Source: an uncultured Clostridia bacterium
GTDB taxonomy: Bacteria > Bacillota > Clostridia > Christensenellales > UBA1242
Length of the DNA stretch: 64,000 nt
Assembly (NCBI GenBank): GCA_944384375.1
Contig: CALWTE010000026.1
Location: 1,382 to 65,381 of the forward strand
Reading direction: 5' to 3'
A program made the position numbers and the translations under genes. Position 1 is the first letter of the stretch, and the number at the start of each line of letters is the position of its first letter. Positions 1 to 64,000 of the stretch are shown in pieces. Under the pieces are notes generated by a model. It ran no database searches and was not told the origin of the DNA. It worked only from the letters and a program-made list of their open reading frames with translations.

Positions 1-1197
1 AAGGATACGCTAGGTGCAAGTTATAATTATAGTAACGAAAACTGGACAGACACCAAAACAGGAGCGACAGCGGATAGTAATTTCTATGGTAGTGGGAGTT
101 ACAACTACGCAGGGAAGACGTTTAGTGGTTACGGAAACAGTACATGGAAGGACGACTATCTCTGGTTGCCAAGTCTAACGGAGACGGGCTACAATGATTC
201 TTATTCAGGCATGTGGGACTTAAGTGTGGCTGAGCGAAGCAACGGAACAACATATTCCTGGTCCCGTTCCGCGGACTACAATGATTCCGACAGTGCGTGC
301 AGTCTCCGCTCGTCCGGGGATCGCAACGCTAGCAATTATGTGTACGATTCTCGCGCCGTCCGTCCTGCGCTTCACTTAAATCTAAGTGCGATTATTTCCT
401 GGCCTCGCGTGCAAGTGGAAGTGTCAAGCAATTCAACAGGTGGTGGAGAAGTTTCAGGTGGTGGAGATAACCTAACAATTGATTCCCAAATAGAATTAAC
501 AGCTATACCAAATACTGGGTGTAGATTAGTAGGTTGGTCTTTAAATAGTTCAGGTTCTCCAATCATTTCTGGCTCTGAAGGAATGACTAGATATCCTGTA
601 ACCGTAAAAGGTAATGTCACATATTATGCAGTATTCCAACTTATAACTTATGACGTTACAGTTACCACAAACACGGGAGATAACTCATTAGGGCAAATAC
701 TATATAATAACACCTTAGTAGCGGACACTACAACAGATATCCCAGAAAACACAACCCTAACTCTCTACGCTATACCTAAACCTAATTCTGCTTTTATATG
801 CTGGCAAATTACCATAGGCGATAGCACAACATACGACTATGACAACAACCCACTTACTACCACAATCACCGCCGATACTACTATCACCGCTGTATTTTCT
901 AACAGCCTTATGGAAGGCATAGGAGTAACTGCCTTAGGAGGCGGGCAAGTACGTATGGGTGGTTACATTGATGACGGCGACCCTAACACAACAGTTGTAC
1001 TCAACGCGATTTGCTATTCAGGTTACACCTTTGACGGCTGGTACACAATGGAAAACGGAGTCCTAACTAAAATAGATGCCTTAGGCAATTCCACCGCCGT
1101 AACTATAAATGTCTCCGCCTACGACGGCAAACTCATAATTGCCAGATTTGTCCCAAATAGCAACGGCAATGTCAACGACAACACAAACAACATTTAA
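1..1197 (+). CDS. Secreted/surface protein, 5' end outside window; C-terminal Listeria-Bacteroides (Flg_new / InlB B-repeat-like) repeats
   Basis: Frame 1 is open from nt 1 (KDTLGASYNYSNENW...), so the ORF-track start at 166 (a TTG) is internal. Motif YLWLPSLTE...SRAVRPALHLNL resembles the WLRS...VRPAL module common in Firmicutes surface proteins. Three repeats follow with the G-W/C ... Y/I-x-A-V/R-F signature (CRLVGWSL..YYAVFQ, AFICWQI..ITAVFS, GYTFDGWYT..IIARFV). TAA stop at 1195-1197, followed by a hairpin terminator. Confidence 0.75.
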   Translation, partial: KDTLGASYNYSNENWTDTKTGATADSNFYGSGSYNYAGKTFSGYGNSTWKDDYLWLPSLTETGYNDSYSGMWDLSVAERSNGTTYSWSRSADYNDSDSACSLRSSGDRNASNYVYDSRAVRPALHLNLSAIISWPRVQVEVSSNSTGGGEVSGGGDNLTIDSQIELTAIPNTGCRLVGWSLNSSGSPIISGSEGMTRYPVTVKGNVTYYAVFQLITYDVTVTTNTGDNSLGQILYNNTLVADTTTDIPENTTLTLYAIPKPNSAFICWQITIGDSTTYDYDNNPLTTTITADTTITAVFSNSLMEGIGVTALGGGQVRMGGYIDDGDPNTTVVLNAICYSGYTFDGWYTMENGVLTKIDALGNSTAVTINVSAYDGKLIIARFVPNSNGNVNDNTNNI

Positions 1198-1313
1198 ATT
1201 ACAAAAATAATTCAAATGGAACAATTTTTTAAGCAAAATACTTAAAATGGAACAGTTAAAACAAAACCAATTTTAACTATAAAAAAGCAATTAATAACGG
1301 AAACACTAAAAAA

Positions 1314-1334
1314 AAGAGCGTTTGCTCTTTTTTT
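1314..1334 (+). terminator. Rho-independent terminator after the truncated surface-protein gene
   Basis: aagagc-gttt-gctctt hairpin (6-bp stem, 4-nt loop) preceded by an A-run and followed by a T-run. Confidence 0.6.
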
Positions 1335-1345
1335 ATTGTTTTTGT

Positions 1346-1375
1346 TTGACTTTTAGTGTAATTTTTTACTATAAT
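1346..1375 (+). promoter_or_regulatory. Sigma-A-like promoter of the 4888-aa gene
   Basis: TTGACT (1346-1351), 18-nt spacer, TATAAT (1370-1375), about 80 nt upstream of the ATG at 1453. Confidence 0.5.
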
Positions 1376-1452
1376 TTTTATAGAATTTTCGGGCAAAATG
1401 TAAATAAATGCTAGAAATTAGCACAAAATAAAAAATAAGGAATTATCGGGGT

Positions 1453-4400
1453 ATGAAGTACAAGTTTTTTAGTATTCTATTAATGTGTATAATGACAACC
1501 TTTGTGGGCATAGGTTTTGCAGGTTGTGGCGATATATATGCTGATTTACGAGTTACTGTTGACAGTACTTCTGTTTCGTTACGCCTTTCTAATAATACTC
1601 AAGATGCAGACGGGGATACAGAAGGTGATAGCACTGAAGACAATACGGACAGCACTGATACTTTATCTAATACGGCAATCATCCACGCAACAGTTACAGG
1701 TGCTTCCGCGGATATGCTGAAAAGTGTAACTTTCTGGTATGAAGATTCTTCCATTGTGAGTGCTGAAGTTACTAGCCTAAATGACAATGTTAGCACAATT
1801 AGGCTAACTGCCCAAAGTGCAGGAGTAACTAGAATTCGTGTAATCTCTAGAGAATATGGGCAGGCAGTGAGTGAAGATATAGTGGTTACCGTTTATCGTG
1901 ATGCAACAGAAATGAGATTTAAGTCAACGGCAACACCTAGTGTGGCTCTAGGCGAGAGTTTAACTTTAAATACAAGTGAGTTGATTGATTTTTATGTAAA
2001 TGGAGAAAAAACAAATGTTTATCCAAATACAGCAACTTTCTCACTTTTGACCCCTGATGACGACCGCTGGAATAGTGCATATGGCAATGAACAACCTACA
2101 GGTGTTACTTTAGAAAATAACGTTTTAAGTGTTGACGCTAATGCACAATGCGGAATTGTACAGTTAATTGCCACTATGCAGAATGGACTTTCTACCGCTA
2201 CCCCTATATATGTAATGATATATGAGCCGATTGAAACAGACCAAATTGTTTTGTTACAAGACGGCGAACCTGTAGATGCAATTAATACAGTTGTAAACCC
2301 ATTTGATTTGGTATCAAACAACTTTCAACTTAGCGCCTATATAGAAGGCGTGACTCAAAGTTACAACACGCGTATTGTGAGTAATGATACTGGTATAATT
2401 TTTATAGGCGAAAAGAATAGTTCGGGCATTTATACAAATATTGCAATCAGTGATAGTGGTACAACTACGCTTACTGTATACGCTGAAATTTTGGACGGTA
2501 TAACGGGTACAGTTTATAGGACATTTTCAAAGGATTTTGATGTAACCGTAACCCGAATTGTTACTGATATTTACATTTCAGCACCGAATGTACCAGAGAC
2601 AAGCGACCCAGTAGGTATGACTGTACAAGATAGTTATACAAATGGTGTTTTAGGTGCAGAAGTGCATTTCCGCGTGTCTGAAGGTGCTGCAGACGGTAGA
2701 ATTCAATTAGCGGTTACTGAAGTTGACGGTGCAGTCAATTCTTCTGGTACAAGTAATGATATAGTTATATATGTTAATAACCAGGAATATCACTGGGGCG
2801 ATTATATACCTGATGATTCTACTTTCTATGTTGCTTTGAGAGATGAAAGCACTATTGAGCGTAATTTTGTACTTGAATTACGAGCAAACACATATGACGA
2901 AAATATGCCTATGGCAACTAACCAAATTACATTTACTATTGATGCAGGTGTAATTGAGATTAATCCAGCACGTGATGTGGTTGCCGTTACAAAAGGTGAT
3001 ACCGCCCAAATTCTCCTTAACTTTGTTACCACAGCGGGCGAAGGTAGAGGTTCACCTAGGTTTACATACACTATTGTAAATGGTAATATTGCTTCTATTG
3101 TAGAGGGCGATAACTATATTTATACAGTTACAGGTTTGGCAGAAGGCAATACGACCGTTTTATTTGAAGCGGAAAGTGGGGCAGATGCGACAGTGGAGAT
3201 TCAAGTAAAAGCAGATGTTTCCGCATTTTATCTAACCATTCCGCAAGATTATACTGTTAGCAATATTTTGGCTTCCAACTGGAATAATCCAGACTACGTA
3301 AATGAAACAGACGGCAAAATTGATGCAGGTGTGAATTCATTTGTTATTCAGCAGAACACAGCGATAAATGTTAGTTACGTAACCGACCCAGAAAATGTAA
3401 CAGTTAATTCTATAGTGGTAGGTAACCCTGTTTCAGGCGATACGAATTATGTAACAGTGGAAAATTTAAATGGAAATTCATTTAGATTGATAGGACTTAG
3501 AGCAACTGATTTGATAGGTTCCGTAACAGTAACTGTAAGTTTTAGTTATTATGAACAACGTGACGGAGTATGGGAAACAAGGTATGGCTACAGAACAATT
3601 CAAGTTTCAGTTTATCAGCCTATATCTTATTTCTACTGGAATGATTCAAATAGGGCAACTACAATTTACGAAACCCTTTACAATCAAAATCATTTAAACT
3701 ATGAGCAACACGACCTTGCTAATACTACAGTAAGTATAACTTATAACCCAAATGATTCGTATTTTGCAAATGGTGGACAAATTGTTTGGACTACAAGTGA
3801 TGCAAACAAACTAACAATTACGCAAACTAATAATCATACTGTTACACTGAATGCTCACTTAACCGAACTTGATACCGCTTCGGCATATGTTGTGTATGTC
3901 TATGCGACAGTTACCGAATATAATAGGACGCCACAAGTCTTGACTTGTGAGATAACAATTATTAACCCAGTCCAAATTAGCGATATCACGGTTACGAATT
4001 ACGATAGTGAGAATGGTGTAAGACTGAATGATTTAGGTACAGAAGCAAAAACTCGTTTTGAAATGAATGTAGAGATTACACCTTACAATGCATTTAACAC
4101 GGGCTTAGGCTATAAGCTTTACAATGCCGTATACAATAATGAAACTCACGTTTATGAAGTGGGCGAAGAATATACTGGTAGCAGTGAAGATGCTGTCGTT
4201 AGACTAGACGAAAATAACCCTAATATCATTATTGCGAACAAGGCAGGTAGGGTGTTTGTTAGACTTTATGCGCTTGACGGTGAAACCAGCACAAGTGTAA
4301 ACTATGACGAAATTTGCCATACTGATATATTTGTAGTGGTAGAAGACGGTACAGAGTCTAACCCTTACACAATAGATACAGCGGAAGAGTTTATCACAAT

Positions 4401-7400
4401 AGGTAACAGTGCCGAAAGTATGACAAAACATTATACAGTAAGGCAAAGTATAGACTTGTCTAGGTATTCAGCCTACTTCCCATTAGGTAAGGACAACGCA
4501 TCAAACGGTGTGTTTACAGGTACTTTGACTTCATATGACTACGACCGCAATAATATTAAATATACTATTACGGGTATCCCTGTATGTGTAGATGGAGTGG
4601 CTGTGGGTAGTGATATCTACTATGGTGTGTTTGCTCAAATTGCACCAAATAGTGAATCTAGCGCCCCTGCGATTTCAAATCTTGACTTCTACTTTAGTAA
4701 CGGGCTGATTGACTTAAATAATATAGATACGCAAAATATTTATATCGGTTTACTTGCTGGTAATATTACGGCTAGTATTGAAAATGTGTTTGTAAACTTC
4801 TCGTCATATACTTCTAACGCACTAACCATTAACAACAACAAGAACTCTCGCACACAAAATATTTACTTTGGTGCTGTTGCGGGGAATTTCACGTTAGCCG
4901 ATGGAACTTTGAGTAATATTTCAACTAATATTGCTGTAAACTTCAATCTAAACGACGCAACGACCTTAATAGCAGGTGGTTTGTTCGGTAAGTTTAGCGG
5001 TTTAGAGTTAGGACAAGAAAGCAGTGTAATAAATAACACATATATTACAGCAAATAGGAAAGCAGATACGCTAAATGACGCTGTCGGTGGGCTTATCGGT
5101 AATTTGGTTAGTGGTACGGTAAAATCAATGCAAACCACTGGTACAATTACCGCGTCAAACTTAAATAATATAGGTGGTTTTGTTGGTATTAACTACGGCA
5201 TTTTAGGTGAGTATACTTCGGAAACAAACAGCGAGTATAGAAACTTAGCAAACGTTAGAGTTAACGGGCATCAAAATGTCGGCGGTCTAGTAGGTACGAA
5301 TGCTGGTACTATTAGATATAGCCGTGCTGAGAACTACGATTCAGTAAATGTTACAGACGGTAACACCTTAGTGCTTGTACAAGGTGTAGAGAATGTTGGC
5401 GGTTTAGTAGGATATAACAATGGTAGCAGTGGCGAACTTTACTCAGGTTTGATTATGTACTCATATGCAATGAGTTACATCAATAGAGATTTGGTTGATA
5501 TTAATACTCAATCTACTACTTACTCATATTACGGCGACATTATAGGTGAGAGTAAAGTAGGTGGTTTAGTAGGATTTAATAAAAATGCACAAATTTTAAA
5601 TAGTTTTGCTTCATTAAGAATTCAACAAACCACTAACTCAGGCTTTATAGGTGGTTTAATCGGTAGCCATACGGTAAATGATAGCGAATCTAGGTTGTTT
5701 GCTGACTTTGCAGTGGGCGAAATTTACACACCTAATGCAAATACGACTGAGATAGGTGAGTTGGTAGGTTATCTTGAATCAAATGTCGTTATAGAACAGC
5801 AATATGCCTTTGTCAAAATCACTATTAACAATGGCGGGCAAAATAGTACTCTATATAATCTTGCAGGTACACTGACTAACCCTAGTTCGGTAAGTGCGTC
5901 ATTCAATTATGACGGTTCATTAGCGGTAAGTGATTTATCAGGGAATATAGGTAGATTGACTCTAGCCGATATGCAAAATGCATCTATTTACCAAAAGGCA
6001 AATTGGGGCTTTGGTGAAGGTCAAGAATGGGTTTCACTAGATGACACAATCGGTGTAAACAACAATATGCCTATTCTTTACGACCAAAACGGCGAATGGC
6101 TATACACACAATCTATCAATTCAATTACTATTACACCAAACACATATAAGGAAGACGGGAATAGGTTAAATACTTACTTTGGCTTTGATTATACTGAAGG
6201 TGGAATGAATAGGCATGGTTCAGTAGTATTGCTAGACAATATTACACCAAACGAACTTAACCAAAGAGTAATTAGCCTATACGGTACTGAAAATAGTTTG
6301 TTTGATGTAGTCGTTACTCCTGAAGGCATTGACCCAGAAGACTGGCAATTATCTGTTACAAGTAGCAATTACGACATTGTAGAAGTGGTACAAACCAGCC
6401 AAAACCTAATCGGTTCTTACTTGATTTTCAAAACTACTGGTGTAGTTACTTTGACCTTCCGTTCATTGCTAAATGTAAACGCCTTTGCCGAAGTAACAAT
6501 CAACGTTTTGGGCGGTTTTGAAGACTACAACGTATTAGACGGAAGCGATAATTCAATTATCGGTCAAGATTTCTATGTAAAGACTAATACTGGTTATCCA
6601 TTATATCCACAATTTACACAAAAAGATTCTAGTATAGGCTTTACCGAAACTATAGGTATCGTATATTCAGTATATAACACCGAAAATATAGGTTTTGAAG
6701 GTATTACGTATCAAAACGGCTCTAATGCTTATATTCCTAGCACGACAGCGACACTATTGCGTGGCTTGTCTGCTACTGATGCCGACTTTATCTCAATAGG
6801 TATGGCACCATATGTTGTGCTAAATTTTGGTGGTCAAACTTATAACTATACCTTTACCGATTTAGGATATAGTTTCCGCGTAAAGGTTTATGACGGTATC
6901 ACGGGTATAGGCCTAGGCCGTGTTACAGAAGCAGTCTTAGAAAGCGACGAAAACAAAATTGTTAATTTGACCGTTTATACAGATAACGTAGAAACAGTTA
7001 CTATTGACGATGTACAAGTGGTTTTAGGTGAGGAAACATTAAGTGCAGACGAATCGGAAAAATATATTACATTTATGAATAGCCAAACCACAGAAGACGG
7101 CATCGTGAATAGTTACAATCTTCAACTTGCTGAAGAATATAGATTTATTACAGAAAATATTGAATTAATGCTTACATTTAATGTGCGTGATGAAAGCGGC
7201 GACGAATTTAGTATTTCACTACCTCTAACATATACACCAGCATCAGTTAGACGAATTGATTTGAGCCACTTTACATATGGTGCGACATCAATGGAACAAG
7301 GTGAAGCGGCTAGTAATCTAATTTCACCAGGCACGACGGGGATTTTGCGAATTGACGTTTCTCCTGAATATGCGTGGTATGATAACGTAATAATCAGTAG

Positions 7401-10400
7401 TACTGTAGATTCAGTTTCGGGCGATTACGTGAGAATGGTACAACTCGTTTACCGTAACGGTGTATATAGGACAATACCAGGTGGCACAATTTACGACGAA
7501 GACGGCAACCTTGTTGCACAAAAAGTAACAGGTATTGACGAACGTGGCGAGGCATACTATGACGGCAGAATCTTTGTATCAACGCTGATTTCTACCGTGG
7601 TTACTGAAGGCACAGTATTTTATGTAACGGTAGCACCTGTTAGAGAAGGTGTCCCTGGCTACTTAATTAACCCAGTACAAATTAGACTTGTTACGACATT
7701 TGCTCCATATGCATCACTTACTCTTGACTCTAGTTACTCAGGCAATATTGTAGCACGTGGTACAATTGCAAATTTACACCTAACAGGTGTATTACAAAAT
7801 AGTACGATTACAGCAAGAGCAAGTTACGGTAGCGAAGCAGGGCTAGACACATTAGAACGTAGTACTTTTGGCACTTTCCAAACTTCATTTATGACGGGTA
7901 ACCGTGAAAATGTAGATATGATTATACCTTTCTATGTAGGTATCTTAGCCGCTCCTAATAACGGGCAAATAACAATTACACTTGAAATTACTAGTAGGAC
8001 AGAAACGGGTGGTATGCTAAATCCTTTGATACTTACTATTACACTAAATATTGTTGACTATATAATTGATAGTGTATATGCCGAAGGCGCGCAAAATTCT
8101 GACCTGTACATAGGAATTAGGAATTATACGACATTGCAGGCAAACTGGTATATGGTTACTCCTGTTTCTACCGATTTCTTAAACTTCTTCCCAGGCGGTG
8201 ATGCGACAGCCTTTACAAATGCAGTTAGAGAAATTCAAACAAAAGCAAACGCAAAACTAAACACTCTAAACGCACGCGGTAATGGCGTAGGTGGTATTTG
8301 GTACTACAATAGCGGGGGCGGATACGCACAATTAAATACATCGCATACGTATTCAAACTTTGTTACAGCATATAATACCTTCCAAAACGGCAATTCATAC
8401 TACATTATTCGTGGTAGGAGTCTAGTAAATGACTTGCGCTTTAGATTAAGTTTTGAATCTTACTACATTTACGATAGCACGACTGGTTGTTACACCTTTG
8501 CAACTGAAGAAGATTTAAATGACAGTAATCAAGACTTGCTACTTGAAAATTACGTAAGGCTATTAGAGAGAGACTTTAATGTTGACGTAATTAACAACAC
8601 AAATGACGATAGTCCAGAAGCACTTGACTCAGCAGAAATATTCCGCACAATGACGGAAGGCGTAAGTTATATGCTGACAGCAGATATCTATTTATACAAC
8701 TGGACACCTATAACTACGGCAATCAAATCACTTGATGGTAATGGTTACGTAATCTACTTGCGCAGTTTTGCTAGCAATGTAGATACATCTACAGCAAATT
8801 ATGGACTTTGGAGTACTTTGCCTAGTGGCACAGTATTAAAGAACTTGATTGTAGACGTTTCACACAATATTTATGTTGATTTGCAAAATGTTAGCAACGT
8901 AAACTTTGGTTTCATCGCTGGTATTAATGAAGGTGTGATTTACAATAGTGAAGTAGTCGTTACAGAATCTAAGGAAGGTTGGCAAACAATTTATAACAAC
9001 ACTTCTCAGGTAGTTAGCAGTAATGCGGACTTCCAGTTTGGTAGGAGTATATTTAATACTATTGCTAGGGGTATGAATGGCGAAGCCCCTTACAACGAGT
9101 TTGACACTCTGGCATCTACATTTATACTAACTAGTCGTACAACGGATAGTGGCGGTACAGTTACTAGCAATATAGGTGGACTAGTAGGGCAGAATAGTGG
9201 TTCTATTACGAATTCACGTGTAGGTAGGATAGATATTAAGAACCCATTAGGACTGAATTCAAATAGCCAGGTTTACGCTCGTCAAGGTCTAAACATCTTT
9301 GCATCAGGTAATGTGGGCGGACTGGTAGGCTATAACACAGGCACAATTAGTAATAGTTACTATGCTAATGGCTATGTGGTAAACTCAAAAATGGACATTT
9401 ACAGCAGTACAAACACGAAGGGTGCAAGGACGGGTGGACTAGTTGCTGTACAAACGGAAAGGGGTAGAATTTCAGGCTCATACGCAACAGGGCAGATTGA
9501 TGACGAAACAGCACGTTCTAGCCTAGGTGGTGTAGTGGCATACGGTACAATAGGAGGACTTGTTCACTCAAACGCAGGTGAAATTACTAATAGTTACAGC
9601 AATATGCGTCTATCTAGTTCTAACGGTATGGGTGGCTTTGTTTACGAAAATACAGGCAACGCAATCATTAAATATAGTTACTCATTGTCTGATGTACAGA
9701 CACAAGGCTTAATTAATGGTGTGTTTATCGGTCTAGACAACGAAGGTAATATTCAAGACGGACAAAAGACCACAGTTGAGAATTGTTACTACTTAACTGA
9801 CGAAGACTTGATTGTTGACTCGCAAGAAAGGGCAATAGGTCTTACCTCACGCGACTGGGGCGACTCAACAGGTTCAGCATTTGACGGCTTTGTAATTTCA
9901 AATGACGGTAGCGAAACGACGTGGTATATAGACAACGAAAGGACTTACTTAGGTCCACAACTTTATCTAGCAAATCAAAACTTTATGTCGCATAGAAGTG
10001 GTGACGGTGAGTATGTGGCAGAAGTTGGCTATGAATTAGGTTCAAAGAATAACCCTGATATTATTACAAGTTTATTAGACTGGCAAGACAAAGTGTTTAA
10101 TTATACTAGCGAATCAATTCACTCGTCATATATGACTGCCACAGGTACGACCGACCCAACTCGTCCTAGTTACGAATTCGGTGAGTACTATGTAATGTTG
10201 CTAAACGACATAAACTTTCGTGGCTCTATTGACAATACGACTTCGCAAACAATCTTTAGGGGTAAATTATTTGGTAACGGCCACATAATTTCGGGTATGA
10301 ATTATACGCAGTCTAGTACAGTACTCACAACACCTAATGACTTTGGTCTATTTAATCAACTAGACGGTGCTACAGTATCCAACCTAAATCTAATCATTGA

Positions 10401-13400
10401 TACGCAACTAAGTTCTAGGGCAAGGCGAATCGGTGTACTGGCAGGTTCTATTAATGACTCACTAATTGAAAACATCAATATTACTGGTTCTTCTAGGACT
10501 TCGGAAATCATCGGTACGAATATGTCTGGTGCGCTTGCTGGCTTTGTTTCGGGCAACTCTCAAGTTTATAACGTAACTAGTACATTGTCAGTTACTTCAA
10601 TTTCAGCGACTGCAATTACAACGAACTCAGTATATACATACTATAATAGCGACAACCCTTATAACTCTACATACTCATACGCAGGCGGTATTATAGGTGT
10701 ACTTGATTTAGCCGAGCAAGAAGATTCTGCTAGCGAGTCAAGAATTAGGAATTTACTTGTTACTAATTCAATTTTCCTAAATAACACCCGCTACACTGGT
10801 AGCATTGATATTTATGGTGAAATCGTCGGCGGTGTAATAGGTCTAATCGGTACAAATTCGGAAGCGTACAAAGTTTACTTTAATGTTGATTCTAATACTG
10901 ATAATCAGCAAAAGATTCGCGGTAAGAACTTTGCTGGTGGACTAGTCGGCGAAAATCGTGGTTCGCTAATGAATAGTAGAATCTCTATACCTGATGAAAA
11001 ACGAATGGAGATAGATAGTGAAATTTTAGCGACTGATGATGCGACAGACTATATAGGCTATACTGAGTTATTCAGCCACGAAGATAGTGTAAATGCTATA
11101 GGTGGACTTGTAGGCCTAAATGCTGGCGGTGTGATTTTGAATAGTTATTCAAGAGTGGCTGTTATGGCAGATAATGTTAAAGTTGCAGGTGGTTTGATAG
11201 GTTTAAGCATTAATGCTCCATTAAACTACAACGCAGCGGCAACTGATATTGACCCAACTCTTGCATACTTACGTAACTTAGGTTCTACTAATGGACAGTT
11301 ACTCACCAGCCTAAATGCAATTAACTATACATTGTCGGGCGACCAGATTAGGACAGACGGCTCCTTCCGCTTTGGTGCAATTCTTACCGAAGTCTACACC
11401 ACGGGGGCGGTTAGTGCTACTGACGCAATAGGTGGTATAGTAGGGGCTCAAATAGGCGCACCAATTTACACTCAATCAATGTCGTCTACAATATCAGCAA
11501 TCAACAATAACTTTGTGGCTAACGACGCAAACTTTGTATCTAAATTGCAAAGTAGTGATACTTATGTCGGTAGTATTGTAGGTTACTTAGGTTTTGAATT
11601 GTCTCAAGCAAGCAACGATAGAATTTTAGCCTTTGTAGGCACTATGGAGCAGTTTGGTGACACAACTAGTGGATACAGTCTAGGTAGCGTGGCTACAAAC
11701 ATAAAGGGTGTTACATTAAATGTAGACGGTACAAACCTAAATTCAGTCGGCAACTTGCCAAATATCAGTACAATGAATTTAGTTAGCACAAACTTTATCC
11801 AGGCAGCAACGTCAGTAGATGACCAGTCATTTAACGGCTTTAATGAAAACGTTTGGAATCTTGACGAAGAGAAACTAAACCACCGTTTCCCAAATCTTAG
11901 TCTAGGTTACGATTTGCCAGTAGTAGAAGTTTCTACTCCAGACGAATTCTTTGATGCATTAGATGATACGCAAAATAATAGTTCCATTAGAATTATTGCG
12001 GACTTAGTAATTGAAGGCGATGACTGGGAAAACTACATTACGCAGACCAGCCCTGTAAAACAAAGTATAGGTACTCTGGAAAATCCAGTTCGTGGTAGGC
12101 TGGAGGGTGCTGTGCCTGTAGTCGTTTCGGGACAAGATACGACAAGAGCAGCGAATATTACATTTGTAAACTTTAATACTACGCAAATGGATTACTTCCA
12201 CTCACTGTTTGGCTATACACGTAGTTTCTGGCTGATTAATGTAAACTTTGAATTTGCCTTTGACTTTGACGCAACTATACAAAATGTGGATTCATTTGCA
12301 TTATTAGCACAAAGCAGTATTTCTTCAAACTTTGAGAACGTTTCCGTTTCGTTTGCTAGTTCGGGCGACAGTCAATATACATTAAGAGCAAACAATTTAA
12401 ACAATATTGCAGTAATAGCTGCCGAAGCGCAAGACTGTTCTTTCTCAAATATTAGACTTGATGTAACAATTGATGCGACAGACTTTACAAAACGTGAAGG
12501 CTCTAGCAATAATAGAATTGCAATAGGTGGACTGTTTGCACTCGGTTCATCAAGTAACGAAATTACAGGTTCTAACTTTGGAAATATTACTATAAACTAT
12601 AGTTCAGCCGTTGATTATGAGTTGACCTTTGGAGCCTTAGCAGGTAGGAGTGAAGGAATATTAAATCTTCTAGGTACTTCTCGTAGCGAAGGTAACATTG
12701 CAGGTACAATTAATGTAGAATTATCAGCAAATAATAGCGTAAGTAATCTTTACTTAGGTGGTGCAGTAGGTAACCCTAGTGGTGCCACAGTTCTAAGGAA
12801 TTTCAGCACAAATGTTGATGTAAATCTTACAAAATCTACAAACAACACAGGTAGAATTTATATCGGTGGTGTGTTAGGACAGATTGATAGCAGTAATATA
12901 ACAGGCGCAACCAGTCTAGGTGATATTACGCTTAATGTAAATGGTGGTAATGCTTATGTCGGCGGAATTGCTGGTTACATTAACAACAATCAAAACTTTA
13001 ATGAATTCACATTTAGTGGCACAACTACAGATGTTGCAAATAGTTATGGTACTATAAATATTTTAGGCGATAATTATGAAAACCTATATGTCGGCGGAAT
13101 TTATGGATACACAAGGGAATTTGTTACGTTAAGTGAAGGTATGGTAGCACCTGTTGGACAATCTCGTTCAATTTACAATAACCTATATAGTAGCGCAAGC
13201 ATCAATGTAGACGTGACGGCTACTTATGCTTATGTCGGTGGTCTAATAGGCTTAGCCGAACAAGGTAGCACCTTAGGTAGTGATGGACATCTTACTCCAT
13301 TTACTCCTATAAATAACGTATTGCGTATTAGCAATGTTGCATTTGTAGGCGAAGTGCTAGTAAATAACGAATCAACAAATGGTGCTAGTTACGTAGGTGG

Positions 13401-16119
13401 TATTAGCGGTATGTCATATTTGACTACAGAAAACGCACTTTCATCTGGTGTAGTATCCTTCAACTCGGGTAACGATGCTCGTAGTTATGTAGGTGGAATT
13501 GTAGGTTTCGCTCAAAACCACGTAGTCTACTCAGTCGCTATGTCAGTAATGCAGGTTAGCAAGTATATTGAAAATGTGGCTACAAATGTTGATGCAATTA
13601 TGGGTGGTAGAGAGAGTGAAAGCGTACTCGTGCAAACCACATACTATAGTTCGGAAATGTCTGGTGCATTCAGTGATTATGGGACAAACTTAACCGCAGC
13701 AAATATTTACAGCACAGAATATTGCGACTTGATTCTAGCAAACCTTACCAACTGGACATATAGCACAGTTGAGACAAACAATAGCAATACTGTTGCCGTG
13801 CTATATCCTACAAATCTAGCGTCTTACGTTGATTTAACATCGGGTAGTGAATTAGTACCAGTATTTGTAGAAAATGCAAATATGCTGTCTGGCTTCTTGA
13901 ATGCAGACAATCAAACACGTAAAACAATTATTCTGTCTAGCGACGTTGAATTGACTTCTCTAAACAACTTTAGCCTAGAAAACACAAGACGTATAATAGG
14001 TAACGGTTATAGTTTTATAATAAACAATTCATATCAATATGACGCAGTACAAAATAATTATGGTTTGTTTGCCGAAATCCCTAGGACTTCACTTATATCT
14101 AATGTAGGAATTAACTTTGATACAATTACTCTTACAGCAATTACTCAGAGCAATATAGGTGTGCTAGCAGGTACAAACTATGGTACAATTTATAATGTAA
14201 CTATAGGTACTTTGGCTGACTACGACACAGATTATCTAAGCACAAACAACTTAAAGACAGTAGCAAACTTTGGTAATGGCGCAAAAGATAGGTACACTTC
14301 AAACTTGCTTACAAGTCAAGAAATTGCTACTTTGAGAGTAAGGACATCGGGCAGTATTACTGTAAATGTAGGTGGACTAATCGGAGCAAACTATGGTCTA
14401 ATATCGGGTGCATTTACAAGTCTTGATATTGATGTAGTTGCTACAGGGACAGCAAATGTTAGTGTCGGCGGTTTGTCAGGTCTTAACCAGTCTGCATCAA
14501 TTAACAACAGTATGACAAACGGCAGGATAAACCTTGACGGTACAATCACGGCAGGTGGATTGGGTGGTACAAATATCGCTAGCGTCTTTGAAGGTTGTAT
14601 CGCAAATGTAAACATTACGGCTAACACGTCGTCAAATAACATCGGGCTTGCATTTGGTACAATCAATAGCGGTATAATGACGGGGATTATTGTAAATTCT
14701 AACTTGAGTAGTAGTTCTACTTTAGACGAATTTAACGCTCTCTATAGTTACGCATTAACTAATGCAAATCTTGCTAGCAATACAGCAATGACTTATATTC
14801 AAACGGTAGAAAATCAATTCAATCAACAAATTTGGTCTAGGAGTGCTACTCTAAATTATGGTTATCCATACTTAACTATAAACAATGTCATTGATTTCAA
14901 TACAGGTGACGGCACACTGGAAAATCCTTATGAAATCAATGAAGCAGTACAACTCTTAGGGCTCACGGGCGTGCAACCAGAGATTTACTATGCGTTAAGC
15001 CGTGATATGCTAATTTCTGCTGAAACTATGGCTCAATCTTCACAAATTTCACTAAACGTATGCGAGTTAAACGGTATGGGGCACACGGTAGTTATTTACG
15101 AATTGCCTACGACAGAAAACACTGCTAGTTATGTAGCATTATTCGGTTCAATAGACCAAAATACTATTGTTAGGAATATCGGTATGGCAATTAGTAACGA
15201 TATTACTATGTCTGACGCAATTCAATATAACTTTGGTACTTTAGCTGTATCAAATTATGGTACAATCACTAATTCATTTGCAGTATCAAATGGTAGTATC
15301 ACATTTACTAACTCGCAAACCAACAGTAGAATCGGTGGACTTGTTTCACAAAACTACGGCGATATCCTAAACTCCTTTGCTGATGTCAACTTTGTAGGTC
15401 AAGATGGATACTTCGGTGGACTGGTTGGTGTGTTAGGTGCAGACCCTAGTCAAAATGAAGGGGAAGAAGACGAAGAAGAAACAGTAGTTAGACAGGCAAC
15501 TATTTCTAAATCGTTTACGTCGGGAGACATAACGCTGAATAATAGTACAAATAGTCAAACTTCTGCAGGCGGACTCGTAGGCCTAAACTACTCGCTCCTT
15601 GACGAGGGCTATGTAATACAAGATTGCTACACTTACGGTACGTGCTTGCTCGCAAATAGAGCAGGGCTAAACTTAGGTACCATAATCGGCTATAGCGCAG
15701 TGGAATTGAATACTTACAGAACGTATAGTTACGTCTACACTCCTGGCTCAGATGTTACAAGCGAATATGCAGGATTGTATGCTAATCTAGGTATGGTGGG
15801 TAATCAAGCATCTCTTACGACTAAAGATAATACAAGTGTAATTTCGGTTTACTTGCGTGGAATTATTAATGACGAAAGACAAGGAGCAACTCCTGAAGAT
15901 GTGTCACAAGTAGTAGGTATTTCCGAAATGAGAAACACGATTTTAGGTAGGGGAATTTATGCTAGTTGGCCTATAATTAGTTCTACATCTATTTGGGCGC
16001 AAAATTATGGTGTAGGTAATGAAACATTCTTGCCTTACTTACGTGGTGTAACACCACAAGACCGTCAAGAAAGTGTTAATTCATCAACTGATGCATTTGA
16101 TATCTTTGACTTGAATTAA
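1453..16119 (+). CDS. Giant (4888 aa) surface lipoprotein with Ig-like N-terminal region and multiple GLUG-motif modules
   Basis: 14.7-kb uninterrupted ORF. Signal peptide with lipobox GFAG|C (MKYKFFSILLMCIMTTFVGIGFAGC). Big_2-like Ig segments lie in the first ~950 aa (e.g. AIIHATVTGAS...RIRVISREYGQAVSEDIVVTVY). There are many GLUG-type motifs (VGGLVGTNAGTIRYS, IGGLVGQNSGSITNS, VGGLVGYNTGTISNS, AGGLVGENRGSLMNS, IGGLVGLNAGGVILNS ...). They are grouped in about six modules, each opened by a header such as ESNPYTIDTAEEF, GTLENPYEINEAVQL or LDGNGYVIYL/LFGNGHIISG/LNGMGHTVVI/IIGNGYSFII (nt ~4353, 8606, 10040, 11921, 13847, 14908). No C-terminal anchor. TAA stop. Confidence 0.9.
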   Translation: MKYKFFSILLMCIMTTFVGIGFAGCGDIYADLRVTVDSTSVSLRLSNNTQDADGDTEGDSTEDNTDSTDTLSNTAIIHATVTGASADMLKSVTFWYEDSSIVSAEVTSLNDNVSTIRLTAQSAGVTRIRVISREYGQAVSEDIVVTVYRDATEMRFKSTATPSVALGESLTLNTSELIDFYVNGEKTNVYPNTATFSLLTPDDDRWNSAYGNEQPTGVTLENNVLSVDANAQCGIVQLIATMQNGLSTATPIYVMIYEPIETDQIVLLQDGEPVDAINTVVNPFDLVSNNFQLSAYIEGVTQSYNTRIVSNDTGIIFIGEKNSSGIYTNIAISDSGTTTLTVYAEILDGITGTVYRTFSKDFDVTVTRIVTDIYISAPNVPETSDPVGMTVQDSYTNGVLGAEVHFRVSEGAADGRIQLAVTEVDGAVNSSGTSNDIVIYVNNQEYHWGDYIPDDSTFYVALRDESTIERNFVLELRANTYDENMPMATNQITFTIDAGVIEINPARDVVAVTKGDTAQILLNFVTTAGEGRGSPRFTYTIVNGNIASIVEGDNYIYTVTGLAEGNTTVLFEAESGADATVEIQVKADVSAFYLTIPQDYTVSNILASNWNNPDYVNETDGKIDAGVNSFVIQQNTAINVSYVTDPENVTVNSIVVGNPVSGDTNYVTVENLNGNSFRLIGLRATDLIGSVTVTVSFSYYEQRDGVWETRYGYRTIQVSVYQPISYFYWNDSNRATTIYETLYNQNHLNYEQHDLANTTVSITYNPNDSYFANGGQIVWTTSDANKLTITQTNNHTVTLNAHLTELDTASAYVVYVYATVTEYNRTPQVLTCEITIINPVQISDITVTNYDSENGVRLNDLGTEAKTRFEMNVEITPYNAFNTGLGYKLYNAVYNNETHVYEVGEEYTGSSEDAVVRLDENNPNIIIANKAGRVFVRLYALDGETSTSVNYDEICHTDIFVVVEDGTESNPYTIDTAEEFITIGNSAESMTKHYTVRQSIDLSRYSAYFPLGKDNASNGVFTGTLTSYDYDRNNIKYTITGIPVCVDGVAVGSDIYYGVFAQIAPNSESSAPAISNLDFYFSNGLIDLNNIDTQNIYIGLLAGNITASIENVFVNFSSYTSNALTINNNKNSRTQNIYFGAVAGNFTLADGTLSNISTNIAVNFNLNDATTLIAGGLFGKFSGLELGQESSVINNTYITANRKADTLNDAVGGLIGNLVSGTVKSMQTTGTITASNLNNIGGFVGINYGILGEYTSETNSEYRNLANVRVNGHQNVGGLVGTNAGTIRYSRAENYDSVNVTDGNTLVLVQGVENVGGLVGYNNGSSGELYSGLIMYSYAMSYINRDLVDINTQSTTYSYYGDIIGESKVGGLVGFNKNAQILNSFASLRIQQTTNSGFIGGLIGSHTVNDSESRLFADFAVGEIYTPNANTTEIGELVGYLESNVVIEQQYAFVKITINNGGQNSTLYNLAGTLTNPSSVSASFNYDGSLAVSDLSGNIGRLTLADMQNASIYQKANWGFGEGQEWVSLDDTIGVNNNMPILYDQNGEWLYTQSINSITITPNTYKEDGNRLNTYFGFDYTEGGMNRHGSVVLLDNITPNELNQRVISLYGTENSLFDVVVTPEGIDPEDWQLSVTSSNYDIVEVVQTSQNLIGSYLIFKTTGVVTLTFRSLLNVNAFAEVTINVLGGFEDYNVLDGSDNSIIGQDFYVKTNTGYPLYPQFTQKDSSIGFTETIGIVYSVYNTENIGFEGITYQNGSNAYIPSTTATLLRGLSATDADFISIGMAPYVVLNFGGQTYNYTFTDLGYSFRVKVYDGITGIGLGRVTEAVLESDENKIVNLTVYTDNVETVTIDDVQVVLGEETLSADESEKYITFMNSQTTEDGIVNSYNLQLAEEYRFITENIELMLTFNVRDESGDEFSISLPLTYTPASVRRIDLSHFTYGATSMEQGEAASNLISPGTTGILRIDVSPEYAWYDNVIISSTVDSVSGDYVRMVQLVYRNGVYRTIPGGTIYDEDGNLVAQKVTGIDERGEAYYDGRIFVSTLISTVVTEGTVFYVTVAPVREGVPGYLINPVQIRLVTTFAPYASLTLDSSYSGNIVARGTIANLHLTGVLQNSTITARASYGSEAGLDTLERSTFGTFQTSFMTGNRENVDMIIPFYVGILAAPNNGQITITLEITSRTETGGMLNPLILTITLNIVDYIIDSVYAEGAQNSDLYIGIRNYTTLQANWYMVTPVSTDFLNFFPGGDATAFTNAVREIQTKANAKLNTLNARGNGVGGIWYYNSGGGYAQLNTSHTYSNFVTAYNTFQNGNSYYIIRGRSLVNDLRFRLSFESYYIYDSTTGCYTFATEEDLNDSNQDLLLENYVRLLERDFNVDVINNTNDDSPEALDSAEIFRTMTEGVSYMLTADIYLYNWTPITTAIKSLDGNGYVIYLRSFASNVDTSTANYGLWSTLPSGTVLKNLIVDVSHNIYVDLQNVSNVNFGFIAGINEGVIYNSEVVVTESKEGWQTIYNNTSQVVSSNADFQFGRSIFNTIARGMNGEAPYNEFDTLASTFILTSRTTDSGGTVTSNIGGLVGQNSGSITNSRVGRIDIKNPLGLNSNSQVYARQGLNIFASGNVGGLVGYNTGTISNSYYANGYVVNSKMDIYSSTNTKGARTGGLVAVQTERGRISGSYATGQIDDETARSSLGGVVAYGTIGGLVHSNAGEITNSYSNMRLSSSNGMGGFVYENTGNAIIKYSYSLSDVQTQGLINGVFIGLDNEGNIQDGQKTTVENCYYLTDEDLIVDSQERAIGLTSRDWGDSTGSAFDGFVISNDGSETTWYIDNERTYLGPQLYLANQNFMSHRSGDGEYVAEVGYELGSKNNPDIITSLLDWQDKVFNYTSESIHSSYMTATGTTDPTRPSYEFGEYYVMLLNDINFRGSIDNTTSQTIFRGKLFGNGHIISGMNYTQSSTVLTTPNDFGLFNQLDGATVSNLNLIIDTQLSSRARRIGVLAGSINDSLIENINITGSSRTSEIIGTNMSGALAGFVSGNSQVYNVTSTLSVTSISATAITTNSVYTYYNSDNPYNSTYSYAGGIIGVLDLAEQEDSASESRIRNLLVTNSIFLNNTRYTGSIDIYGEIVGGVIGLIGTNSEAYKVYFNVDSNTDNQQKIRGKNFAGGLVGENRGSLMNSRISIPDEKRMEIDSEILATDDATDYIGYTELFSHEDSVNAIGGLVGLNAGGVILNSYSRVAVMADNVKVAGGLIGLSINAPLNYNAAATDIDPTLAYLRNLGSTNGQLLTSLNAINYTLSGDQIRTDGSFRFGAILTEVYTTGAVSATDAIGGIVGAQIGAPIYTQSMSSTISAINNNFVANDANFVSKLQSSDTYVGSIVGYLGFELSQASNDRILAFVGTMEQFGDTTSGYSLGSVATNIKGVTLNVDGTNLNSVGNLPNISTMNLVSTNFIQAATSVDDQSFNGFNENVWNLDEEKLNHRFPNLSLGYDLPVVEVSTPDEFFDALDDTQNNSSIRIIADLVIEGDDWENYITQTSPVKQSIGTLENPVRGRLEGAVPVVVSGQDTTRAANITFVNFNTTQMDYFHSLFGYTRSFWLINVNFEFAFDFDATIQNVDSFALLAQSSISSNFENVSVSFASSGDSQYTLRANNLNNIAVIAAEAQDCSFSNIRLDVTIDATDFTKREGSSNNRIAIGGLFALGSSSNEITGSNFGNITINYSSAVDYELTFGALAGRSEGILNLLGTSRSEGNIAGTINVELSANNSVSNLYLGGAVGNPSGATVLRNFSTNVDVNLTKSTNNTGRIYIGGVLGQIDSSNITGATSLGDITLNVNGGNAYVGGIAGYINNNQNFNEFTFSGTTTDVANSYGTINILGDNYENLYVGGIYGYTREFVTLSEGMVAPVGQSRSIYNNLYSSASINVDVTATYAYVGGLIGLAEQGSTLGSDGHLTPFTPINNVLRISNVAFVGEVLVNNESTNGASYVGGISGMSYLTTENALSSGVVSFNSGNDARSYVGGIVGFAQNHVVYSVAMSVMQVSKYIENVATNVDAIMGGRESESVLVQTTYYSSEMSGAFSDYGTNLTAANIYSTEYCDLILANLTNWTYSTVETNNSNTVAVLYPTNLASYVDLTSGSELVPVFVENANMLSGFLNADNQTRKTIILSSDVELTSLNNFSLENTRRIIGNGYSFIINNSYQYDAVQNNYGLFAEIPRTSLISNVGINFDTITLTAITQSNIGVLAGTNYGTIYNVTIGTLADYDTDYLSTNNLKTVANFGNGAKDRYTSNLLTSQEIATLRVRTSGSITVNVGGLIGANYGLISGAFTSLDIDVVATGTANVSVGGLSGLNQSASINNSMTNGRINLDGTITAGGLGGTNIASVFEGCIANVNITANTSSNNIGLAFGTINSGIMTGIIVNSNLSSSSTLDEFNALYSYALTNANLASNTAMTYIQTVENQFNQQIWSRSATLNYGYPYLTINNVIDFNTGDGTLENPYEINEAVQLLGLTGVQPEIYYALSRDMLISAETMAQSSQISLNVCELNGMGHTVVIYELPTTENTASYVALFGSIDQNTIVRNIGMAISNDITMSDAIQYNFGTLAVSNYGTITNSFAVSNGSITFTNSQTNSRIGGLVSQNYGDILNSFADVNFVGQDGYFGGLVGVLGADPSQNEGEEDEEETVVRQATISKSFTSGDITLNNSTNSQTSAGGLVGLNYSLLDEGYVIQDCYTYGTCLLANRAGLNLGTIIGYSAVELNTYRTYSYVYTPGSDVTSEYAGLYANLGMVGNQASLTTKDNTSVISVYLRGIINDERQGATPEDVSQVVGISEMRNTILGRGIYASWPIISSTSIWAQNYGVGNETFLPYLRGVTPQDRQESVNSSTDAFDIFDLN

Positions 16120-16183
16120 ACAAAATTACCTAAAAATCAATCCAAAAATAGTGCTTTAAATAGGGCTTAATTGCAAAAATAAA

Positions 16184-16220
16184 ATACACTTATTCTAATA
16201 CAGAGTAAGTGTATTTTTTT
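16184..16220 (+). terminator. Rho-independent terminator of the 4888-aa gene
   Basis: atacacttattct / agagtaagtgtat stem (one mismatch) followed by T7. Confidence 0.7.
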
Positions 16221-16296
16221 GTTGTTATAAGAAAGTCATGGGATAGTCCCGTGGTTCATTAAAGGTTAACTTTTACTTCCTTCACTTCTTGTGTTG
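16214..16296 (+). repeat. Copy A of an ~80-nt intergenic repeat (second copy at 52266-52345)
   Basis: By-eye alignment of tttttgttgttataagaaagtcatgggatagtcccgtggttcattaaaggttaacttttacttccttcacttcttgt with copy B gives about 64 matches in about 81 columns. Both copies start in the T-tract of a terminator. Confidence 0.55.
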
Positions 16297-16399
16297 TTAT
16301 GATTGAATAAGTGTATTTTTTGTAATAAAGTGTATTTAGAATAAAAAGTATTAAAGAATAAAAATTCACGATTTAAAAACTCATATTGTTCGTTTTATT

Positions 16400-16424
16400 A
16401 AAAAAAAGCGCCCTTAAAGGGGCA
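16400..16424 (-). terminator. Weak terminator downstream of the Rho-like gene
   Basis: The minus strand reads tgcccctttaagggcgcttttttt: a short GC stem (gccc/gggc) followed by T8. It lies 30 nt past the stop at 16454. Confidence 0.4.
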
Positions 16425-16453
16425 GAATAGCATTTAGGTGGAGTTTTTAGTAA

Positions 16454-17689
16454 TTAAACAATATTTCTACGTTTTATTGATTCAACTTGTGTTTTCTCTT
16501 TATCATAGAAAACTTGCTTATTATCTAAATAATCAGTTTTACTTAAATAGATATTGCAGTTACAATATTTTGTTGCTTCGTCCAAATAAGCACTAACTTG
16601 CGTATCGTCTTCACTCATACAAGCAAAAATAGTCAAACTTCCATGTTCCGTATTCTTACCAGCAGCAAATAAAGTCTTAATACGCTGTATAACTTCTTCG
16701 CTTGAATTATCTAGGCACAACTTCTTTTGCTTTAGTGTACTTGAAAAATTTTTAATCAAATCTGCCAAATCATCTATAACTAAGATGGTTTGATTGCCAG
16801 TATTACATAGATTTTTTGCTCTGCTAATAGCAATTTCATAATTAAATACGACGTCAATAGGCTTTATATCAAATGTGGTAAAAAAATATTCAACATTAGG
16901 TAATTCAATGCGTTCCTCAGGTTTTTTACTGATAGCAAAATAAACCACTTTGTATTCACTACTCAAATCTTTAGCAATAGAGTTTGCTAAGTATGTTTGC
17001 CCGCTATCTTTTTCGCCAGCAATTAAAATGCGTTGTCCCTGTTTTATAGGGAAATTATCATTTATAAATTTTAATTGTGGTAGAGTAAAATCAATCGTCT
17101 TATCAAAGCATTTTGAGTTTTCTTCGGCAAATTTAGACAAATACGACATAGGCTCGCAATCATTAATAGTGAGAATTTTAGTAACTATGGGGAGCTTGTC
17201 TGTATCTGCAATTTTTACATTGTAAGTAATTTTGTCTCCAACGTGTAATAAACCATAAAATTGAGTATCAGGTGTGATTTTTGCACATTTGTCTAGTTTT
17301 ACTTCGTCAGCATTGCCGATAGTGCATAAAAACTCGCCATACATTTCAATAGTGTAGCCAGTCAAAACTTGTTCTTCCATACGTTTATTTACACTGCCAT
17401 AATATGAATAAAGTGGGAGATTGTCATTTATACAAAATAAATCAAAGTTTTCTTCTACACCTACTATTTTTTCCCAGTCTTCGTCAGGGATAACCGATTT
17501 ATGCGGACGTCCGCTCTTTGCTTTTTTATAAGGTTGAACTTTGCCAGTTACTACATCAATTATAGCCTTGCGTAATTCTTCTGTACGTAGGGTAGTGGGG
17601 TTTTTTACACCTACTTTTGCACCTACTTCTCGCAATTGAAAGACAGATAACTTATCTAATTTATTAATATCTACTGAATAATTTTGCAT
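16454..17689 (-). CDS. Highly divergent Rho-family protein with degenerate ATPase motifs (411 aa)
   Basis: ATG at 17689 lies 7 nt after AGGAG; the ORF-track start at 17761 lies upstream of the predicted promoter. The N-terminus is Rho_N/SAP-like (LSVFQLREVGAKVGVKNPTTLRTEELRKAII). An OB-like segment follows (GYTIEMYGEFLCTIG...HVGDKITYNVK). Blocks colinear with E. coli Rho: PIKQGQRILIAGEKDSGQTYLANSIA vs [33 protein letters not shown]...ISRAKNL..TILVIDDLADL vs STFDEPA...IEKAKRL..VIILLDSITRL; GSLTIFACM vs GSLTIIATA. The Walker A Lys is replaced by Gln (GEKDSGQT). The catalytic-Glu block IDERPEE reads ISKKPEE. Confidence 0.75.
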   Translation of the reverse strand: MQNYSVDINKLDKLSVFQLREVGAKVGVKNPTTLRTEELRKAIIDVVTGKVQPYKKAKSGRPHKSVIPDEDWEKIVGVEENFDLFCINDNLPLYSYYGSVNKRMEEQVLTGYTIEMYGEFLCTIGNADEVKLDKCAKITPDTQFYGLLHVGDKITYNVKIADTDKLPIVTKILTINDCEPMSYLSKFAEENSKCFDKTIDFTLPQLKFINDNFPIKQGQRILIAGEKDSGQTYLANSIAKDLSSEYKVVYFAISKKPEERIELPNVEYFFTTFDIKPIDVVFNYEIAISRAKNLCNTGNQTILVIDDLADLIKNFSSTLKQKKLCLDNSSEEVIQRIKTLFAAGKNTEHGSLTIFACMSEDDTQVSAYLDEATKYCNCNIYLSKTDYLDNKQVFYDKEKTQVESIKRRNIV

Positions 17690-17718
17690 ATTTTTCTCCT
17701 TAGTTTTTTCAAAATTAA

Positions 17719-17747
17719 ATTTTAACATATCAATAAAAAAATGTAAA
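17719..17747 (-). promoter_or_regulatory. Sigma-A-like promoter (extended -10) of the Rho-like gene
   Basis: The minus strand reads TTTACA, 17-nt spacer ending in TGt, then TAAAAT. It is about 30 nt upstream of the ATG at 17689. Confidence 0.5.
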
Positions 17748-17950
17748 CGAAATTTTTGCAATATTTTACAAAAATAATTTTTTACAAATAAATATTTTAA
17801 TTTAAGTTATTTTAGTAAAATTTTATGTAATTTTGTGAAGCTTTTATACAAAAATAGTTTATGAATTTCCATAAAAAAATAGTTTTATAAAAATTATTTA
17901 TACAAAAATCAGTGTTATAGAAGAATATCTTTGCAAAAATAAATGACAAA

Positions 17951-17977
17951 AAATAAAAAGAACAACAAAAGTTGTCC
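17951..17977 (-). terminator. Terminator of the 2793-aa gene
   Basis: The minus strand reads ggacaac-tttt-gttgttc (7 bp, one G-U) followed by tttttattt. It is about 100 nt downstream of the stop at 18079. Confidence 0.5.
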
Positions 17978-18078
17978 TTTTATTTAGCAAATTGTTTTTA
18001 TATAATTTGTAATTCAAAAGATATCACAACTGCTTTTAAACATAAAGTTTTTATGGCAATTTTTAAGTTTCAATTATA

Positions 18079-21000
18079 TTAGCGAACTTTAATTCTATGA
18101 CGTAAAATTATGAATGTTACAATTAGACCTACAATTACTATACAAGCTACAACAATTAATATAATCGCTGCGGTATTAAGTGGTTCTTTTATTGTAATAC
18201 GATGACTTTGTAATAAGGTATCGCTTGCAGAAAGTACTTGTATGGTGTAGTCGCCAGGAGTAGAGTAATTTGCAATTTGTACAGGGTCAATTATTGCACC
18301 AGTTTCGGCATTAATAGTATATATAAGTTGTCCATTAACCATAATTTTGCTATCACCGATACGCTCATAGAAAGTTGCTGGGTTTATAGTCAAGGTAAAC
18401 GAAGATGTGCTAGTAGAACCCCAATCACGAGAAGCAGTAATTGAAACGGTTTCATTATTTATCCAAATACTGTAAGTGTAATCTTGACTAGGTATATATC
18501 CATCTGCGGTGGTTCTAACAGTTATGGTATATCTGCCTACGCCCCAAGTTTCACTATCAATATATAGAGAAGTAATTTTTTCATCATCGCCACGAACCAA
18601 ATCGGTTATATCCAATCCAGAACGAACTATTGAAACTATTTCATAACCCGACATAGCAGGGAATGAATAACTACGTAATGCTTCATTAGGTGAGTAGAGT
18701 GTGAATTGATAGTTTGCGACCAAATCCTCAGCATTAGTACCTTCAATATTTTGAATTGAAGCACGCATTGAAATTTTGTATACACCAGGTTGTGTGAATA
18801 CATAATCTCCTTCTTCCGTAGGTGTAATAGTATAGGCTATGTTATTACGTGTGATTGTAACTTCAGGTGGATTGTCATAGTAACTTAAATTAGGAATATT
18901 TACAGTTACATCACTAGAATAAGTCGCATAAGGAATTGCAGCATTGTCATTTACTGAATAAATTACATTAGTTAGTAGAGTTAGCGAGAATCTAGACGAG
19001 TTAGATGCAAAGTAATTTACTTGCCCTACAGGGTCTAAAATGCGAATTTCATATACACCCGAATTTGTGAGAGTAATTGAACCGCTGGTGTAGTTTCCTA
19101 CAATTGTTCCATTATAGCGCAATTCAAGGCTAAAGTAATTATAATATGTGTTTTGGAATGTTCCATCAGGTTGAGCAGAATTGTCTGTGAAACTTGTTTG
19201 CCATGTGATTGTTACAGGGTCAGTCTCAATCGCACTAGCACGGTTGGTGGTTTCACCGTTTATGCGGAAGTTTGTATAACTTGATATTGTCATATTTGGA
19301 ATACGAGTTACAGCAAAGTATACGCTTAGTACGTGAGTTGTTTCACCGAAAACGCGGTAAATTCTAGTATTACCAAATTCATCTACCACTTGATAATTTA
19401 AGCCCTTATCTTCATTATAGAGAATTTCAATATTTCTACGCCAGTTTGAATCGCTACTTAAGAACATATAGTGTGGCATAGTTATCTCTACATTATTTAG
19501 AAAGTATGAATAACTATCGTCTCTAGCATAGAGTTGTACAAGTTCGCCCGAAGTCGTTATTTGATAAACACCATATATTGAAATATCATATTCTTGAATT
19601 GTAAATGTTCTAGTACCATTCATATATTGCCCTAAATCATTATGTAACCCTATTGTATAAGTACCTTCAGCATCTACTATAACTGGAGAAGTTATATTTT
19701 CAGTTGTACCGTCAGGGTAGGTTAATGTTACATAAGGATTAAACAATGCCGCGATATCATTCCAACTAATTATTACAGACTTGGAAGTCAAATCATTCAT
19801 AATAGGTGAACCAGATGAGTCTGTAACACTAATGTTCGGGAAGTGAGTATAGATTACAAAATCAAAAATAGTTGCTGTATCTGTGTAATTATCTACTTCT
19901 AAATGTACGTGGTAATGTATGCCAATGTTTGCGTTAAATAACAATATTATAACATTTGAAGTAATAGATTCTTGAATATAAGTAAAGTAAGGACTCTGCG
20001 TATCAATAGAATCTACTGTGTCACCATTGACATTAGTATAGATTATAGAATCTGTATCAAAATCAGTTATTGTTAATTTTACACGTAAGCCACTTGATTG
20101 ATAGGTAAAGCGTACATCGTTAGATGTATAGGTGTACATTACGTCGTTGTGTGCATATTCTGTGGTTCCACCCGAATAAGTAACATATCTAATTAAATCA
20201 CTATCAATAGGGTAAGAGTAAACCATTCTACGCCCAAAGTTATCAATAAATACAAACCGATATGTTGCGTTATTTGGTAACCCAAATGTATAACCGATAT
20301 TGATTGACTGGTCACTTTCAAAATCTTCAGGATTTACTGGTAAATCAATGAAGTTGTCATCTGCATAAATTTCGTCATTGTTACGAAATACTTGGAATGT
20401 CGTTAACTTTGTAGATGGGATATTTGTAGTATCAGGTAACTTAATAGTAAACATAGTATTATTAGCAATAGAAGTAATCAAGTTTAGGAAATCGTCTTCA
20501 CTAGTAATTAAGAGTTGCCCTTCAGTATTTACATAGAATTCAAATGTAAATGTAGATTCAGGAAGCCTATCATTAATAGTTACTTTGATTTGACTACCAT
20601 AATTTGTTTGATAATTTAGATACAACTCATCTATAAACGAGTTAAACATATCAGCCACTTCATCTAAACTGCTAACTATTGAGTATCCTGAGAATCGTGT
20701 TATATCAGCCTGAGCATCGCTAGGGACATAGCAGAATGTTAAACTTTCTCTACTGCCCATTTGGTTTTCAAAACTAATAATCATCCAGCGGTCTTCTGAG
20801 GAAATGTCGTCAATATTAAATTCTCCGCCGTTTAAAATTATAGTTTCGCCACGGTCAAAGATTGTTACACCATTCTCTTGCGCTATACTACCAGTAGAAT
20901 TTGATTCTATATGAATTGAATTTTCCCCGATAGTACCATCTACACTTTGTATATTATCAGTAACATAAACTGTATAAACTCGTAAGTTACCTGCACGGTC

Positions 21001-24000
21001 TTGCTCTATAATATCATAGTATCCAACTTCGGTTAGGGAAGTACCAGCAGTGTTGTCGTTAGCATATGTTGCCCGTACATAAGGGTCACTAGTTGAAAAC
21101 CTATAATTTGCATTTGAATAATTAGGGTCGCCCGCAACAACTGTTTGATTTGCTTTTTCGCCAGTGTAATCATCTCTCTTAAAGTAGTAGAAGTAGGTTC
21201 CGCTTTCGTATTCATTTTGATAATACAATTTCCAGCCAACAGGTACAGCAAATGCATAAGATTTTAGGAAGTCAACATCATAATTGTCAATATTTTCAAT
21301 CAAGTAATCAGCGAATCCGTTGCCTATTTCATTTATAAATGCATCGTTTTGAATTAAAGAACGTAAATTCCAGTAAGGTGCAGTATGGTCATTATATAGT
21401 GTTTGAGTGGTTTGATAATTTTGCACTGTGCCATTTACTTCATAATCACTTTCATCTTTTGCAATATAATGGACAGTGGCAGTATACTCAATATCCGCTA
21501 ATTTCGTTGCATTCATAGCGGGGTTTTCTATTGGCGCAATAGGGAGTAGCAAGTAATAATTGTAGATATTATTGATAGCCATTTTATAGAATTCGGCTTC
21601 TGCTAATTCACTAGTAGTCAAGCCTTTGTTGATAATAGCCTGCAATTCGCTCTCCGTACCGTAAATATAACGCACACCATCGCCCTCTGGGTCGCTCTCT
21701 TTTAATTCATTATATTCGCTTTCGCTACTAGTCAGTAAAATAGGGTCAGAGAACGTACGTGAACTTGTCTTTACACTCGTGCCAGTACTGCCATCTGTAT
21801 TTAAGCGTGGCGAATCTTTAGTATAAACATTAGTAATTACTTGTACGTCGTTAAACGCGATTTGAGCAGTGTAAATATCTGCTGGGTCACTCCATGTAAT
21901 TCTAGTTTTGCTATCGTTTGTAATACGCGTAACAGTTACATCAATATTTGTATAGTTATTTTCTCCCGTTTGGAAGTTAAACGATGGTGCTTCGCCAGTT
22001 AATTCAAAGTTAATCACTGTATAGTTTGGAGTAAGAGAGGAGTAGGAAATTCTAGTAAAGTCGGTGTAAGGTCTACCGCTCAAAATTCCATCATAGTTAG
22101 ACATATCAAATAGAATAATCCTATATCTACCTATACCAGTAAACGCATTTTCAAGTTCCGACAAAGGCAGAGACTCATTTTCATTTAAAGCAGTTAAATA
22201 GTCAGTAGTAGTAGGTCTAGTCGTATAGAAGGTTTGTCCAGCAAAACTATACATAGACACATTTTTACGGAAGTATTGTACAGCAATTTGAATTCTCGTG
22301 GTATTTTGATATTTTGCAAATATTTCGTTTAGTGCTGCTTCAGCGCCTTCTACTGAGTAGTAATATTTGTCGTAAATAGGGTTGCCCGTCGTATCTTCTA
22401 TCCAGTAACTTAAGTTTAGGCTAGCAGGTGGAATGTTACTATCAATTACCACAGAAGAAGGATTTGTAGCATAAAGGTCAGTCCTGTCAAAAGCAATATT
22501 AGAGAAAGTATCATTGCTAGTTGAACGACTAAATTGATTAAATGTTATACTACCGTAGTCAGGATAACCTGGGTATTCGCCTTTGTCATAACCAAATTGC
22601 AAGTTAATATCAGAACCATATAGGGAAGTATCACTAGGAATAACATCGTTTCTATCAACATAATACGTATAAGTCTTTTCTTTTACATCGCCATAGTAAT
22701 CTTCACCAGCAGCCTCGTTCCAAGATTCGTCAGTATATGTCCTAGTAATTACAAACATACCTTCTTGCGTTGCTGCTCCGCCAAAGTATTGACTGTATTC
22801 AATACGCATCAATACATTTGTTTGATAATGCCCGTTATATTCGCCCGTTACTTCAAATAGACTACCATTTGAAATAGCTGTACTATAATTTAAAGAGTTT
22901 CTATCGTAAAGTGTAGTAGTTGTCGCTTGTTGCCCATATGGATAATTAGGACTAGAAGTATCATAAGATAGAGCATAGAATTCTAACTTAATAGACTCAA
23001 TAGCAAAATATTCAGTAGGTTCTGTCCAACTAAATGTTATGTATCTACGATTTGTTGAATATGTGTTTGGTACGTATTGCCTGTCGGTAATAGGGTTATC
23101 GTCTGTAGGTGTCCTATTATAAGCCAAATCTGAACCATTGCTTGTGTAAAATTCACTATAACTACGCAATGAACCTAATGACCTGTCCAAATTCACTTCT
23201 ACGGTTAAACCGCCATTGTTGTCATTATACATTCCATCAAAAACCACAAGGGTGTACATAAATTCGCCATTGTTAAGTGAGTGGTCAGGGTGGTTGAGTC
23301 TATTTTCAGCATCATCTACACCATCAACCACAACACGCGTTATATCTTCATCATTTTCTGTTGCGCCTAATTCAACTTTAATTGTAGCCCACCAGTTTTC
23401 CGCGTGTTGAGAACCATCAGCTTCCGTTACCACAGTAGGGTAAATAGTAGCATCGTTATTGTCATTTGTTTCAAAATCTACTTGCTCTAGTGCTATCATT
23501 AAGTACTTATTAGTATCACTAAAGCCTAAGGAATTAAAGGCATTAATAATTATATTGTTAGCCTCATAATTTGCTCCATTTAAATTCCAAACGTACTCAT
23601 TGTCTTTAAAATCATAAATATCATCAATAATTATTTGGTCAACTTCTGTTTCGGTATCTGCTACATCTTGAGCCTCAATACCTTTATGTGTACCCCAGTA
23701 GAAGTTAGTGTCTTCTGTAATGACATTTACATATGACGACTGTTCTGGGTATTGATAAACCTGCGTATTTGTGTTGTCTAGTAGTGTAGCAAATATAGCA
23801 GTGTTACCCGCAGCGTCAGTCAGTAATAAGATGGCAAGTTGAGGGGTATTGATAACTTGTGAATTAGACAACCTATTCCCAAGACTCTCTAAATCAACCT
23901 GAACTTTTGTATAATCAATTGCAGGGGTAAAGCCACCTAAACTAGCATTTGTCGGCATCAATACAGCACCGTTTTGTGCCTGATTAGTTAAATTATTAAT

Positions 24001-26457
24001 AAAATCTTCTGCGTTAGTAGTGATTAGAGAGAAGTTGCTAATTGTCGTGATGCTAGCGTAAACGTATTTAGCAGTAATAGGAGCACCACTTCGTTTTTCA
24101 TTCCAAGTCCAACCAAAAGCACTTGCCGAAATCAAATTAAACGCACTAGGGTCACTCTCATCTAGTAAAGATACATAATTTACCTCTCCGTCAACATGTG
24201 AGACAGTATACCCTGAACTATCGCCCAGTACGGAAACCGCACCTATTCCTGTAATAGGGGAAGTGTCAATAGCAAAAGTATAGTTTATATAAGCAACCGA
24301 ATCATTTTTAAACACTTGAATTAAATAGTACCCGTCAGTACCGTAGTTATTATTAATGCTCTTGCGTTCACCAAATAACACGGTAGGCTCATTTTCCGAA
24401 ACATCGTATATAGCACCACCTTCACTTTCTTGATAAACCAATCCATTAAACTCAAGGTCGGTCATATTGCGAATAGGATTTCCGTCCCAGTCATACACAG
24501 AATATGTTGCAGTAATTTTAGCATCAAAAGGTCCAGCAGCAGCCCAAGACGCATATACGTATTGATTTGTATAATCGTCCATATTTAAAATACTAGCTTC
24601 GGTCATTAGAGTAGGTGGTGTAGTATCATTAGATTCACGGTCATATGCGTAAACCTTTAACTCAGGTGTTGTGTTAGTAATTTCAAAATAGAATATTTGA
24701 TGCTGATTTTGATTTGCCAAACCAGTTTGACCTTGCGTATCGTCTTGAGCAACGTTTTCATAAGTTAAATAAACAATATACTCACCAGCATTTTGGAAGG
24801 TCATTCCACGAGTGTAGCGCTGAATCGTGACATTGCCTTGCGTGTCGCGGTAAGCATACCAACTAGGACTGTCTGACGAATTACCAGTTACTAATCTACC
24901 ATAGTAATTAAATACAACAGGAGCCTGATTCGTGCTAGCCTTTGTAATGTATTGATTAGATAGGTTAAAATTACTAAATACTGTACTTGTGTCTACTTGA
25001 TTAATAGAAATACCTGCACTTGTTGATATACTGCTTTCATTCATAAAACTAAAATCAGCGGTATATGTAGTTTCTGGCCTGTCAGGTGCAGAAGTCTCAA
25101 TGGTAACAGTATTGGTGCTGTATGTTAAGAAGTCACGTGCATAAACCACATCGGGTGTAGTGCTGGTGACATTTTCCATAGTGTTGTAACTATATGTATC
25201 ATTATATAATGGAGCAGTAGTTGTGTTAGAATCAGCATACATTGCACTATAACCATTAATAATCAATTGTTCTGGCTTTAATAAATCTTCATTAGATGTG
25301 TTTACAGTAATTAAATTCCCATCAGGACGAATATAAGTTGCTTGATTACCGCTAATACCAGTACGTAAAATTGGTGTTTTGTTGATTACATATTCACCAG
25401 GTTGGTCAAATTGCAACTTTATTTGGAAAGTATTTCCGCTCTTTCTAATCAAATACTCCCGAGTGTTACTTTGTCCCGAATTTGTGCTAATTGTTACTAG
25501 CAAATGCCCCGTTTCTTCAGTTCCTACAATTGTAACACTAAAATTTAGCGTAACCGTTTCGGTATAGTTATACAACGTACGAGTGTAAGAGAGTTGGTAC
25601 TTTTCAGGGTTATAGTAAATTTGCGGGTAGTATAATTTATCCTTGCTTGTCCTTGTCGTATAACTCTGTGTTTGTGAGTTATAAAAGGTTGTATAGATGT
25701 TATTGTAATTAAAGTAGTGTAGGGTAGAGTAATCTTGATTGCTTAATACAAACTTTTCCGTGTCATAGTAGGTTGGGTTTTCGTTAACTGTCGTATAAGT
25801 TTTTTGAGTGGTTACATAGAAAGTAATACTATCTTGACTCGTTCCCACTGTGGTTTCGTCATAGTATGTAACGATAACTTCATATTTACCTTCAGGCACG
25901 GCTACATTGCTAGAACCACCTTCACTATAACTTTGATAAACCGTCATATAGTCGGGGTTTAGGGTATAGGTAGGGCTAGCATTAGGGTCAACTACAGCAT
26001 TTACTTCTTCGGGAGTGAGTGCGTGTAAGTATTGAACAAAGTAACTTTCTTCGTCAGTTTCACTTACTTCATTTCGCACAATTAACCTGTCGTTAAAACG
26101 AATAGTCAACGTACTAATCTGTCTAGAACCAGGGAAATAAATCAAAATTGCTTCACGTCCAGTAAAGTTTTCGCCTTCGTCATCTACATATTGCGTAGTG
26201 GTAGTGTTTAGAATAACAAAATCATTTTCATTAATGGTTGTCGCAGTACTGTTTACGTGTCGTAATTCGGTAGGGTCGTAGGACTCTGCGTTTGAATAAA
26301 CATCAGGCAACTGCACTTTCTGCACTTGTAACCTAGTAACAGCCGCATCTGCCGATTTAGTATAATTTGGCAAAACCATACCAAAAACTGCGGTAGCACA
26401 TATTGTGGCTACAGCCAAGAATGCGACAAAATAACCTATAATATATTTTTTTAGCAT
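18079..26457 (-). CDS. Giant (2792 aa) membrane-anchored surface protein, no assignable domain
   Basis: 8.4-kb ORF. ATG at 26457 lies 7 nt after GGGAGGA (the ORF-track TTG is one codon upstream). N-terminal hydrophobic signal/anchor (YIIGYFVAFLAVATICATAVFGMV). C-terminal TM helix plus basic tail (AAIILIVVACIVIVGLIVTFIILRHRIKVR). T/Y/N/S-rich, beta-type composition throughout. TAA stop. Confidence 0.9.
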   Translation of the reverse strand: MLKKYIIGYFVAFLAVATICATAVFGMVLPNYTKSADAAVTRLQVQKVQLPDVYSNAESYDPTELRHVNSTATTINENDFVILNTTTTQYVDDEGENFTGREAILIYFPGSRQISTLTIRFNDRLIVRNEVSETDEESYFVQYLHALTPEEVNAVVDPNASPTYTLNPDYMTVYQSYSEGGSSNVAVPEGKYEVIVTYYDETTVGTSQDSITFYVTTQKTYTTVNENPTYYDTEKFVLSNQDYSTLHYFNYNNIYTTFYNSQTQSYTTRTSKDKLYYPQIYYNPEKYQLSYTRTLYNYTETVTLNFSVTIVGTEETGHLLVTISTNSGQSNTREYLIRKSGNTFQIKLQFDQPGEYVINKTPILRTGISGNQATYIRPDGNLITVNTSNEDLLKPEQLIINGYSAMYADSNTTTAPLYNDTYSYNTMENVTSTTPDVVYARDFLTYSTNTVTIETSAPDRPETTYTADFSFMNESSISTSAGISINQVDTSTVFSNFNLSNQYITKASTNQAPVVFNYYGRLVTGNSSDSPSWYAYRDTQGNVTIQRYTRGMTFQNAGEYIVYLTYENVAQDDTQGQTGLANQNQHQIFYFEITNTTPELKVYAYDRESNDTTPPTLMTEASILNMDDYTNQYVYASWAAAGPFDAKITATYSVYDWDGNPIRNMTDLEFNGLVYQESEGGAIYDVSENEPTVLFGERKSINNNYGTDGYYLIQVFKNDSVAYINYTFAIDTSPITGIGAVSVLGDSSGYTVSHVDGEVNYVSLLDESDPSAFNLISASAFGWTWNEKRSGAPITAKYVYASITTISNFSLITTNAEDFINNLTNQAQNGAVLMPTNASLGGFTPAIDYTKVQVDLESLGNRLSNSQVINTPQLAILLLTDAAGNTAIFATLLDNTNTQVYQYPEQSSYVNVITEDTNFYWGTHKGIEAQDVADTETEVDQIIIDDIYDFKDNEYVWNLNGANYEANNIIINAFNSLGFSDTNKYLMIALEQVDFETNDNNDATIYPTVVTEADGSQHAENWWATIKVELGATENDEDITRVVVDGVDDAENRLNHPDHSLNNGEFMYTLVVFDGMYNDNNGGLTVEVNLDRSLGSLRSYSEFYTSNGSDLAYNRTPTDDNPITDRQYVPNTYSTNRRYITFSWTEPTEYFAIESIKLEFYALSYDTSSPNYPYGQQATTTTLYDRNSLNYSTAISNGSLFEVTGEYNGHYQTNVLMRIEYSQYFGGAATQEGMFVITRTYTDESWNEAAGEDYYGDVKEKTYTYYVDRNDVIPSDTSLYGSDINLQFGYDKGEYPGYPDYGSITFNQFSRSTSNDTFSNIAFDRTDLYATNPSSVVIDSNIPPASLNLSYWIEDTTGNPIYDKYYYSVEGAEAALNEIFAKYQNTTRIQIAVQYFRKNVSMYSFAGQTFYTTRPTTTDYLTALNENESLPLSELENAFTGIGRYRIILFDMSNYDGILSGRPYTDFTRISYSSLTPNYTVINFELTGEAPSFNFQTGENNYTNIDVTVTRITNDSKTRITWSDPADIYTAQIAFNDVQVITNVYTKDSPRLNTDGSTGTSVKTSSRTFSDPILLTSSESEYNELKESDPEGDGVRYIYGTESELQAIINKGLTTSELAEAEFYKMAINNIYNYYLLLPIAPIENPAMNATKLADIEYTATVHYIAKDESDYEVNGTVQNYQTTQTLYNDHTAPYWNLRSLIQNDAFINEIGNGFADYLIENIDNYDVDFLKSYAFAVPVGWKLYYQNEYESGTYFYYFKRDDYTGEKANQTVVAGDPNYSNANYRFSTSDPYVRATYANDNTAGTSLTEVGYYDIIEQDRAGNLRVYTVYVTDNIQSVDGTIGENSIHIESNSTGSIAQENGVTIFDRGETIILNGGEFNIDDISSEDRWMIISFENQMGSRESLTFCYVPSDAQADITRFSGYSIVSSLDEVADMFNSFIDELYLNYQTNYGSQIKVTINDRLPESTFTFEFYVNTEGQLLITSEDDFLNLITSIANNTMFTIKLPDTTNIPSTKLTTFQVFRNNDEIYADDNFIDLPVNPEDFESDQSINIGYTFGLPNNATYRFVFIDNFGRRMVYSYPIDSDLIRYVTYSGGTTEYAHNDVMYTYTSNDVRFTYQSSGLRVKLTITDFDTDSIIYTNVNGDTVDSIDTQSPYFTYIQESITSNVIILLFNANIGIHYHVHLEVDNYTDTATIFDFVIYTHFPNISVTDSSGSPIMNDLTSKSVIISWNDIAALFNPYVTLTYPDGTTENITSPVIVDAEGTYTIGLHNDLGQYMNGTRTFTIQEYDISIYGVYQITTSGELVQLYARDDSYSYFLNNVEITMPHYMFLSSDSNWRRNIEILYNEDKGLNYQVVDEFGNTRIYRVFGETTHVLSVYFAVTRIPNMTISSYTNFRINGETTNRASAIETDPVTITWQTSFTDNSAQPDGTFQNTYYNYFSLELRYNGTIVGNYTSGSITLTNSGVYEIRILDPVGQVNYFASNSSRFSLTLLTNVIYSVNDNAAIPYATYSSDVTVNIPNLSYYDNPPEVTITRNNIAYTITPTEEGDYVFTQPGVYKISMRASIQNIEGTNAEDLVANYQFTLYSPNEALRSYSFPAMSGYEIVSIVRSGLDITDLVRGDDEKITSLYIDSETWGVGRYTITVRTTADGYIPSQDYTYSIWINNETVSITASRDWGSTSTSSFTLTINPATFYERIGDSKIMVNGQLIYTINAETGAIIDPVQIANYSTPGDYTIQVLSASDTLLQSHRITIKEPLNTAAIILIVVACIVIVGLIVTFIILRHRIKVR

Positions 26458-26610
26458 CAAAATTCCTCCCTTTTTTTGCCCGTAAAAAAAGTTATTTTTC
26501 TAAAAATTACATTTACATTAATTATTTTATCAAAAACGACAGAAAAACACAAACAAAAATACATTGTTTTACTAAATTCCTTACATTTTTTAGTTTGTTT
26601 CAGTTTAACA

Positions 26611-26637
26611 AAAAAATGCGTTTATTACGCATTTTTT
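26611..26637 (-). terminator. Palindromic (bidirectional-type) terminator after the coupling-protein gene
   Basis: aaaaaatgcgt-ttatt-acgcatttttt, an 11-bp stem. It begins 13 nt past the stop of the VirD4-like gene and separates that gene from the giant gene. Confidence 0.55.
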
Positions 26638-26649
26638 GTAGAAAATTGA

Positions 26650-28614
26650 CTAAAAATCAAAGTCATCATCGTCATTTGATAGAACTATACGGTTACGCTC
26701 TTTAATGTCGTAAAATACATTTTCTTCGTTTAATGATTTAGGTAATATGTATGGCTCGTCAATTTTAGATAAGTTATAAATGTGAGCACAGTTATATGAA
26801 GGAGTGAATGTGCTACGCAAAGCCTTTTCCTTAAACATAGAAACAATCATTTCGCCGTCTTTTAAGTAGCCTAATTCGTCAGGAGTAATTAGGGCACGGC
26901 TAACTTTTTGCTTGCTTGTTGACTTAGTCGTCTCATTCTTGCCCTTACTTTCACTCGTGCTTTCTGTCTCTACACTTGTTTGACCACAACGAGTACTAAA
27001 TTCTTCCTTAGTTTTTTGATTTTCTGTACCTAAGTAGATGTGTACGTTACAGTTAGATTTGATAACTTCGGCAATCGCGTCACCATAGTTAATACTAATC
27101 TGCGCATAATCTTGCACAACAAGTAATAGGCAAATACCGATACCACGCGAAACCGTGATAATTGATTCCATACCTTCAATTTTAGGCATGTTGGCAAACT
27201 CGTCTAGTACAAAGTAAACGTGTCTAGGCAGGGCAGAACGCTCACGAGTAGACTTTTCTACCAAAGTTTTATATAGACTTAGCACCATTAATTGTGAAAT
27301 AGGGTGACGCGTCTTCTTTTCAAAAGGCACCTGAATAAACAGGGCAGAAGGTCTGTCTGCAAACCTAGAAAAGTCCATTTCGTCCTTACTTGTCGCATAA
27401 CAAACTTCGTTATCAGCAAAAATGTTTACCGCATTTGCAATCATACCAAAGAACGAACGCGCTGTAAGTGGCGAGTTGTTTACAATAGGACTAACCAAAG
27501 AAACGGCGGTACTTAGTTTGTCCCTACCTTGAATATATTTTTGCAGAGACTCATAAGGCTTGTCAGGGTTAGGGTCTTTAGTATTACATATCTTATATAA
27601 GTTATAGAAGTTAAATCTTTCTTCCGTCATGCCAAGTCTCGGGTCTGCTGAATCTTCTAGCATACACAACATTATACCCAACACAAAGTCTTGCGCACCT
27701 TGTTGCCATGAGGTCTCGTTAGACCCACCATTTACAGGGGCAAGAGTAATTGCGATGTCTTTTAAGTCGTCAAAAGCCGAACCAACTAACTTCTTGTACG
27801 TAGCGTTTATATAGGTTTCCAAATCTTCACGGTTAGGGAAGGCTATTCCGTCCAACTCGTACCATTCATTATTATATACATTGGAAATAATGCGCAAATG
27901 ACAGTCCGCAGGATTTTCGTTTATATGTTTAATTACATTACTTCTTAAATGAATTGCTTTTTGATAGTTGCGGAATGGCTTTGTCATAGGATTCCAACAC
28001 GTACTTTCAGAAGGGTCACGCAAGTTAAAGCGGAGAATATCATAACCTTCTTGCTTTAATTTATTTGCGTGCAATTCATACAATTCACACTTTACGTCCG
28101 AAATAACCAAACTAGGTTTGGACTTTGTGCTACTTAAAATTTGAACGGTCGGGTTGATAAATCCCGTCGTCTTACCACTACCAGTAGTACCGATTACTAA
28201 CGTATGCCAAACTTGATGTAGTAAATTTACTTTGATTCGGCTACCACCCTCTAATTGAGCTCTAATAGGCACACCGTCAGTATGCGCGTGCAATTCCCTA
28301 AAATAGCACCCGTCATATTTTTTATCTAACTCACGGGTTGTGAGCCATTCGGAATCAAAATATTGGTCTTTTGGCTTATTGCCTTTGCTTTTATCACTTG
28401 AGTTGAAAAGTTTCTTGCCGTCAGCAACCTTTAATAATATAAATATGATAAAGCAAATAAAGAGTAGGGCAAATATCGCCCACGACCAAGTACCTATCAT
28501 ACCTTCAGGTGTGATAGAACCTGTTTCAATTAAAGACCCGATTAGCGCAGATAGTATAAAACTACCCACAGCCCCACCTAGCATTAAAAAGATAAATTTA
28601 AAAAATTTACTCAA
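26650..28614 (-). CDS. Type IV secretion coupling protein, TraG/VirD4 family
   Basis: TTG start lies 7 nt after GGAGGG. Two N-terminal TM helices. Walker A LVIGTTGSGKTT. TraG/VirD4-type Walker B VYFVLDEFANMP. CLLLVVQDYAQI block. Acidic C-terminus SNDDDDFDF. TAG stop. Confidence 0.85.
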   Translation of the reverse strand: MSKFFKFIFLMLGGAVGSFILSALIGSLIETGSITPEGMIGTWSWAIFALLFICFIIFILLKVADGKKLFNSSDKSKGNKPKDQYFDSEWLTTRELDKKYDGCYFRELHAHTDGVPIRAQLEGGSRIKVNLLHQVWHTLVIGTTGSGKTTGFINPTVQILSSTKSKPSLVISDVKCELYELHANKLKQEGYDILRFNLRDPSESTCWNPMTKPFRNYQKAIHLRSNVIKHINENPADCHLRIISNVYNNEWYELDGIAFPNREDLETYINATYKKLVGSAFDDLKDIAITLAPVNGGSNETSWQQGAQDFVLGIMLCMLEDSADPRLGMTEERFNFYNLYKICNTKDPNPDKPYESLQKYIQGRDKLSTAVSLVSPIVNNSPLTARSFFGMIANAVNIFADNEVCYATSKDEMDFSRFADRPSALFIQVPFEKKTRHPISQLMVLSLYKTLVEKSTRERSALPRHVYFVLDEFANMPKIEGMESIITVSRGIGICLLLVVQDYAQISINYGDAIAEVIKSNCNVHIYLGTENQKTKEEFSTRCGQTSVETESTSESKGKNETTKSTSKQKVSRALITPDELGYLKDGEMIVSMFKEKALRSTFTPSYNCAHIYNLSKIDEPYILPKSLNEENVFYDIKERNRIVLSNDDDDFDF

Positions 28615-28884
28615 AATACAACCCTCCGCTTTTAATTTTACAATTTTTTTTAAAATTCACGCAAATTTTGGTTATTTTGCCCAAAAATTAAAAAAAATTT
28701 AAAATTTCTTAAAAATTGTACTTAATTAATTTGCTTTTGTCAAATTTATTTGATAATATAATTACATAAATTTGTGTTTATGCGCAAAATTTTTAAACGA
28801 TTTGCTAAATTTTTAGTATAGTTTTTAAAAGTTCGCAAAACATAATTTAAACTAAGTTCAAAAAATATCGGAGGTTAAATTTTT

Positions 28885-29322
28885 ATGAGCGCTCTTTTAT
28901 TCCAAATGGCAAATACGATGATGAACGTAATGAGTAATAGCACTTTATTAAGTTCTAGCACAGGCTCTAGTAATAATTACGATGAGTTGCCAGCAGAATA
29001 CGGATGGGTAACTACTGTTACTAATGCAATTGATGTATTATTATGGCCTTTGCTAATTCTCGTAGGTTCAGCAGGTATGATTTATGCTATTTACTTAGGT
29101 GTAAACCTTGCACGTGCCGATAGTGCAGACAAGCAACAAGAAGCTAAGAAACGTTTAATTAATGCTATTATAGGTCTTGCTGTAATTATTGCGTTAATCT
29201 TATTGTTGAAGTTGTTTGTAAGTTACTTGCCTACATGGTTGAACATAGACCCAGAAGGTCCTAATGATTCTCCAGAAACTGGTGGCGTTATCGGTTTGCT
29301 AAGTATGTTCTTAGGTGGCTAA
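28885..29322 (+). CDS. Small membrane protein, VirB2/TrbC-like T4SS pilin candidate (145 aa)
   Basis: GGAGG RBS. An N-terminal leader of about 45 aa is followed by two hydrophobic helices (AIDVLLWPLLILVGSAGMIYAIYLGV and LINAIIGLAVIIALILLLKLFV). They are joined by a short charged loop (NLARADSADKQQEAKKR), the classic VirB2/TrbC layout. First gene of the operon facing the coupling-protein gene. Assignment rests on architecture and context only. Confidence 0.5.
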   Translation: MSALLFQMANTMMNVMSNSTLLSSSTGSSNNYDELPAEYGWVTTVTNAIDVLLWPLLILVGSAGMIYAIYLGVNLARADSADKQQEAKKRLINAIIGLAVIIALILLLKLFVSYLPTWLNIDPEGPNDSPETGGVIGLLSMFLGG

Positions 29323-29435
29323 TTTAAAATTAAAAATTTTGCAAAATTTTCAAGGATAGTTGATAGTTAATAGTAAATAGCATAGTTTGCTATTCTATTG
29401 GCTAGCGACTATTTTTGTTTATTAAATGGTGATAT

Positions 29436-31451
29436 ATGAAAATTTTAAAAGTTTTAAGTATATGCCTAATGTGCTTGACGATGACTTTTACTTTCGCTGG
29501 TTGCTCTCTGCCGTGGGGAAGTAGTGATACTGGTAGTGGGGGCGGTAGCGGGTCAGGTTCTGGCAATGGAGGCGGGCATAATATCCAGACAGGAGACACA
29601 ACTTATCCTTCACCACCCGATGTTAATTCTGCGGAAATAGAAAGAGAGATGGCGCAGTCTTATGCGTCAATAACTCAAGGGGTAAGAGCTACTTATTTAC
29701 CCGATGTTGATGAAGTTTCAAGTGATGCAGTACTACAGGCAGATAGAGAAAAATATTTAGAAAATGCCGCATATCAATATGAAATTGTGGCTACTTACAT
29801 ATTACATTCATTACAAGGCGAATATGGCGAAGGTGTTAGTTCGTCTTCTCTCAATTATGAATTTTACGCCGATACAAGTTTGTTGCCTGCTAGCGATTTA
29901 AGTGAAATAGATATTAGTTTACCCGCAATTACACCTAGCACAGGGGTTAGTTTCCGTTTTGAAACGAACGCAGGTGCTATTGATGCCCCCGTTAATGGCG
30001 TGCAATATTTAGGGCGGACTCCCGCCGAAGTGCGTGATAGTAGCCTAGCATGGCAAATGAATGGCGCTACAGGTTTCGTAGAAAGGTATAAGCAATTAGT
30101 GCAGGCAAATCTAATGGAAATTGCACTAGGTCAAGAAATTTCTTCATCTACTTCAACGGAACAAATAGAAGAGTATGCAAAGGAAATTGAAAAATTAGGT
30201 ATTCCGCAAACTCAAGAATTTAGAGACGCGGTTTATGACTATATAGCAAATTATATTATAGGCGCAGATTTAATGGCTAGAGAAAACGAGACTTTATCGT
30301 GGGTAGAACCTTATTATTCATGGGTGGAAACTATAGAACACGAAGAAACTAACGAAGACGGTAGTACAACTACATGGACAGAATATATATATCACTGTGT
30401 CCACTTTAATATGGCAACGGGTGCACAACCTGATTTGTTGCACCAAAACCACACGGATACTATTTTTACTTCTTCTACCGCTTATAAATTCGGTTATGCA
30501 GATACTATAAACAAAATTTTAGATGAAATTTTAGGTACATTTTCCAGCGACGGAACGCAAGTTTCTACTGGTTTTACGGCAGATTTTCCTACTTACACCC
30601 GTGTAGAAATTACTGACGTAGATGCGTATCGTTACTTTACTTCTTATAATGAAGAATTAGGCGAAGACGAGCGTCAAGTAATTACATCTATGGACTACCG
30701 CGAGTATAATTCACTTGTTATTTATCCAAAAGGGATTCTTGAATATGACGAAGAAGGGAACGAAGTTGTAAACTTAGAGCAACTATTGTGGCAGTTTGAT
30801 ATGTTGACAATTAGTATTGATAGCGTGCAAGATATTACATTAGATATATATATGCGGCTTCATATAGGCGGGGAAGATACAATAGTTCACCTAACTAGAA
30901 TGAATACAGATAGTACACTTAGTTATGATTACGAGAGCGAAACAGAAAATATAGATGATTATTTGTTAATTACCGAAGATGGTATAGGTTACAAACCGGA
31001 ATTTTACTTTTTGCCCGACAAGACAAACACTCGAGCAATGTATTTACCAGATTATTTGCCGATAAATTCTACTGAAATTGTTACTGGCGGTGTAACTAAT
31101 ACGACAAATAGGACATTCTATCAAGATAAGAGAACGGGTAGTCCAGAAGACGAAGGGTATTACGAAACCGAATTAGAAAATGTATATAAAAATACATTTG
31201 TAGGTAAACTAGGTAGTAGTGTGACTTTTGAAAATTCTAAAAATTTCAATCAAACTTTTACAACTACAAATTATTATGGAGAAACCGTTGATTTGAGTGA
31301 TAAATACCTTTGTCAAGACGAATGCGATTTTGTGGAATTTATTTTTGACGTGGTTGAAGATTCTTCAAATCCCGCAGATTATGATTATTCTTTTAAGTTT
31401 ATGATTAAATCTCTTTTTTGGGACGTTTCAACATTAAATGAAGAAGAATAG
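29436..31451 (+). CDS. Lipoprotein of unknown function (671 aa), T4SS-locus component
   Basis: Signal peptide with lipobox TFAG|C (MKILKVLSICLMCLTMTFTFAGC). Gly/Ser linker GSSDTGSGGGSGSGSGNGGG. A ~620-aa acidic Y/E/T-rich ectodomain follows, without a catalytic motif I can recognise. TAG stop. Confidence 0.8.
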   Translation: MKILKVLSICLMCLTMTFTFAGCSLPWGSSDTGSGGGSGSGSGNGGGHNIQTGDTTYPSPPDVNSAEIEREMAQSYASITQGVRATYLPDVDEVSSDAVLQADREKYLENAAYQYEIVATYILHSLQGEYGEGVSSSSLNYEFYADTSLLPASDLSEIDISLPAITPSTGVSFRFETNAGAIDAPVNGVQYLGRTPAEVRDSSLAWQMNGATGFVERYKQLVQANLMEIALGQEISSSTSTEQIEEYAKEIEKLGIPQTQEFRDAVYDYIANYIIGADLMARENETLSWVEPYYSWVETIEHEETNEDGSTTTWTEYIYHCVHFNMATGAQPDLLHQNHTDTIFTSSTAYKFGYADTINKILDEILGTFSSDGTQVSTGFTADFPTYTRVEITDVDAYRYFTSYNEELGEDERQVITSMDYREYNSLVIYPKGILEYDEEGNEVVNLEQLLWQFDMLTISIDSVQDITLDIYMRLHIGGEDTIVHLTRMNTDSTLSYDYESETENIDDYLLITEDGIGYKPEFYFLPDKTNTRAMYLPDYLPINSTEIVTGGVTNTTNRTFYQDKRTGSPEDEGYYETELENVYKNTFVGKLGSSVTFENSKNFNQTFTTTNYYGETVDLSDKYLCQDECDFVEFIFDVVEDSSNPADYDYSFKFMIKSLFWDVSTLNEEE

Positions 31452-31573
31452 TTTAATTTATCACAAATTTAATGATTTTTTTACATTTGTCGCTTGCCTT
31501 TATTGACTTCATTTGCTATAATTAGACAAATTAAGCGATAAATGTTTAATTAAAATAGGAGGTGAACTGGACT

Positions 31574-32716
31574 GTGAATTCACAATTAGCAGGGTTATTA
31601 GATGGCTTGTTTGATTGGCTTTCTGATGCGTTTACGACTTACATAATTGACCCTATTGTAACATTTGTAACATACTTATTTGGTGCATTGTTTTACGGTT
31701 TGCAATTAGGTATGTTCTATGTTATAGACGCTGTCCAAATGGTGGTTAGAAAAGTTGCGGGTTTGCCAGCATACAATTTAAATGGTGAGCGCACTTTCAA
31801 TTATATAGATGCTGATGGAGTAGAGCAGACGGGAGATTTGGCTCTTTACTTCTTTTCTCACCCTACTACACAAGCAGTGTTTATCTCTATTTTAGTCGCT
31901 GCTGTAATCTTACTATTTATAGCTACATTTATTGCTGTATTAAAGACTGAATTTGATACTAAAAATAGCAATGCAAAGGGTCCTATTATAGGTAGTGCAT
32001 TAAAATCAATTTTCTACTTTGCACTAGTACCTGTTGTGAGTTACTTAGGTGTTATTGTTGCAAATATTGTCTTACAGACTCTAGATTCGGCGACCAGCCG
32101 TGGTGCCTCGTCGTTTAGTTCGCAAATATTTACTGCCGCAGCGTATAATTCAAATCGAGCCCGAGATGACCCCGAATTTGCACGGGAGGTCTATGAGAGT
32201 GGGCTAATTCCAGGCGTCGCCAATATTACGTGGGATGGAGAAGGGGGACAGGCTCAGGCTCAAATTGCTGATTTAATAGATACGGCATTTCGGTCAAACT
32301 TGTATGCCGTAGGTGCTGATGCTAACACTTCAGTTACTGTCAATACGGTAGGCTCTATAGGCTTGGGGACGCGAGATTATTCCTTCCAAACTTTTGATGT
32401 GCGAGATTATGCTCTAGTATTTGAATATTATAATACACTGAAGTATAACTATTTAATTGGTTACGTCGCGGGTATAACAATACTATTCTTGCTCTTGCAA
32501 CTGTTAATAGGTGTTATACGGCGAGTCTTTGAATTAGCAATACTGTTTGTAGTATCTCCTGCAGTTGTGGCGCTGATGCCGCTAGATGGTGGAGAGAAAT
32601 TCAAAACTTGGAAAGATGCATTTATAAAACGAGTCTTTTCGGCATACGGGCCTATAATTGGTCTAAACCTAGTCTTTATGATACTAGAAGTTCTACAGAC
32701 CGTACGGCTGTTCTAA
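31574..32716 (+). CDS. Polytopic membrane protein, VirB6/TrbL/PrgH/TcpH-like candidate
   Basis: Likely GTG start at 31574, 11 nt after AGGAGG (31557-31562); the ORF-track start at 31562 overlaps that RBS. About six TM helices (e.g. AVFISILVAAVILLFIATFIAVL, IFYFALVPVVSYLGVIVANIVL, LIGYVAGITILFLLLQLLIGVI). Gene order is pilin-lipoprotein-this-VirB4. Assignment rests on topology and context only. Confidence 0.5.
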   Translation: MNSQLAGLLDGLFDWLSDAFTTYIIDPIVTFVTYLFGALFYGLQLGMFYVIDAVQMVVRKVAGLPAYNLNGERTFNYIDADGVEQTGDLALYFFSHPTTQAVFISILVAAVILLFIATFIAVLKTEFDTKNSNAKGPIIGSALKSIFYFALVPVVSYLGVIVANIVLQTLDSATSRGASSFSSQIFTAAAYNSNRARDDPEFAREVYESGLIPGVANITWDGEGGQAQAQIADLIDTAFRSNLYAVGADANTSVTVNTVGSIGLGTRDYSFQTFDVRDYALVFEYYNTLKYNYLIGYVAGITILFLLLQLLIGVIRRVFELAILFVVSPAVVALMPLDGGEKFKTWKDAFIKRVFSAYGPIIGLNLVFMILEVLQTVRLF

Positions 32717-32738
32717 TTTCAAATGTGAATGTTTGCAA

Positions 32739-32917
32739 AATTGAAAATTGAAAAGAATATGTACATAAATATAAAAAGATTTAATAAGCGATGAAGATTT
32801 TTAATTTGCTTGCGTTCTTATAGTTATAGAAAATTTATTGTTCACAAAAAAATAAGAATTATTTACAGTAAAAGCGATTTAGCCAAATCAAAAGCGGACT
32901 AAATTCAATTTTCAATT
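32739..32917. repeat. 14-bp perfect inverted repeat pair bracketing ~150 bp of the spacer between the two VirB6-region ORFs
   Basis: aattgaaaattgaa (32739-32752) and its exact reverse complement ttcaattttcaatt (32904-32917). Confidence 0.7.
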
Positions 32918-32936
32918 CGCTTGCGTACCGCAAGCG
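32918..32936 (+). other. GC-rich 8-bp hairpin just upstream of the RBS of the next ORF
   Basis: cgcttgcg-tac-cgcaagcg, unusually GC-rich for this AT-rich spacer, followed directly by AGGGGG and the ATG at 32949. Confidence 0.6.
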
Positions 32937-32948
32937 CAGGGGGTGCCT

Positions 32949-34301
32949 ATGTTTGAAGGTTTATATAATTCAATAATGCAGTTAATCTTTATAGTGACGG
33001 CATTAGTTTCTGTTAAAAGTTTAACAGATATGATAACGCAACTTGTCGGACAGGGTGACGCCCTAAAAGACGGTAAAGAAACAGGCCAAGAAGTATTGAA
33101 ACGTGTTGGCCAAACTGCTGCAATCGGTGCAGTAGGTGCTGGTGCTGCTTTAAAAATAGGTCAGGCTGGCCTTGGCGTTGCCAGAAGTGTTGGTGGTACT
33201 ATAGCACGTTCTGACACTGTAGGGGCAATAAAACAAGGTGTTGGCAGTAGTATTCATTCGCTAAGAAATAAAGCATCAGAGTGGTACACGGGTACCGAAT
33301 TCGGACATAATCGTCAAGAAAAGAAAGCTACTGAAGGTTTTGCTGCAATGTTTGGTGACCCTGATGCGCAAGTTAATAGGAGCCGTTGGGAGAATTTTAA
33401 GGGAAATCATCAAAAATTGACAAACGCAGGGAATAAATTTTCTAGAGGTGCTCATTGGGTTGCTGACCCATTAGTTTCTGGAGTTTCAGAAACATTTAAA
33501 GGTGCAGCTGATGAAGCACGAGGTATAGGTAAATGGGCCTCTGGAGGACTAAAAAATATTAAAGCGGATTTAGCAAATAACCCTGAGTTGCAGGGCTTTG
33601 GCGGTGTTGACGGTTCTATAAAACAAGCAAAAGACTCTATTCAAAATCTTTTTGGTGGTGTAGTAAAAACTACTGGTGTGCATAAGCAAATTGAAGATTT
33701 AGTTGGTGCTGATGCTATGCCTTTTGAGAAAGGAGCTAGTAAGTATTATCGTGCGATTACAGGGGAGAAAGTAGGCTCTGAAAAGAAAGCAGACGAGAAA
33801 AAGAAAGCAGCAGAAGCTCAAGTAGCACAAGCTGATGCAGTTCAAAAAGCAATGCAGAATGACTTATCGCAAATGACAGATGCTATAGTAAAAGCAATTA
33901 AAAATATTAATATGCAAGGTGCTACTGTAACTTTTTCTGATGTCGCAATAGATGAAAAAGGCAATCCTGTGTTCCCAGGAACTGGTGAGGTAGGTGCGGC
34001 GAAAACTTCTGCTGTTACTGAAAATAAAGAAGGGAAAACAGAAGTACAAGGTAAAGTTGATATCAATTCAGAACAAATTGTTAATGCCATCAATTCTCTT
34101 AAAGAAAGTATTAATACAACAGATGCTAATATTGGTGCTAGATTAACAGCTCTTGCTGCTGGTATGGCTATAATAGGTAATAAGATTGAGACCGGTACTA
34201 GGGAGATAACGGGAGCGGTAGATAAAACTGAAAAAGCTACCAAAGATGTAGGCGATAAATTAAAAGGTAAACAAACTACTTTAGACGACTTCACTAAATA
34301 A
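32949..34301 (+). CDS. Membrane-anchored G/A/K-rich protein (450 aa), possible C-terminal partner of the VirB6-like protein
   Basis: ATG at 32949 lies 5 nt after AGGGGG (the ORF-track GTG at 32943 overlaps the RBS). One N-terminal TM helix (IMQLIFIVTALVSVKSL). Low-complexity G/A/K-rich and coiled-coil-like sequence follows (KKADEKKKAAEAQVAQADAVQKAMQ). No enzymatic motif. TAA stop. Confidence 0.7.
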   Translation: MFEGLYNSIMQLIFIVTALVSVKSLTDMITQLVGQGDALKDGKETGQEVLKRVGQTAAIGAVGAGAALKIGQAGLGVARSVGGTIARSDTVGAIKQGVGSSIHSLRNKASEWYTGTEFGHNRQEKKATEGFAAMFGDPDAQVNRSRWENFKGNHQKLTNAGNKFSRGAHWVADPLVSGVSETFKGAADEARGIGKWASGGLKNIKADLANNPELQGFGGVDGSIKQAKDSIQNLFGGVVKTTGVHKQIEDLVGADAMPFEKGASKYYRAITGEKVGSEKKADEKKKAAEAQVAQADAVQKAMQNDLSQMTDAIVKAIKNINMQGATVTFSDVAIDEKGNPVFPGTGEVGAAKTSAVTENKEGKTEVQGKVDINSEQIVNAINSLKESINTTDANIGARLTALAAGMAIIGNKIETGTREITGAVDKTEKATKDVGDKLKGKQTTLDDFTK

Positions 34302-34311
34302 TTTTAAAATT

Positions 34312-34335
34312 CAGTCCTTATTAGGGCTGTTTTTT
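34312..34335 (+). terminator. Rho-independent terminator ending the pilin-to-450-aa operon
   Basis: cagtcc-ttatta-gggctg (6 bp, one G-U) followed by T6. Confidence 0.5.
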
Positions 34336-34515
34336 GCTAATAATTATAAATTTTAGCAAATTTTTTAAAATTATTTTAATTTTATCTAGGTTTTAAGAAT
34401 TAAATGTTTATTTTGCTTAATAAATTTTTATACGTTTTATTATTTTGGCAAATCTTAAATCTATTTATTTTCTGTAATTTCTCTCTAATTTTAGTAAAAA
34501 TTAACTAAATTCGTT

Positions 34516-34543
34516 TTGATTTTGCGAGTATTTATATTATAAT
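34516..34543 (+). promoter_or_regulatory. Sigma-A-like promoter of the VirB4-like gene
   Basis: TTGATT (34516-34521), 16-nt spacer, TATAAT (34538-34543), 35 nt upstream of the ATG. Confidence 0.5.
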
Positions 34544-34578
34544 TATGCAAAGACTAATAAAAATAAGGGGTTAATTAA

Positions 34579-37302
34579 ATGAAGTATATTCCGCGTAGAA
34601 CAAAAGTAAAAATGGAATTCTACAAAGGTATTACCTTTGCTGACATTATTTACCTTGCCATTGCTATAGGTGTTTTGTTACTCTTAGTGCTGAGTACTGG
34701 TATTGATACTATGACAAAAGTTTATTTGGGTGTTGCATGGGTTGCTATTTGTGTGTCTTTCTTTATGCCTGTCGCTGACGGCAAACGAATGTACGCTACA
34801 CTAGGGATTTTATTCAAGTTCTTCGCCGTGCAGAAAAAATTTAGTAAAAAGCCTATGCGCAAGCACAAAGACATAAAGGAAATTATTCCTTACGTTGATA
34901 TTAAAAACAATATGATAGACTACAAAGATTATTATGCGGTAGTCCTAGAAGTTAGCCCTATTCAGTTTTGGTTATTAAACGAAGAAAAACGTGAATTAGT
35001 TGTCCAAACTTTTGCTAATGCATTGCGCTCTTTAACGGTTGGGCAGTCTGCTGCAATTGTTAAAACGGCTAAACCTATGCTTTTAAACGACTTTATCTAC
35101 AATGAAGACCGAAAGTACGACGAAGTAATGGAATTAGCAAACGAAAAAGTTATGTCTAGGGAAGAGATGGATGCTCGTAGCATAATTTTTGAATCGCGTA
35201 TGCAAGATTTACGTGATTTAAGAGATATGGGACAAACATTTTTGGACCACTATTATATTGTAGTGTTTGATAAGGACAGAGACGGTCTAGAGACTGCTGC
35301 GTCTAACATAAGTGTAACACTATCACGTGGTGTTGTGCCTATGCACGCTACACGTCTGAAAAACAAAGATTTGGTCGTTTTCTTAAAAACAAATTTTGGG
35401 CAAGAAATTGATGAAAATGATTTGTCTCTTATACCTATGGACGAATATGCTGAATGGACAATGCCTGACGAAGTCGTTTTTAAAACTAGCAAAACTATAA
35501 TTAATAATCATACATACCGCAACTTTGCTATTACTGATTTCCCTGTGGAAGTTCCGAACGCATGGGCTATCCCGTTTTTTAGCATGGCAAATACTAAGGT
35601 CGTTGTTAAATTTACTCCATTACAAAAAGAAAAAAGTGAACGCGTAATTGACCGTTCCATTGTAGAACTAGAAGCAAGAATGCGTTCTACATTTAAATCA
35701 AGTAAGCAAATTGACTTACAAACCCAACATGAAACTTTGCGCGATTTATTGAATGACTTGAAAGTTGGTAACGAAGACTTGTATGACGTGCATATTCACA
35801 TTATGTGTGAAGAAAATATGAAAAAAGATGTTCGTTCTATCCTAAAACAAAGCGGTTTCAAGTATTCTGAAATGTTTGGTAGGCAGTTTGATGCTTTTGT
35901 TAGTACTAACATTAGCCAGTTTGAAAATGTGGAAGAAGCCAGCCGAAACATTCAAACTACTTCCGTTGCCGCAATGTTCCCCTTTATTTCTAGCAATTTG
36001 CAGGATAAAAAAGGCTTTTACATAGGTAATAATGGCGCGCCTGTGTTCCTTGATTTCTTTGTGAATACGGACAAAGAAAACCCTCTGAGTAACGAGCGTG
36101 TAAATGCAAATATGATTGTAATAGGTAAGTCTGGTAGTGGTAAGTCCTATGCTACAAAGACGTTGCTATCTAACCTTGCTGCCGATAATACTCGTATATT
36201 TATTCTAGACCCCGAAAAAGAATATGATGTCTTGACACGAAATCTAAAAGGTAAGTATATTGACGTAGGTAGTTCGGTATATGGTATTTTAAATCCTTTC
36301 CATATTATGACCACATTGTCTGACGATGTAGAAGAAGAGGTGGAATTGACTGGTGAAGAAACGGAAGAAGAACTTGCCGAAATCAAGAAAAAACAAGAGA
36401 TGACAGCGAAAAAATCTTCCGATACCTATAACCAGCACTTGCAATTCTTAGAGGAATTCTTCCGTATCATTTTTGACGGTCTAGAAGGTGATGCATTTGA
36501 AATCCTAAACTCACTTGTAGTTGATATTTATAAGGCTAAAAACATTAACAACGAGACTGATTTATCTACATTAAAGCCAGAAGATTATCCTATTTTTGAT
36601 GATTTATATAATTTAATTGTTAAACGCAGTGAGACAGAAACTGATTCTTATATGCGACACAATTTGCAAATTTTGCAGGCATATGTGCAGAAGTTTGCTA
36701 CTGGTGGACGTAACGCAAAACTTTGGAATGGCCCTACAAGTATTGAAACGAATGAAAACTTTGTTTGTTTTAACTTCCAGTCTTTGATTAGTAACCGTAA
36801 TAGTACGGTTGCCAGTGCCCAAATGATGCTAGTTTTTAAATATTTGGATAATGAAATTTTGAAAAATAAAGACTTTAACCAAAAATTTAAAACACAACGT
36901 AAAATTATAATAGCGGTTGATGAAGCACACTTGTTTATTAACCCTAAATATCCAGTAGCGCTTGAATTTATGGCGCAAATGGCTAAACGTATCCGTAAAT
37001 ATATGGGTATGCAAATCATTATTACACAAAACATTAAAGACTTTATCGGTAGTGCAGATATTGAGAGACAGGCGAGTGCGGTAATTAACGCCAGCCAGTA
37101 CTCTATGATTTTCTCTCTTGCTCCAAATGACATCTCCGACCTTGTAAACTTATATAGAAACGCGGGAGAAATCAACAAAGGCGAGCAAGATACCATCGTT
37201 ACTGCAGAACGTGGTTGTTGTTTCTTTATCGCTAGCCCTTATTCTCGTACTACTTTCTATGTACGAGCAAATGACACAATCAAGAAAATTGCAGATATTT
37301 AA
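34579..37302 (+). CDS. VirB4-family T4SS ATPase with fused VirB3/PrgI-like N-terminal membrane segment (907 aa)
   Basis: Two N-terminal TM helices (ITFADIIYLAIAIGVLLLLVLS, VYLGVAWVAICVSFFMPV). Walker A MIVIGKSGSGKSYATKTLL. Walker B KIIIAVDEAHLFI. MQIIITQNIKDF block. Size and layout are typical of VirB4/TraE/PrgJ/TcpF-type ATPases. TAA stop. Confidence 0.85.
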   Translation: MKYIPRRTKVKMEFYKGITFADIIYLAIAIGVLLLLVLSTGIDTMTKVYLGVAWVAICVSFFMPVADGKRMYATLGILFKFFAVQKKFSKKPMRKHKDIKEIIPYVDIKNNMIDYKDYYAVVLEVSPIQFWLLNEEKRELVVQTFANALRSLTVGQSAAIVKTAKPMLLNDFIYNEDRKYDEVMELANEKVMSREEMDARSIIFESRMQDLRDLRDMGQTFLDHYYIVVFDKDRDGLETAASNISVTLSRGVVPMHATRLKNKDLVVFLKTNFGQEIDENDLSLIPMDEYAEWTMPDEVVFKTSKTIINNHTYRNFAITDFPVEVPNAWAIPFFSMANTKVVVKFTPLQKEKSERVIDRSIVELEARMRSTFKSSKQIDLQTQHETLRDLLNDLKVGNEDLYDVHIHIMCEENMKKDVRSILKQSGFKYSEMFGRQFDAFVSTNISQFENVEEASRNIQTTSVAAMFPFISSNLQDKKGFYIGNNGAPVFLDFFVNTDKENPLSNERVNANMIVIGKSGSGKSYATKTLLSNLAADNTRIFILDPEKEYDVLTRNLKGKYIDVGSSVYGILNPFHIMTTLSDDVEEEVELTGEETEEELAEIKKKQEMTAKKSSDTYNQHLQFLEEFFRIIFDGLEGDAFEILNSLVVDIYKAKNINNETDLSTLKPEDYPIFDDLYNLIVKRSETETDSYMRHNLQILQAYVQKFATGGRNAKLWNGPTSIETNENFVCFNFQSLISNRNSTVASAQMMLVFKYLDNEILKNKDFNQKFKTQRKIIIAVDEAHLFINPKYPVALEFMAQMAKRIRKYMGMQIIITQNIKDFIGSADIERQASAVINASQYSMIFSLAPNDISDLVNLYRNAGEINKGEQDTIVTAERGCCFFIASPYSRTTFYVRANDTIKKIADI

Positions 37303-37304
37303 GA

Positions 37305-37330
37305 AAAGCCCTTATCTATGGGGCTTTTTT
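37305..37330 (+). terminator. Rho-independent terminator of the VirB4-like gene
   Basis: aaagccc-ttatctatg-gggcttt followed by a T-run. Confidence 0.65.
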
Positions 37331-37401
37331 GCATTTTTTTAAACAACAAAAATTATAGTTTTTTATAAATGTAATCATTCAAACTTTTTTATAAAAGCAT
37401 A

Positions 37402-37430
37402 TTGCATTTTTTATGATTTCGTGATATAAT
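37402..37430 (+). promoter_or_regulatory. Sigma-A-like promoter (extended -10) of the 1373-aa gene
   Basis: TTGCAT (37402-37407), 17-nt spacer ending in TGa, TATAAT (37425-37430). Confidence 0.6.
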
Positions 37431-37466
37431 AATAAGAGAAAGAGATATTAGGGGGATAATATATCT

Positions 37467-40400
37467 ATGAGTTTAGACGCAATTAAAAATAAATCATTTT
37501 GGTTTACTAGAGCAAAAGTAAAGAATTCTAACCGTTGGCCTTTAGGTAGTTCAAGATACATTGAGGACTTGTCTAATACTATTACTAAGACTTATTATGG
37601 TGAGTCTTTTCAAAACGCAAAGGTTAGTTCAGAGGCTCAATTTAGGAGGGTTTTTAAAGATTCTGCTATTTTACAAGGATTAAAAACCAACTTCACTCCA
37701 GAGCAAAGGGAAGCGTACTCTCTATTGAGTAACGGTTTCACAACTAACGCAATTTTGGGTAAATTACGTGATAGCGAAATTAAGCAGGCTGTTATTAAGC
37801 CAAAACTTGCAGTAGCTAGCAATATTTCTACGCCAAACACTGACGAATGGGCGGAAATTGCAAGCGATGAGCCTGTATTTACACCTAGGGAATTTGTAAA
37901 CTTAGCAAATGCGGAACGTATTGCTAATCACCCGGAAATTTTAATAGAAAACCAAACTCCGCCTGTTTATAGTGATAAAATAGGCTATTTACCTCCAAAA
38001 TTAGAGAATAATAGGGACTTCAATGCTTACGCTAATATGCAGAAAATTGAAAATTTTGACAAATTTGTCCAAAATTTAGAGAAAAATGCAGGTATTCGCA
38101 TTAGACCTGACGACGCTTTGGAAGAAGACCAAACAAAGTTAGTACGACGCAGATTTTTTGGCCCATTAAATACAATTAGAAAAGTATTTACAACGTACTC
38201 TGTTAGTACAGGTATGAAAAAAACAGGTTGGCCAGCTCGTTACACCCTTTCTTATCCTTCTAACAACACGCAATCTGAGCAGGTTTATGGTATTTTAAAA
38301 CGATTAAGTCAAATATCTGTAGAAGATTATGCCGAAATTACGGAGAAGACAATTTCATTAATTGAACCAACGAATTTACCTTCATTAGAGGAGTTTGGGC
38401 AAGATAAAGATTTAATTATGAAAGCCGCTAGTTGTTTGGTTGCTAGTGAATTAAGTCATATGATAGGTTTAAACAAAGATGACGCTAGAATTTTTAGTGA
38501 TACATTTAAGCTTGAAGCAACTGGATACATTAGTCACTTATCTAACCAAAACAGTGACAAACTTATGCCTTTGATTGCAGACTATTACGCAATTGCTACT
38601 AGTAATTTTGCCCAAGATTTCAATGTTTCTATAAAGCAATATGCAGAATCAAAAGGAATTGCTAGTGATAAAGCATATAATATATATGACGTTTTATACG
38701 CTAGACAAGCACCACAAGTTACCGTTACAGCTTCAGCGAGCCAAAGCAACGATTTCGGCAGAATTTTGCAAGACTACTTAAACTACAGACAAAGACAACA
38801 AAGTCAACAACAATCTGGTCAAAGTGGTAACAGTCAACCACAACCTAGTCAAAATAATAATGAACAACAAGACACTTCAGTTGAGCAAGAAATTTTTGAG
38901 TGGCAAGCCGAAGTTGCTAGACAGATTATGGCACAACAAGAAAATCAACAACAATCTGGTCAAAATAACAACGGTCAACAAGACAACTCGGTTGAGCAAG
39001 AAATTTCTAAGTGGCAAGCCGAAGTTGCTAGACAGATTATGGCACAAAGCAATAGTCAACAACAAACAAATCAAAATACAGGTTTAATTCCACCTACTAC
39101 TTTAACTAGAGAAGAAGCTCAAGAATATGTAATGCCAGAGAAAGGTTCAAGAATGGTGGAGTCAATAAAGACCCCTGATGGTGATAGGAATGCCCAAATC
39201 AACCCTGAATTACGTTCATATATTAGAGTAGTTAAAGATGGCAAGTTAGTGCCTATTGACGAAAACACCAATGTTTACTTTATTGGTAGTGATGTTTCTA
39301 ACCTTCAAGCAGTTGTAAATGGTGTAGTACAAGACGTTGTTGAAAATAGAAATTATCAATTAATCAATGCAACTACAAATGCAGAAGTTGAGCCTAATGA
39401 CGATTTCGTTTTAACTGATGACATTAGAGTAGTCCCTAGACAAGTAAGCAATAGGAGACGAGATGAATTAGGAGCAGACTTGAGAAATGATATTGTTTTA
39501 ACTGAAGGAGACATAGTAATTGATAGGGCTGCTAGCCTATATTCAATAAACAATGAATATCAAAGTAATGTTAATTACTACTCAAATACTTCTAGTGAAG
39601 TACAGATGCAAATAAATGCCGGTGATAGCAGTAGGGCGGTTGATGTTTACACACCATACATTCCAGTAAATGAACATGGTGTAATTCACCCTGACCCAAC
39701 ACCACCTGAACGTAGTCAACCAGATGATAGTGTTGACCCCAAAGAATTGTTTGGCGAACAAATTGTAGGAAAGCCTAGAGACAATACATATATAGGTATA
39801 ACTGGAGTTCATAACCCAGATGGTACTATAACCCCAACTCCATTAAAGCCTTATAACTTTAATCAAGTAGAACAGTCGCAAGTTAATGCAATCGAGCAAG
39901 AGATTACAGCGCAACAAACACAAATTGCCAACAATATAAAAGACTTTAATGCAATGGCAAACACTACTAGGGTAAGACAAACACAATTTGATGGTTATAA
40001 AAATGCTACAGAAAGGGAAATTACTGCTCAACAAGATAATATTGCTAGAAATGTTCAAGACTTTAATGCAATGGCAAACACTACAGAAACTACAGCACCT
40101 AGACCAAGTGTTCAACCTAGTACCCAACCCGCACAAAACAGAAACAGTGCAAGTGTAGCTCAAAGAAATCCAAACTGGCACCGCGATAGAGCATTAGCTG
40201 AATTGCAACGTGGCAGAAAACCATTACCTTCTAAAGAAGATTTAGAATTGAAGCAAACACCAGCAAATGATACGGGGGCGGGTGCTAATGACGAAGAATT
40301 TAAAAAGCTTCGTGCTGATGCAAGACGTAAAAAACAACAAAAGAGAAGTCTTGCTGAATTACGTCGTAATAGAGAAAAAGAAACTCAAAATTTTGGAGAT

Positions 40401-41588
40401 TATCAAGTTATGACTGAAGAAGAAAAGATTGCAGAGGCGGATAGGAGAGCTGCTGAAATGGGAAAACGTCTATATGAGTCTCAAAGGCAAATAAATGGCG
40501 GCAAAACTCTAGAAGAGTTAGACAAAGAAATTTCAGAAAGAGCAAAAGCAATATACTATGGAACTTATAACCCAAGCCAAGTGCAAGACGACGTTATTCA
40601 AGAAGAAACAAAGAACAACACTGCAAATACCAAAGACGATTTCCACACTAGATATGAAGACTTGTCCCCTGAAATGCAGAGATTAATTTACCCTGAAAGG
40701 TATTATTCAAAAGAAGAATTACAAAAGAGGTTGTATGGCGAGCAACGTATTGATACAAGTGCTCAAGAGATTGCTCCAGTAGAGCAAGAAGAAACCTTTG
40801 ATACTCAAAACGTAGAACAAAACCAAGTAGACAACAGACAGTTTATTGAAATGGCGGGACGTTCTCCTAGTGAGTTTGGCACAGACCCAGTATACGATAA
40901 TAATTCGGTTAAGAAGTGCCAAGATATGGTAGCAAAAGTTGTGCAAGATTACACAATGACTTGTTGCGACCTTTGGGGAGAATCTTCACGAGCAAAAAAT
41001 AGTATTGAAAGCAAAGAGGAAAGCGAAGTTTATCGTACAAGGGCTAGAACAGGTGGTGTAGTTAAGAGCATTATGGATGACGTGATAAACGGTAGACCAA
41101 ATAAACGCTTTAATGGAAAGAATGCGCCAGTTGAATTTGCTGTAGCAAAACAATTGTTAAGTGTTGGACACGATATAGTTAACCAAATTGACCAATACCG
41201 CAAAGACAATCCAAATGTGTTTAAAGATAAAGCCTTCACATCGGCTGCATTTAAAGGCTATTTAATCTCTTTAGCAAAGAGCCAGTTGCCTACTTCTGCT
41301 TATTACGATGTTGACAAACAAAAGAAAATCCTTAGTGATAATCGTTTGGCTGAATATGGTAAGCAAGTTGTAGAAGAAAGTATTAGACAAGAAGTTTATA
41401 GAATTTTAGATACTGGTTCTAATGCTGTACAAGCAAAGAAAGAGCAAGACCTTCAAAATGGCGCAGACAAAAAACAGGTTGCCAAAGTAGAGGCCGAAAA
41501 AGACAAAGTTCTAGATAATGTACAAAAAGACAAATCAAAAGACAATGTTCAACAAACTTTAGACGAGTTTGGCGAGCAAATGCAATAG
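37467..41588 (+). CDS. Large soluble repeat-rich protein (1373 aa), unknown function, T4SS-locus associated
   Basis: GGGGG RBS. No signal peptide or TM helix. Q/N/E/K-rich low-complexity stretches. Two internal tandem duplications (see repeat features). No relaxase His-triad, nuclease, primase or hydrolase motif that I can recognise. TAG stop. Confidence 0.85.
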   Translation: MSLDAIKNKSFWFTRAKVKNSNRWPLGSSRYIEDLSNTITKTYYGESFQNAKVSSEAQFRRVFKDSAILQGLKTNFTPEQREAYSLLSNGFTTNAILGKLRDSEIKQAVIKPKLAVASNISTPNTDEWAEIASDEPVFTPREFVNLANAERIANHPEILIENQTPPVYSDKIGYLPPKLENNRDFNAYANMQKIENFDKFVQNLEKNAGIRIRPDDALEEDQTKLVRRRFFGPLNTIRKVFTTYSVSTGMKKTGWPARYTLSYPSNNTQSEQVYGILKRLSQISVEDYAEITEKTISLIEPTNLPSLEEFGQDKDLIMKAASCLVASELSHMIGLNKDDARIFSDTFKLEATGYISHLSNQNSDKLMPLIADYYAIATSNFAQDFNVSIKQYAESKGIASDKAYNIYDVLYARQAPQVTVTASASQSNDFGRILQDYLNYRQRQQSQQQSGQSGNSQPQPSQNNNEQQDTSVEQEIFEWQAEVARQIMAQQENQQQSGQNNNGQQDNSVEQEISKWQAEVARQIMAQSNSQQQTNQNTGLIPPTTLTREEAQEYVMPEKGSRMVESIKTPDGDRNAQINPELRSYIRVVKDGKLVPIDENTNVYFIGSDVSNLQAVVNGVVQDVVENRNYQLINATTNAEVEPNDDFVLTDDIRVVPRQVSNRRRDELGADLRNDIVLTEGDIVIDRAASLYSINNEYQSNVNYYSNTSSEVQMQINAGDSSRAVDVYTPYIPVNEHGVIHPDPTPPERSQPDDSVDPKELFGEQIVGKPRDNTYIGITGVHNPDGTITPTPLKPYNFNQVEQSQVNAIEQEITAQQTQIANNIKDFNAMANTTRVRQTQFDGYKNATEREITAQQDNIARNVQDFNAMANTTETTAPRPSVQPSTQPAQNRNSASVAQRNPNWHRDRALAELQRGRKPLPSKEDLELKQTPANDTGAGANDEEFKKLRADARRKKQQKRSLAELRRNREKETQNFGDYQVMTEEEKIAEADRRAAEMGKRLYESQRQINGGKTLEELDKEISERAKAIYYGTYNPSQVQDDVIQEETKNNTANTKDDFHTRYEDLSPEMQRLIYPERYYSKEELQKRLYGEQRIDTSAQEIAPVEQEETFDTQNVEQNQVDNRQFIEMAGRSPSEFGTDPVYDNNSVKKCQDMVAKVVQDYTMTCCDLWGESSRAKNSIESKEESEVYRTRARTGGVVKSIMDDVINGRPNKRFNGKNAPVEFAVAKQLLSVGHDIVNQIDQYRKDNPNVFKDKAFTSAAFKGYLISLAKSQLPTSAYYDVDKQKKILSDNRLAEYGKQVVEESIRQEVYRILDTGSNAVQAKKEQDLQNGADKKQVAKVEAEKDKVLDNVQKDKSKDNVQQTLDEFGEQMQ
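38806..39047 (+). repeat. In-frame tandem duplication (about 111-nt period, 2 copies) inside the 1373-aa gene
   Basis: gttgagcaagaaattt(t/c)t(g/a)agtggcaagccgaagttgctagacagattatggcacaa occurs at 38880-38936 and 38991-39047 (2 differences in 57 nt). Each copy is preceded by caacaatctggtcaaa... It encodes (S)VEQEI(F/S)(E/K)WQAEVARQIMAQ. Confidence 0.85.
39894..40085 (+). repeat. Second in-frame duplication (117-nt period, 2 diverged copies) inside the 1373-aa gene
   Basis: E(Q/R)EITAQQ..IA(N/R)N(I/V)(K/Q)DFNAMANTT occurs twice. The nucleotide core agactttaatgcaatggcaaacacta is identical at 39940-39965 and 40057-40082. Confidence 0.8.
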
Positions 41589-41597
41589 GAGTGTATT

Positions 41598-41849
41598 ATG
41601 GAAGAATTAAAACCAGATGACCCAAAAGTTGTAGAAATGAGTTTCAATGTTTTTGAAAAGATTTTGACATCTATTGATTACAAGAGTAAAGATGAGTTGT
41701 TGAAACTTTCAGATTTAATGATTGAAAAGGTTCAAGACCCTAAATATCCTGAAATTTTGCGTATGGCTTATGCTGATGCTCGCAGAAAAATAGAAATTTT
41801 GAATTTAGAACAACTCAATGAAATTAAACAAATAATTGTGTCTGATTAA
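41598..41849 (+). CDS. Small acidic helical protein (83 aa), translationally coupled to the 1373-aa gene
   Basis: AGGAG overlaps the upstream TAG stop (caaTAGGAGtgtattATG). No TM helix. TAA stop, followed by a strong terminator. Confidence 0.65.
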   Translation: MEELKPDDPKVVEMSFNVFEKILTSIDYKSKDELLKLSDLMIEKVQDPKYPEILRMAYADARRKIEILNLEQLNEIKQIIVSD

Positions 41850-41858
41850 TTAAAAAAG

Positions 41859-41890
41859 TGGTTTAAGTATATTGCTTAAACCATTTTTTT
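41859..41890 (+). terminator. Rho-independent terminator closing the T4SS-like locus
   Basis: tggtttaag-tatattg-cttaaacca (9-bp stem) followed by T7. The downstream sequence tttttttgttgttgttataagga echoes the start of the 16214/52266 repeat. Confidence 0.75.
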
Positions 41891-42032
41891 GTTGTTGTTA
41901 TAAGGAATATAGATTAAAATCACAATTAATTAAGTTGTTATTTATATTGTTACAATAAAGAAAAATAAAGTTTAAGTTAAAATCAATTTAAAAATTTCTA
42001 TTTTGATTTTTCAAAATTGCAAAGCATTTTAT

Positions 42033-42061
42033 TTGATTTTATTTATAATTTTGGTTATAAT
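42033..42061 (+). promoter_or_regulatory. Sigma-A-like promoter of the 361-aa Flg_new-repeat gene
   Basis: TTGATT (42033-42038), 17-nt spacer, TATAAT (42056-42061). Confidence 0.5.
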
Positions 42062-42083
42062 AATATAAAAATGAGGTTGCGCA

Positions 42084-43169
42084 ATGAAAAATTTCTCTAA
42101 ACTAAAGTTTTTTGGAGTTATAGGTAGTGTTTTGCTGCTGTGTTGCTTATGTGCAATAATTTTTGCACCTGTTTTAAAGACTAATTTTTTAGCCTTAGAA
42201 AATGCAAACACTAATCTCAATACTGTAACTAACACGCAAAAATTTGCCGACATAACAGAAACTACTGAAGATGACTCAACACAAAGCGGGGACACTGTGG
42301 AGGAAATCACCGTTTTTACTATAAACTACGTTGATTCTAGTGATAATAATACACCAATAGAAACTAATAACCCTACCACTGTTGATACAACAAGCGCCAT
42401 TTTTCCTATAATTTTACAAAACCCCGAAAACAAACTCGGCTATGAGTTTGAGAGTTGGGGATATGATTCTAGTAATATGGTAAATGTAGACGGTGACGGA
42501 AACTTTATTATAACACAAGATAGTTTAACTAGTTGGGCAAATACGGAAGGAGTTTTAACCATTCGTGCTTACTGGACCGCTATTGAATATCCAATAACTT
42601 TAGTTTATAGCGAAAACGTGCAGAATACTAGTGTCACTCCACCAGCAAACCTAAAAAATGCTACCTATACAATAAAAGATACTATTGATTTAACTTTACC
42701 TGAAAACAAACCAAATAAAGGTGGTTATATTTTTGACGGGTGGTTTAGTGATGCTGATTTTACTATTCCTATTACCGAAATCTCTAATATGACAGGTCCA
42801 ATTACACTTTATGGCCATTTTACCCAAATGGACTTAATTATTTCTTTTGCTAATGACGAATTTGAAGATATCCGCTTTAATTATGACGACCCAGCATATA
42901 ATCAAGGCGACATCACGGGGCTTTTAACCGATAAAATACCTACAAAGAAAGGCTACACTTTTGACGGCTGGTACACCGATTCAAGTCTATCCGAAGCATC
43001 ACGCGTGGGCTTAAATTACCGTTTTTATAGTTCGGTTACATTATATGCTAAATGGATAGAAAACCCTAGCAATGTATGGTGGTGGGTACTAGGCGGGCTA
43101 GGGATAGTTACAGTTGCGGGCTTTGGTCTGTGGTACTGGCTAGCACGTCCTAAGACGATGAAGTATTAA
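42084..43169 (+). CDS. Membrane-anchored surface protein with Listeria-Bacteroides (Flg_new) repeats (361 aa)
   Basis: GAGG RBS 7 nt upstream. N-terminal signal/anchor (FFGVIGSVLLLCCLCAIIFAPVL). Repeats GYEFESWGYD, GYIFDGWFSDADFTIPIT..LYGHF and GYTFDGWYTDSSL..LYAKW. C-terminal TM helix VWWWVLGGLGIVTVAGFGLWYWL. TAA stop. Confidence 0.8.
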   Translation: MKNFSKLKFFGVIGSVLLLCCLCAIIFAPVLKTNFLALENANTNLNTVTNTQKFADITETTEDDSTQSGDTVEEITVFTINYVDSSDNNTPIETNNPTTVDTTSAIFPIILQNPENKLGYEFESWGYDSSNMVNVDGDGNFIITQDSLTSWANTEGVLTIRAYWTAIEYPITLVYSENVQNTSVTPPANLKNATYTIKDTIDLTLPENKPNKGGYIFDGWFSDADFTIPITEISNMTGPITLYGHFTQMDLIISFANDEFEDIRFNYDDPAYNQGDITGLLTDKIPTKKGYTFDGWYTDSSLSEASRVGLNYRFYSSVTLYAKWIENPSNVWWWVLGGLGIVTVAGFGLWYWLARPKTMKY

Positions 43170-43404
43170 ACTTAGATTTGGTGGCAAGTCCACCGCGAAT
43201 ATGTTTTTCTGAAAAGTTGAGTTGCGCAATAGCACTCACTTTTTCATATTTACTAGGAGAAATTTCAGGCAAAAATTTATGCAAATAATTATGAATTGTG
43301 CTTTTGCTTACTCCAAAATGCTTTGCGCATGCTCGTACTGTGCTGTTATTTTCAATATAATAATCTGCGACTAAATTTATAATATAGTCGTGCGGTTTAA
43401 TCAT
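43150..43404 (-). CDS. spoIIID: Sporulation transcriptional regulator SpoIIID
   Basis: ATG at 43404 lies 5 nt after AAGGGGG (the ORF-track GTG is two codons upstream). HDYIINLVADYYIENNSTVRACAKHFGVSKSTIHNYLHKFLPEISP...KHIRGGLATKSKF is colinear with B. subtilis SpoIIID (FGVSKSTVH...LPEINP...RGGEATKLKY). The 3' end overlaps the convergent upstream gene by 20 nt. Confidence 0.85.
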   Translation of the reverse strand: MIKPHDYIINLVADYYIENNSTVRACAKHFGVSKSTIHNYLHKFLPEISPSKYEKVSAIAQLNFSEKHIRGGLATKSKFNTSSS

Positions 43405-43619
43405 ACACACCCCCTTAATATAAGTAAGGTATGCGGTATTTTGCGTTAAAGTGATAAAAAAGTCCAGATTACTGATTTTTTATGCTAAATTGTTATATTA
43501 AGGGCGAATTTAGAAAAATTTTAGACTTAGTGTTGTATTTTGCGGGCTTTTTTGCTAAAATCTATTCATAATTATGAAAAACTATTAAAATCTGTAAATA
43601 AAATTAAAGGAATTAGAAA

Positions 43620-44354
43620 ATGAAAAGAACAGAAGGGAAAGTGCGCAAAGCCCTAGACAAATTCAATATGATTCAAACGGGCGATAAAATTGCCGTAGGG
43701 TTGAGCGGGGGAAAGGACAGCCTTGCCCTACTTACGCTACTCGCTAATTTGCGCAGATATTATCCACAAAAATTTGATTTGGTGGCAATCACAATTGATA
43801 TGCATAATGGCGAATCTGATTTTTCTAAAATCACCGAATACTGTAATTCATTAGGGGTAGAGCATATTATCTTGCCGTCTAGATTGTATGAATTGCTTTT
43901 TGAAGTACGCAAAGAGCATAACCCTTGTAGCCTTTGCGCTAGACTGCGTAGGGCAATGCTAGCAGAAGAAGCAAAAAAACTCGGTTGCAACAAAATTGCC
44001 TTAGGCCACCACGCAGACGACTTTATAGAAACGTTTTTCCTGTCTATGTTTTATGAGAGTAGACTAGCCACCTTTGCACCCGTTACACACTTAGACAGAA
44101 CGGGAATGATAGTAATTAGACCTATGCTACTTGTTTGGGAAAGTGAAACAAGAGCCATTGCTAGAAATCTACCCGTATTCCACAACGATTGCCCAGCGGA
44201 CAAAAATACACAACGCGAATTTATAAAGCAAATGCTAAAAGATTTAGAGCCCAAAATTCACCAAGTGCACGAGCACATTTTGAGCGCCTTAACACACCCC
44301 GAGCGCAACCACCTAATAAAAACTGACTTAATTGAAATATCTAAGAAAGATTAA
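43620..44354 (+). CDS. ttcA: PP-loop ATPase of the TtcA (tRNA 2-thiocytidine synthase) family
   Basis: SGGKDS PP-loop (VGLSGGKDSLALL), CSLCARLRR cysteine motif, GHHADD block, second Cys pair region HNDCPAD. 244 aa. TAA stop. Confidence 0.75.
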   Translation: MKRTEGKVRKALDKFNMIQTGDKIAVGLSGGKDSLALLTLLANLRRYYPQKFDLVAITIDMHNGESDFSKITEYCNSLGVEHIILPSRLYELLFEVRKEHNPCSLCARLRRAMLAEEAKKLGCNKIALGHHADDFIETFFLSMFYESRLATFAPVTHLDRTGMIVIRPMLLVWESETRAIARNLPVFHNDCPADKNTQREFIKQMLKDLEPKIHQVHEHILSALTHPERNHLIKTDLIEISKKD

Positions 44355-44567
44355 ATTAAAATCAAACTTTATGCTTATCTATATAATATATATAAGAAAG
44401 AAATGTAAAAAGAAAAAAAAACCACTTTTTGCAAAAAAACTTTTAAATTTACCTATTTATCACCAAAATTCACCTAAAAAATGTGTCTAAAAATAAAAAA
44501 AGTTGTCTCTAGACAACGAAATAAGACCTGAATGCGATATTTCTCAAAAATTTTTACTTTTTTTATG

Positions 44568-44596
44568 TTGACAACAATCAGGAAATATGTTATACT
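44568..44596 (+). promoter_or_regulatory. Near-consensus sigma-A promoter upstream of rpoB
   Basis: TTGACA (44568-44573), 17-nt spacer, TATACT (44591-44596). It implies a leader of about 270 nt before the rpoB ATG at 44874. Confidence 0.6.
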
Positions 44597-44701
44597 TCTT
44601 AAACTATTATATCCGTATAAAAGTGTAGTTAGGTGGAATTATTTTGATTTTGTTTTTGTGTCAATCTAAAATTTAATATTTAGGTGTTTTTTTACACGAA
44701 A

Positions 44702-44755
44702 TGAAGTGCTTGATTTTTTAGGCATAATTTTTTTGTTGTCTAATTAAGCACTTCA
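44702..44755 (+). promoter_or_regulatory. Long-stem hairpin in the rpoB leader
   Basis: tgaagtgcttgatt (44702-44715) pairs with aattaagcacttca (44742-44755): 14 bp with one mismatch and a 26-nt loop that contains a T-run. Confidence 0.4.
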
Positions 44756-44873
44756 ATCAATTTATGCACTCTTTGATACTTTTATTATGCTTATAATATA
44801 AAATATAGCAAAAAAATTAAAACTTGGCAACTTATTTTTAACAAAATTTTGTATTACAAGGAGATAATTTCTA

Positions 44874-47800
44874 ATGGCAGGTAAAATTCAAGCAAGCAGT
44901 CCAGCAGTTAAAAAAATTATGTGCGGTAAGACAGAAAGAGTTTCTTTCGCACGTGTGCAAGAACCTATTGAACCACCTTACTTAGTAGCCGTTCAAAAGG
45001 AAACTTACAAAGAATTTTTGGAAAAGGGGATTGGCGAAACAATTGCAGAATTTTCGCCTATAGAAGACTTTAGCGGAAAAGTTGAATTGCATTTCCTAGA
45101 TTACAGTATTGATTATTCTGCTGTAAAGTATCCTATTGACGAATGTCGTCGTCGTGCTTTGACTTATAGCGCACCTATTAGAGTAAATGCACGTCTAATT
45201 AATAAGGAAACAGGTGAAGCCATTGACCAAAACGTAATGCTAGGCGAAGTGCCACTTATGACAGACGATGGTTCATTCTTAATTAGCGGTGTTGACCGTG
45301 TAATTGTTAGCCAGATTGTGCGTAGTCCAGGCGTTTATTTTGACGTGGTTGACGATAAAAATACAGGTAAGACGACATACACTGCTAGTCTTAACCCTAC
45401 ACGCGGTATGTGGCTAGAGTTTGAACAGACCCCAAAAGACACAATTAGAGTAATTATGGATAGAAGTGTCAAGGTGTCATTAGGCGTTTTATTAAAAGGC
45501 TTAGGTCTAGGTACAGAAGAAGAAATTGCAAAACTTTTCGGTAACAATCCACTTATACTAAACACACTCCAGCAAGAGACACAAAAGACCGAAGAAGAAG
45601 CATTACTAGAATTATCTAAAAAATTAAAGCCTAGCGAATTGCCAAGTGCGGATACTATTAAAACATTTATATTTAACACATTTTTTACAAATTTACGTTA
45701 CGACTTAGCCAAAGTTGGTCGTTATAAATTTAATAAAAAACTAAACTTATGCAACCGTTTACCAGGTTTAACCTTAGGACAAGAGATTACACTCCCAGAC
45801 GGTACAGTATTGCCTGAAGGTACTGAAATCACTCAAGACCAAGCAAACAAAATTCAAAATGCAGGTATTAATGAAGTTTACGTTTTGCTTGACAACGGCA
45901 AAAAGCACTTTATGCGTGGTAACAATAGAGTTGCTCTTGATTCTTTAATTAAATGCGAACCCAGAGATTACGGTATTTACGAGTTAGTACACTATCCAAC
46001 ATATCTAGAACTTACAAAATCAGCAAAGACTAAGGAAGCAAAACTTGAAATCGTTAAGGAAAATGCTGAGAAGTTAATCAACCGCCATATAGTAATTGAC
46101 GATATCTTAGCATCAATTAGTTACTTACTTGACTTAACCGCAGGTATCGGTAGCGTTGACGTAATTGACCACTTAGCAAACCGTAGAGTTAGTAGCGTAG
46201 GTGAGTTGATGAACATCGCGCTTCACTCAGGTATGGCTAGACTTGCTACATTAGCAAGGGAGAGTATGCAAGGGCAAGATTTGACACAAGCCAGCCCTTC
46301 TACAATCATTAATGCTAGACATGTAAACAAGGCGTTTATGGACTTTATGAAGACAAGTCCGCTATCTCAAAGTATGGACCAGGTAAACCCACTCAGTGAA
46401 TTGACACAAAAACGTAAGGTTAGTGCCGTTGGTCCACGTGGTGTACGAAAAGAGAGAGCGGGTGCCGAAGTTCGTGATATTCACTACACACATTACGGTA
46501 GAATTTGTGCTATTGAAACGCCAGAAGGTCAGTCAATCGGTTTGATTAACTCTTTGGCAATCTATGCTAAAATTAACGAATACGGTTTCTTAGAGACACC
46601 TTATAAAAAGGTTGACAAAGCCACAGGTAAGGTAACAAACGAAGTCGTTTACCTAATGGCAGATGTAGAAGAAAAGGCAAAAATTGCTCAGGCAGTTGAA
46701 CCTTTAGATGCAGACGGCCGTTTTGTAAACCAAACAGTACTTTGCCGTTATAAAGACCGTATTATTGATATTCCACGTGAAGAAGTTGACTATGTTGATG
46801 TTTCTCCACGTCAGTTGATTTCGGTGGCTACTTCTTGTATCCCATTCCTAGAGAACGACGACTCAGCGCGTGCCTTGCTAGGTAGTAACATGCAACGTCA
46901 GGCTGTTCCACTAATTAGGACAGAAGCACCAATTGTTGGTACTGGTATGGAACACCGTGTCGCTCGTGATAGTGGCGCTTTAGTACTTGCCGACACTGAT
47001 GGTGTCGTAAAATATATGGACGCATCAGAAATTGACATTCAAGATGCAGACGGAAATATCCACAAAAAGAAATTAACTAAGTTTGCAAAAACTACAAAAG
47101 ACACCTGTTTAAACCAAAAACCTATTGTTAAAGAAGGCGACAAGGTTAAGAAAGGCGACGTTATAGCAGACGGACTTTCTACATGCAACGGTGAATTGTC
47201 TTTGGGTAGAAATGTACTTGTTGCCTTTATGAACTGGGAAGGGTACAACTACGAAGATGCTATATTAATTAACGAACGTCTAGTAAAAGAAGACATTTAT
47301 ACTTCAATTACATTAAAAGTGGAAGACGTTAAGTGCCGTTCTACTAAACTCGGTAACGAAGAAATTACCCGTGATATTCCAAATTTGAGTGAAGATGCTC
47401 TAAAGAATTTGGACGAAAATGGTATTATTAGAATAGGTGCCGAAGTTCGCCCTGGTGATATTCTAGTAGGTAAAGTTACTCCAAAGAGTGAAACCGAACT
47501 TACCCCAGAAGAACGTCTATTGCGTGCAATTTTCGGTGAAAAATCACGTGAAGTTAGAGATACCAGTCTTAGAGTACCACACGGTCGTGGTGGTGTCGTA
47601 GTTGACGTGCAAATTTTCAGTAGAGCCAACAAAGACGAACTAGAAGCAGGTGTAAATATGCTAGTTAAAGTTTACATCGCGCAAAAGAGAAAGATATCAG
47701 TCGGCGACAAGATGTCTGGTCGTCATGGTAACAAAGGTATCGTTTCTAGAATTTTACCTAGCGAAGATATGCCATTTATGGCAAATGGTCAGCCTGTTGA

Positions 47801-48596
47801 CGTTGTACTTAACCCATTAGGTGTGCCTAGCCGTATGAACATCGGTCAGTTGCTAGAAGTTCACTTAGGCCGTGTAGCAAAAGTGCTAGGTTGGAAAGTT
47901 GCGACCCCAGTATTTGACGGTGCAACAGAACAACAAATCAGCCAGTTATACCGTGAAAACGGACTAGAAGATGACGCTAAAATGGTATTGTATGATGGTA
48001 GAACGGGTGAAGCATTTGACCACAGAGTTACAGTTGGTTATATGTATATGCTAAAACTTACCCACATGGTAGATAACAAGATGCACGCACGTAGTATCGG
48101 ACCTTATGCACTCGTTACTGCTCAACCTTTAGGTGGACAGGCAATGTTCGGTGGTCAAAGATTCTCCGAAATGGACGTTTGGGCTTTGGAAGGTTACGGT
48201 GCTGCTAACTTGTTGCAAGAAATGTTGACTATCAAATCAGACGATATCACAGGTAGAAACAACGTTTATGAAGCCATTGTAAAAGGTCAAACTATTGCAG
48301 AACCTGGCATACCTGAATCATTTAAGGTTTTGGTAAAAGAATTGCAATCTCTAGGCCTGGATATTAAGATTTTGACCGAAGACGAACGCGAAATAGAACT
48401 CAGCGAATTAACAAATGACGATATAGAAGTTTCAATCGCAACTAGAAATCATTTACCTGAACAAAAAGAAATTGAACTCAACTTTGACGATATCGGCGAA
48501 TCAGGCGATATTATCAGCGAGAGCGAATTTAATCAAATGGAAAATGATGAAGATGCTTTCAATGCAGGTAACTTGTTTGATGATTTTGATGAATAG
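44874..48596 (+). CDS. rpoB: DNA-directed RNA polymerase subunit beta
   Basis: 1240 aa. AGGAG RBS. Conserved blocks SNMQRQAVPL, GDKMSGRHGNKGIVSRI, VLNPLGVPSRMNIGQ, FGGQRFSEMDVWALEGYGAA. Acidic C-terminal tail. TAG stop. Confidence 0.98.
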   Translation: MAGKIQASSPAVKKIMCGKTERVSFARVQEPIEPPYLVAVQKETYKEFLEKGIGETIAEFSPIEDFSGKVELHFLDYSIDYSAVKYPIDECRRRALTYSAPIRVNARLINKETGEAIDQNVMLGEVPLMTDDGSFLISGVDRVIVSQIVRSPGVYFDVVDDKNTGKTTYTASLNPTRGMWLEFEQTPKDTIRVIMDRSVKVSLGVLLKGLGLGTEEEIAKLFGNNPLILNTLQQETQKTEEEALLELSKKLKPSELPSADTIKTFIFNTFFTNLRYDLAKVGRYKFNKKLNLCNRLPGLTLGQEITLPDGTVLPEGTEITQDQANKIQNAGINEVYVLLDNGKKHFMRGNNRVALDSLIKCEPRDYGIYELVHYPTYLELTKSAKTKEAKLEIVKENAEKLINRHIVIDDILASISYLLDLTAGIGSVDVIDHLANRRVSSVGELMNIALHSGMARLATLARESMQGQDLTQASPSTIINARHVNKAFMDFMKTSPLSQSMDQVNPLSELTQKRKVSAVGPRGVRKERAGAEVRDIHYTHYGRICAIETPEGQSIGLINSLAIYAKINEYGFLETPYKKVDKATGKVTNEVVYLMADVEEKAKIAQAVEPLDADGRFVNQTVLCRYKDRIIDIPREEVDYVDVSPRQLISVATSCIPFLENDDSARALLGSNMQRQAVPLIRTEAPIVGTGMEHRVARDSGALVLADTDGVVKYMDASEIDIQDADGNIHKKKLTKFAKTTKDTCLNQKPIVKEGDKVKKGDVIADGLSTCNGELSLGRNVLVAFMNWEGYNYEDAILINERLVKEDIYTSITLKVEDVKCRSTKLGNEEITRDIPNLSEDALKNLDENGIIRIGAEVRPGDILVGKVTPKSETELTPEERLLRAIFGEKSREVRDTSLRVPHGRGGVVVDVQIFSRANKDELEAGVNMLVKVYIAQKRKISVGDKMSGRHGNKGIVSRILPSEDMPFMANGQPVDVVLNPLGVPSRMNIGQLLEVHLGRVAKVLGWKVATPVFDGATEQQISQLYRENGLEDDAKMVLYDGRTGEAFDHRVTVGYMYMLKLTHMVDNKMHARSIGPYALVTAQPLGGQAMFGGQRFSEMDVWALEGYGAANLLQEMLTIKSDDITGRNNVYEAIVKGQTIAEPGIPESFKVLVKELQSLGLDIKILTEDEREIELSELTNDDIEVSIATRNHLPEQKEIELNFDDIGESGDIISESEFNQMENDEDAFNAGNLFDDFDE

Positions 48597-48610
48597 GAGT
48601 GTAGCGATAA

Positions 48611-51600
48611 ATGTTTGAATTAAAAAATTTTGACTCAATTAAAATAGGTATAGCCTCACCAGAGAAGATTCGTGAATGGTCTCATGGTGAAGTTACTAAA
48701 CCTGAGACAATTAACTATCGTACTTTAAAACCTGAAATCAATGGTTTGTTTTGTGAACGCATTTTTGGTCCAAAAAAGGACTATGAATGCCACTGTGGTA
48801 AATACAAACGTGTAAGATATAAGGGTCACCACTGTGAAAAATGTGGTGTAGAAATCACCCGTAGTAAAGTACGTAGGGAACGTATGGGGCATATAGAACT
48901 TGCCACTCCTGTTAGTCATATTTGGTATGTAAGGGGCGGTTCTAGTAAAGTAGGTAGTATCTTAGATATTACCGCTAAAAATCTAGAGCAAGTTTTGTAT
49001 TACGCTAGTTACATCGTGCTTGACCCAGGTAAGACAAATTTTTATAAAAAGCAGGTAATTACCGACAGGGAATACCGTGACGCTTTAGAAGAATTCGGCG
49101 AAGGCTCATTCCGTGCTGGAATGGGTGGTGAAGCCATTAGAGAATTGCTTTCCGAACTTGATTTGGAAAAGGAAAGCAAAGAATTAAAAGAAATTATTAA
49201 CACTTCAAAAGGTGCTAAAAAATTAAAGGCAATCAAAAAATTAGACACTGTGGAAGCCTTCTTAAAGAGTGGCAACAACCCACGTTGGATGATTTTGGAC
49301 GTTTTGCCCGTTCTTCCACCTGACTTGCGTCCTATGATTCAGTTGGAAGGTGGTAGATTCGCTGCCAGCGACTTAAACGACTTATACCGTAGGGTAATCA
49401 ACAGAAACAACCGTTTGAAAAAGTTGATTGACTTAGCCGCTCCAGACGTAATCATTAGAAACGAAAAACGTATGTTGCAAGAAGCAGTTGACGCTTTAAT
49501 TGACAATGGTAAAAGAGGTAAACCAGTACTCGGCGCAAAATCTCGTGAATTAAAGTCTTTAACCGCTATGATTAGAGGTAAACAAGGTCGTTTCCGTCAA
49601 AACTTATTAGGTAAACGTGTTGACTACTCAGGTCGTTCTGTTATCGTTGTAGGACCAGAGTTGAAGTTATATCAATGTGGTGTGCCTAAAGAAATGGCGC
49701 TAGAACTATTTAAGCCATTTGTTATGCGTAAGTTAGTAGAGTTAAACTTTACACAAAACGTTAAGAGCGCAAAACGTATGGTAGAGCGTGAACGTCCTGA
49801 AGTTTGGGACATTTTGGAAGACGTTATTAAAGACCACCCAGTTATCCTAGACCGTGCACCTACACTACACAGATTGTCTTTACAAGCCTTTGAACCAGTA
49901 CTTGTAGAAGGTCGTGCAATTAAGCTCCACCCATTAGTTTGTCAAGGTTATAACGCAGACTTTGACGGTGATACAATGGCTATTCACGTTCCACTTTCAA
50001 TTGAAGCACGTACAGAAGCACGTCTATTGATGCTAGCAAGCAACAATATTCTAAAACCTGCTACAGGTACACCAGTTGTTGAACCTTTGCAAGATATCAT
50101 TTTGGGTATTTATTATATGACTATTGAAAACCCAGACGAGAAGGGCGCAGGCTCAGTATTTATTAGCGAAGATGAAGCGATTATGGCTAACGCAAACGGC
50201 TTTGTCCACTATGAAGCACCTATTCAGGTTAGACGTAGCGTAACTGTAGATGGCAAAACTATTACTGGTAGAGTGCAAACTACAGTTGGTAGAATTCTCT
50301 TTAACCGTTGTATTCCACAATGCATCGGCAGAGTTAAGAGAGAAAAACCAGAAGACTACTTGCAATATGAAGTAAACGAAACCATTACCAAGGGTAAAAT
50401 GGCAGAAATTGTAGCGCAGACTTACTTTGCTCTAGGCACTACAGAAACTGCTAAAATGCTAGATAAAGTAAAGGCTTTCGGTTACAAATATTCTACACTT
50501 AGTTCTATTACAATTAACATTTATGATATGTTAATTCCAGACGACAAGAGTAAAATTATTAAAGAACACCAAGAAATGGCTAACCAAAACGAAAAACTTT
50601 ACATTCGTGGTTTGATTACTCGTGACGAAAAAGTTAACAAAAATATTGAACTTTGGAACGAAGCCACTGCACAAGTTAAGGCTAGTGTGGTTAGTAACTT
50701 AGGCACTTTCAACTGTTTGAAAATGATTGTTGCATCAAAAGCACGTGGTAGTGATGACCAGGTAAACCAGTTAAGTGGTATTCGTGGTATTATGGCGACA
50801 ACATCAGGTAGCAAGGTAGATATTCCTATTCTTTCTTGTTTCCGTGATGGTCTAAGCCCTATTGAATACTTTATTTCTGCACGTGGTGGTCGTAAAGGTC
50901 TAGCCGATACTGCTCTACACACGGCAGACGCTGGTTATTTGACCAGAAGGCTAGTAGATATCGCTCACGGTGTAGTAATTACAGAAGACGACTGTTTTGC
51001 TAACTTAGGCGAATCACCTAAGGGAATTAAGGTTACCGACTTAAAGAGTGGCGACCATATGATAGAAAAACTAGAAGACCGTATCAAAGGACGTGTCGCT
51101 GTTGATGCTATCATTGACCCACAAACTGGCGAAGTTATCTGCCCAGCAAACGAAATGATTACTCCAGAAATGGCGCAAAAAGTCGTACAAGCAGGCATTA
51201 CCGAAGTTACTATTAGGTCACTACTTACTTGTAAGTGTAAACACGGCGTATGTGCTAAATGTTACGGTCGTGATATGGTAAGTACGGGCCTTGTAGAAGT
51301 GGGCGAAGCAGTAGGTATTATTGCCGCTCAATCAATCGGTGAACCTGGTACACAGTTAACCATGAGAACGTTCCACTCTGGTGGTGTTGCATCAGTTAAA
51401 GATATGACTCAAGGTTTACCAAGGGTTGAAGAATTGTTTGAAGCACGTAAGCCAAACGATGCTGCAATTGTTAGTGAAGTAGGTGGAAAAGTCCACATTC
51501 AAGAAATTAACAACCGTAAGTGTGTAACTATCAACACGCCAAACGGCGACGTTGAATACTTGCTACCTGCTAAGAGTTTGATTACAGTTAGTGAAGGACA

Positions 51601-52234
51601 AGTTATTGAATCAGGTACACCGCTAACATTTGGTAGTTTATATCCACAAGACATTTTGCGTACTCGTGGTGTAAAAGACGCGCAAGAGTACTTGTTAAAA
51701 GAAGTTTTGGCTGTTTATAAATCTCAAAGTGTTAACCTAGACGCAAAACATATTGAAATTATAATTAGACAAATGATTAGATGCGTACGTGTTGAATCAA
51801 GTGGCGATACAGACTTAATTCCAGGTGACGTATTAGACATTAACGAACTTGAAAATATTAACTTAAAGGCTATTATGGCTGGCAAGACACCTGCTAGCGC
51901 TAGGAGAATCTTGCAAGGTTTGACAAAGGCGAGTCTATCTACAAATAGTTTCTTGTCTGCCGCATCATTCCAGGAATCTAGTAGGGTATTGACCGATGCT
52001 GCTATTAAAGGTAAAGTTGACCATTTGGAAGGTTTGAAAGAAAACGTTATCATCGGTAAATTAATCCCAGCAGGTACAGGATTGAAGGTTTATAACACTG
52101 TTAACCCAACAGTTTACGAGCAGGTTAATGACGAAATTGCTAGCGAATTAGACGCAGCAGGCGCTCAAGACGATTCTGTAAACGCAATGCCAGGTATTAA
52201 TGACGATTTAGACAACTTTGACTTGTCATCATAG
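48611..52234 (+). CDS. rpoC: DNA-directed RNA polymerase subunit beta'
   Basis: 1207 aa, 14 nt downstream of rpoB, AGGAG RBS. Zinc-binding [20 protein letters not shown]. Catalytic NADFDGD ([17 protein letters not shown]). Trigger-loop/bridge-helix blocks are present. TAG stop. Confidence 0.98.
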
Positions 52235-52240
52235 ATTATA

Positions 52241-52273
52241 AAAAATATCTCATAGTCTTGTGAGATATTTTTT
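52241..52273 (+). terminator. Rho-independent terminator of rpoC
   Basis: aaaaatatctca-tagtcttg-tgagatattttt (12-bp stem) running into a T-tract. Confidence 0.75.
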
Positions 52274-52345
52274 GTTTTATAAGGAAATTATAAGAATAGT
52301 CCAGTGGTTTAAAGGTTAAACTTTACTTTTTTACTCCTTGTATCA
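52266..52345 (+). repeat. Copy B of the ~80-nt intergenic repeat (copy A at 16214-16296)
   Basis: tattttttgttttataaggaaattataagaatagtccagtggtttaaaggttaaactttacttttttactccttgta. Same orientation as copy A and same position relative to a terminator. Confidence 0.55.
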
Positions 52346-52496
52346 TTTAAGATAAGTAAAATAAAGAAAATAGATTGTAAAAATTGTTATTTTATAGAAA
52401 AACTGACATATTTTTATTAATGTTTAGTGAAATTTATTTTTTGGCATATATAATTTAAATGTACTAATTAAATAAGTTTGTTTAGTGGTTTTTGTA

Positions 52497-52525
52497 TTGC
52501 TAGTATTGTGGATTTATGGTATAAT
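52497..52525 (+). promoter_or_regulatory. Sigma-A-like promoter (extended -10) of the LRR-protein gene
   Basis: TTGCTA (52497-52502), 17-nt spacer ending in TGg, TATAAT (52520-52525). Confidence 0.55.
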
Positions 52526-52551
52526 AATTATATAGGGGATAGGTGTAAGGT

Positions 52552-54660
52552 ATGGAATTAACAATAGACAAAAGAAAAATAGAGTTAAACACAAGGCATA
52601 GTTTTGGCTTGCCTTTTTGGGATTTAGTCTTTTGGCAAAACAACTCTATACAAATTAACAATGAAAAACAAATTCCTGATAAATTAAACGACCTTATAGA
52701 GAATGAATTACAAAGATTATATAATTTAGCAACACCAGAAAATTTTGTCATAAATTGCGAAAACAACCCCGATTTAGATAGATACATTAATAGTGAGTTA
52801 AAAGCATTAAAAACCAAAGGGGACATGCAAGCCTATAATGTTGTAGTTGCCGATAGTACGCGAAAGCAAAATTATGCGCTCAGATTTGGCATAAAACAGT
52901 ATGAAGAATACAAAAATTTAGTAGAAATTTTAAAAAATAGCACTTACTCAAAGAGTTTTCAATGTCTAATACTTAATGAAACATTAAACTACACATATCG
53001 TATGGATTTTTCCAAAAATGAACCTAATTTAATAGTAAATAGTAGGAAACCACATTTTACAATTATGGGAATGATAAATTTACCTACACAAGTACTTGAT
53101 TTTATATATCAAAACGCACCTAATTACACAACTTTTAAAAAGTTATATTTAGATGCACAAGTTAATTTTAATAGTACAATGACTCATAGCAATGTTAATT
53201 TTGAAAATGTTGATACTTTTGGAAAGGGCTTTTGGATAAAAATTGACGGAATTGAGACTGATTCAACAAATTATGAGCAAAATGTGGCAAAATTAAAGGC
53301 TTTGACGGCCAACACACCGTGGTGTACTAACACTTTGGCTGGCTCGCATCTTAGCGAAGGGGATTATTATGTTTTTCTAGACAATACGAGCAAACCGCAT
53401 ATAGCAATTAAAATGAAGGGCAACGCAATAGACGAAGTACGCGGTATAAAAAACGGCAATATTCAAGAGTTAGAAGACGATTATAGAGACGTGGCTATTA
53501 ACTTTTTGCAAAATAACGTGGAAATTCAAAATGGTAGGGAATGGCTAGAAAGGGAAGAATGGAATAATAGACTTATAAAATACAAACAAGAAATAAAGGA
53601 AGGTGTTTTTGAGTCCAAAGAAATAGGAGCCTTTTTACAAGATATTTTAAAGAAAGATTTTGGTAGACATGGTGGCAATAGTAATTTAGAAGATATAGAA
53701 TCACTTTTAAAGGAGATAAAGCCACAATTTGCTGAATATTTCAACTGCAGTTTAGATGAAATATGCGCTAGTGATTATAAGCCACAAGACGAGCAGACTT
53801 GTCCATACAAAGTAATTTTAAAAAATGCTAATTTAGAAAATAGTAATATCAATGATTTAGGCAATCTAAAAATTATTTTAGGCAACGCAACATTTGGCAA
53901 CTGCCCCTTGACTAATCTAGGTGAGTTAGAGATTATAGGTGGGAATGCAAACTTTTATAATAGTGAAGTGTCTAGTCTTAATAATCTACACACAATCGGC
54001 GGTGATGTGTTGTTTTTGCGTAGTAAAGTGGTTGATTTAGGCGAGTTAACCTATATAGGCGGAGATGCTTCCTTTTATGATTGTGAATTAGATAACTTAG
54101 GGAAAATAACAACAATCGGTGGCTCGGCAGATTTTCGTAGTAGTAAAATTTCAAATCTAAACGACTTAGAGTATATAGGTTGCGATGTTTGGTTTGAAAA
54201 CAGCAATATCACTTCATTAGGCAAACTGACAAAAATTGGCAGAGATGCTATGTTTTACAATAGTGATGTAGTAGATTTAGGCAATCTAAAAACCATAGGC
54301 GATAATGCTTACTTTAAAAGAAGTAAAATAACATCTTTAAAAAATCTACTTTCAATAGGTGGAAGTGCTGATTTTAGTAATAGTTTGATTACCGATTTGG
54401 GCGATTTAAAAAGTATAGGCAAAAATCTGGATTTAAGGGATAGCACAATTACAGATTTAAAAAATCTTGTTAGCATAGGTACACTTTTTGCTCACGAGGG
54501 GCAAATTAAGAATGCGGAAAATTTAAAGAATTTAGATACTGCCTACATTCAAGAGTTAAATTTAGACGACACTGGCGAAACAATACTAAAAGAAAGAGAA
54601 ATGCAACTACAAGAATTTAAACAATATATTATAGATTCTAATAAACAAATAGAAAAATAA
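52552..54660 (+). CDS. Signal-less protein with unknown N-terminal domain and C-terminal 20-residue leucine-rich-type repeats (702 aa)
   Basis: No signal peptide or TM helix. The N-terminal ~430 aa are unassigned (contains NTPWCTNTLAGSHLSEGDYYVFLDNTSKPHIAIKMKGNAIDEVRG). The C-terminus has about 11 repeats of LxxIGGxAxFxxSxIxxLxx. TAA stop. Confidence 0.85.
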   Translation: MELTIDKRKIELNTRHSFGLPFWDLVFWQNNSIQINNEKQIPDKLNDLIENELQRLYNLATPENFVINCENNPDLDRYINSELKALKTKGDMQAYNVVVADSTRKQNYALRFGIKQYEEYKNLVEILKNSTYSKSFQCLILNETLNYTYRMDFSKNEPNLIVNSRKPHFTIMGMINLPTQVLDFIYQNAPNYTTFKKLYLDAQVNFNSTMTHSNVNFENVDTFGKGFWIKIDGIETDSTNYEQNVAKLKALTANTPWCTNTLAGSHLSEGDYYVFLDNTSKPHIAIKMKGNAIDEVRGIKNGNIQELEDDYRDVAINFLQNNVEIQNGREWLEREEWNNRLIKYKQEIKEGVFESKEIGAFLQDILKKDFGRHGGNSNLEDIESLLKEIKPQFAEYFNCSLDEICASDYKPQDEQTCPYKVILKNANLENSNINDLGNLKIILGNATFGNCPLTNLGELEIIGGNANFYNSEVSSLNNLHTIGGDVLFLRSKVVDLGELTYIGGDASFYDCELDNLGKITTIGGSADFRSSKISNLNDLEYIGCDVWFENSNITSLGKLTKIGRDAMFYNSDVVDLGNLKTIGDNAYFKRSKITSLKNLLSIGGSADFSNSLITDLGDLKSIGKNLDLRDSTITDLKNLVSIGTLFAHEGQIKNAENLKNLDTAYIQELNLDDTGETILKEREMQLQEFKQYIIDSNKQIEK
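53827..54570 (+). repeat. Coding tandem array: about 11 x 60-nt (20-aa) LRR-like units
   Basis: LEIIGGNANFYNSEVSSLNN / LHTIGGDVLFLRSKVVDLGE / LTYIGGDASFYDCELDNLGK / ITTIGGSADFRSSKISNLND ... The units are diverged at nucleotide level. Confidence 0.8.
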
Positions 54661-54817
54661 TTAAAGACAAGTATATAAATAAAAAAAGACTATTTAAGTA
54701 AATAATAATAAATTTCTAAACAGCAAAAGGGAAGAAAACTTTCTAAATAAAAAAATAATTATCTAAGCAATAAAAAACCGCAAATATTCAAATAAAAAAA
54801 TCAAGTATAAAAAAGCG

Positions 54818-54849
54818 AAAAACAGCGAGTTTAAGACTTGCTGTTTTTT
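54818..54849. terminator. Bidirectional terminator between the LRR gene (+) and the DUF378 gene (-)
   Basis: aaaacagcgagt-ttaag-acttgctgtttt (12 bp, one G-U), flanked by an A-run on one side and a T-run on the other. Confidence 0.65.
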
Positions 54850-54870
54850 GTTAAATATGATATACAAAAT

Positions 54871-55314
54871 TTACTCTACTTCGATACTTTTTTCTATACT
54901 TATAGTAGTAGATTTCTTTTTCGGGCTAGTTTTGGTAGATGTTTTATTTTTTGTTTTGCTTCCGCTTTTGCTTTTAGACACTTTACTCTCTGTCGTTTTA
55001 GAATTGCTTTTTGCTGATTTTTTGCTTTTACTTGCTTGTTTTTGCTTAGGCTTTTCTTCAGTGTCTTCGTCTTCTTTTTCTTCTAGCCCCATATCGTCTT
55101 CTTTCTTTTTAGGCTCATAAATTTTACCCTTTTTTATAGGTAGGGCAATAAGAGAATATATGGAAGCAAGCCCTATAATCACATAGAAAAAACGGCTCAC
55201 AAAGTGCGCTTGACTCCCAAAAATTCCCGCAATGACATCAAATTGAAATAACCCTATGCAAAACCAGTTTATACCGCCCACACAAGTTATTAAAAAAGCA
55301 ATTAGATTAAACAT
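54871..55314 (-). CDS. DUF378 (YuzA-like) membrane protein with a long K/S/T-rich C-terminal tail
   Basis: CVGGINWFCIGLFQFDVIAGIFGSQAHFVSRFFYVIIGLASIY matches the DUF378 signature (GG.NW...G.F.FD.V..IFG). A tail of about 80 aa follows (KPKQKQASKSKKSAKSNSKTTESKVSKSKSGSKTKNKTSTKTSPKKK). TAA stop. Confidence 0.8.
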   Translation of the reverse strand: MFNLIAFLITCVGGINWFCIGLFQFDVIAGIFGSQAHFVSRFFYVIIGLASIYSLIALPIKKGKIYEPKKKEDDMGLEEKEDEDTEEKPKQKQASKSKKSAKSNSKTTESKVSKSKSGSKTKNKTSTKTSPKKKSTTISIEKSIEVE

Positions 55315-55566
55315 TTTTACTCCTTTTTATTAGATTGCTAAAAAATGCCAAATTTATACTTGACTGCCAAAAATACTAAGATAATTAATAATATTTACAA
55401 ATTTAAACAAAATTAAAAAATTTACGACAAAAATCGCAAAAAGGTTTGTCTAAATTTTATTGATTTTTTGACAAATTAAGTTTTATACTTGAATTGCTAA
55501 CGAAAAAGGGGCGATTTTCCAGCCTTGCACTTAGTAATTAAAAAATTTTGGAGGAAATAACGAAAA

Positions 55567-56364
55567 ATGGAAAAAATTAAAATAGCAATCATTGATGACA
55601 GTCAACAGATGAAAAATATCGCAGAAGAACATTTTGCAAACAGTGAAGAATTTGATTTGGTATACGCAGACGGCAACGGCGCCACCGCTTTTGAAGAAAT
55701 TTCTAAGGCTCTGCCAGATGTAGTTTTACTTGATTTAGTGTTACCAAACAAAGACGGCTTTGCGGTATTAGGCGAGATTAAGACAATGGAGCACGCCCCA
55801 AAAGTAATTATTACGTCAGCGCTAACAGGGGACACTTTTATACATAGAGCAATGCAGTTAGGCGCAAATGATTATGTCGTAAAACCTTTTGATATAGCGA
55901 GACTAGACGAACATATTAAAAACGCATATAATGCGGAAAATTCAAATACAACAGTAAACCTACAGAGCAAAGTAGATAAACTTGTAGAAAGTTACGCTCG
56001 CAAACCTATTAAAAATAGAAATTTGGAAGAAAGGATAAGCAATATTTTTATAACCGTAGGAATTCCAGCACATATTAAGGGGTATCAGTTCTTGCGTGAA
56101 GCAATAAAAATGGCAATTAACGAACCCGAAATTGTCAATAGCATTACAAAGAAACTTTACCCAAATATTGCCGATAAATTTAATACTAGCCCTAGCAAAG
56201 TAGAACGTGCGATTAGACACGCGATAGAAGTTGCGTGGAATAGGGGTAAAATTGAAAACATCAATTCAGTTTTTGGTTTGCAAGTTTATAATAGCAATGA
56301 AAAGCCTACGAATGGCGAGTTTATAGCCCTTGTTGCTGATAAAATGATTATAGAAGGCTGTTAA
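55567..56364 (+). CDS. spo0A: Sporulation master response regulator Spo0A
   Basis: Receiver domain (IAIIDDSQQM, phospho-acceptor context DVVLLDLVLPNKDG, K in VVKPF). Spo0A-specific C-terminal DNA-binding domain (GIPAHIKGYQFLREAIKMAI...SKVERAIRHAIEVAWNRG). GGAGG RBS. TAA stop. Confidence 0.93.
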   Translation: MEKIKIAIIDDSQQMKNIAEEHFANSEEFDLVYADGNGATAFEEISKALPDVVLLDLVLPNKDGFAVLGEIKTMEHAPKVIITSALTGDTFIHRAMQLGANDYVVKPFDIARLDEHIKNAYNAENSNTTVNLQSKVDKLVESYARKPIKNRNLEERISNIFITVGIPAHIKGYQFLREAIKMAINEPEIVNSITKKLYPNIADKFNTSPSKVERAIRHAIEVAWNRGKIENINSVFGLQVYNSNEKPTNGEFIALVADKMIIEGC

Positions 56365-56483
56365 ATTTAAAAATTTTCCAAAAAATTGCGTTTTTTAGTT
56401 TACTTTTTTAAAATTAGTATATATAATATATGCAAATTTGCTGATAATAGCAAAGTATACATAATATATCAGGAGATTATATT

Positions 56484-57146
56484 TTGGAAAAGAAAATTGA
56501 ATTTATTAGATGTCCACGTTGTGAATTAAATTATATCAATAAAGACGACAAATTTTGTAGCGTTTGTAAAAAGGAAATGGAAGCCGCCTACAACCGTGAC
56601 GACGATTTAGATATGGATTTGTCACTTGATTTGGATATCTGTCCTGTTTGTAAAACTAACTACATTAGCGAAGACGAAGTTATGTGTGCGTCTTGTCAAA
56701 AAGAACGTAATTTAGACAAATCTTTGCATGGTGACGACGACGATATTGATACAGGTGAGTGGCAGGACGAAGACGACGAATCAATGTTGGAGCCAGAAGA
56801 CGAACTCGGCGAAATGGTTAATACGATTGATGTTGACGACACAGACGATTCTTTAGGAGGGCTTGAAGATTTAGACTTAGGTATTCCTTTAGACGAAGAT
56901 ATGGACTTTGGCGATATGGAAGGGTTTGACGACGACGAGCATGACGATGAAGAAGATGACTATGACTACGACGACGAAGACGATTTTGATGACGATTTTG
57001 ACGACGACTTCAAAGACTTAGACGACGATGACGAAGACGACGACGAAGATGAGGAAGACGACTACGACGACGATTATGACGATGACGAAGATGATGACTA
57101 CGACGACAAACCTAAAAAGAAAAACAAAAAGAAAGACAAAGACTAA
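56484..57146 (+). CDS. Double zinc-ribbon protein with an extremely acidic D/E-rich tail (220 aa)
   Basis: TTG start lies 8 nt after AGGAG. CPRC..(13)..CSVC and CPVC..(13)..CASC motifs. About 130 residues follow that are dominated by D/E with scattered aromatics, ending in KPKKKNKKKDKD. TAA stop, followed by a terminator. Confidence 0.75.
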   Translation: MEKKIEFIRCPRCELNYINKDDKFCSVCKKEMEAAYNRDDDLDMDLSLDLDICPVCKTNYISEDEVMCASCQKERNLDKSLHGDDDDIDTGEWQDEDDESMLEPEDELGEMVNTIDVDDTDDSLGGLEDLDLGIPLDEDMDFGDMEGFDDDEHDDEEDDYDYDDEDDFDDDFDDDFKDLDDDDEDDDEDEEDDYDDDYDDDEDDDYDDKPKKKNKKKDKD

Positions 57147-57166
57147 TTAAATAATTTAAATAAAAT

Positions 57167-57206
57167 AAAAGAACCTAGATTTGAACTGACAAATTTAGGT
57201 TCTTTT
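57167..57206. terminator. Bidirectional terminator between convergent genes
   Basis: aaaagaacctagattt-gaactgac-aaatttaggttctttt (16-bp stem, one mismatch). Confidence 0.7.
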
Positions 57207-57315
57207 TCTGTTAATTATTATAAATAATTTTTATTTGCTCAAATATAAGTAATTTTTGCTTGCTTAAATACTAATTAAAAATTTTTAATAAAACTATTTT
57301 TATAAGATAGAAAAA

Positions 57316-57801
57316 CTACTTGTTTTCTTGTGTATTTAACTTTAACAATTTTCTAATTTCTGTTAAGTCTTGTTCCGTTAAGTTGCTTTTTAAAATAGGA
57401 TAGGTTGCAGTTTTAGTAGGATAAATGAGTATTAAATTTTTGGTTTCTTTGATTTTTTCAAAAAGTCCATATTTAGACGTAGCGGAACTAATTTCTTGTC
57501 CGTCTTTAAGAGATATGATAGTTAGTTCTTCTTCATTGAATTGATATTTATTTGTATAAGAAGTTTGCTCCGCTGTTTTTACTGTTTTGTTTAGTGTAAT
57601 ATAAAAAATCAATCCAAAGCCAAAGAAAAACGCAAAAATAAGCAAAATATCTAGCCAAGAATTATCAAAAATCGTAGCCAAAACCAAATAAGCAACTGTT
57701 CCTAATACTCCAACTATTAAAAAAACTAGCGAAGTTATCAAACTATTTTTTAAAATCTCTTTTTGTACTTTGCTGTCTATTGTTGTTTCGCATTCAATCA
57801 T
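57316..57801 (-). CDS. Two-TM membrane protein, tentatively YcxB-like (161 aa)
   Basis: TM helices LITSLVFLIVGVLGTVAYLVLATIF and LDILLIFAFFFGFGLIFYITL, followed by a ~90-aa soluble domain. The family call is tentative. TAG stop. Confidence 0.6.
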   Translation of the reverse strand: MIECETTIDSKVQKEILKNSLITSLVFLIVGVLGTVAYLVLATIFDNSWLDILLIFAFFFGFGLIFYITLNKTVKTAEQTSYTNKYQFNEEELTIISLKDGQEISSATSKYGLFEKIKETKNLILIYPTKTATYPILKSNLTEQDLTEIRKLLKLNTQENK

Positions 57802-57812
57802 TTTTCACCACC

Positions 57813-58097
57813 TTAATAGAGTTTATTTTTGTTTTTCTTGTCTTTTTCGTCAAAGACTTCCACAATCATAGTATCAAAATTAATTGATTCTACAAAGTCC
57901 CGCTCTGTAAAATGTGTGTTGTGGAATTGCTTAATGTGATTAAAATGTTTATTTAGGAAAATCGGTGTAGGTTCGTCAATTTCGTTACAAATCTCTTTGA
58001 CGTATTCTTCAATTTCATTATCTTTGTAATTTTCAACCGTCTGGACAAAACTTTTTTCCAACTTTTCACCAACAATTACTTTTAGCCAAACTTTCAT
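57813..58097 (-). CDS. Hypothetical small acidic protein (94 aa)
   Basis: ORF lies 11 nt upstream of the next minus-strand gene (operon-like). No motif recognised. TAA stop. Confidence 0.5.
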   Translation of the reverse strand: MKVWLKVIVGEKLEKSFVQTVENYKDNEIEEYVKEICNEIDEPTPIFLNKHFNHIKQFHNTHFTERDFVESINFDTMIVEVFDEKDKKNKNKLY

Positions 58098-58253
58098 TTT
58101 TGTTTCCTTTAATTAATGTATGTGTCTATTTTAGCAAAAATATTTAAATTTTACAATCGTATTAGCAAACTTTTATATTTATTTAGGAAAATAGAGTACT
58201 AATCGCTAATTTGCAAATTTTAATGTCTTATTTTTAAAAATTGCGCTAAATAT

Positions 58254-58282
58254 TTGTAAAAATTTTCAGTTTATTGTAAAAT
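58254..58282 (+). promoter_or_regulatory. Sigma-A-like promoter of the DUF362 gene
   Basis: TTGTAA (58254-58259), 17-nt spacer, TAAAAT (58277-58282). GGGGGG RBS precedes the ATG at 58305. Confidence 0.45.
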
Positions 58283-58304
58283 AGATTATTATTAGGGGGG
58301 AAGT

Positions 58305-59501
58305 ATGGATAAAGTTTCTTTAATCAAGTGTGAAAATTATAACCAAGAAAACATAGATTTAGCCGTTAAACAGGCGATTGATAGTTTAGGCGGAATAGAA
58401 AATTTCGTCAAACCTAACCAAACAGTAATTTTAAAGGCAAATCTAGTCGGCAAATATAATGTTGAGAAAGCTGCAACGACTCACCCGAGCGTAGTAGGTG
58501 CAGTAGGCAAGTTATGCAAGATTGCGGGTGCTAGCCGTGTAATTATCGCAGATAGTGCGGGTGGGCCTTTTACCGAAGGCTATATGAACGGTATTTATAA
58601 AACAACAGGTATGCAGGCTATCGCCGAAGAATTTGGCTTAGAATTAAACCAAAATTATAATAGTTTAGATGTAACTTGTCCTGATGCAAAGGTAGGGAAA
58701 AAGTTTCAAATTTGCGAGTGTCTAGAACAAGCAGACGTAATTATAAACGTTACAAAACTTAAAACGCATTGCTTTACAGGGCTTACAAACTCAGTAAAAA
58801 ATATGTTTGGAGCCATTCCAGGACTTGCGAAAGTAGAAATGCACGGGCAATACCGCACTTTAGACGTGTTTGGCGACTTTTTATATGATATTTTAGACTA
58901 TTTTAAGGGTAAACTAGTTCTGCACGTAACGGACGCTGTTGTCGGTATGGAAGGGGCAGGGCCAACGAGTGGCACGCCTAGACAAATCGGCGCCATTGTG
59001 GCAGGTAGTAACCCCGTAAGCGTTGACGCAGTTTGTGCTAGACTTATGAATTTAGACCCACTCAGTCTGCCTAATATTGCTAAAGGTGTGGATAGGGGCT
59101 ATATTTCAGGGAATCTTGACGACATTCAAGTTTTAGGAGAAAAAGTAGACGATTTAGTGGTAAAAGATTACAAAACGGTTGTTCCAGACGGCTTTAAACC
59201 GCTAGTAAACTACGTTCCAAAATGTATGCAGAATACTGTGCACAAGTTAATGACACGTAGACCAGTGATTAAGAGAAAAGAGTGTAAAGGTTGCAAGAAA
59301 TGTCATGACCATTGCCCAGTAGGTGCAATCACTATGGAGCAAAAGAAGGGCGAGACTGTGGCAAAGGCACGAATAGATTATTCTAAGTGTATTCGTTGTT
59401 TTTGTTGTCAAGAATTATGTCCTTTTGGCGTTGTAAAAGTAAAGTCTGGGCTAGGTTACAAAATTATTCATTTAAAGAAGAATAAAAAGCCAAAAAATTA
59501 A
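58305..59501 (+). CDS. DUF362 domain protein with C-terminal 2x[4Fe-4S] ferredoxin-type domain
   Basis: N-terminal DUF362 pattern (VSLIKCENY...PNQTVILKANLV...ATTHPSVVGAVGKLC...RVIIADS). C-terminal CKGCKKCHDHCP and CIRCFCCQELCP clusters. TAA stop. Confidence 0.85.
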   Translation: MDKVSLIKCENYNQENIDLAVKQAIDSLGGIENFVKPNQTVILKANLVGKYNVEKAATTHPSVVGAVGKLCKIAGASRVIIADSAGGPFTEGYMNGIYKTTGMQAIAEEFGLELNQNYNSLDVTCPDAKVGKKFQICECLEQADVIINVTKLKTHCFTGLTNSVKNMFGAIPGLAKVEMHGQYRTLDVFGDFLYDILDYFKGKLVLHVTDAVVGMEGAGPTSGTPRQIGAIVAGSNPVSVDAVCARLMNLDPLSLPNIAKGVDRGYISGNLDDIQVLGEKVDDLVVKDYKTVVPDGFKPLVNYVPKCMQNTVHKLMTRRPVIKRKECKGCKKCHDHCPVGAITMEQKKGETVAKARIDYSKCIRCFCCQELCPFGVVKVKSGLGYKIIHLKKNKKPKN

Positions 59502-59520
59502 ATAATATAGTTTAAGTTTC

Positions 59521-59549
59521 TTGACTTTAATTTTAGTTTGTAGTAAAAT
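59521..59549 (+). promoter_or_regulatory. Sigma-A-like promoter of greA
   Basis: TTGACT (59521-59526), 17-nt spacer, TAAAAT (59544-59549). Confidence 0.55.
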
Positions 59550-59611
59550 ATATGGCTATATTAAGGATTAAAAAACTTAATTATTACTAACATAAGGAGC
59601 AAAATCAAAAA

Positions 59612-60088
59612 ATGGAAAAAGAAGTTGTTGTTACGCAAGAAGGCTTAAAACAATTAAAAGAACGTTTAGAGTACTTGATTAAAGAAAAACGCCCTGAGTG
59701 TACTAAAAAAATTGGTATTGCTCGTAGTTACGGCGATTTAAGTGAAAATAGCGAATATGTGGCAGCAAGAGAAGAACAAGCACAAGTTGAATCGGAAATA
59801 ATGGAGATTGAAGAAAAATTACGCAATATCAAAGTTATTGACGAAAAAGATATTGATACTAGTGTAGTGAGCCTAGGCTGTACAGTAAAAATTCACGATT
59901 TAAAGTTTGACGAAGATATGACTTATAAAATTGTAGGTAGTACCGAGTCAGACCCAGCAAACGGTTTGCTTAGTAACGAGAGCCCTGCAGGTAAAGCCTT
60001 GCTAGGTGCAAAAGTAGGAGATACAGTTACTTATAAATCAGTAAACTTAGGTGAAATCCAACTTAAAGTCCTAGACATCAAGGCATAA
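59612..60088 (+). CDS. greA: Transcription elongation factor GreA
   Basis: 158 aa. Coiled-coil N-domain with YGDLSENSEYVAAREEQ. C-terminal FKBP-like domain with ISNESPAGKALLGAKVGDTV. AGGAG RBS. TAA stop. Confidence 0.93.
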   Translation: MEKEVVVTQEGLKQLKERLEYLIKEKRPECTKKIGIARSYGDLSENSEYVAAREEQAQVESEIMEIEEKLRNIKVIDEKDIDTSVVSLGCTVKIHDLKFDEDMTYKIVGSTESDPANGLLSNESPAGKALLGAKVGDTVTYKSVNLGEIQLKVLDIKA

Positions 60089-60180
60089 AAAATTTTAATA
60101 TAATTATAAAGATTAATAGTATAATTATAAAAAATTCCAAATCTAAAATGATTATTTTGCGATAATTAAATAGAATACAA

Positions 60181-60215
60181 AAAAGATATACTTTTAAATT
60201 TAAGTATATCTTTTT
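60181..60215 (+). terminator. Rho-independent terminator of greA
   Basis: aaaagatatactt-ttaaattt-aagtatatctttt (13-bp stem) followed by a T-run. Confidence 0.7.
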
Positions 60216-60337
60216 GTTTTATATCAAAATAATAATATTACTTTTTTAATTTAGTAGCAAGTTGATAAAGTAGATATAAATATAAAGACAAAATTAAAAA
60301 CTTATAATAATTCAAAAATTAATTGTAAAATGCTTTT

Positions 60338-60367
60338 AATTCTACACAAAAGTGTAGGATTTTTTTA
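60338..60367 (+). terminator. Orphan hairpin plus T-run in the long greA-nifJ spacer
   Basis: aattctacac-aaaa-gtgtaggatt (10 bp, one G-U) followed by tttttt. No CDS lies upstream of it after the greA terminator. Confidence 0.4.
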
Positions 60368-60582
60368 TTTATGTAAAGTTTTTGATTATGAATAGACCAA
60401 ATCTAAATATACTAACTATAAAGAAAAAATGCCTATTTTGCTATATAATTCTGCGTAAAATGGAATGCATAATACCATGCATAGTATATGCATAGTACTT
60501 TAAAAAACAAAATAATTTATAATTTTTCACTTTTATATAATTTAAAATATTTAGTCATTACACGTATTAAAAATCAAGAACA

Positions 60583-60638
60583 AAAAAAGAGAAAGTCCAT
60601 TTTAACCGAAATAGGTTATTCAAAACTTTCTCTTTTTT
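60583..60638. terminator. Long palindromic structure, probable bidirectional terminator (could serve nifJ on the minus strand)
   Basis: aaaaaagagaaagt (60583-60596) pairs perfectly with actttctctttttt (60625-60638). The 28-nt loop contains an inner taacc/ggtta hairpin. Confidence 0.45.
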
Positions 60639-60788
60639 CATTAAATGAATTTAGTTGTTTTAAAAATGCTAATTTTAAAGTGCGTTTTATTTTATAATAA
60701 ATAGGTTTTTGTTAACTTTATTATAAATTATCTAAGATAATTAAAATTGTTTGTTTTTAAATAAAAATCTGTTTTTTTAATTATTGAC

Positions 60789-63700
60789 CTAACTTTCTTC
60801 CGCAAGCTTTTTAAGTTTCTCTCGCAAAAGTATACTATCTTGTTTTGCTTTTTCAAGCAAGGCTTGTGCGTGCTCTGGGTTTTTCTTGTAGAGATTTGCA
60901 AACCTGCGTTCCTTTTTAGCAAATTCAATATAGTCCATTGTTGGTTCGCCAGAGTCTAAGAATAATTTTTTAGTCGTTGGGTTATATCTAAACAAATTCC
61001 AGTAGCCAGATTGCACGGCTTCACGCATTACAAGCATACCTTGTGACATATCAATTCCGTGATTGATACAAGTTGAGTAGGCGATAATAATTGATGGCCC
61101 ATCATATTCGGTAGCTTCTTTAATGGCAGTTAAAGCTTGATTCATATTTGCGCCCATTGAAATTTGTGCTACATATACATCAGGGTACGACATAGCCATA
61201 AGCCCTAAATTTTTCTTGCTAGTCTTTTTACCATTATCTGCAAATTTAGCAACCGCACCAGCAGGGGTGGCCTTACTTGCTTGCCCACCAGTATTAGAAT
61301 AAACTTGACTATCTAGCACTAAAATATTTACATTTTTGCCACTTGCTAACACGTGGTCCAAACCACCATAGCCGATATCATAAGCCCAGCCATCGCCACC
61401 GATTATCCAAACGCTTTTTTCGTTTAAGTTTGACGCGTTTTTCAAAACTTCTTTAATCTTTGCTTGAATTTCAGGTTTTGCCGTGCCCAACATATCGTCT
61501 AGTTGTTCGCAAAGTTTATCGCTGAGAACTTGACTAGCATCTAAATCTGCAGTAGTTTGCCATTCGGTAAGGGTAGGTGTTAGGCTAGGTTCACTTTGTG
61601 CAATTTCACTAAGTAACGAACTTAACTTTTCACGCGTTGTATCTATTGCGATACGCATACCTAAACCAAATTCAGCGTTGTCTTCAAAAAGGCTATTTGC
61701 CCACGCAGGCCCACGCCCATTGCTATCTATTGTGTAAGGGCAACTAGGGAAACTCCCACCGTAAATACTACTACAACCAGTGGCGTTTGCAATAACCATT
61801 TTATCGCCATAAAGTTGAGTAACTAACTTTATATAAGGCGTTTCGCCACAACCAGCACAAGCCCCACTAAATTGAAAGTGCTGTGGTGCAAACTGACTCC
61901 CTTTTACAGTAAACTTATTAAACTCATTTGCAGGAACTTCTAGTTTTTCAGCAAAACGATAATTATCCGCTTGCTCTTGTATTTGAGATTCGCCGTCTTT
62001 TAGCATTAGCGCTTTTTGTCTAGCAGGGCAGACATTTACACAACTGCCACAACCCGTACAGTCTAGCGGGCTGATTTGAATACGGAACTTTTTGTTAGGG
62101 TATCCAGTAGCGGGAATAGTCTCAAAACCTGCTGGCACTTTTTCGTTTTCGTCTATCAGTACGGGCTTAATTGCACCGTGCGGACAAACAAAACTACACA
62201 TATTACACTGAATACAATTTTCTTTTAGCCAGCAAGGAATATCAACAGCAATTCCACGTTTTTCATAACGTGCGGTATCGGTAGGGATATGTCCGTCTGG
62301 GTTAAACGCACTTACTGGGAGGTTGTTGCCTTCAAGTTTGGCAATAGGAGACATAATCTCATTTGCAAACTTGTTTTTAGTAGCCGTGTATTCGGTAGTA
62401 ATTTCATTTTGCGCGTGCAACCATTCGGCAGGAATTTTGATTTGTTGAATTTTTTGTCCGCCTAAATCTATTGCCTTGTAATTTTGTTCAACCACAGCAT
62501 CACCAGCCTTGCCGTAAGACTTTTTAGCCGCTTCTTTCATAGCCACGACAGCCTTATCATAAGGAATAATGTTTGCCAACCTAAAGAAAGCCGACTGCAT
62601 GATTGTGTTTATCTTTCCACGTAAACCTAAATCTTCGGCAATCTGTTGTGCGTTAATTATGAAGAAGTTAATTTTGCGTTCTGCCAACTCACGTTTAAAG
62701 TTTGCGGGCAGTTTTTCTTCTAAATCTTCAGGTGTCCACTCGCAGTTAAGCAATAGAGTTCCGCCAGTACGAATTTTTGAAAGGAAGTTATATTTTCCTA
62801 TATAACGCGCATTATGGCAGGCGAGAAAGTCTGCTTGCTCAATCTCATACGGCTCTTTAATAGGATTTTTGCCAAAACGCAGATGCGAAATAGTTACGCT
62901 TCCGCTCTTTTTACTATCATACACAAAGAAGCCCTGCGCGTAAAGGTCTGTGTTTTCACCGATAATTTTAATACTGTTTTTGTTGGCACTTACCGTTCCA
63001 TCACTGCCCAAACCATAAAACAAACACTGCGTACTGTCTGCGGGTAGGGTAAAATCAGGAATAGGTAGGCTAGTCCTATTCATATCGTCATTGATGCCTA
63101 CGGTAAAGTGGTTTTTGCGCTCTTTTTCCATATTAAGTAAGACGGCATACGCATCAGCAGGGGTAAAGTCCTTTCCGCCCAAACCATATCTTCCGCCGAT
63201 TACAGGCAGGTTTACAAAACTTTCACGCAAACTAGCGCAAACGTCTAGATAAAGCGGTTCCCCACTAGCGCCACCTTCTTTGGTTCTGTCTAAAACGGTT
63301 ATAATTTTAGTTGAGTTCGGCAAAACCTTAATAAACTCTTGCGTAGCAAAAGGACGGTAAAGGGTAACAATCACAAGCCCCGCCTTTGTGTCGTGGTTTT
63401 TGTTATATTCGGCGATAACTTGCTCCAAAGTTTCCGTACCGCTACACATACAAACGACTATATTTTCCGCGTTTTTAGGGCCAACATAGGTAAAAGGCGA
63501 GTAATGCCTACCAGTTAATGCATAAAATTCATCACACGCGTGCTTGAATTTAGGTAGCACGGCATTAAAGTAACTTTCGCTTGCTTCACGATTTTGGAAG
63601 AAAACGTCAGGGTTCTGCGCTGTGCCGTATTGCTTAGGCGAGTTTGGATTCAAGGCACGTTGCCTAAAACTCTCAATTTTTTCTTGCGGAATAAGTTTTA

Positions 63701-64000
63701 AAATTTCTTCATTTTCTAAAACGTTAATTTTAGCAATTTCGTGAGACGTGCGGAAGCCGTCAAAGAAATGTAGCACAGGCAGGCTAGAATTTAGTGTGGT
63801 CATCATTGAAATCAGCGCCAAATCATATGCTTCTTGTACGTTTCGGCTCGCTACCATTGAAAAGCCTGTTTGTCTACATGCCATTACGTCGCTGTGGTCA
63901 CCAAAGATTGACAGCGCGTGGGTAGCAAGAGTACGTGCCGCTACGTTAAACACGCAAGGCAGTAGTTCGCCCGCAATTTTATACATATTAGGTATCATAA
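60789..64000 (-). CDS. nifJ: Pyruvate:ferredoxin (flavodoxin) oxidoreductase, N-terminus outside window
   Basis: More than 1069 aa, open to the window edge. Ferredoxin-type clusters CIQCNMCSFVCPHGAI and CTGCGSCVNVCP. TPP-binding block GGDGWAYDIGYGGLDHV. Domain order is typical of NifJ/PorA-type PFOR. TAG stop. Confidence 0.95.
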   Translation of the reverse strand, partial: MIPNMYKIAGELLPCVFNVAARTLATHALSIFGDHSDVMACRQTGFSMVASRNVQEAYDLALISMMTTLNSSLPVLHFFDGFRTSHEIAKINVLENEEILKLIPQEKIESFRQRALNPNSPKQYGTAQNPDVFFQNREASESYFNAVLPKFKHACDEFYALTGRHYSPFTYVGPKNAENIVVCMCSGTETLEQVIAEYNKNHDTKAGLVIVTLYRPFATQEFIKVLPNSTKIITVLDRTKEGGASGEPLYLDVCASLRESFVNLPVIGGRYGLGGKDFTPADAYAVLLNMEKERKNHFTVGINDDMNRTSLPIPDFTLPADSTQCLFYGLGSDGTVSANKNSIKIIGENTDLYAQGFFVYDSKKSGSVTISHLRFGKNPIKEPYEIEQADFLACHNARYIGKYNFLSKIRTGGTLLLNCEWTPEDLEEKLPANFKRELAERKINFFIINAQQIAEDLGLRGKINTIMQSAFFRLANIIPYDKAVVAMKEAAKKSYGKAGDAVVEQNYKAIDLGGQKIQQIKIPAEWLHAQNEITTEYTATKNKFANEIMSPIAKLEGNNLPVSAFNPDGHIPTDTARYEKRGIAVDIPCWLKENCIQCNMCSFVCPHGAIKPVLIDENEKVPAGFETIPATGYPNKKFRIQISPLDCTGCGSCVNVCPARQKALMLKDGESQIQEQADNYRFAEKLEVPANEFNKFTVKGSQFAPQHFQFSGACAGCGETPYIKLVTQLYGDKMVIANATGCSSIYGGSFPSCPYTIDSNGRGPAWANSLFEDNAEFGLGMRIAIDTTREKLSSLLSEIAQSEPSLTPTLTEWQTTADLDASQVLSDKLCEQLDDMLGTAKPEIQAKIKEVLKNASNLNEKSVWIIGGDGWAYDIGYGGLDHVLASGKNVNILVLDSQVYSNTGGQASKATPAGAVAKFADNGKKTSKKNLGLMAMSYPDVYVAQISMGANMNQALTAIKEATEYDGPSIIIAYSTCINHGIDMSQGMLVMREAVQSGYWNLFRYNPTTKKLFLDSGEPTMDYIEFAKKERRFANLYKKNPEHAQALLEKAKQDSILLREKLKKLAEES

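Follow-up and report, generated by a model that had tools for sequence, protein, structure and literature searches.

Gene content of the locus

The window (the whole 64-kb stretch of DNA that was analysed) contains between positions 26650 and 41849 the seven T4SS components that had been claimed in a first-pass annotation, and all seven were recovered at their positions. That annotation had rightly described the machinery as T4SS-like, but it had missed the subtype, which is the Mycoplasma-ICE type of monoderm T4SS. The coupling ATPase of the VirD4/TraG type (26650..28614, minus strand) matches PF02534 (183 bits), PF12696, PF10412 and, above its cut-off, NF045973, with 113 bits for TraG-D_C and 279 bits for the NCBIfam model conju_CD1115 (cut-off 250). 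It also matches TrwB in the PDB (E 9e-7). Two TM helices are predicted at its N-terminus, the motifs GTTGSGKTT and LDEFANMP are both read in its translation, and all 23 of 23 orthologues retain intact Walker A and B motifs. The VirB4 ATPase (34579..37302, plus strand) covers the full length of the model NF045975 (Mbov_0397 ICE VirB4; 584 bits, E 3e-175) and matches the PDB entry 4AG5 (E 6e-40). Its Walker motifs GKSGSGKS and VDEAH are invariant in 17 of 17 orthologues, and its two N-terminal TM helices fit a predicted VirB3-like fusion. HMM searches confirm the assignments of both ATPases. The scores of VirB4 and of the pilin are slightly under the NCBIfam equivalog cut-offs, and the CD1110 model gives VirB4 136 bits, under its cut-off of 325.

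The VirB2-like pilin (145 aa, 28885..29322, plus strand) is composed of two hydrophobic helices separated by a charged loop. It exceeds the cut-off of PF18895 (T4SS_pilin; 33.1 bits, cut-off 26.6) and reaches 37.6 bits with NF045849 (Mbov_0395 pilin-like; cut-off 40); one to four paralogues occupy its position in relatives. It is followed by a surface lipoprotein (671 aa, 29436..31451, plus strand) with the lipobox FAGC, for which only 20 homologues were found; in the synteny classes A and A', too, a lipoprotein occupies this position. Its AF2 model is confident (pLDDT 81.5, pTM 0.76) and gave no match below E 0.1 among PDB folds. Neither the lipoprotein nor the large proteins matched a family in NCBIfam and Pfam.

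A protein with six TM helices and a G/A/K-rich protein had been described as separate components; both are present, but they are the two halves of one ancestral gene coding for an extended VirB6. The N-terminal part (31562..32716, plus strand) is a polytopic membrane protein recognised by NF045848 (MMCAP2_0566 family; 135.8, cut-off 90) and NF045889 (Mbov_0396 TM protein; 90.9, cut-off 70), and aligns with residues 6-358 of a single ORF of 892 aa in the relative L003. The C-terminal part (32943..34301, plus strand), which has one TM helix and a G/A/K-rich hydrophilic extension, aligns with the same ORF from residues 343-410 onwards. The halves are interrupted by about 190 nt with stop codons. 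Most relatives have an extended VirB6 in a single ORF of 781-1245 aa; the split could be a local decay, yet it is conserved with both halves in L001 and L010.

Downstream of virB4 lies the gene of a soluble acidic protein (1373 aa, 37467..41588, plus strand) with an all-alpha N-domain (residues 1-415), Q/N/E repeats and a C-domain. The alignment reveals that both domains are conserved and that the repeats between them are variable; the gene contains internal tandem repeats of 111 nt and 117 nt. No TM segment is predicted, and Pfam and NCBIfam gave no family match. The N-domain was modelled by AF2 (pLDDT 75, pTM 0.79), and the PDB gave no fold match to this model. Only 53 cluster representatives were found among 1.84 billion proteins, and in relatives the position is kept and the sequence has diverged. 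This protein is a candidate substrate or accessory factor. Translationally coupled to it is an acidic helical protein (83 aa, 41598..41849, plus strand), with an ORF that starts 10 nt past the preceding stop and is preceded by AGGAG. Its family was found in 22 loci of classes A and A', and in L015 it directly follows virB4. Next in synteny with the cluster is a membrane-anchored surface protein (361 aa, 42084..43169, plus strand) with Listeria-Bacteroides repeats (PF09479), the gene of which comes after the 83-aa gene in eight loci.

Promoter-like sites were seen in the intergenic region from which virD4 and the pilin gene diverge (28615..28884, unstranded), with TTGACA-17-TACAAT (11 of 12 matches) on the minus strand and a weaker site on the plus strand. 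Such sites are not in excess over shuffled sequence (60 vs 54.7 ± 7.5), and terminator-like sites are modestly enriched (17 vs 9.3 ± 3.5). With promoter matches no commoner than by chance, the earlier proposal of a constitutively wired apparatus is not supported as it was put. Of the terminators previously named, three were recovered by the scan as plus-strand hairpins: after the C-terminal part of VirB6 (34312..34329), after virB4 (37302..37330) and, in bidirectional form, after the 83-aa gene (41851..41891). The one near 26611 and a promoter named at 37402 can be made out only by eye.

Giant surface proteins and a Rho-derived protein

Two giant surface proteins are encoded on the virD4 side. 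The larger is a lipoprotein with a signal and the lipobox FAGC (4888 aa, 1453..16119, plus strand), in which Pfam detects only the GLUG motif. It is homologous over 900-1400 aa (23-28% identity, E 1e-20 to 1e-38) to lipobox giants of about 3300 aa located directly 3' of virB4 in synteny class E, the Caccovivens group. The second (2793 aa, 18079..26460, minus strand), transcribed downstream of virD4, has a signal at its N-terminus and is anchored by a TM segment at its C-terminus. An ORF of 2488-2903 aa adjoins virD4 in relatives, and in its C-terminal region, anchor included, the protein of the window shows homology to giants of L091, L092, L093, L101 and L096 (E 1e-5 to 1e-57). The proposal that the T4SS works with giant adhesins agrees with these data, since linkage of both flanking giants to T4SS genes is seen in other lineages; the two giants and the fast-evolving soluble protein are genetically tied to the T4SS across the clade. 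The giant adjoining virD4 is probably an inherited mating adhesin, because a mobile cousin of the locus, L100, also has a giant there, in the order relaxase-VirD4-giant (2236 aa)-pilin-VirB6-VirB4.

Between the giants, a protein of 435 aa (16454..17761, minus strand) aligns to the N-terminal and ATPase domains of Rho. It had been called a Rho homologue; it is Rho-derived, but its P-loop is degenerate (the Walker A lysine is replaced by Gln), and in its homologues the P-loop is wholly lost. A homologue directly follows the VirD4-linked giant in L091, L092, L093 and L101, and another lies near VirB6-VirB4 in L055, so that this protein is possibly associated with the T4SS. The linkage of the giants and of the Rho-like gene could also reflect inherited synteny rather than common function.

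A chromosomal, vertically inherited locus

On one side the locus has rpoBC, spoIIID, ttcA and Spo0A as neighbours and, on the other side, the conserved giants. The list of neighbours given earlier (rpoBC, spoIIID, ttcA and a Rho homologue) is thus to be completed with Spo0A and GreA, found by the family scan. Coding density is 91%, from which, together with the relatives, we infer that the genome is reduced and that it is a member of UBA1242. By codon usage (RSCU r 0.94) and tetranucleotide composition (r 0.96) the locus resembles the core genes, in agreement with the earlier judgement made by eye.

The first-pass annotation had reported the absence of any relaxase, recombinase, replication or partition gene, tRNA and obvious att repeat, and none that is convincing was found in the 64 kb. 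When all substantial ORFs of the window were scanned with Pfam and NCBIfam, none matched a relaxase, an integrase, a replication or partition gene or a CHAP/SLT hydrolase; the tRNA search detected none in the window, and the Rfam scan of the window detected no family. The direct repeats in the window are only short, imperfect and AT-rich. No relaxase or recombinase was found within ±10 kb of the locus in six annotated relatives. As a positive control, the mobile cousins L100, L102 and L105 have a MobL relaxase immediately upstream of virD4, along with ArdC, a DNA methylase, a primase-like protein and a LexA-like repressor. VirB4 identity to the protein of the window is only 28-33% in these elements and 48% or higher inside the chromosomal clade. 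Because the same tools readily detected MobL in these cousins, the absence of a relaxase at the locus is real. The locus is not mobile, and it has lost, or never had, a relaxase and a recombinase.

VirB4 has more than 335 homologues and occurs in at least 462 GTDB species genomes. The 80 loci listed come from 80 different assemblies, with one locus each, all of them uncultured animal-gut MAGs. The carriers include Ca. Caccovivens, a member of the family UBA1242 (PMC8035907), which is composed of genomes under 1 Mb that are probably partner-dependent (PMC12306168). Relatives at 80, 72 and 63% VirB4 identity have exactly this gene order: giant / VirD4 / pilin / lipoprotein / VirB6 / VirB4 / big protein / ~84 aa / Flg_new protein. 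In the 63% relative the locus directly adjoins rpoB-rpoC. Down to about 50% VirB4 identity, relatives keep the gene order next to rpoBC or other housekeeping genes. In deeper lineages, virB4 is preceded by the ribosomal-protein/rpoA/L17 operon or neighbours mfd..ppa, iPGM/greA or fba-hflX, and virD4 neighbours Spo0A/SecA, aminoacyl-tRNA synthetases or PolA. The divergence of VirB4 follows that of the adjacent hflX and fba (Mantel r 0.90 and 0.84, respectively, p 0.0005), with VirB4 the best conserved of the three. Synteny with core genes is therefore kept across deep divergence, where a patchy distribution had been the alternative. In a large clade of uncultured Clostridia from animal guts, which includes UBA1242 (order Christensenellales), the T4SS genes belong to the chromosomal core, occur in single copy and are inherited vertically.

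These observations bear directly on the reading of the locus as an ordinary or decaying ICE with its relaxase, integrase and att sites just outside the window. T4SS genes of this type are normally ICE-borne, VirB6 is encoded by a split gene, L008 and L009 have PemK toxin genes close to virB4, and an imperfect T-rich repeat of 21 nt occurs at 16214 and 41887. But this repeat is of low complexity and lies in terminator tails, and the core genes and conserved giants on the flanks, core neighbours that stay unchanged at 63-80% VirB4 identity, the scattering of the T4SS genes among housekeeping operons in deeper lineages, the co-divergence with hflX and fba, the single copy per assembly among the 80 listed loci and the native composition largely refute an ICE, which we regard as very improbable. 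All the comparative tests run support instead the earlier proposal of a domesticated chromosomal T4SS with giant adhesins, comparable to the T4SS loci of host-dependent bacteria with reduced genomes.

Comparison with known systems and possible function

The locus is a complete minimal monoderm T4SS of the Mycoplasma-ICE subtype. In Mycoplasma, the ICEA/ICEB module comprises CDS5 (VirD4), CDS13/15 (VirB3-like), CDS14 (lipoprotein), CDS16 (VirB6-like) and CDS17 (VirB4) (PMC12857230; PMC6030558). It is the best sequence match for VirB4 and the VirB6-like protein, and the pilin is near NF045849. Both systems display the order small two-TM protein, polytopic protein, VirB4, both include a surface lipoprotein, and both are devoid of VirB1- or VirB8-like parts; no such wall-spanning or wall-lytic part was recognised in our locus. 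However, Mycoplasma ICEs reside in wall-less mollicutes, whereas the window derives from a Clostridia lineage with sporulation genes, and the locus has no DDE transposase, inverted repeats or multiple copies, being fixed in the chromosome and vertically inherited.

The T4SS of Patescibacteria/CPR (for example Southlakia epibionticum SEML1_0006-0019) is likewise chromosomal, common across its lineage and relaxase-less, derives from monoderm MPF-FATA conjugation machinery, includes VirB2-like pilins of the PF18895 type, belongs to hosts with genomes under 1 Mb that lack biosynthetic pathways, and works beside essential adhesins (PMC12102498; PMC10633639). Since the phyla differ, the two domestications probably had independent origins. 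The Southlakia locus was reported without a recognisable coupling protein, whereas VirD4 is always present in our clade; it has an array of six pilins against one to four, and VirB1- or VirB8-like parts are not recognised in the window, unlike in Southlakia.

The metagenome loci L100, L102 and L105, which are gut conjugative elements, share the architecture VirD4-(giant or 500-aa protein)-pilin-VirB6-VirB4, and their VirB4 is recognised by the same NCBIfam model (574 bits); they differ by their MobL relaxase and are not embedded in conserved core synteny. Among Gram-positive conjugative T4SSs, pCF10 Prg/Pcf, ICEBs1 and the C. difficile CTn 'type 4C' also combine a CD1115-family VirD4 with VirB4 and a VirB6-like protein, and have large surface adhesins, which in these systems promote mating. 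Unlike the window, they possess a relaxase and VirB8-like (PrgL/TcpC) and VirB1-like parts, the latter a hydrolase, and they lack a VirB2-like pilin. The rvh T4SS of Rickettsiales is chromosomal and vertically inherited in host-dependent bacteria with reduced genomes, has extended VirB6 proteins and is thought to translocate effectors. The rvh genes are scattered over several islands (PMC12102498). It is, however, a diderm MPF-T system with VirB7, VirB9 and VirB10, the partner is a eukaryotic host cell, and the sequence relationship is limited to VirB4, VirD4 and VirB6.

The function may lie in DNA transfer, protein transfer or attachment. The locus might be a domesticated conjugation apparatus for exchange of chromosomal DNA between conspecific cells, either relaxase-independent or with an unrecognised or distant relaxase, like Mycoplasma chromosomal transfer; such exchange would offset the mutational decay of genomes that are tiny and asexual. 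Mycoplasma ICEs, to whose type the machinery belongs, drive the transfer of large chromosomal regions (PMC12857230; PMC6030558). The intact, conserved VirD4 of the conjugative CD1115 family, above cut-off, an SSB gene inside the cluster of the 80% relative L001, and the mobile cousins of the same architecture, which are true conjugative elements, also argue for it. Nevertheless, no relaxase occurs in the window or the examined neighbourhoods, the N-domain model of the 1373-aa protein, which is the sole large cytoplasmic protein left without an assignment, has no relaxase-like fold match, and Mycoplasma chromosomal transfer still needs an ICE with a DDE transposase. Moreover, the accessory proteins (giants, lipoprotein and big protein) diverge so fast that homology vanishes between sublineages, which suits a foreign partner better than self-recognition, and we consider conspecific exchange rather unlikely.

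Still less probable is an import device taking up DNA or other macromolecules from a partner or the environment, like ComB of Helicobacter or archaeal Ced/Ted, in which the channel and pilus would feed a cell unable to make nucleotides. UBA1242 is without nucleotide biosynthesis and standard transporters (PMC12306168), and pilus uptake was raised as a possibility for Patescibacteria in a FEMS review. VirD4 matches archaeal CedB weakly (19 bits), far under the cut-off of 700. To our knowledge, the import T4SSs have no VirD4-type coupling protein, whereas VirD4 is conserved throughout here.

With middling confidence, we favour a domesticated organ for contact-dependent translocation, in parallel with the chromosomal T4SS of Patescibacteria. 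A machine usually carried by mobile elements would thus have become a permanent, inherited chromosomal organ in tiny-genome gut Clostridia; we found no description of such a domesticated T4SS for Firmicutes. The T4SS probably mediates contact with supposed partner cells: the membrane- and lipid-anchored giants and the lipoprotein would hold the small cell against its partner, possibly helped by a short pilus of the VirB2-like protein. Substrates recruited by VirD4 from the cytoplasm would be exported through a VirB6-lined channel, energised by VirB4 and VirD4, and so pass into or onto the partner. The best candidate substrate would be the rapidly diverging 1373-aa acidic protein, and nucleic acid is also possible. 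Against protein export, Mycoplasma ICEs, the closest characterised relatives, move DNA and not proteins. Export may support a life that depends on a partner, as an epibiont or parasite. The same has been proposed for the chromosomal T4SS of Patescibacteria, where a precedent exists: the T4SS and pilins of Southlakia are essential for epibiotic growth (PMC10633639; PMC12857230).

Components of the T4SS-like locus

The ORF map of the region 26650-41849 agrees with the seven components listed in the first-pass annotation, and its assignments of VirD4, the pilin, VirB6 and VirB4 held in profile searches. The VirD4/TraG coupling protein (26650-28614, minus strand) is recognized by PF02534 (183 bits) and TraG-D_C (113 bits), and passes the cut-off of the NCBIfam model conju_CD1115 (NF045973; 279 bits for a cut-off of 250). 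It matches TrwB in the PDB (E 9e-7), begins with two TM helices, and each of 23 VirD4 orthologues keeps intact Walker motifs. The two-helix VirB2-like protein (28885-29322) scores 33.1 with PF18895 (T4SS_pilin, cut-off 26.6) and 37.6 with the Mbov_0395 pilin-like family, slightly below the cut-off of 40. VirB4 (34579-37302), with a fused two-TM N-terminus, is aligned over the full length of NF045975 (584 bits, E 3e-175), the NCBIfam model of the VirB4 (Mbov_0397) of the Mycoplasma integrative conjugative element (MICE). It also matches PF19044 and the PDB entry 4AG5 (E 6e-40), and its Walker A and B motifs are invariant. Its two N-terminal TM helices, a possible VirB3-like part, were compared with the MICE-type model, whose start they match. 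The full-length match is yet slightly short of the equivalog cut-off (584.3 bits for 590), and from its sequence the protein is best read as a VirB4 of the MICE subtype and not as an equivalog.

The first-pass annotation had separated a six-TM VirB6-like protein from a G/A/K-rich membrane protein. These two ORFs, of 384 aa (31562-32716) and 452 aa, are instead the halves of one ancestral extended VirB6 gene, which forms a single ORF of 781-1245 aa in the relatives. The VirB6-like channel protein, with about 6+1 TM helices, is recognized by MMCAP2_0566 (NF045848; 135.8 for a cut-off of 90) and by Mbov_0396 (NF045889; 90.9 for 70). The halves are separated by about 190-226 nt containing stop codons (32717-32942 in the window). 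The same fission, with a shorter gap and both halves conserved, is present in L001 (the relative with 80% VirB4 identity) and in L010. This may be a split that is tolerated, or the earliest sign of decay.

The other components matched no family in the Pfam and NCBIfam scans. The lipoprotein of 671 aa (29436-31451, lipobox FAGC) belongs to a family with only 20 detectable members. Its AF2 model is confident (pLDDT 81.5, pTM 0.76) and a Foldseek search of the PDB gave no fold match below E 0.1, so that identification as a VirB8/TcpC-like protein was rejected as unsupported; it may represent a new fold or domain arrangement, judging by this model. No family match to a VirB8-like (NTF2-fold) subunit was found, and the NTF2-like matches of the lipoprotein model lie only at E 0.7-1.5. 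The big soluble protein of 1373 aa (37467-41588) and the 83-aa protein are both acidic and have neither family matches nor TM segments. In the alignment of the big protein, the all-alpha N-domain and the C-domain are conserved, and the repeats between them vary. In a set of 1.84 billion proteins the family has only 53 cluster representatives. The AF2 model of the N-domain (pLDDT 75, pTM 0.79) has no fold match in the PDB, relaxase-like or other, and with no family matches a hidden relaxase, primase or nuclease is unsupported. Its gene contains tandem 111-nt repeats (38795-39075, 84% identical) and 117-nt-spaced repeats (39885-40084, 75% identical), encoding Q/N-rich and 'EQEITAQQ..DFNAMANTT' units in a region that is hypervariable among orthologues. 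The 83-aa protein is detectable in 22 loci, and directly follows virB4 in L015. In other sublineages, positional analogues could not be connected as homologues with the big protein (ORF clusters c25 and c22) or with the lipoprotein (cluster c53), the hhalign probabilities being at most 16%; from their positions, they appear to have diverged past recognition. Such fast divergence of surface and soluble accessories beside slowly evolving ATPases is the pattern expected for parts that meet a foreign partner.

Genomic context and inheritance

Scans of all substantial ORFs of the 64-kb window found no relaxase, recombinase, or replication or partition gene, and no VirB1-like cell-wall hydrolase. 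The window also has no detected tRNA or Rfam family, and neither the DDE (Mutator-like) transposase CDS22 nor its flanking inverted repeats were found there. No relaxase was found within 10 kb on either side of the locus in six annotated relatives. Only short imperfect AT-rich repeat pairs were obtained as att candidates and none brackets the locus convincingly; they were judged to be chance matches, and a 21-nt pair at 16214 and 41887 sits in T-rich terminator tails. These ORF, tRNA and repeat scans bear out the absences reported in the first-pass annotation. Its impression by eye of a composition identical to that of the core genes also agrees with the values obtained: GC3 is 0.29 in the locus and 0.32 in the core genes, with correlations of 0.94 for RSCU and 0.96 for tetranucleotides. 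The other ORFs of the window comprise core genes (spoIIID, ttcA, rpoB, rpoC, spo0A, greA, PFOR and a DUF362 Fe-S protein) and surface proteins of 343, 361, 2793 and 4888 aa. Directly after rpoC comes an ORF of 702 aa (52552-54660, plus strand) whose GC is low, about 0.31; its sole match is a sub-threshold phage-fibre Fn3-like domain, and no homologue was found in the fetched loci. The division into several transcription units is plausible from the terminator-like hairpins, which are modestly enriched. Promoter-like hexamers are no more frequent than in shuffled sequence. Statistical support for the promoters was therefore rejected, and constitutive wiring cannot be argued from the sequence.

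More than 335 close VirB4 homologues were detected, of nearly constant length and with an identity graded from 100% to 53%. At 80, 72 and 63% VirB4 identity the gene order is unchanged: a giant of about 2800 aa and VirD4 (both on the minus strand), pilin, lipoprotein, VirB6, VirB4, the large soluble protein, an 84-aa or so protein and a Flg_new protein. In the 72% relatives, spoIIID and ttcA come after this block; in the 63% relative, rpoB and rpoC adjoin it directly downstream. L001 carries three extra genes between virB4 and the large soluble protein (L001:13042-17889), which encode a polysaccharide (peptidoglycan-type) deacetylase (Polysacc_deac_1), a 225-aa SSB and a 707-aa Flg_new protein. 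Among relatives with about 54% identity, L008 keeps the cluster whole beside other core genes, and in others it is broken up: a lone virB4 directly follows the ribosomal-protein/rpoA/L17 operon in L007, and in L009 VirB4 and a 1036-aa protein with no family assigned are found among mfd, recN, ogg and ppa. Lone VirD4 copies (36-40% identity) are located among Spo0A/SecA, aminoacyl-tRNA synthetases or PolA. In one of these loci the Spo0A adjoining virD4 (L095:14154-15281) has 375 aa and reaches about 130 aa further at its N-terminus than the Spo0A in the window, which has 265 aa. PemK-type toxin genes recur a few kb from virB4 in several synteny classes (L008:21784-22125, L009:12888-13515), and the PemK-type cluster c16 is present in 11 loci.

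With one genome per GTDB species, the scan recovered at least 462 genomes with a VirB4 relative. The best 80 of these come from 80 different assemblies, mostly gut MAGs under the labels Christensenella sp., Clostridia bacterium, Catabacter or Ca. Caccovivens; a few are labelled otherwise (for example as Lachnospiraceae, Eubacteriales and, once, Rickettsiales). The latter locus (L025, CALXXG010000033.1) has a Clostridia-type virB4 and was deposited as 'uncultured Rickettsiales bacterium', probably because it was wrongly binned or labelled. When the ORFs of 89 loci were clustered, six synteny classes recurred, and in all of them the neighbours are housekeeping genes. Across 27-29 loci, pairwise VirB4 distances follow those of two adjacent genes, hflX and fba, with Mantel r values of 0.90 and 0.84 respectively (p 0.0005), and VirB4 is the more conserved protein in both comparisons (mean distance 0.32 vs 0.43 for hflX and 0.37 vs 0.47 for fba). 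An ordinary integrative conjugative element (ICE) is characterized by a patchy distribution, a variable insertion site and a foreign composition. What was found instead is a conserved core synteny, co-divergence with hflX and fba, and native codon and tetranucleotide usage, and we regard such an element as very improbable here. Synteny, the 80 separate assemblies, the co-divergence, the conservation of VirB4 and the retention of VirD4 form the pattern of a core system that is passed on vertically, is held by strong purifying selection and has its genes scattered differently from lineage to lineage. This is not the pattern of an ICE, in agreement with the first-pass view of a chromosomal T4SS distinct from ICEs.

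Mobile cousins exist on three human-gut metagenome contigs (L100, L102 and L105), where a MobL relaxase lies directly upstream of virD4; as it was found by the same scans, these tools do detect relaxases when present. L102 and L105 also carry ArdC, an N6/N4 DNA methylase and a DUF3849/primase-like protein. In L100 (L100:8499-21673) the order is MobL relaxase, VirD4, a 2236-aa surface giant with OmpL47-type repeats, pilin, VirB6 and VirB4, accompanied by a LexA-like repressor. The VirB4 proteins of the three cousins share 28-33% identity with that of the window, vs at least 48% inside the chromosomal clade, and the one tested, from L105 (L105:8621-20492), reaches 574 bits on NF045975. It follows that the T4SS subtype of the chromosomal system is one that elsewhere serves conjugation. 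Since the relaxase-bearing cousins persist in the same habitat with the same architecture, the step from conjugative element to cellular organ is open to study by comparison. In L102 and L105, virB4 is followed by a gene for an 827-844-aa protein with a T4SS_pilin domain at its end.

Giant surface proteins and the Rho-derived gene

The link between the T4SS and large adhesin-like genes, proposed in the first-pass annotation from their proximity, is extended to other lineages by homology. The 2793-aa giant (18079-26460, minus strand) carries a signal at its N-terminus and a TM anchor at its C-terminus. Its homology, which extends to the anchor, is with ORFs of 2488-2864 aa directly after virD4 in L091, L092, L093 and L101, and with an ORF of 2532 aa close to the lone virD4 in L096. 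The 4888-aa lipoprotein (1453-16119, plus strand) is homologous to lipoproteins of about 3300 aa encoded directly after virB4 in synteny class E, which includes Ca. Caccovivens. Searches of both giants with Pfam and NCBIfam detected only a GLUG motif and one sub-threshold repeat. From these linkages, the giants most probably belong to the T4SS. A giant is already present right after virD4 on the mobile L100, and the simplest reading of it there is a mating adhesin.

Between the two giants, the gene first annotated as a Rho homologue (16454-17761, minus strand) does encode Rho-like N-terminal and OB-like regions, but the Walker A lysine is replaced by Gln, and the P-loop is lost entirely in the homologues. 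In all four loci where the gene following the VirD4-linked giant is visible, that gene is a homologue (L091:20771-21865, L092:20883-21812, L093:19532-20944 and L101:21116-21799), and another homologue lies near VirB6-VirB4 (L055:4867-6021). This protein is a conserved Rho-derived pseudo-ATPase, possibly tied to the T4SS. The linkage may reflect function or inherited synteny.

Carriers, possible function and related systems

Ca. Caccovivens corresponds to the GTDB genus UBA11517, in the family UBA1242 of the order Christensenellales (PMC8035907). The genomes of UBA1242 are mostly smaller than 1 Mb, with no amino acid, nucleotide or lipid pathways, an incomplete glycolysis and no standard transporters; sporulation genes are kept, and these bacteria are predicted to be obligate symbionts or parasites (PMC12306168). 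UBA1242-type Clostridia are widespread in animal guts and, in chickens, are linked to lower body weight (PMC12306168, PMC13155120). The VirB4-bearing loci include human gut samples. By its spo0A and spoIIID genes, its coding density of 91% and its GC content of about 36%, the window would fit a UBA1242-type genome. No T4SS is mentioned in PMC12306168 or in the 2026 chicken study PMC13155120. Literature searches on Christensenellales, UBA1242 or Onthoplasma in combination with T4SS gave no prior description, consistent with the first-pass statement that such a system is not described for spore-former-type Firmicutes.

In the proposed mechanism, the giants and the lipoprotein, perhaps with a VirB2-type pilus, would attach the cell to its partner, VirB4 and VirD4 would power the VirB6 channel, and VirD4 would recruit a cytoplasmic substrate for export. 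We see an even chance that the apparatus exports protein to a partner cell, the candidate substrate being the big acidic protein. This reading is favoured by the missing relaxase, by the fast-evolving accessories and by the precedent of Patescibacteria, where T4SS and pilins are essential for epibiotic growth (PMC10633639, PMC12857230). The MICE-type machinery, the conjugative-type VirD4 and the SSB gene of the L001 cluster speak for its main rival, the exchange of chromosomal DNA between conspecifics as in Mycoplasma chromosomal transfer, which we consider unlikely. Use of the same apparatus as an import device ranks lower, as does an ordinary ICE, and seems quite improbable.

MICE are the nearest systems in sequence: the CDS16-type membrane protein family is shared and VirB4 is only slightly under the equivalog cut-off, whereas the DDE transposase, inverted repeats and patchy distribution that define MICE were not found for this locus. 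The nearest in logic are the T4SS of Patescibacteria, which are likewise chromosomal, lineage-wide and relaxase-less with PF18895 pilin(s) (PMC12102498), and the rvh T4SS of Rickettsiales, a scattered system. Membership of the window VirB4 in the monophyletic Patescibacteria clade is unlikely, because its best model match is the VirB4 of a Mollicutes ICE, and the likeness to the Patescibacteria T4SS would be a functional one. A 2025 review considers that, among monoderms, VirB2-like subunits and cell-required T4SS are known only in Patescibacteria (PMC12857230). The locus challenges this uniqueness: it is a second case of a chromosomal, lineage-wide T4SS that has a VirB2-like pilin, now in Firmicutes, and it keeps VirD4 and is linked to giants. 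T4SS_pilin also occurs on the relaxase-bearing L105.

More tentatively, and with the balance tilting somewhat against it, the whole can be read as a second, independent lineage (spore-former-type Firmicutes with genomes below 1 Mb) having converted a conjugation apparatus into an organ that it needs for life on other cells. This organ would combine a module of VirD4, the anchored adhesin of about 2800 aa and the Rho-derived pseudo-ATPase with the pilin, VirB6 and VirB4. What it would send into a bacterial host are either proteins that evolve fast or nucleic acid to which the Rho-derived protein is bound. The conserved, vertically inherited T4SS and its giants form a concrete, testable candidate for the interaction machinery of UBA1242-type Clostridia. 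They span about 42 kb here; if the genome has 0.8-1 Mb, this amounts to some 4-5% of it. In L093 the cluster is carried by a single contig of 898,928 bp (PPCM01000005.1), which is probably nearly the whole genome of a member of the clade.
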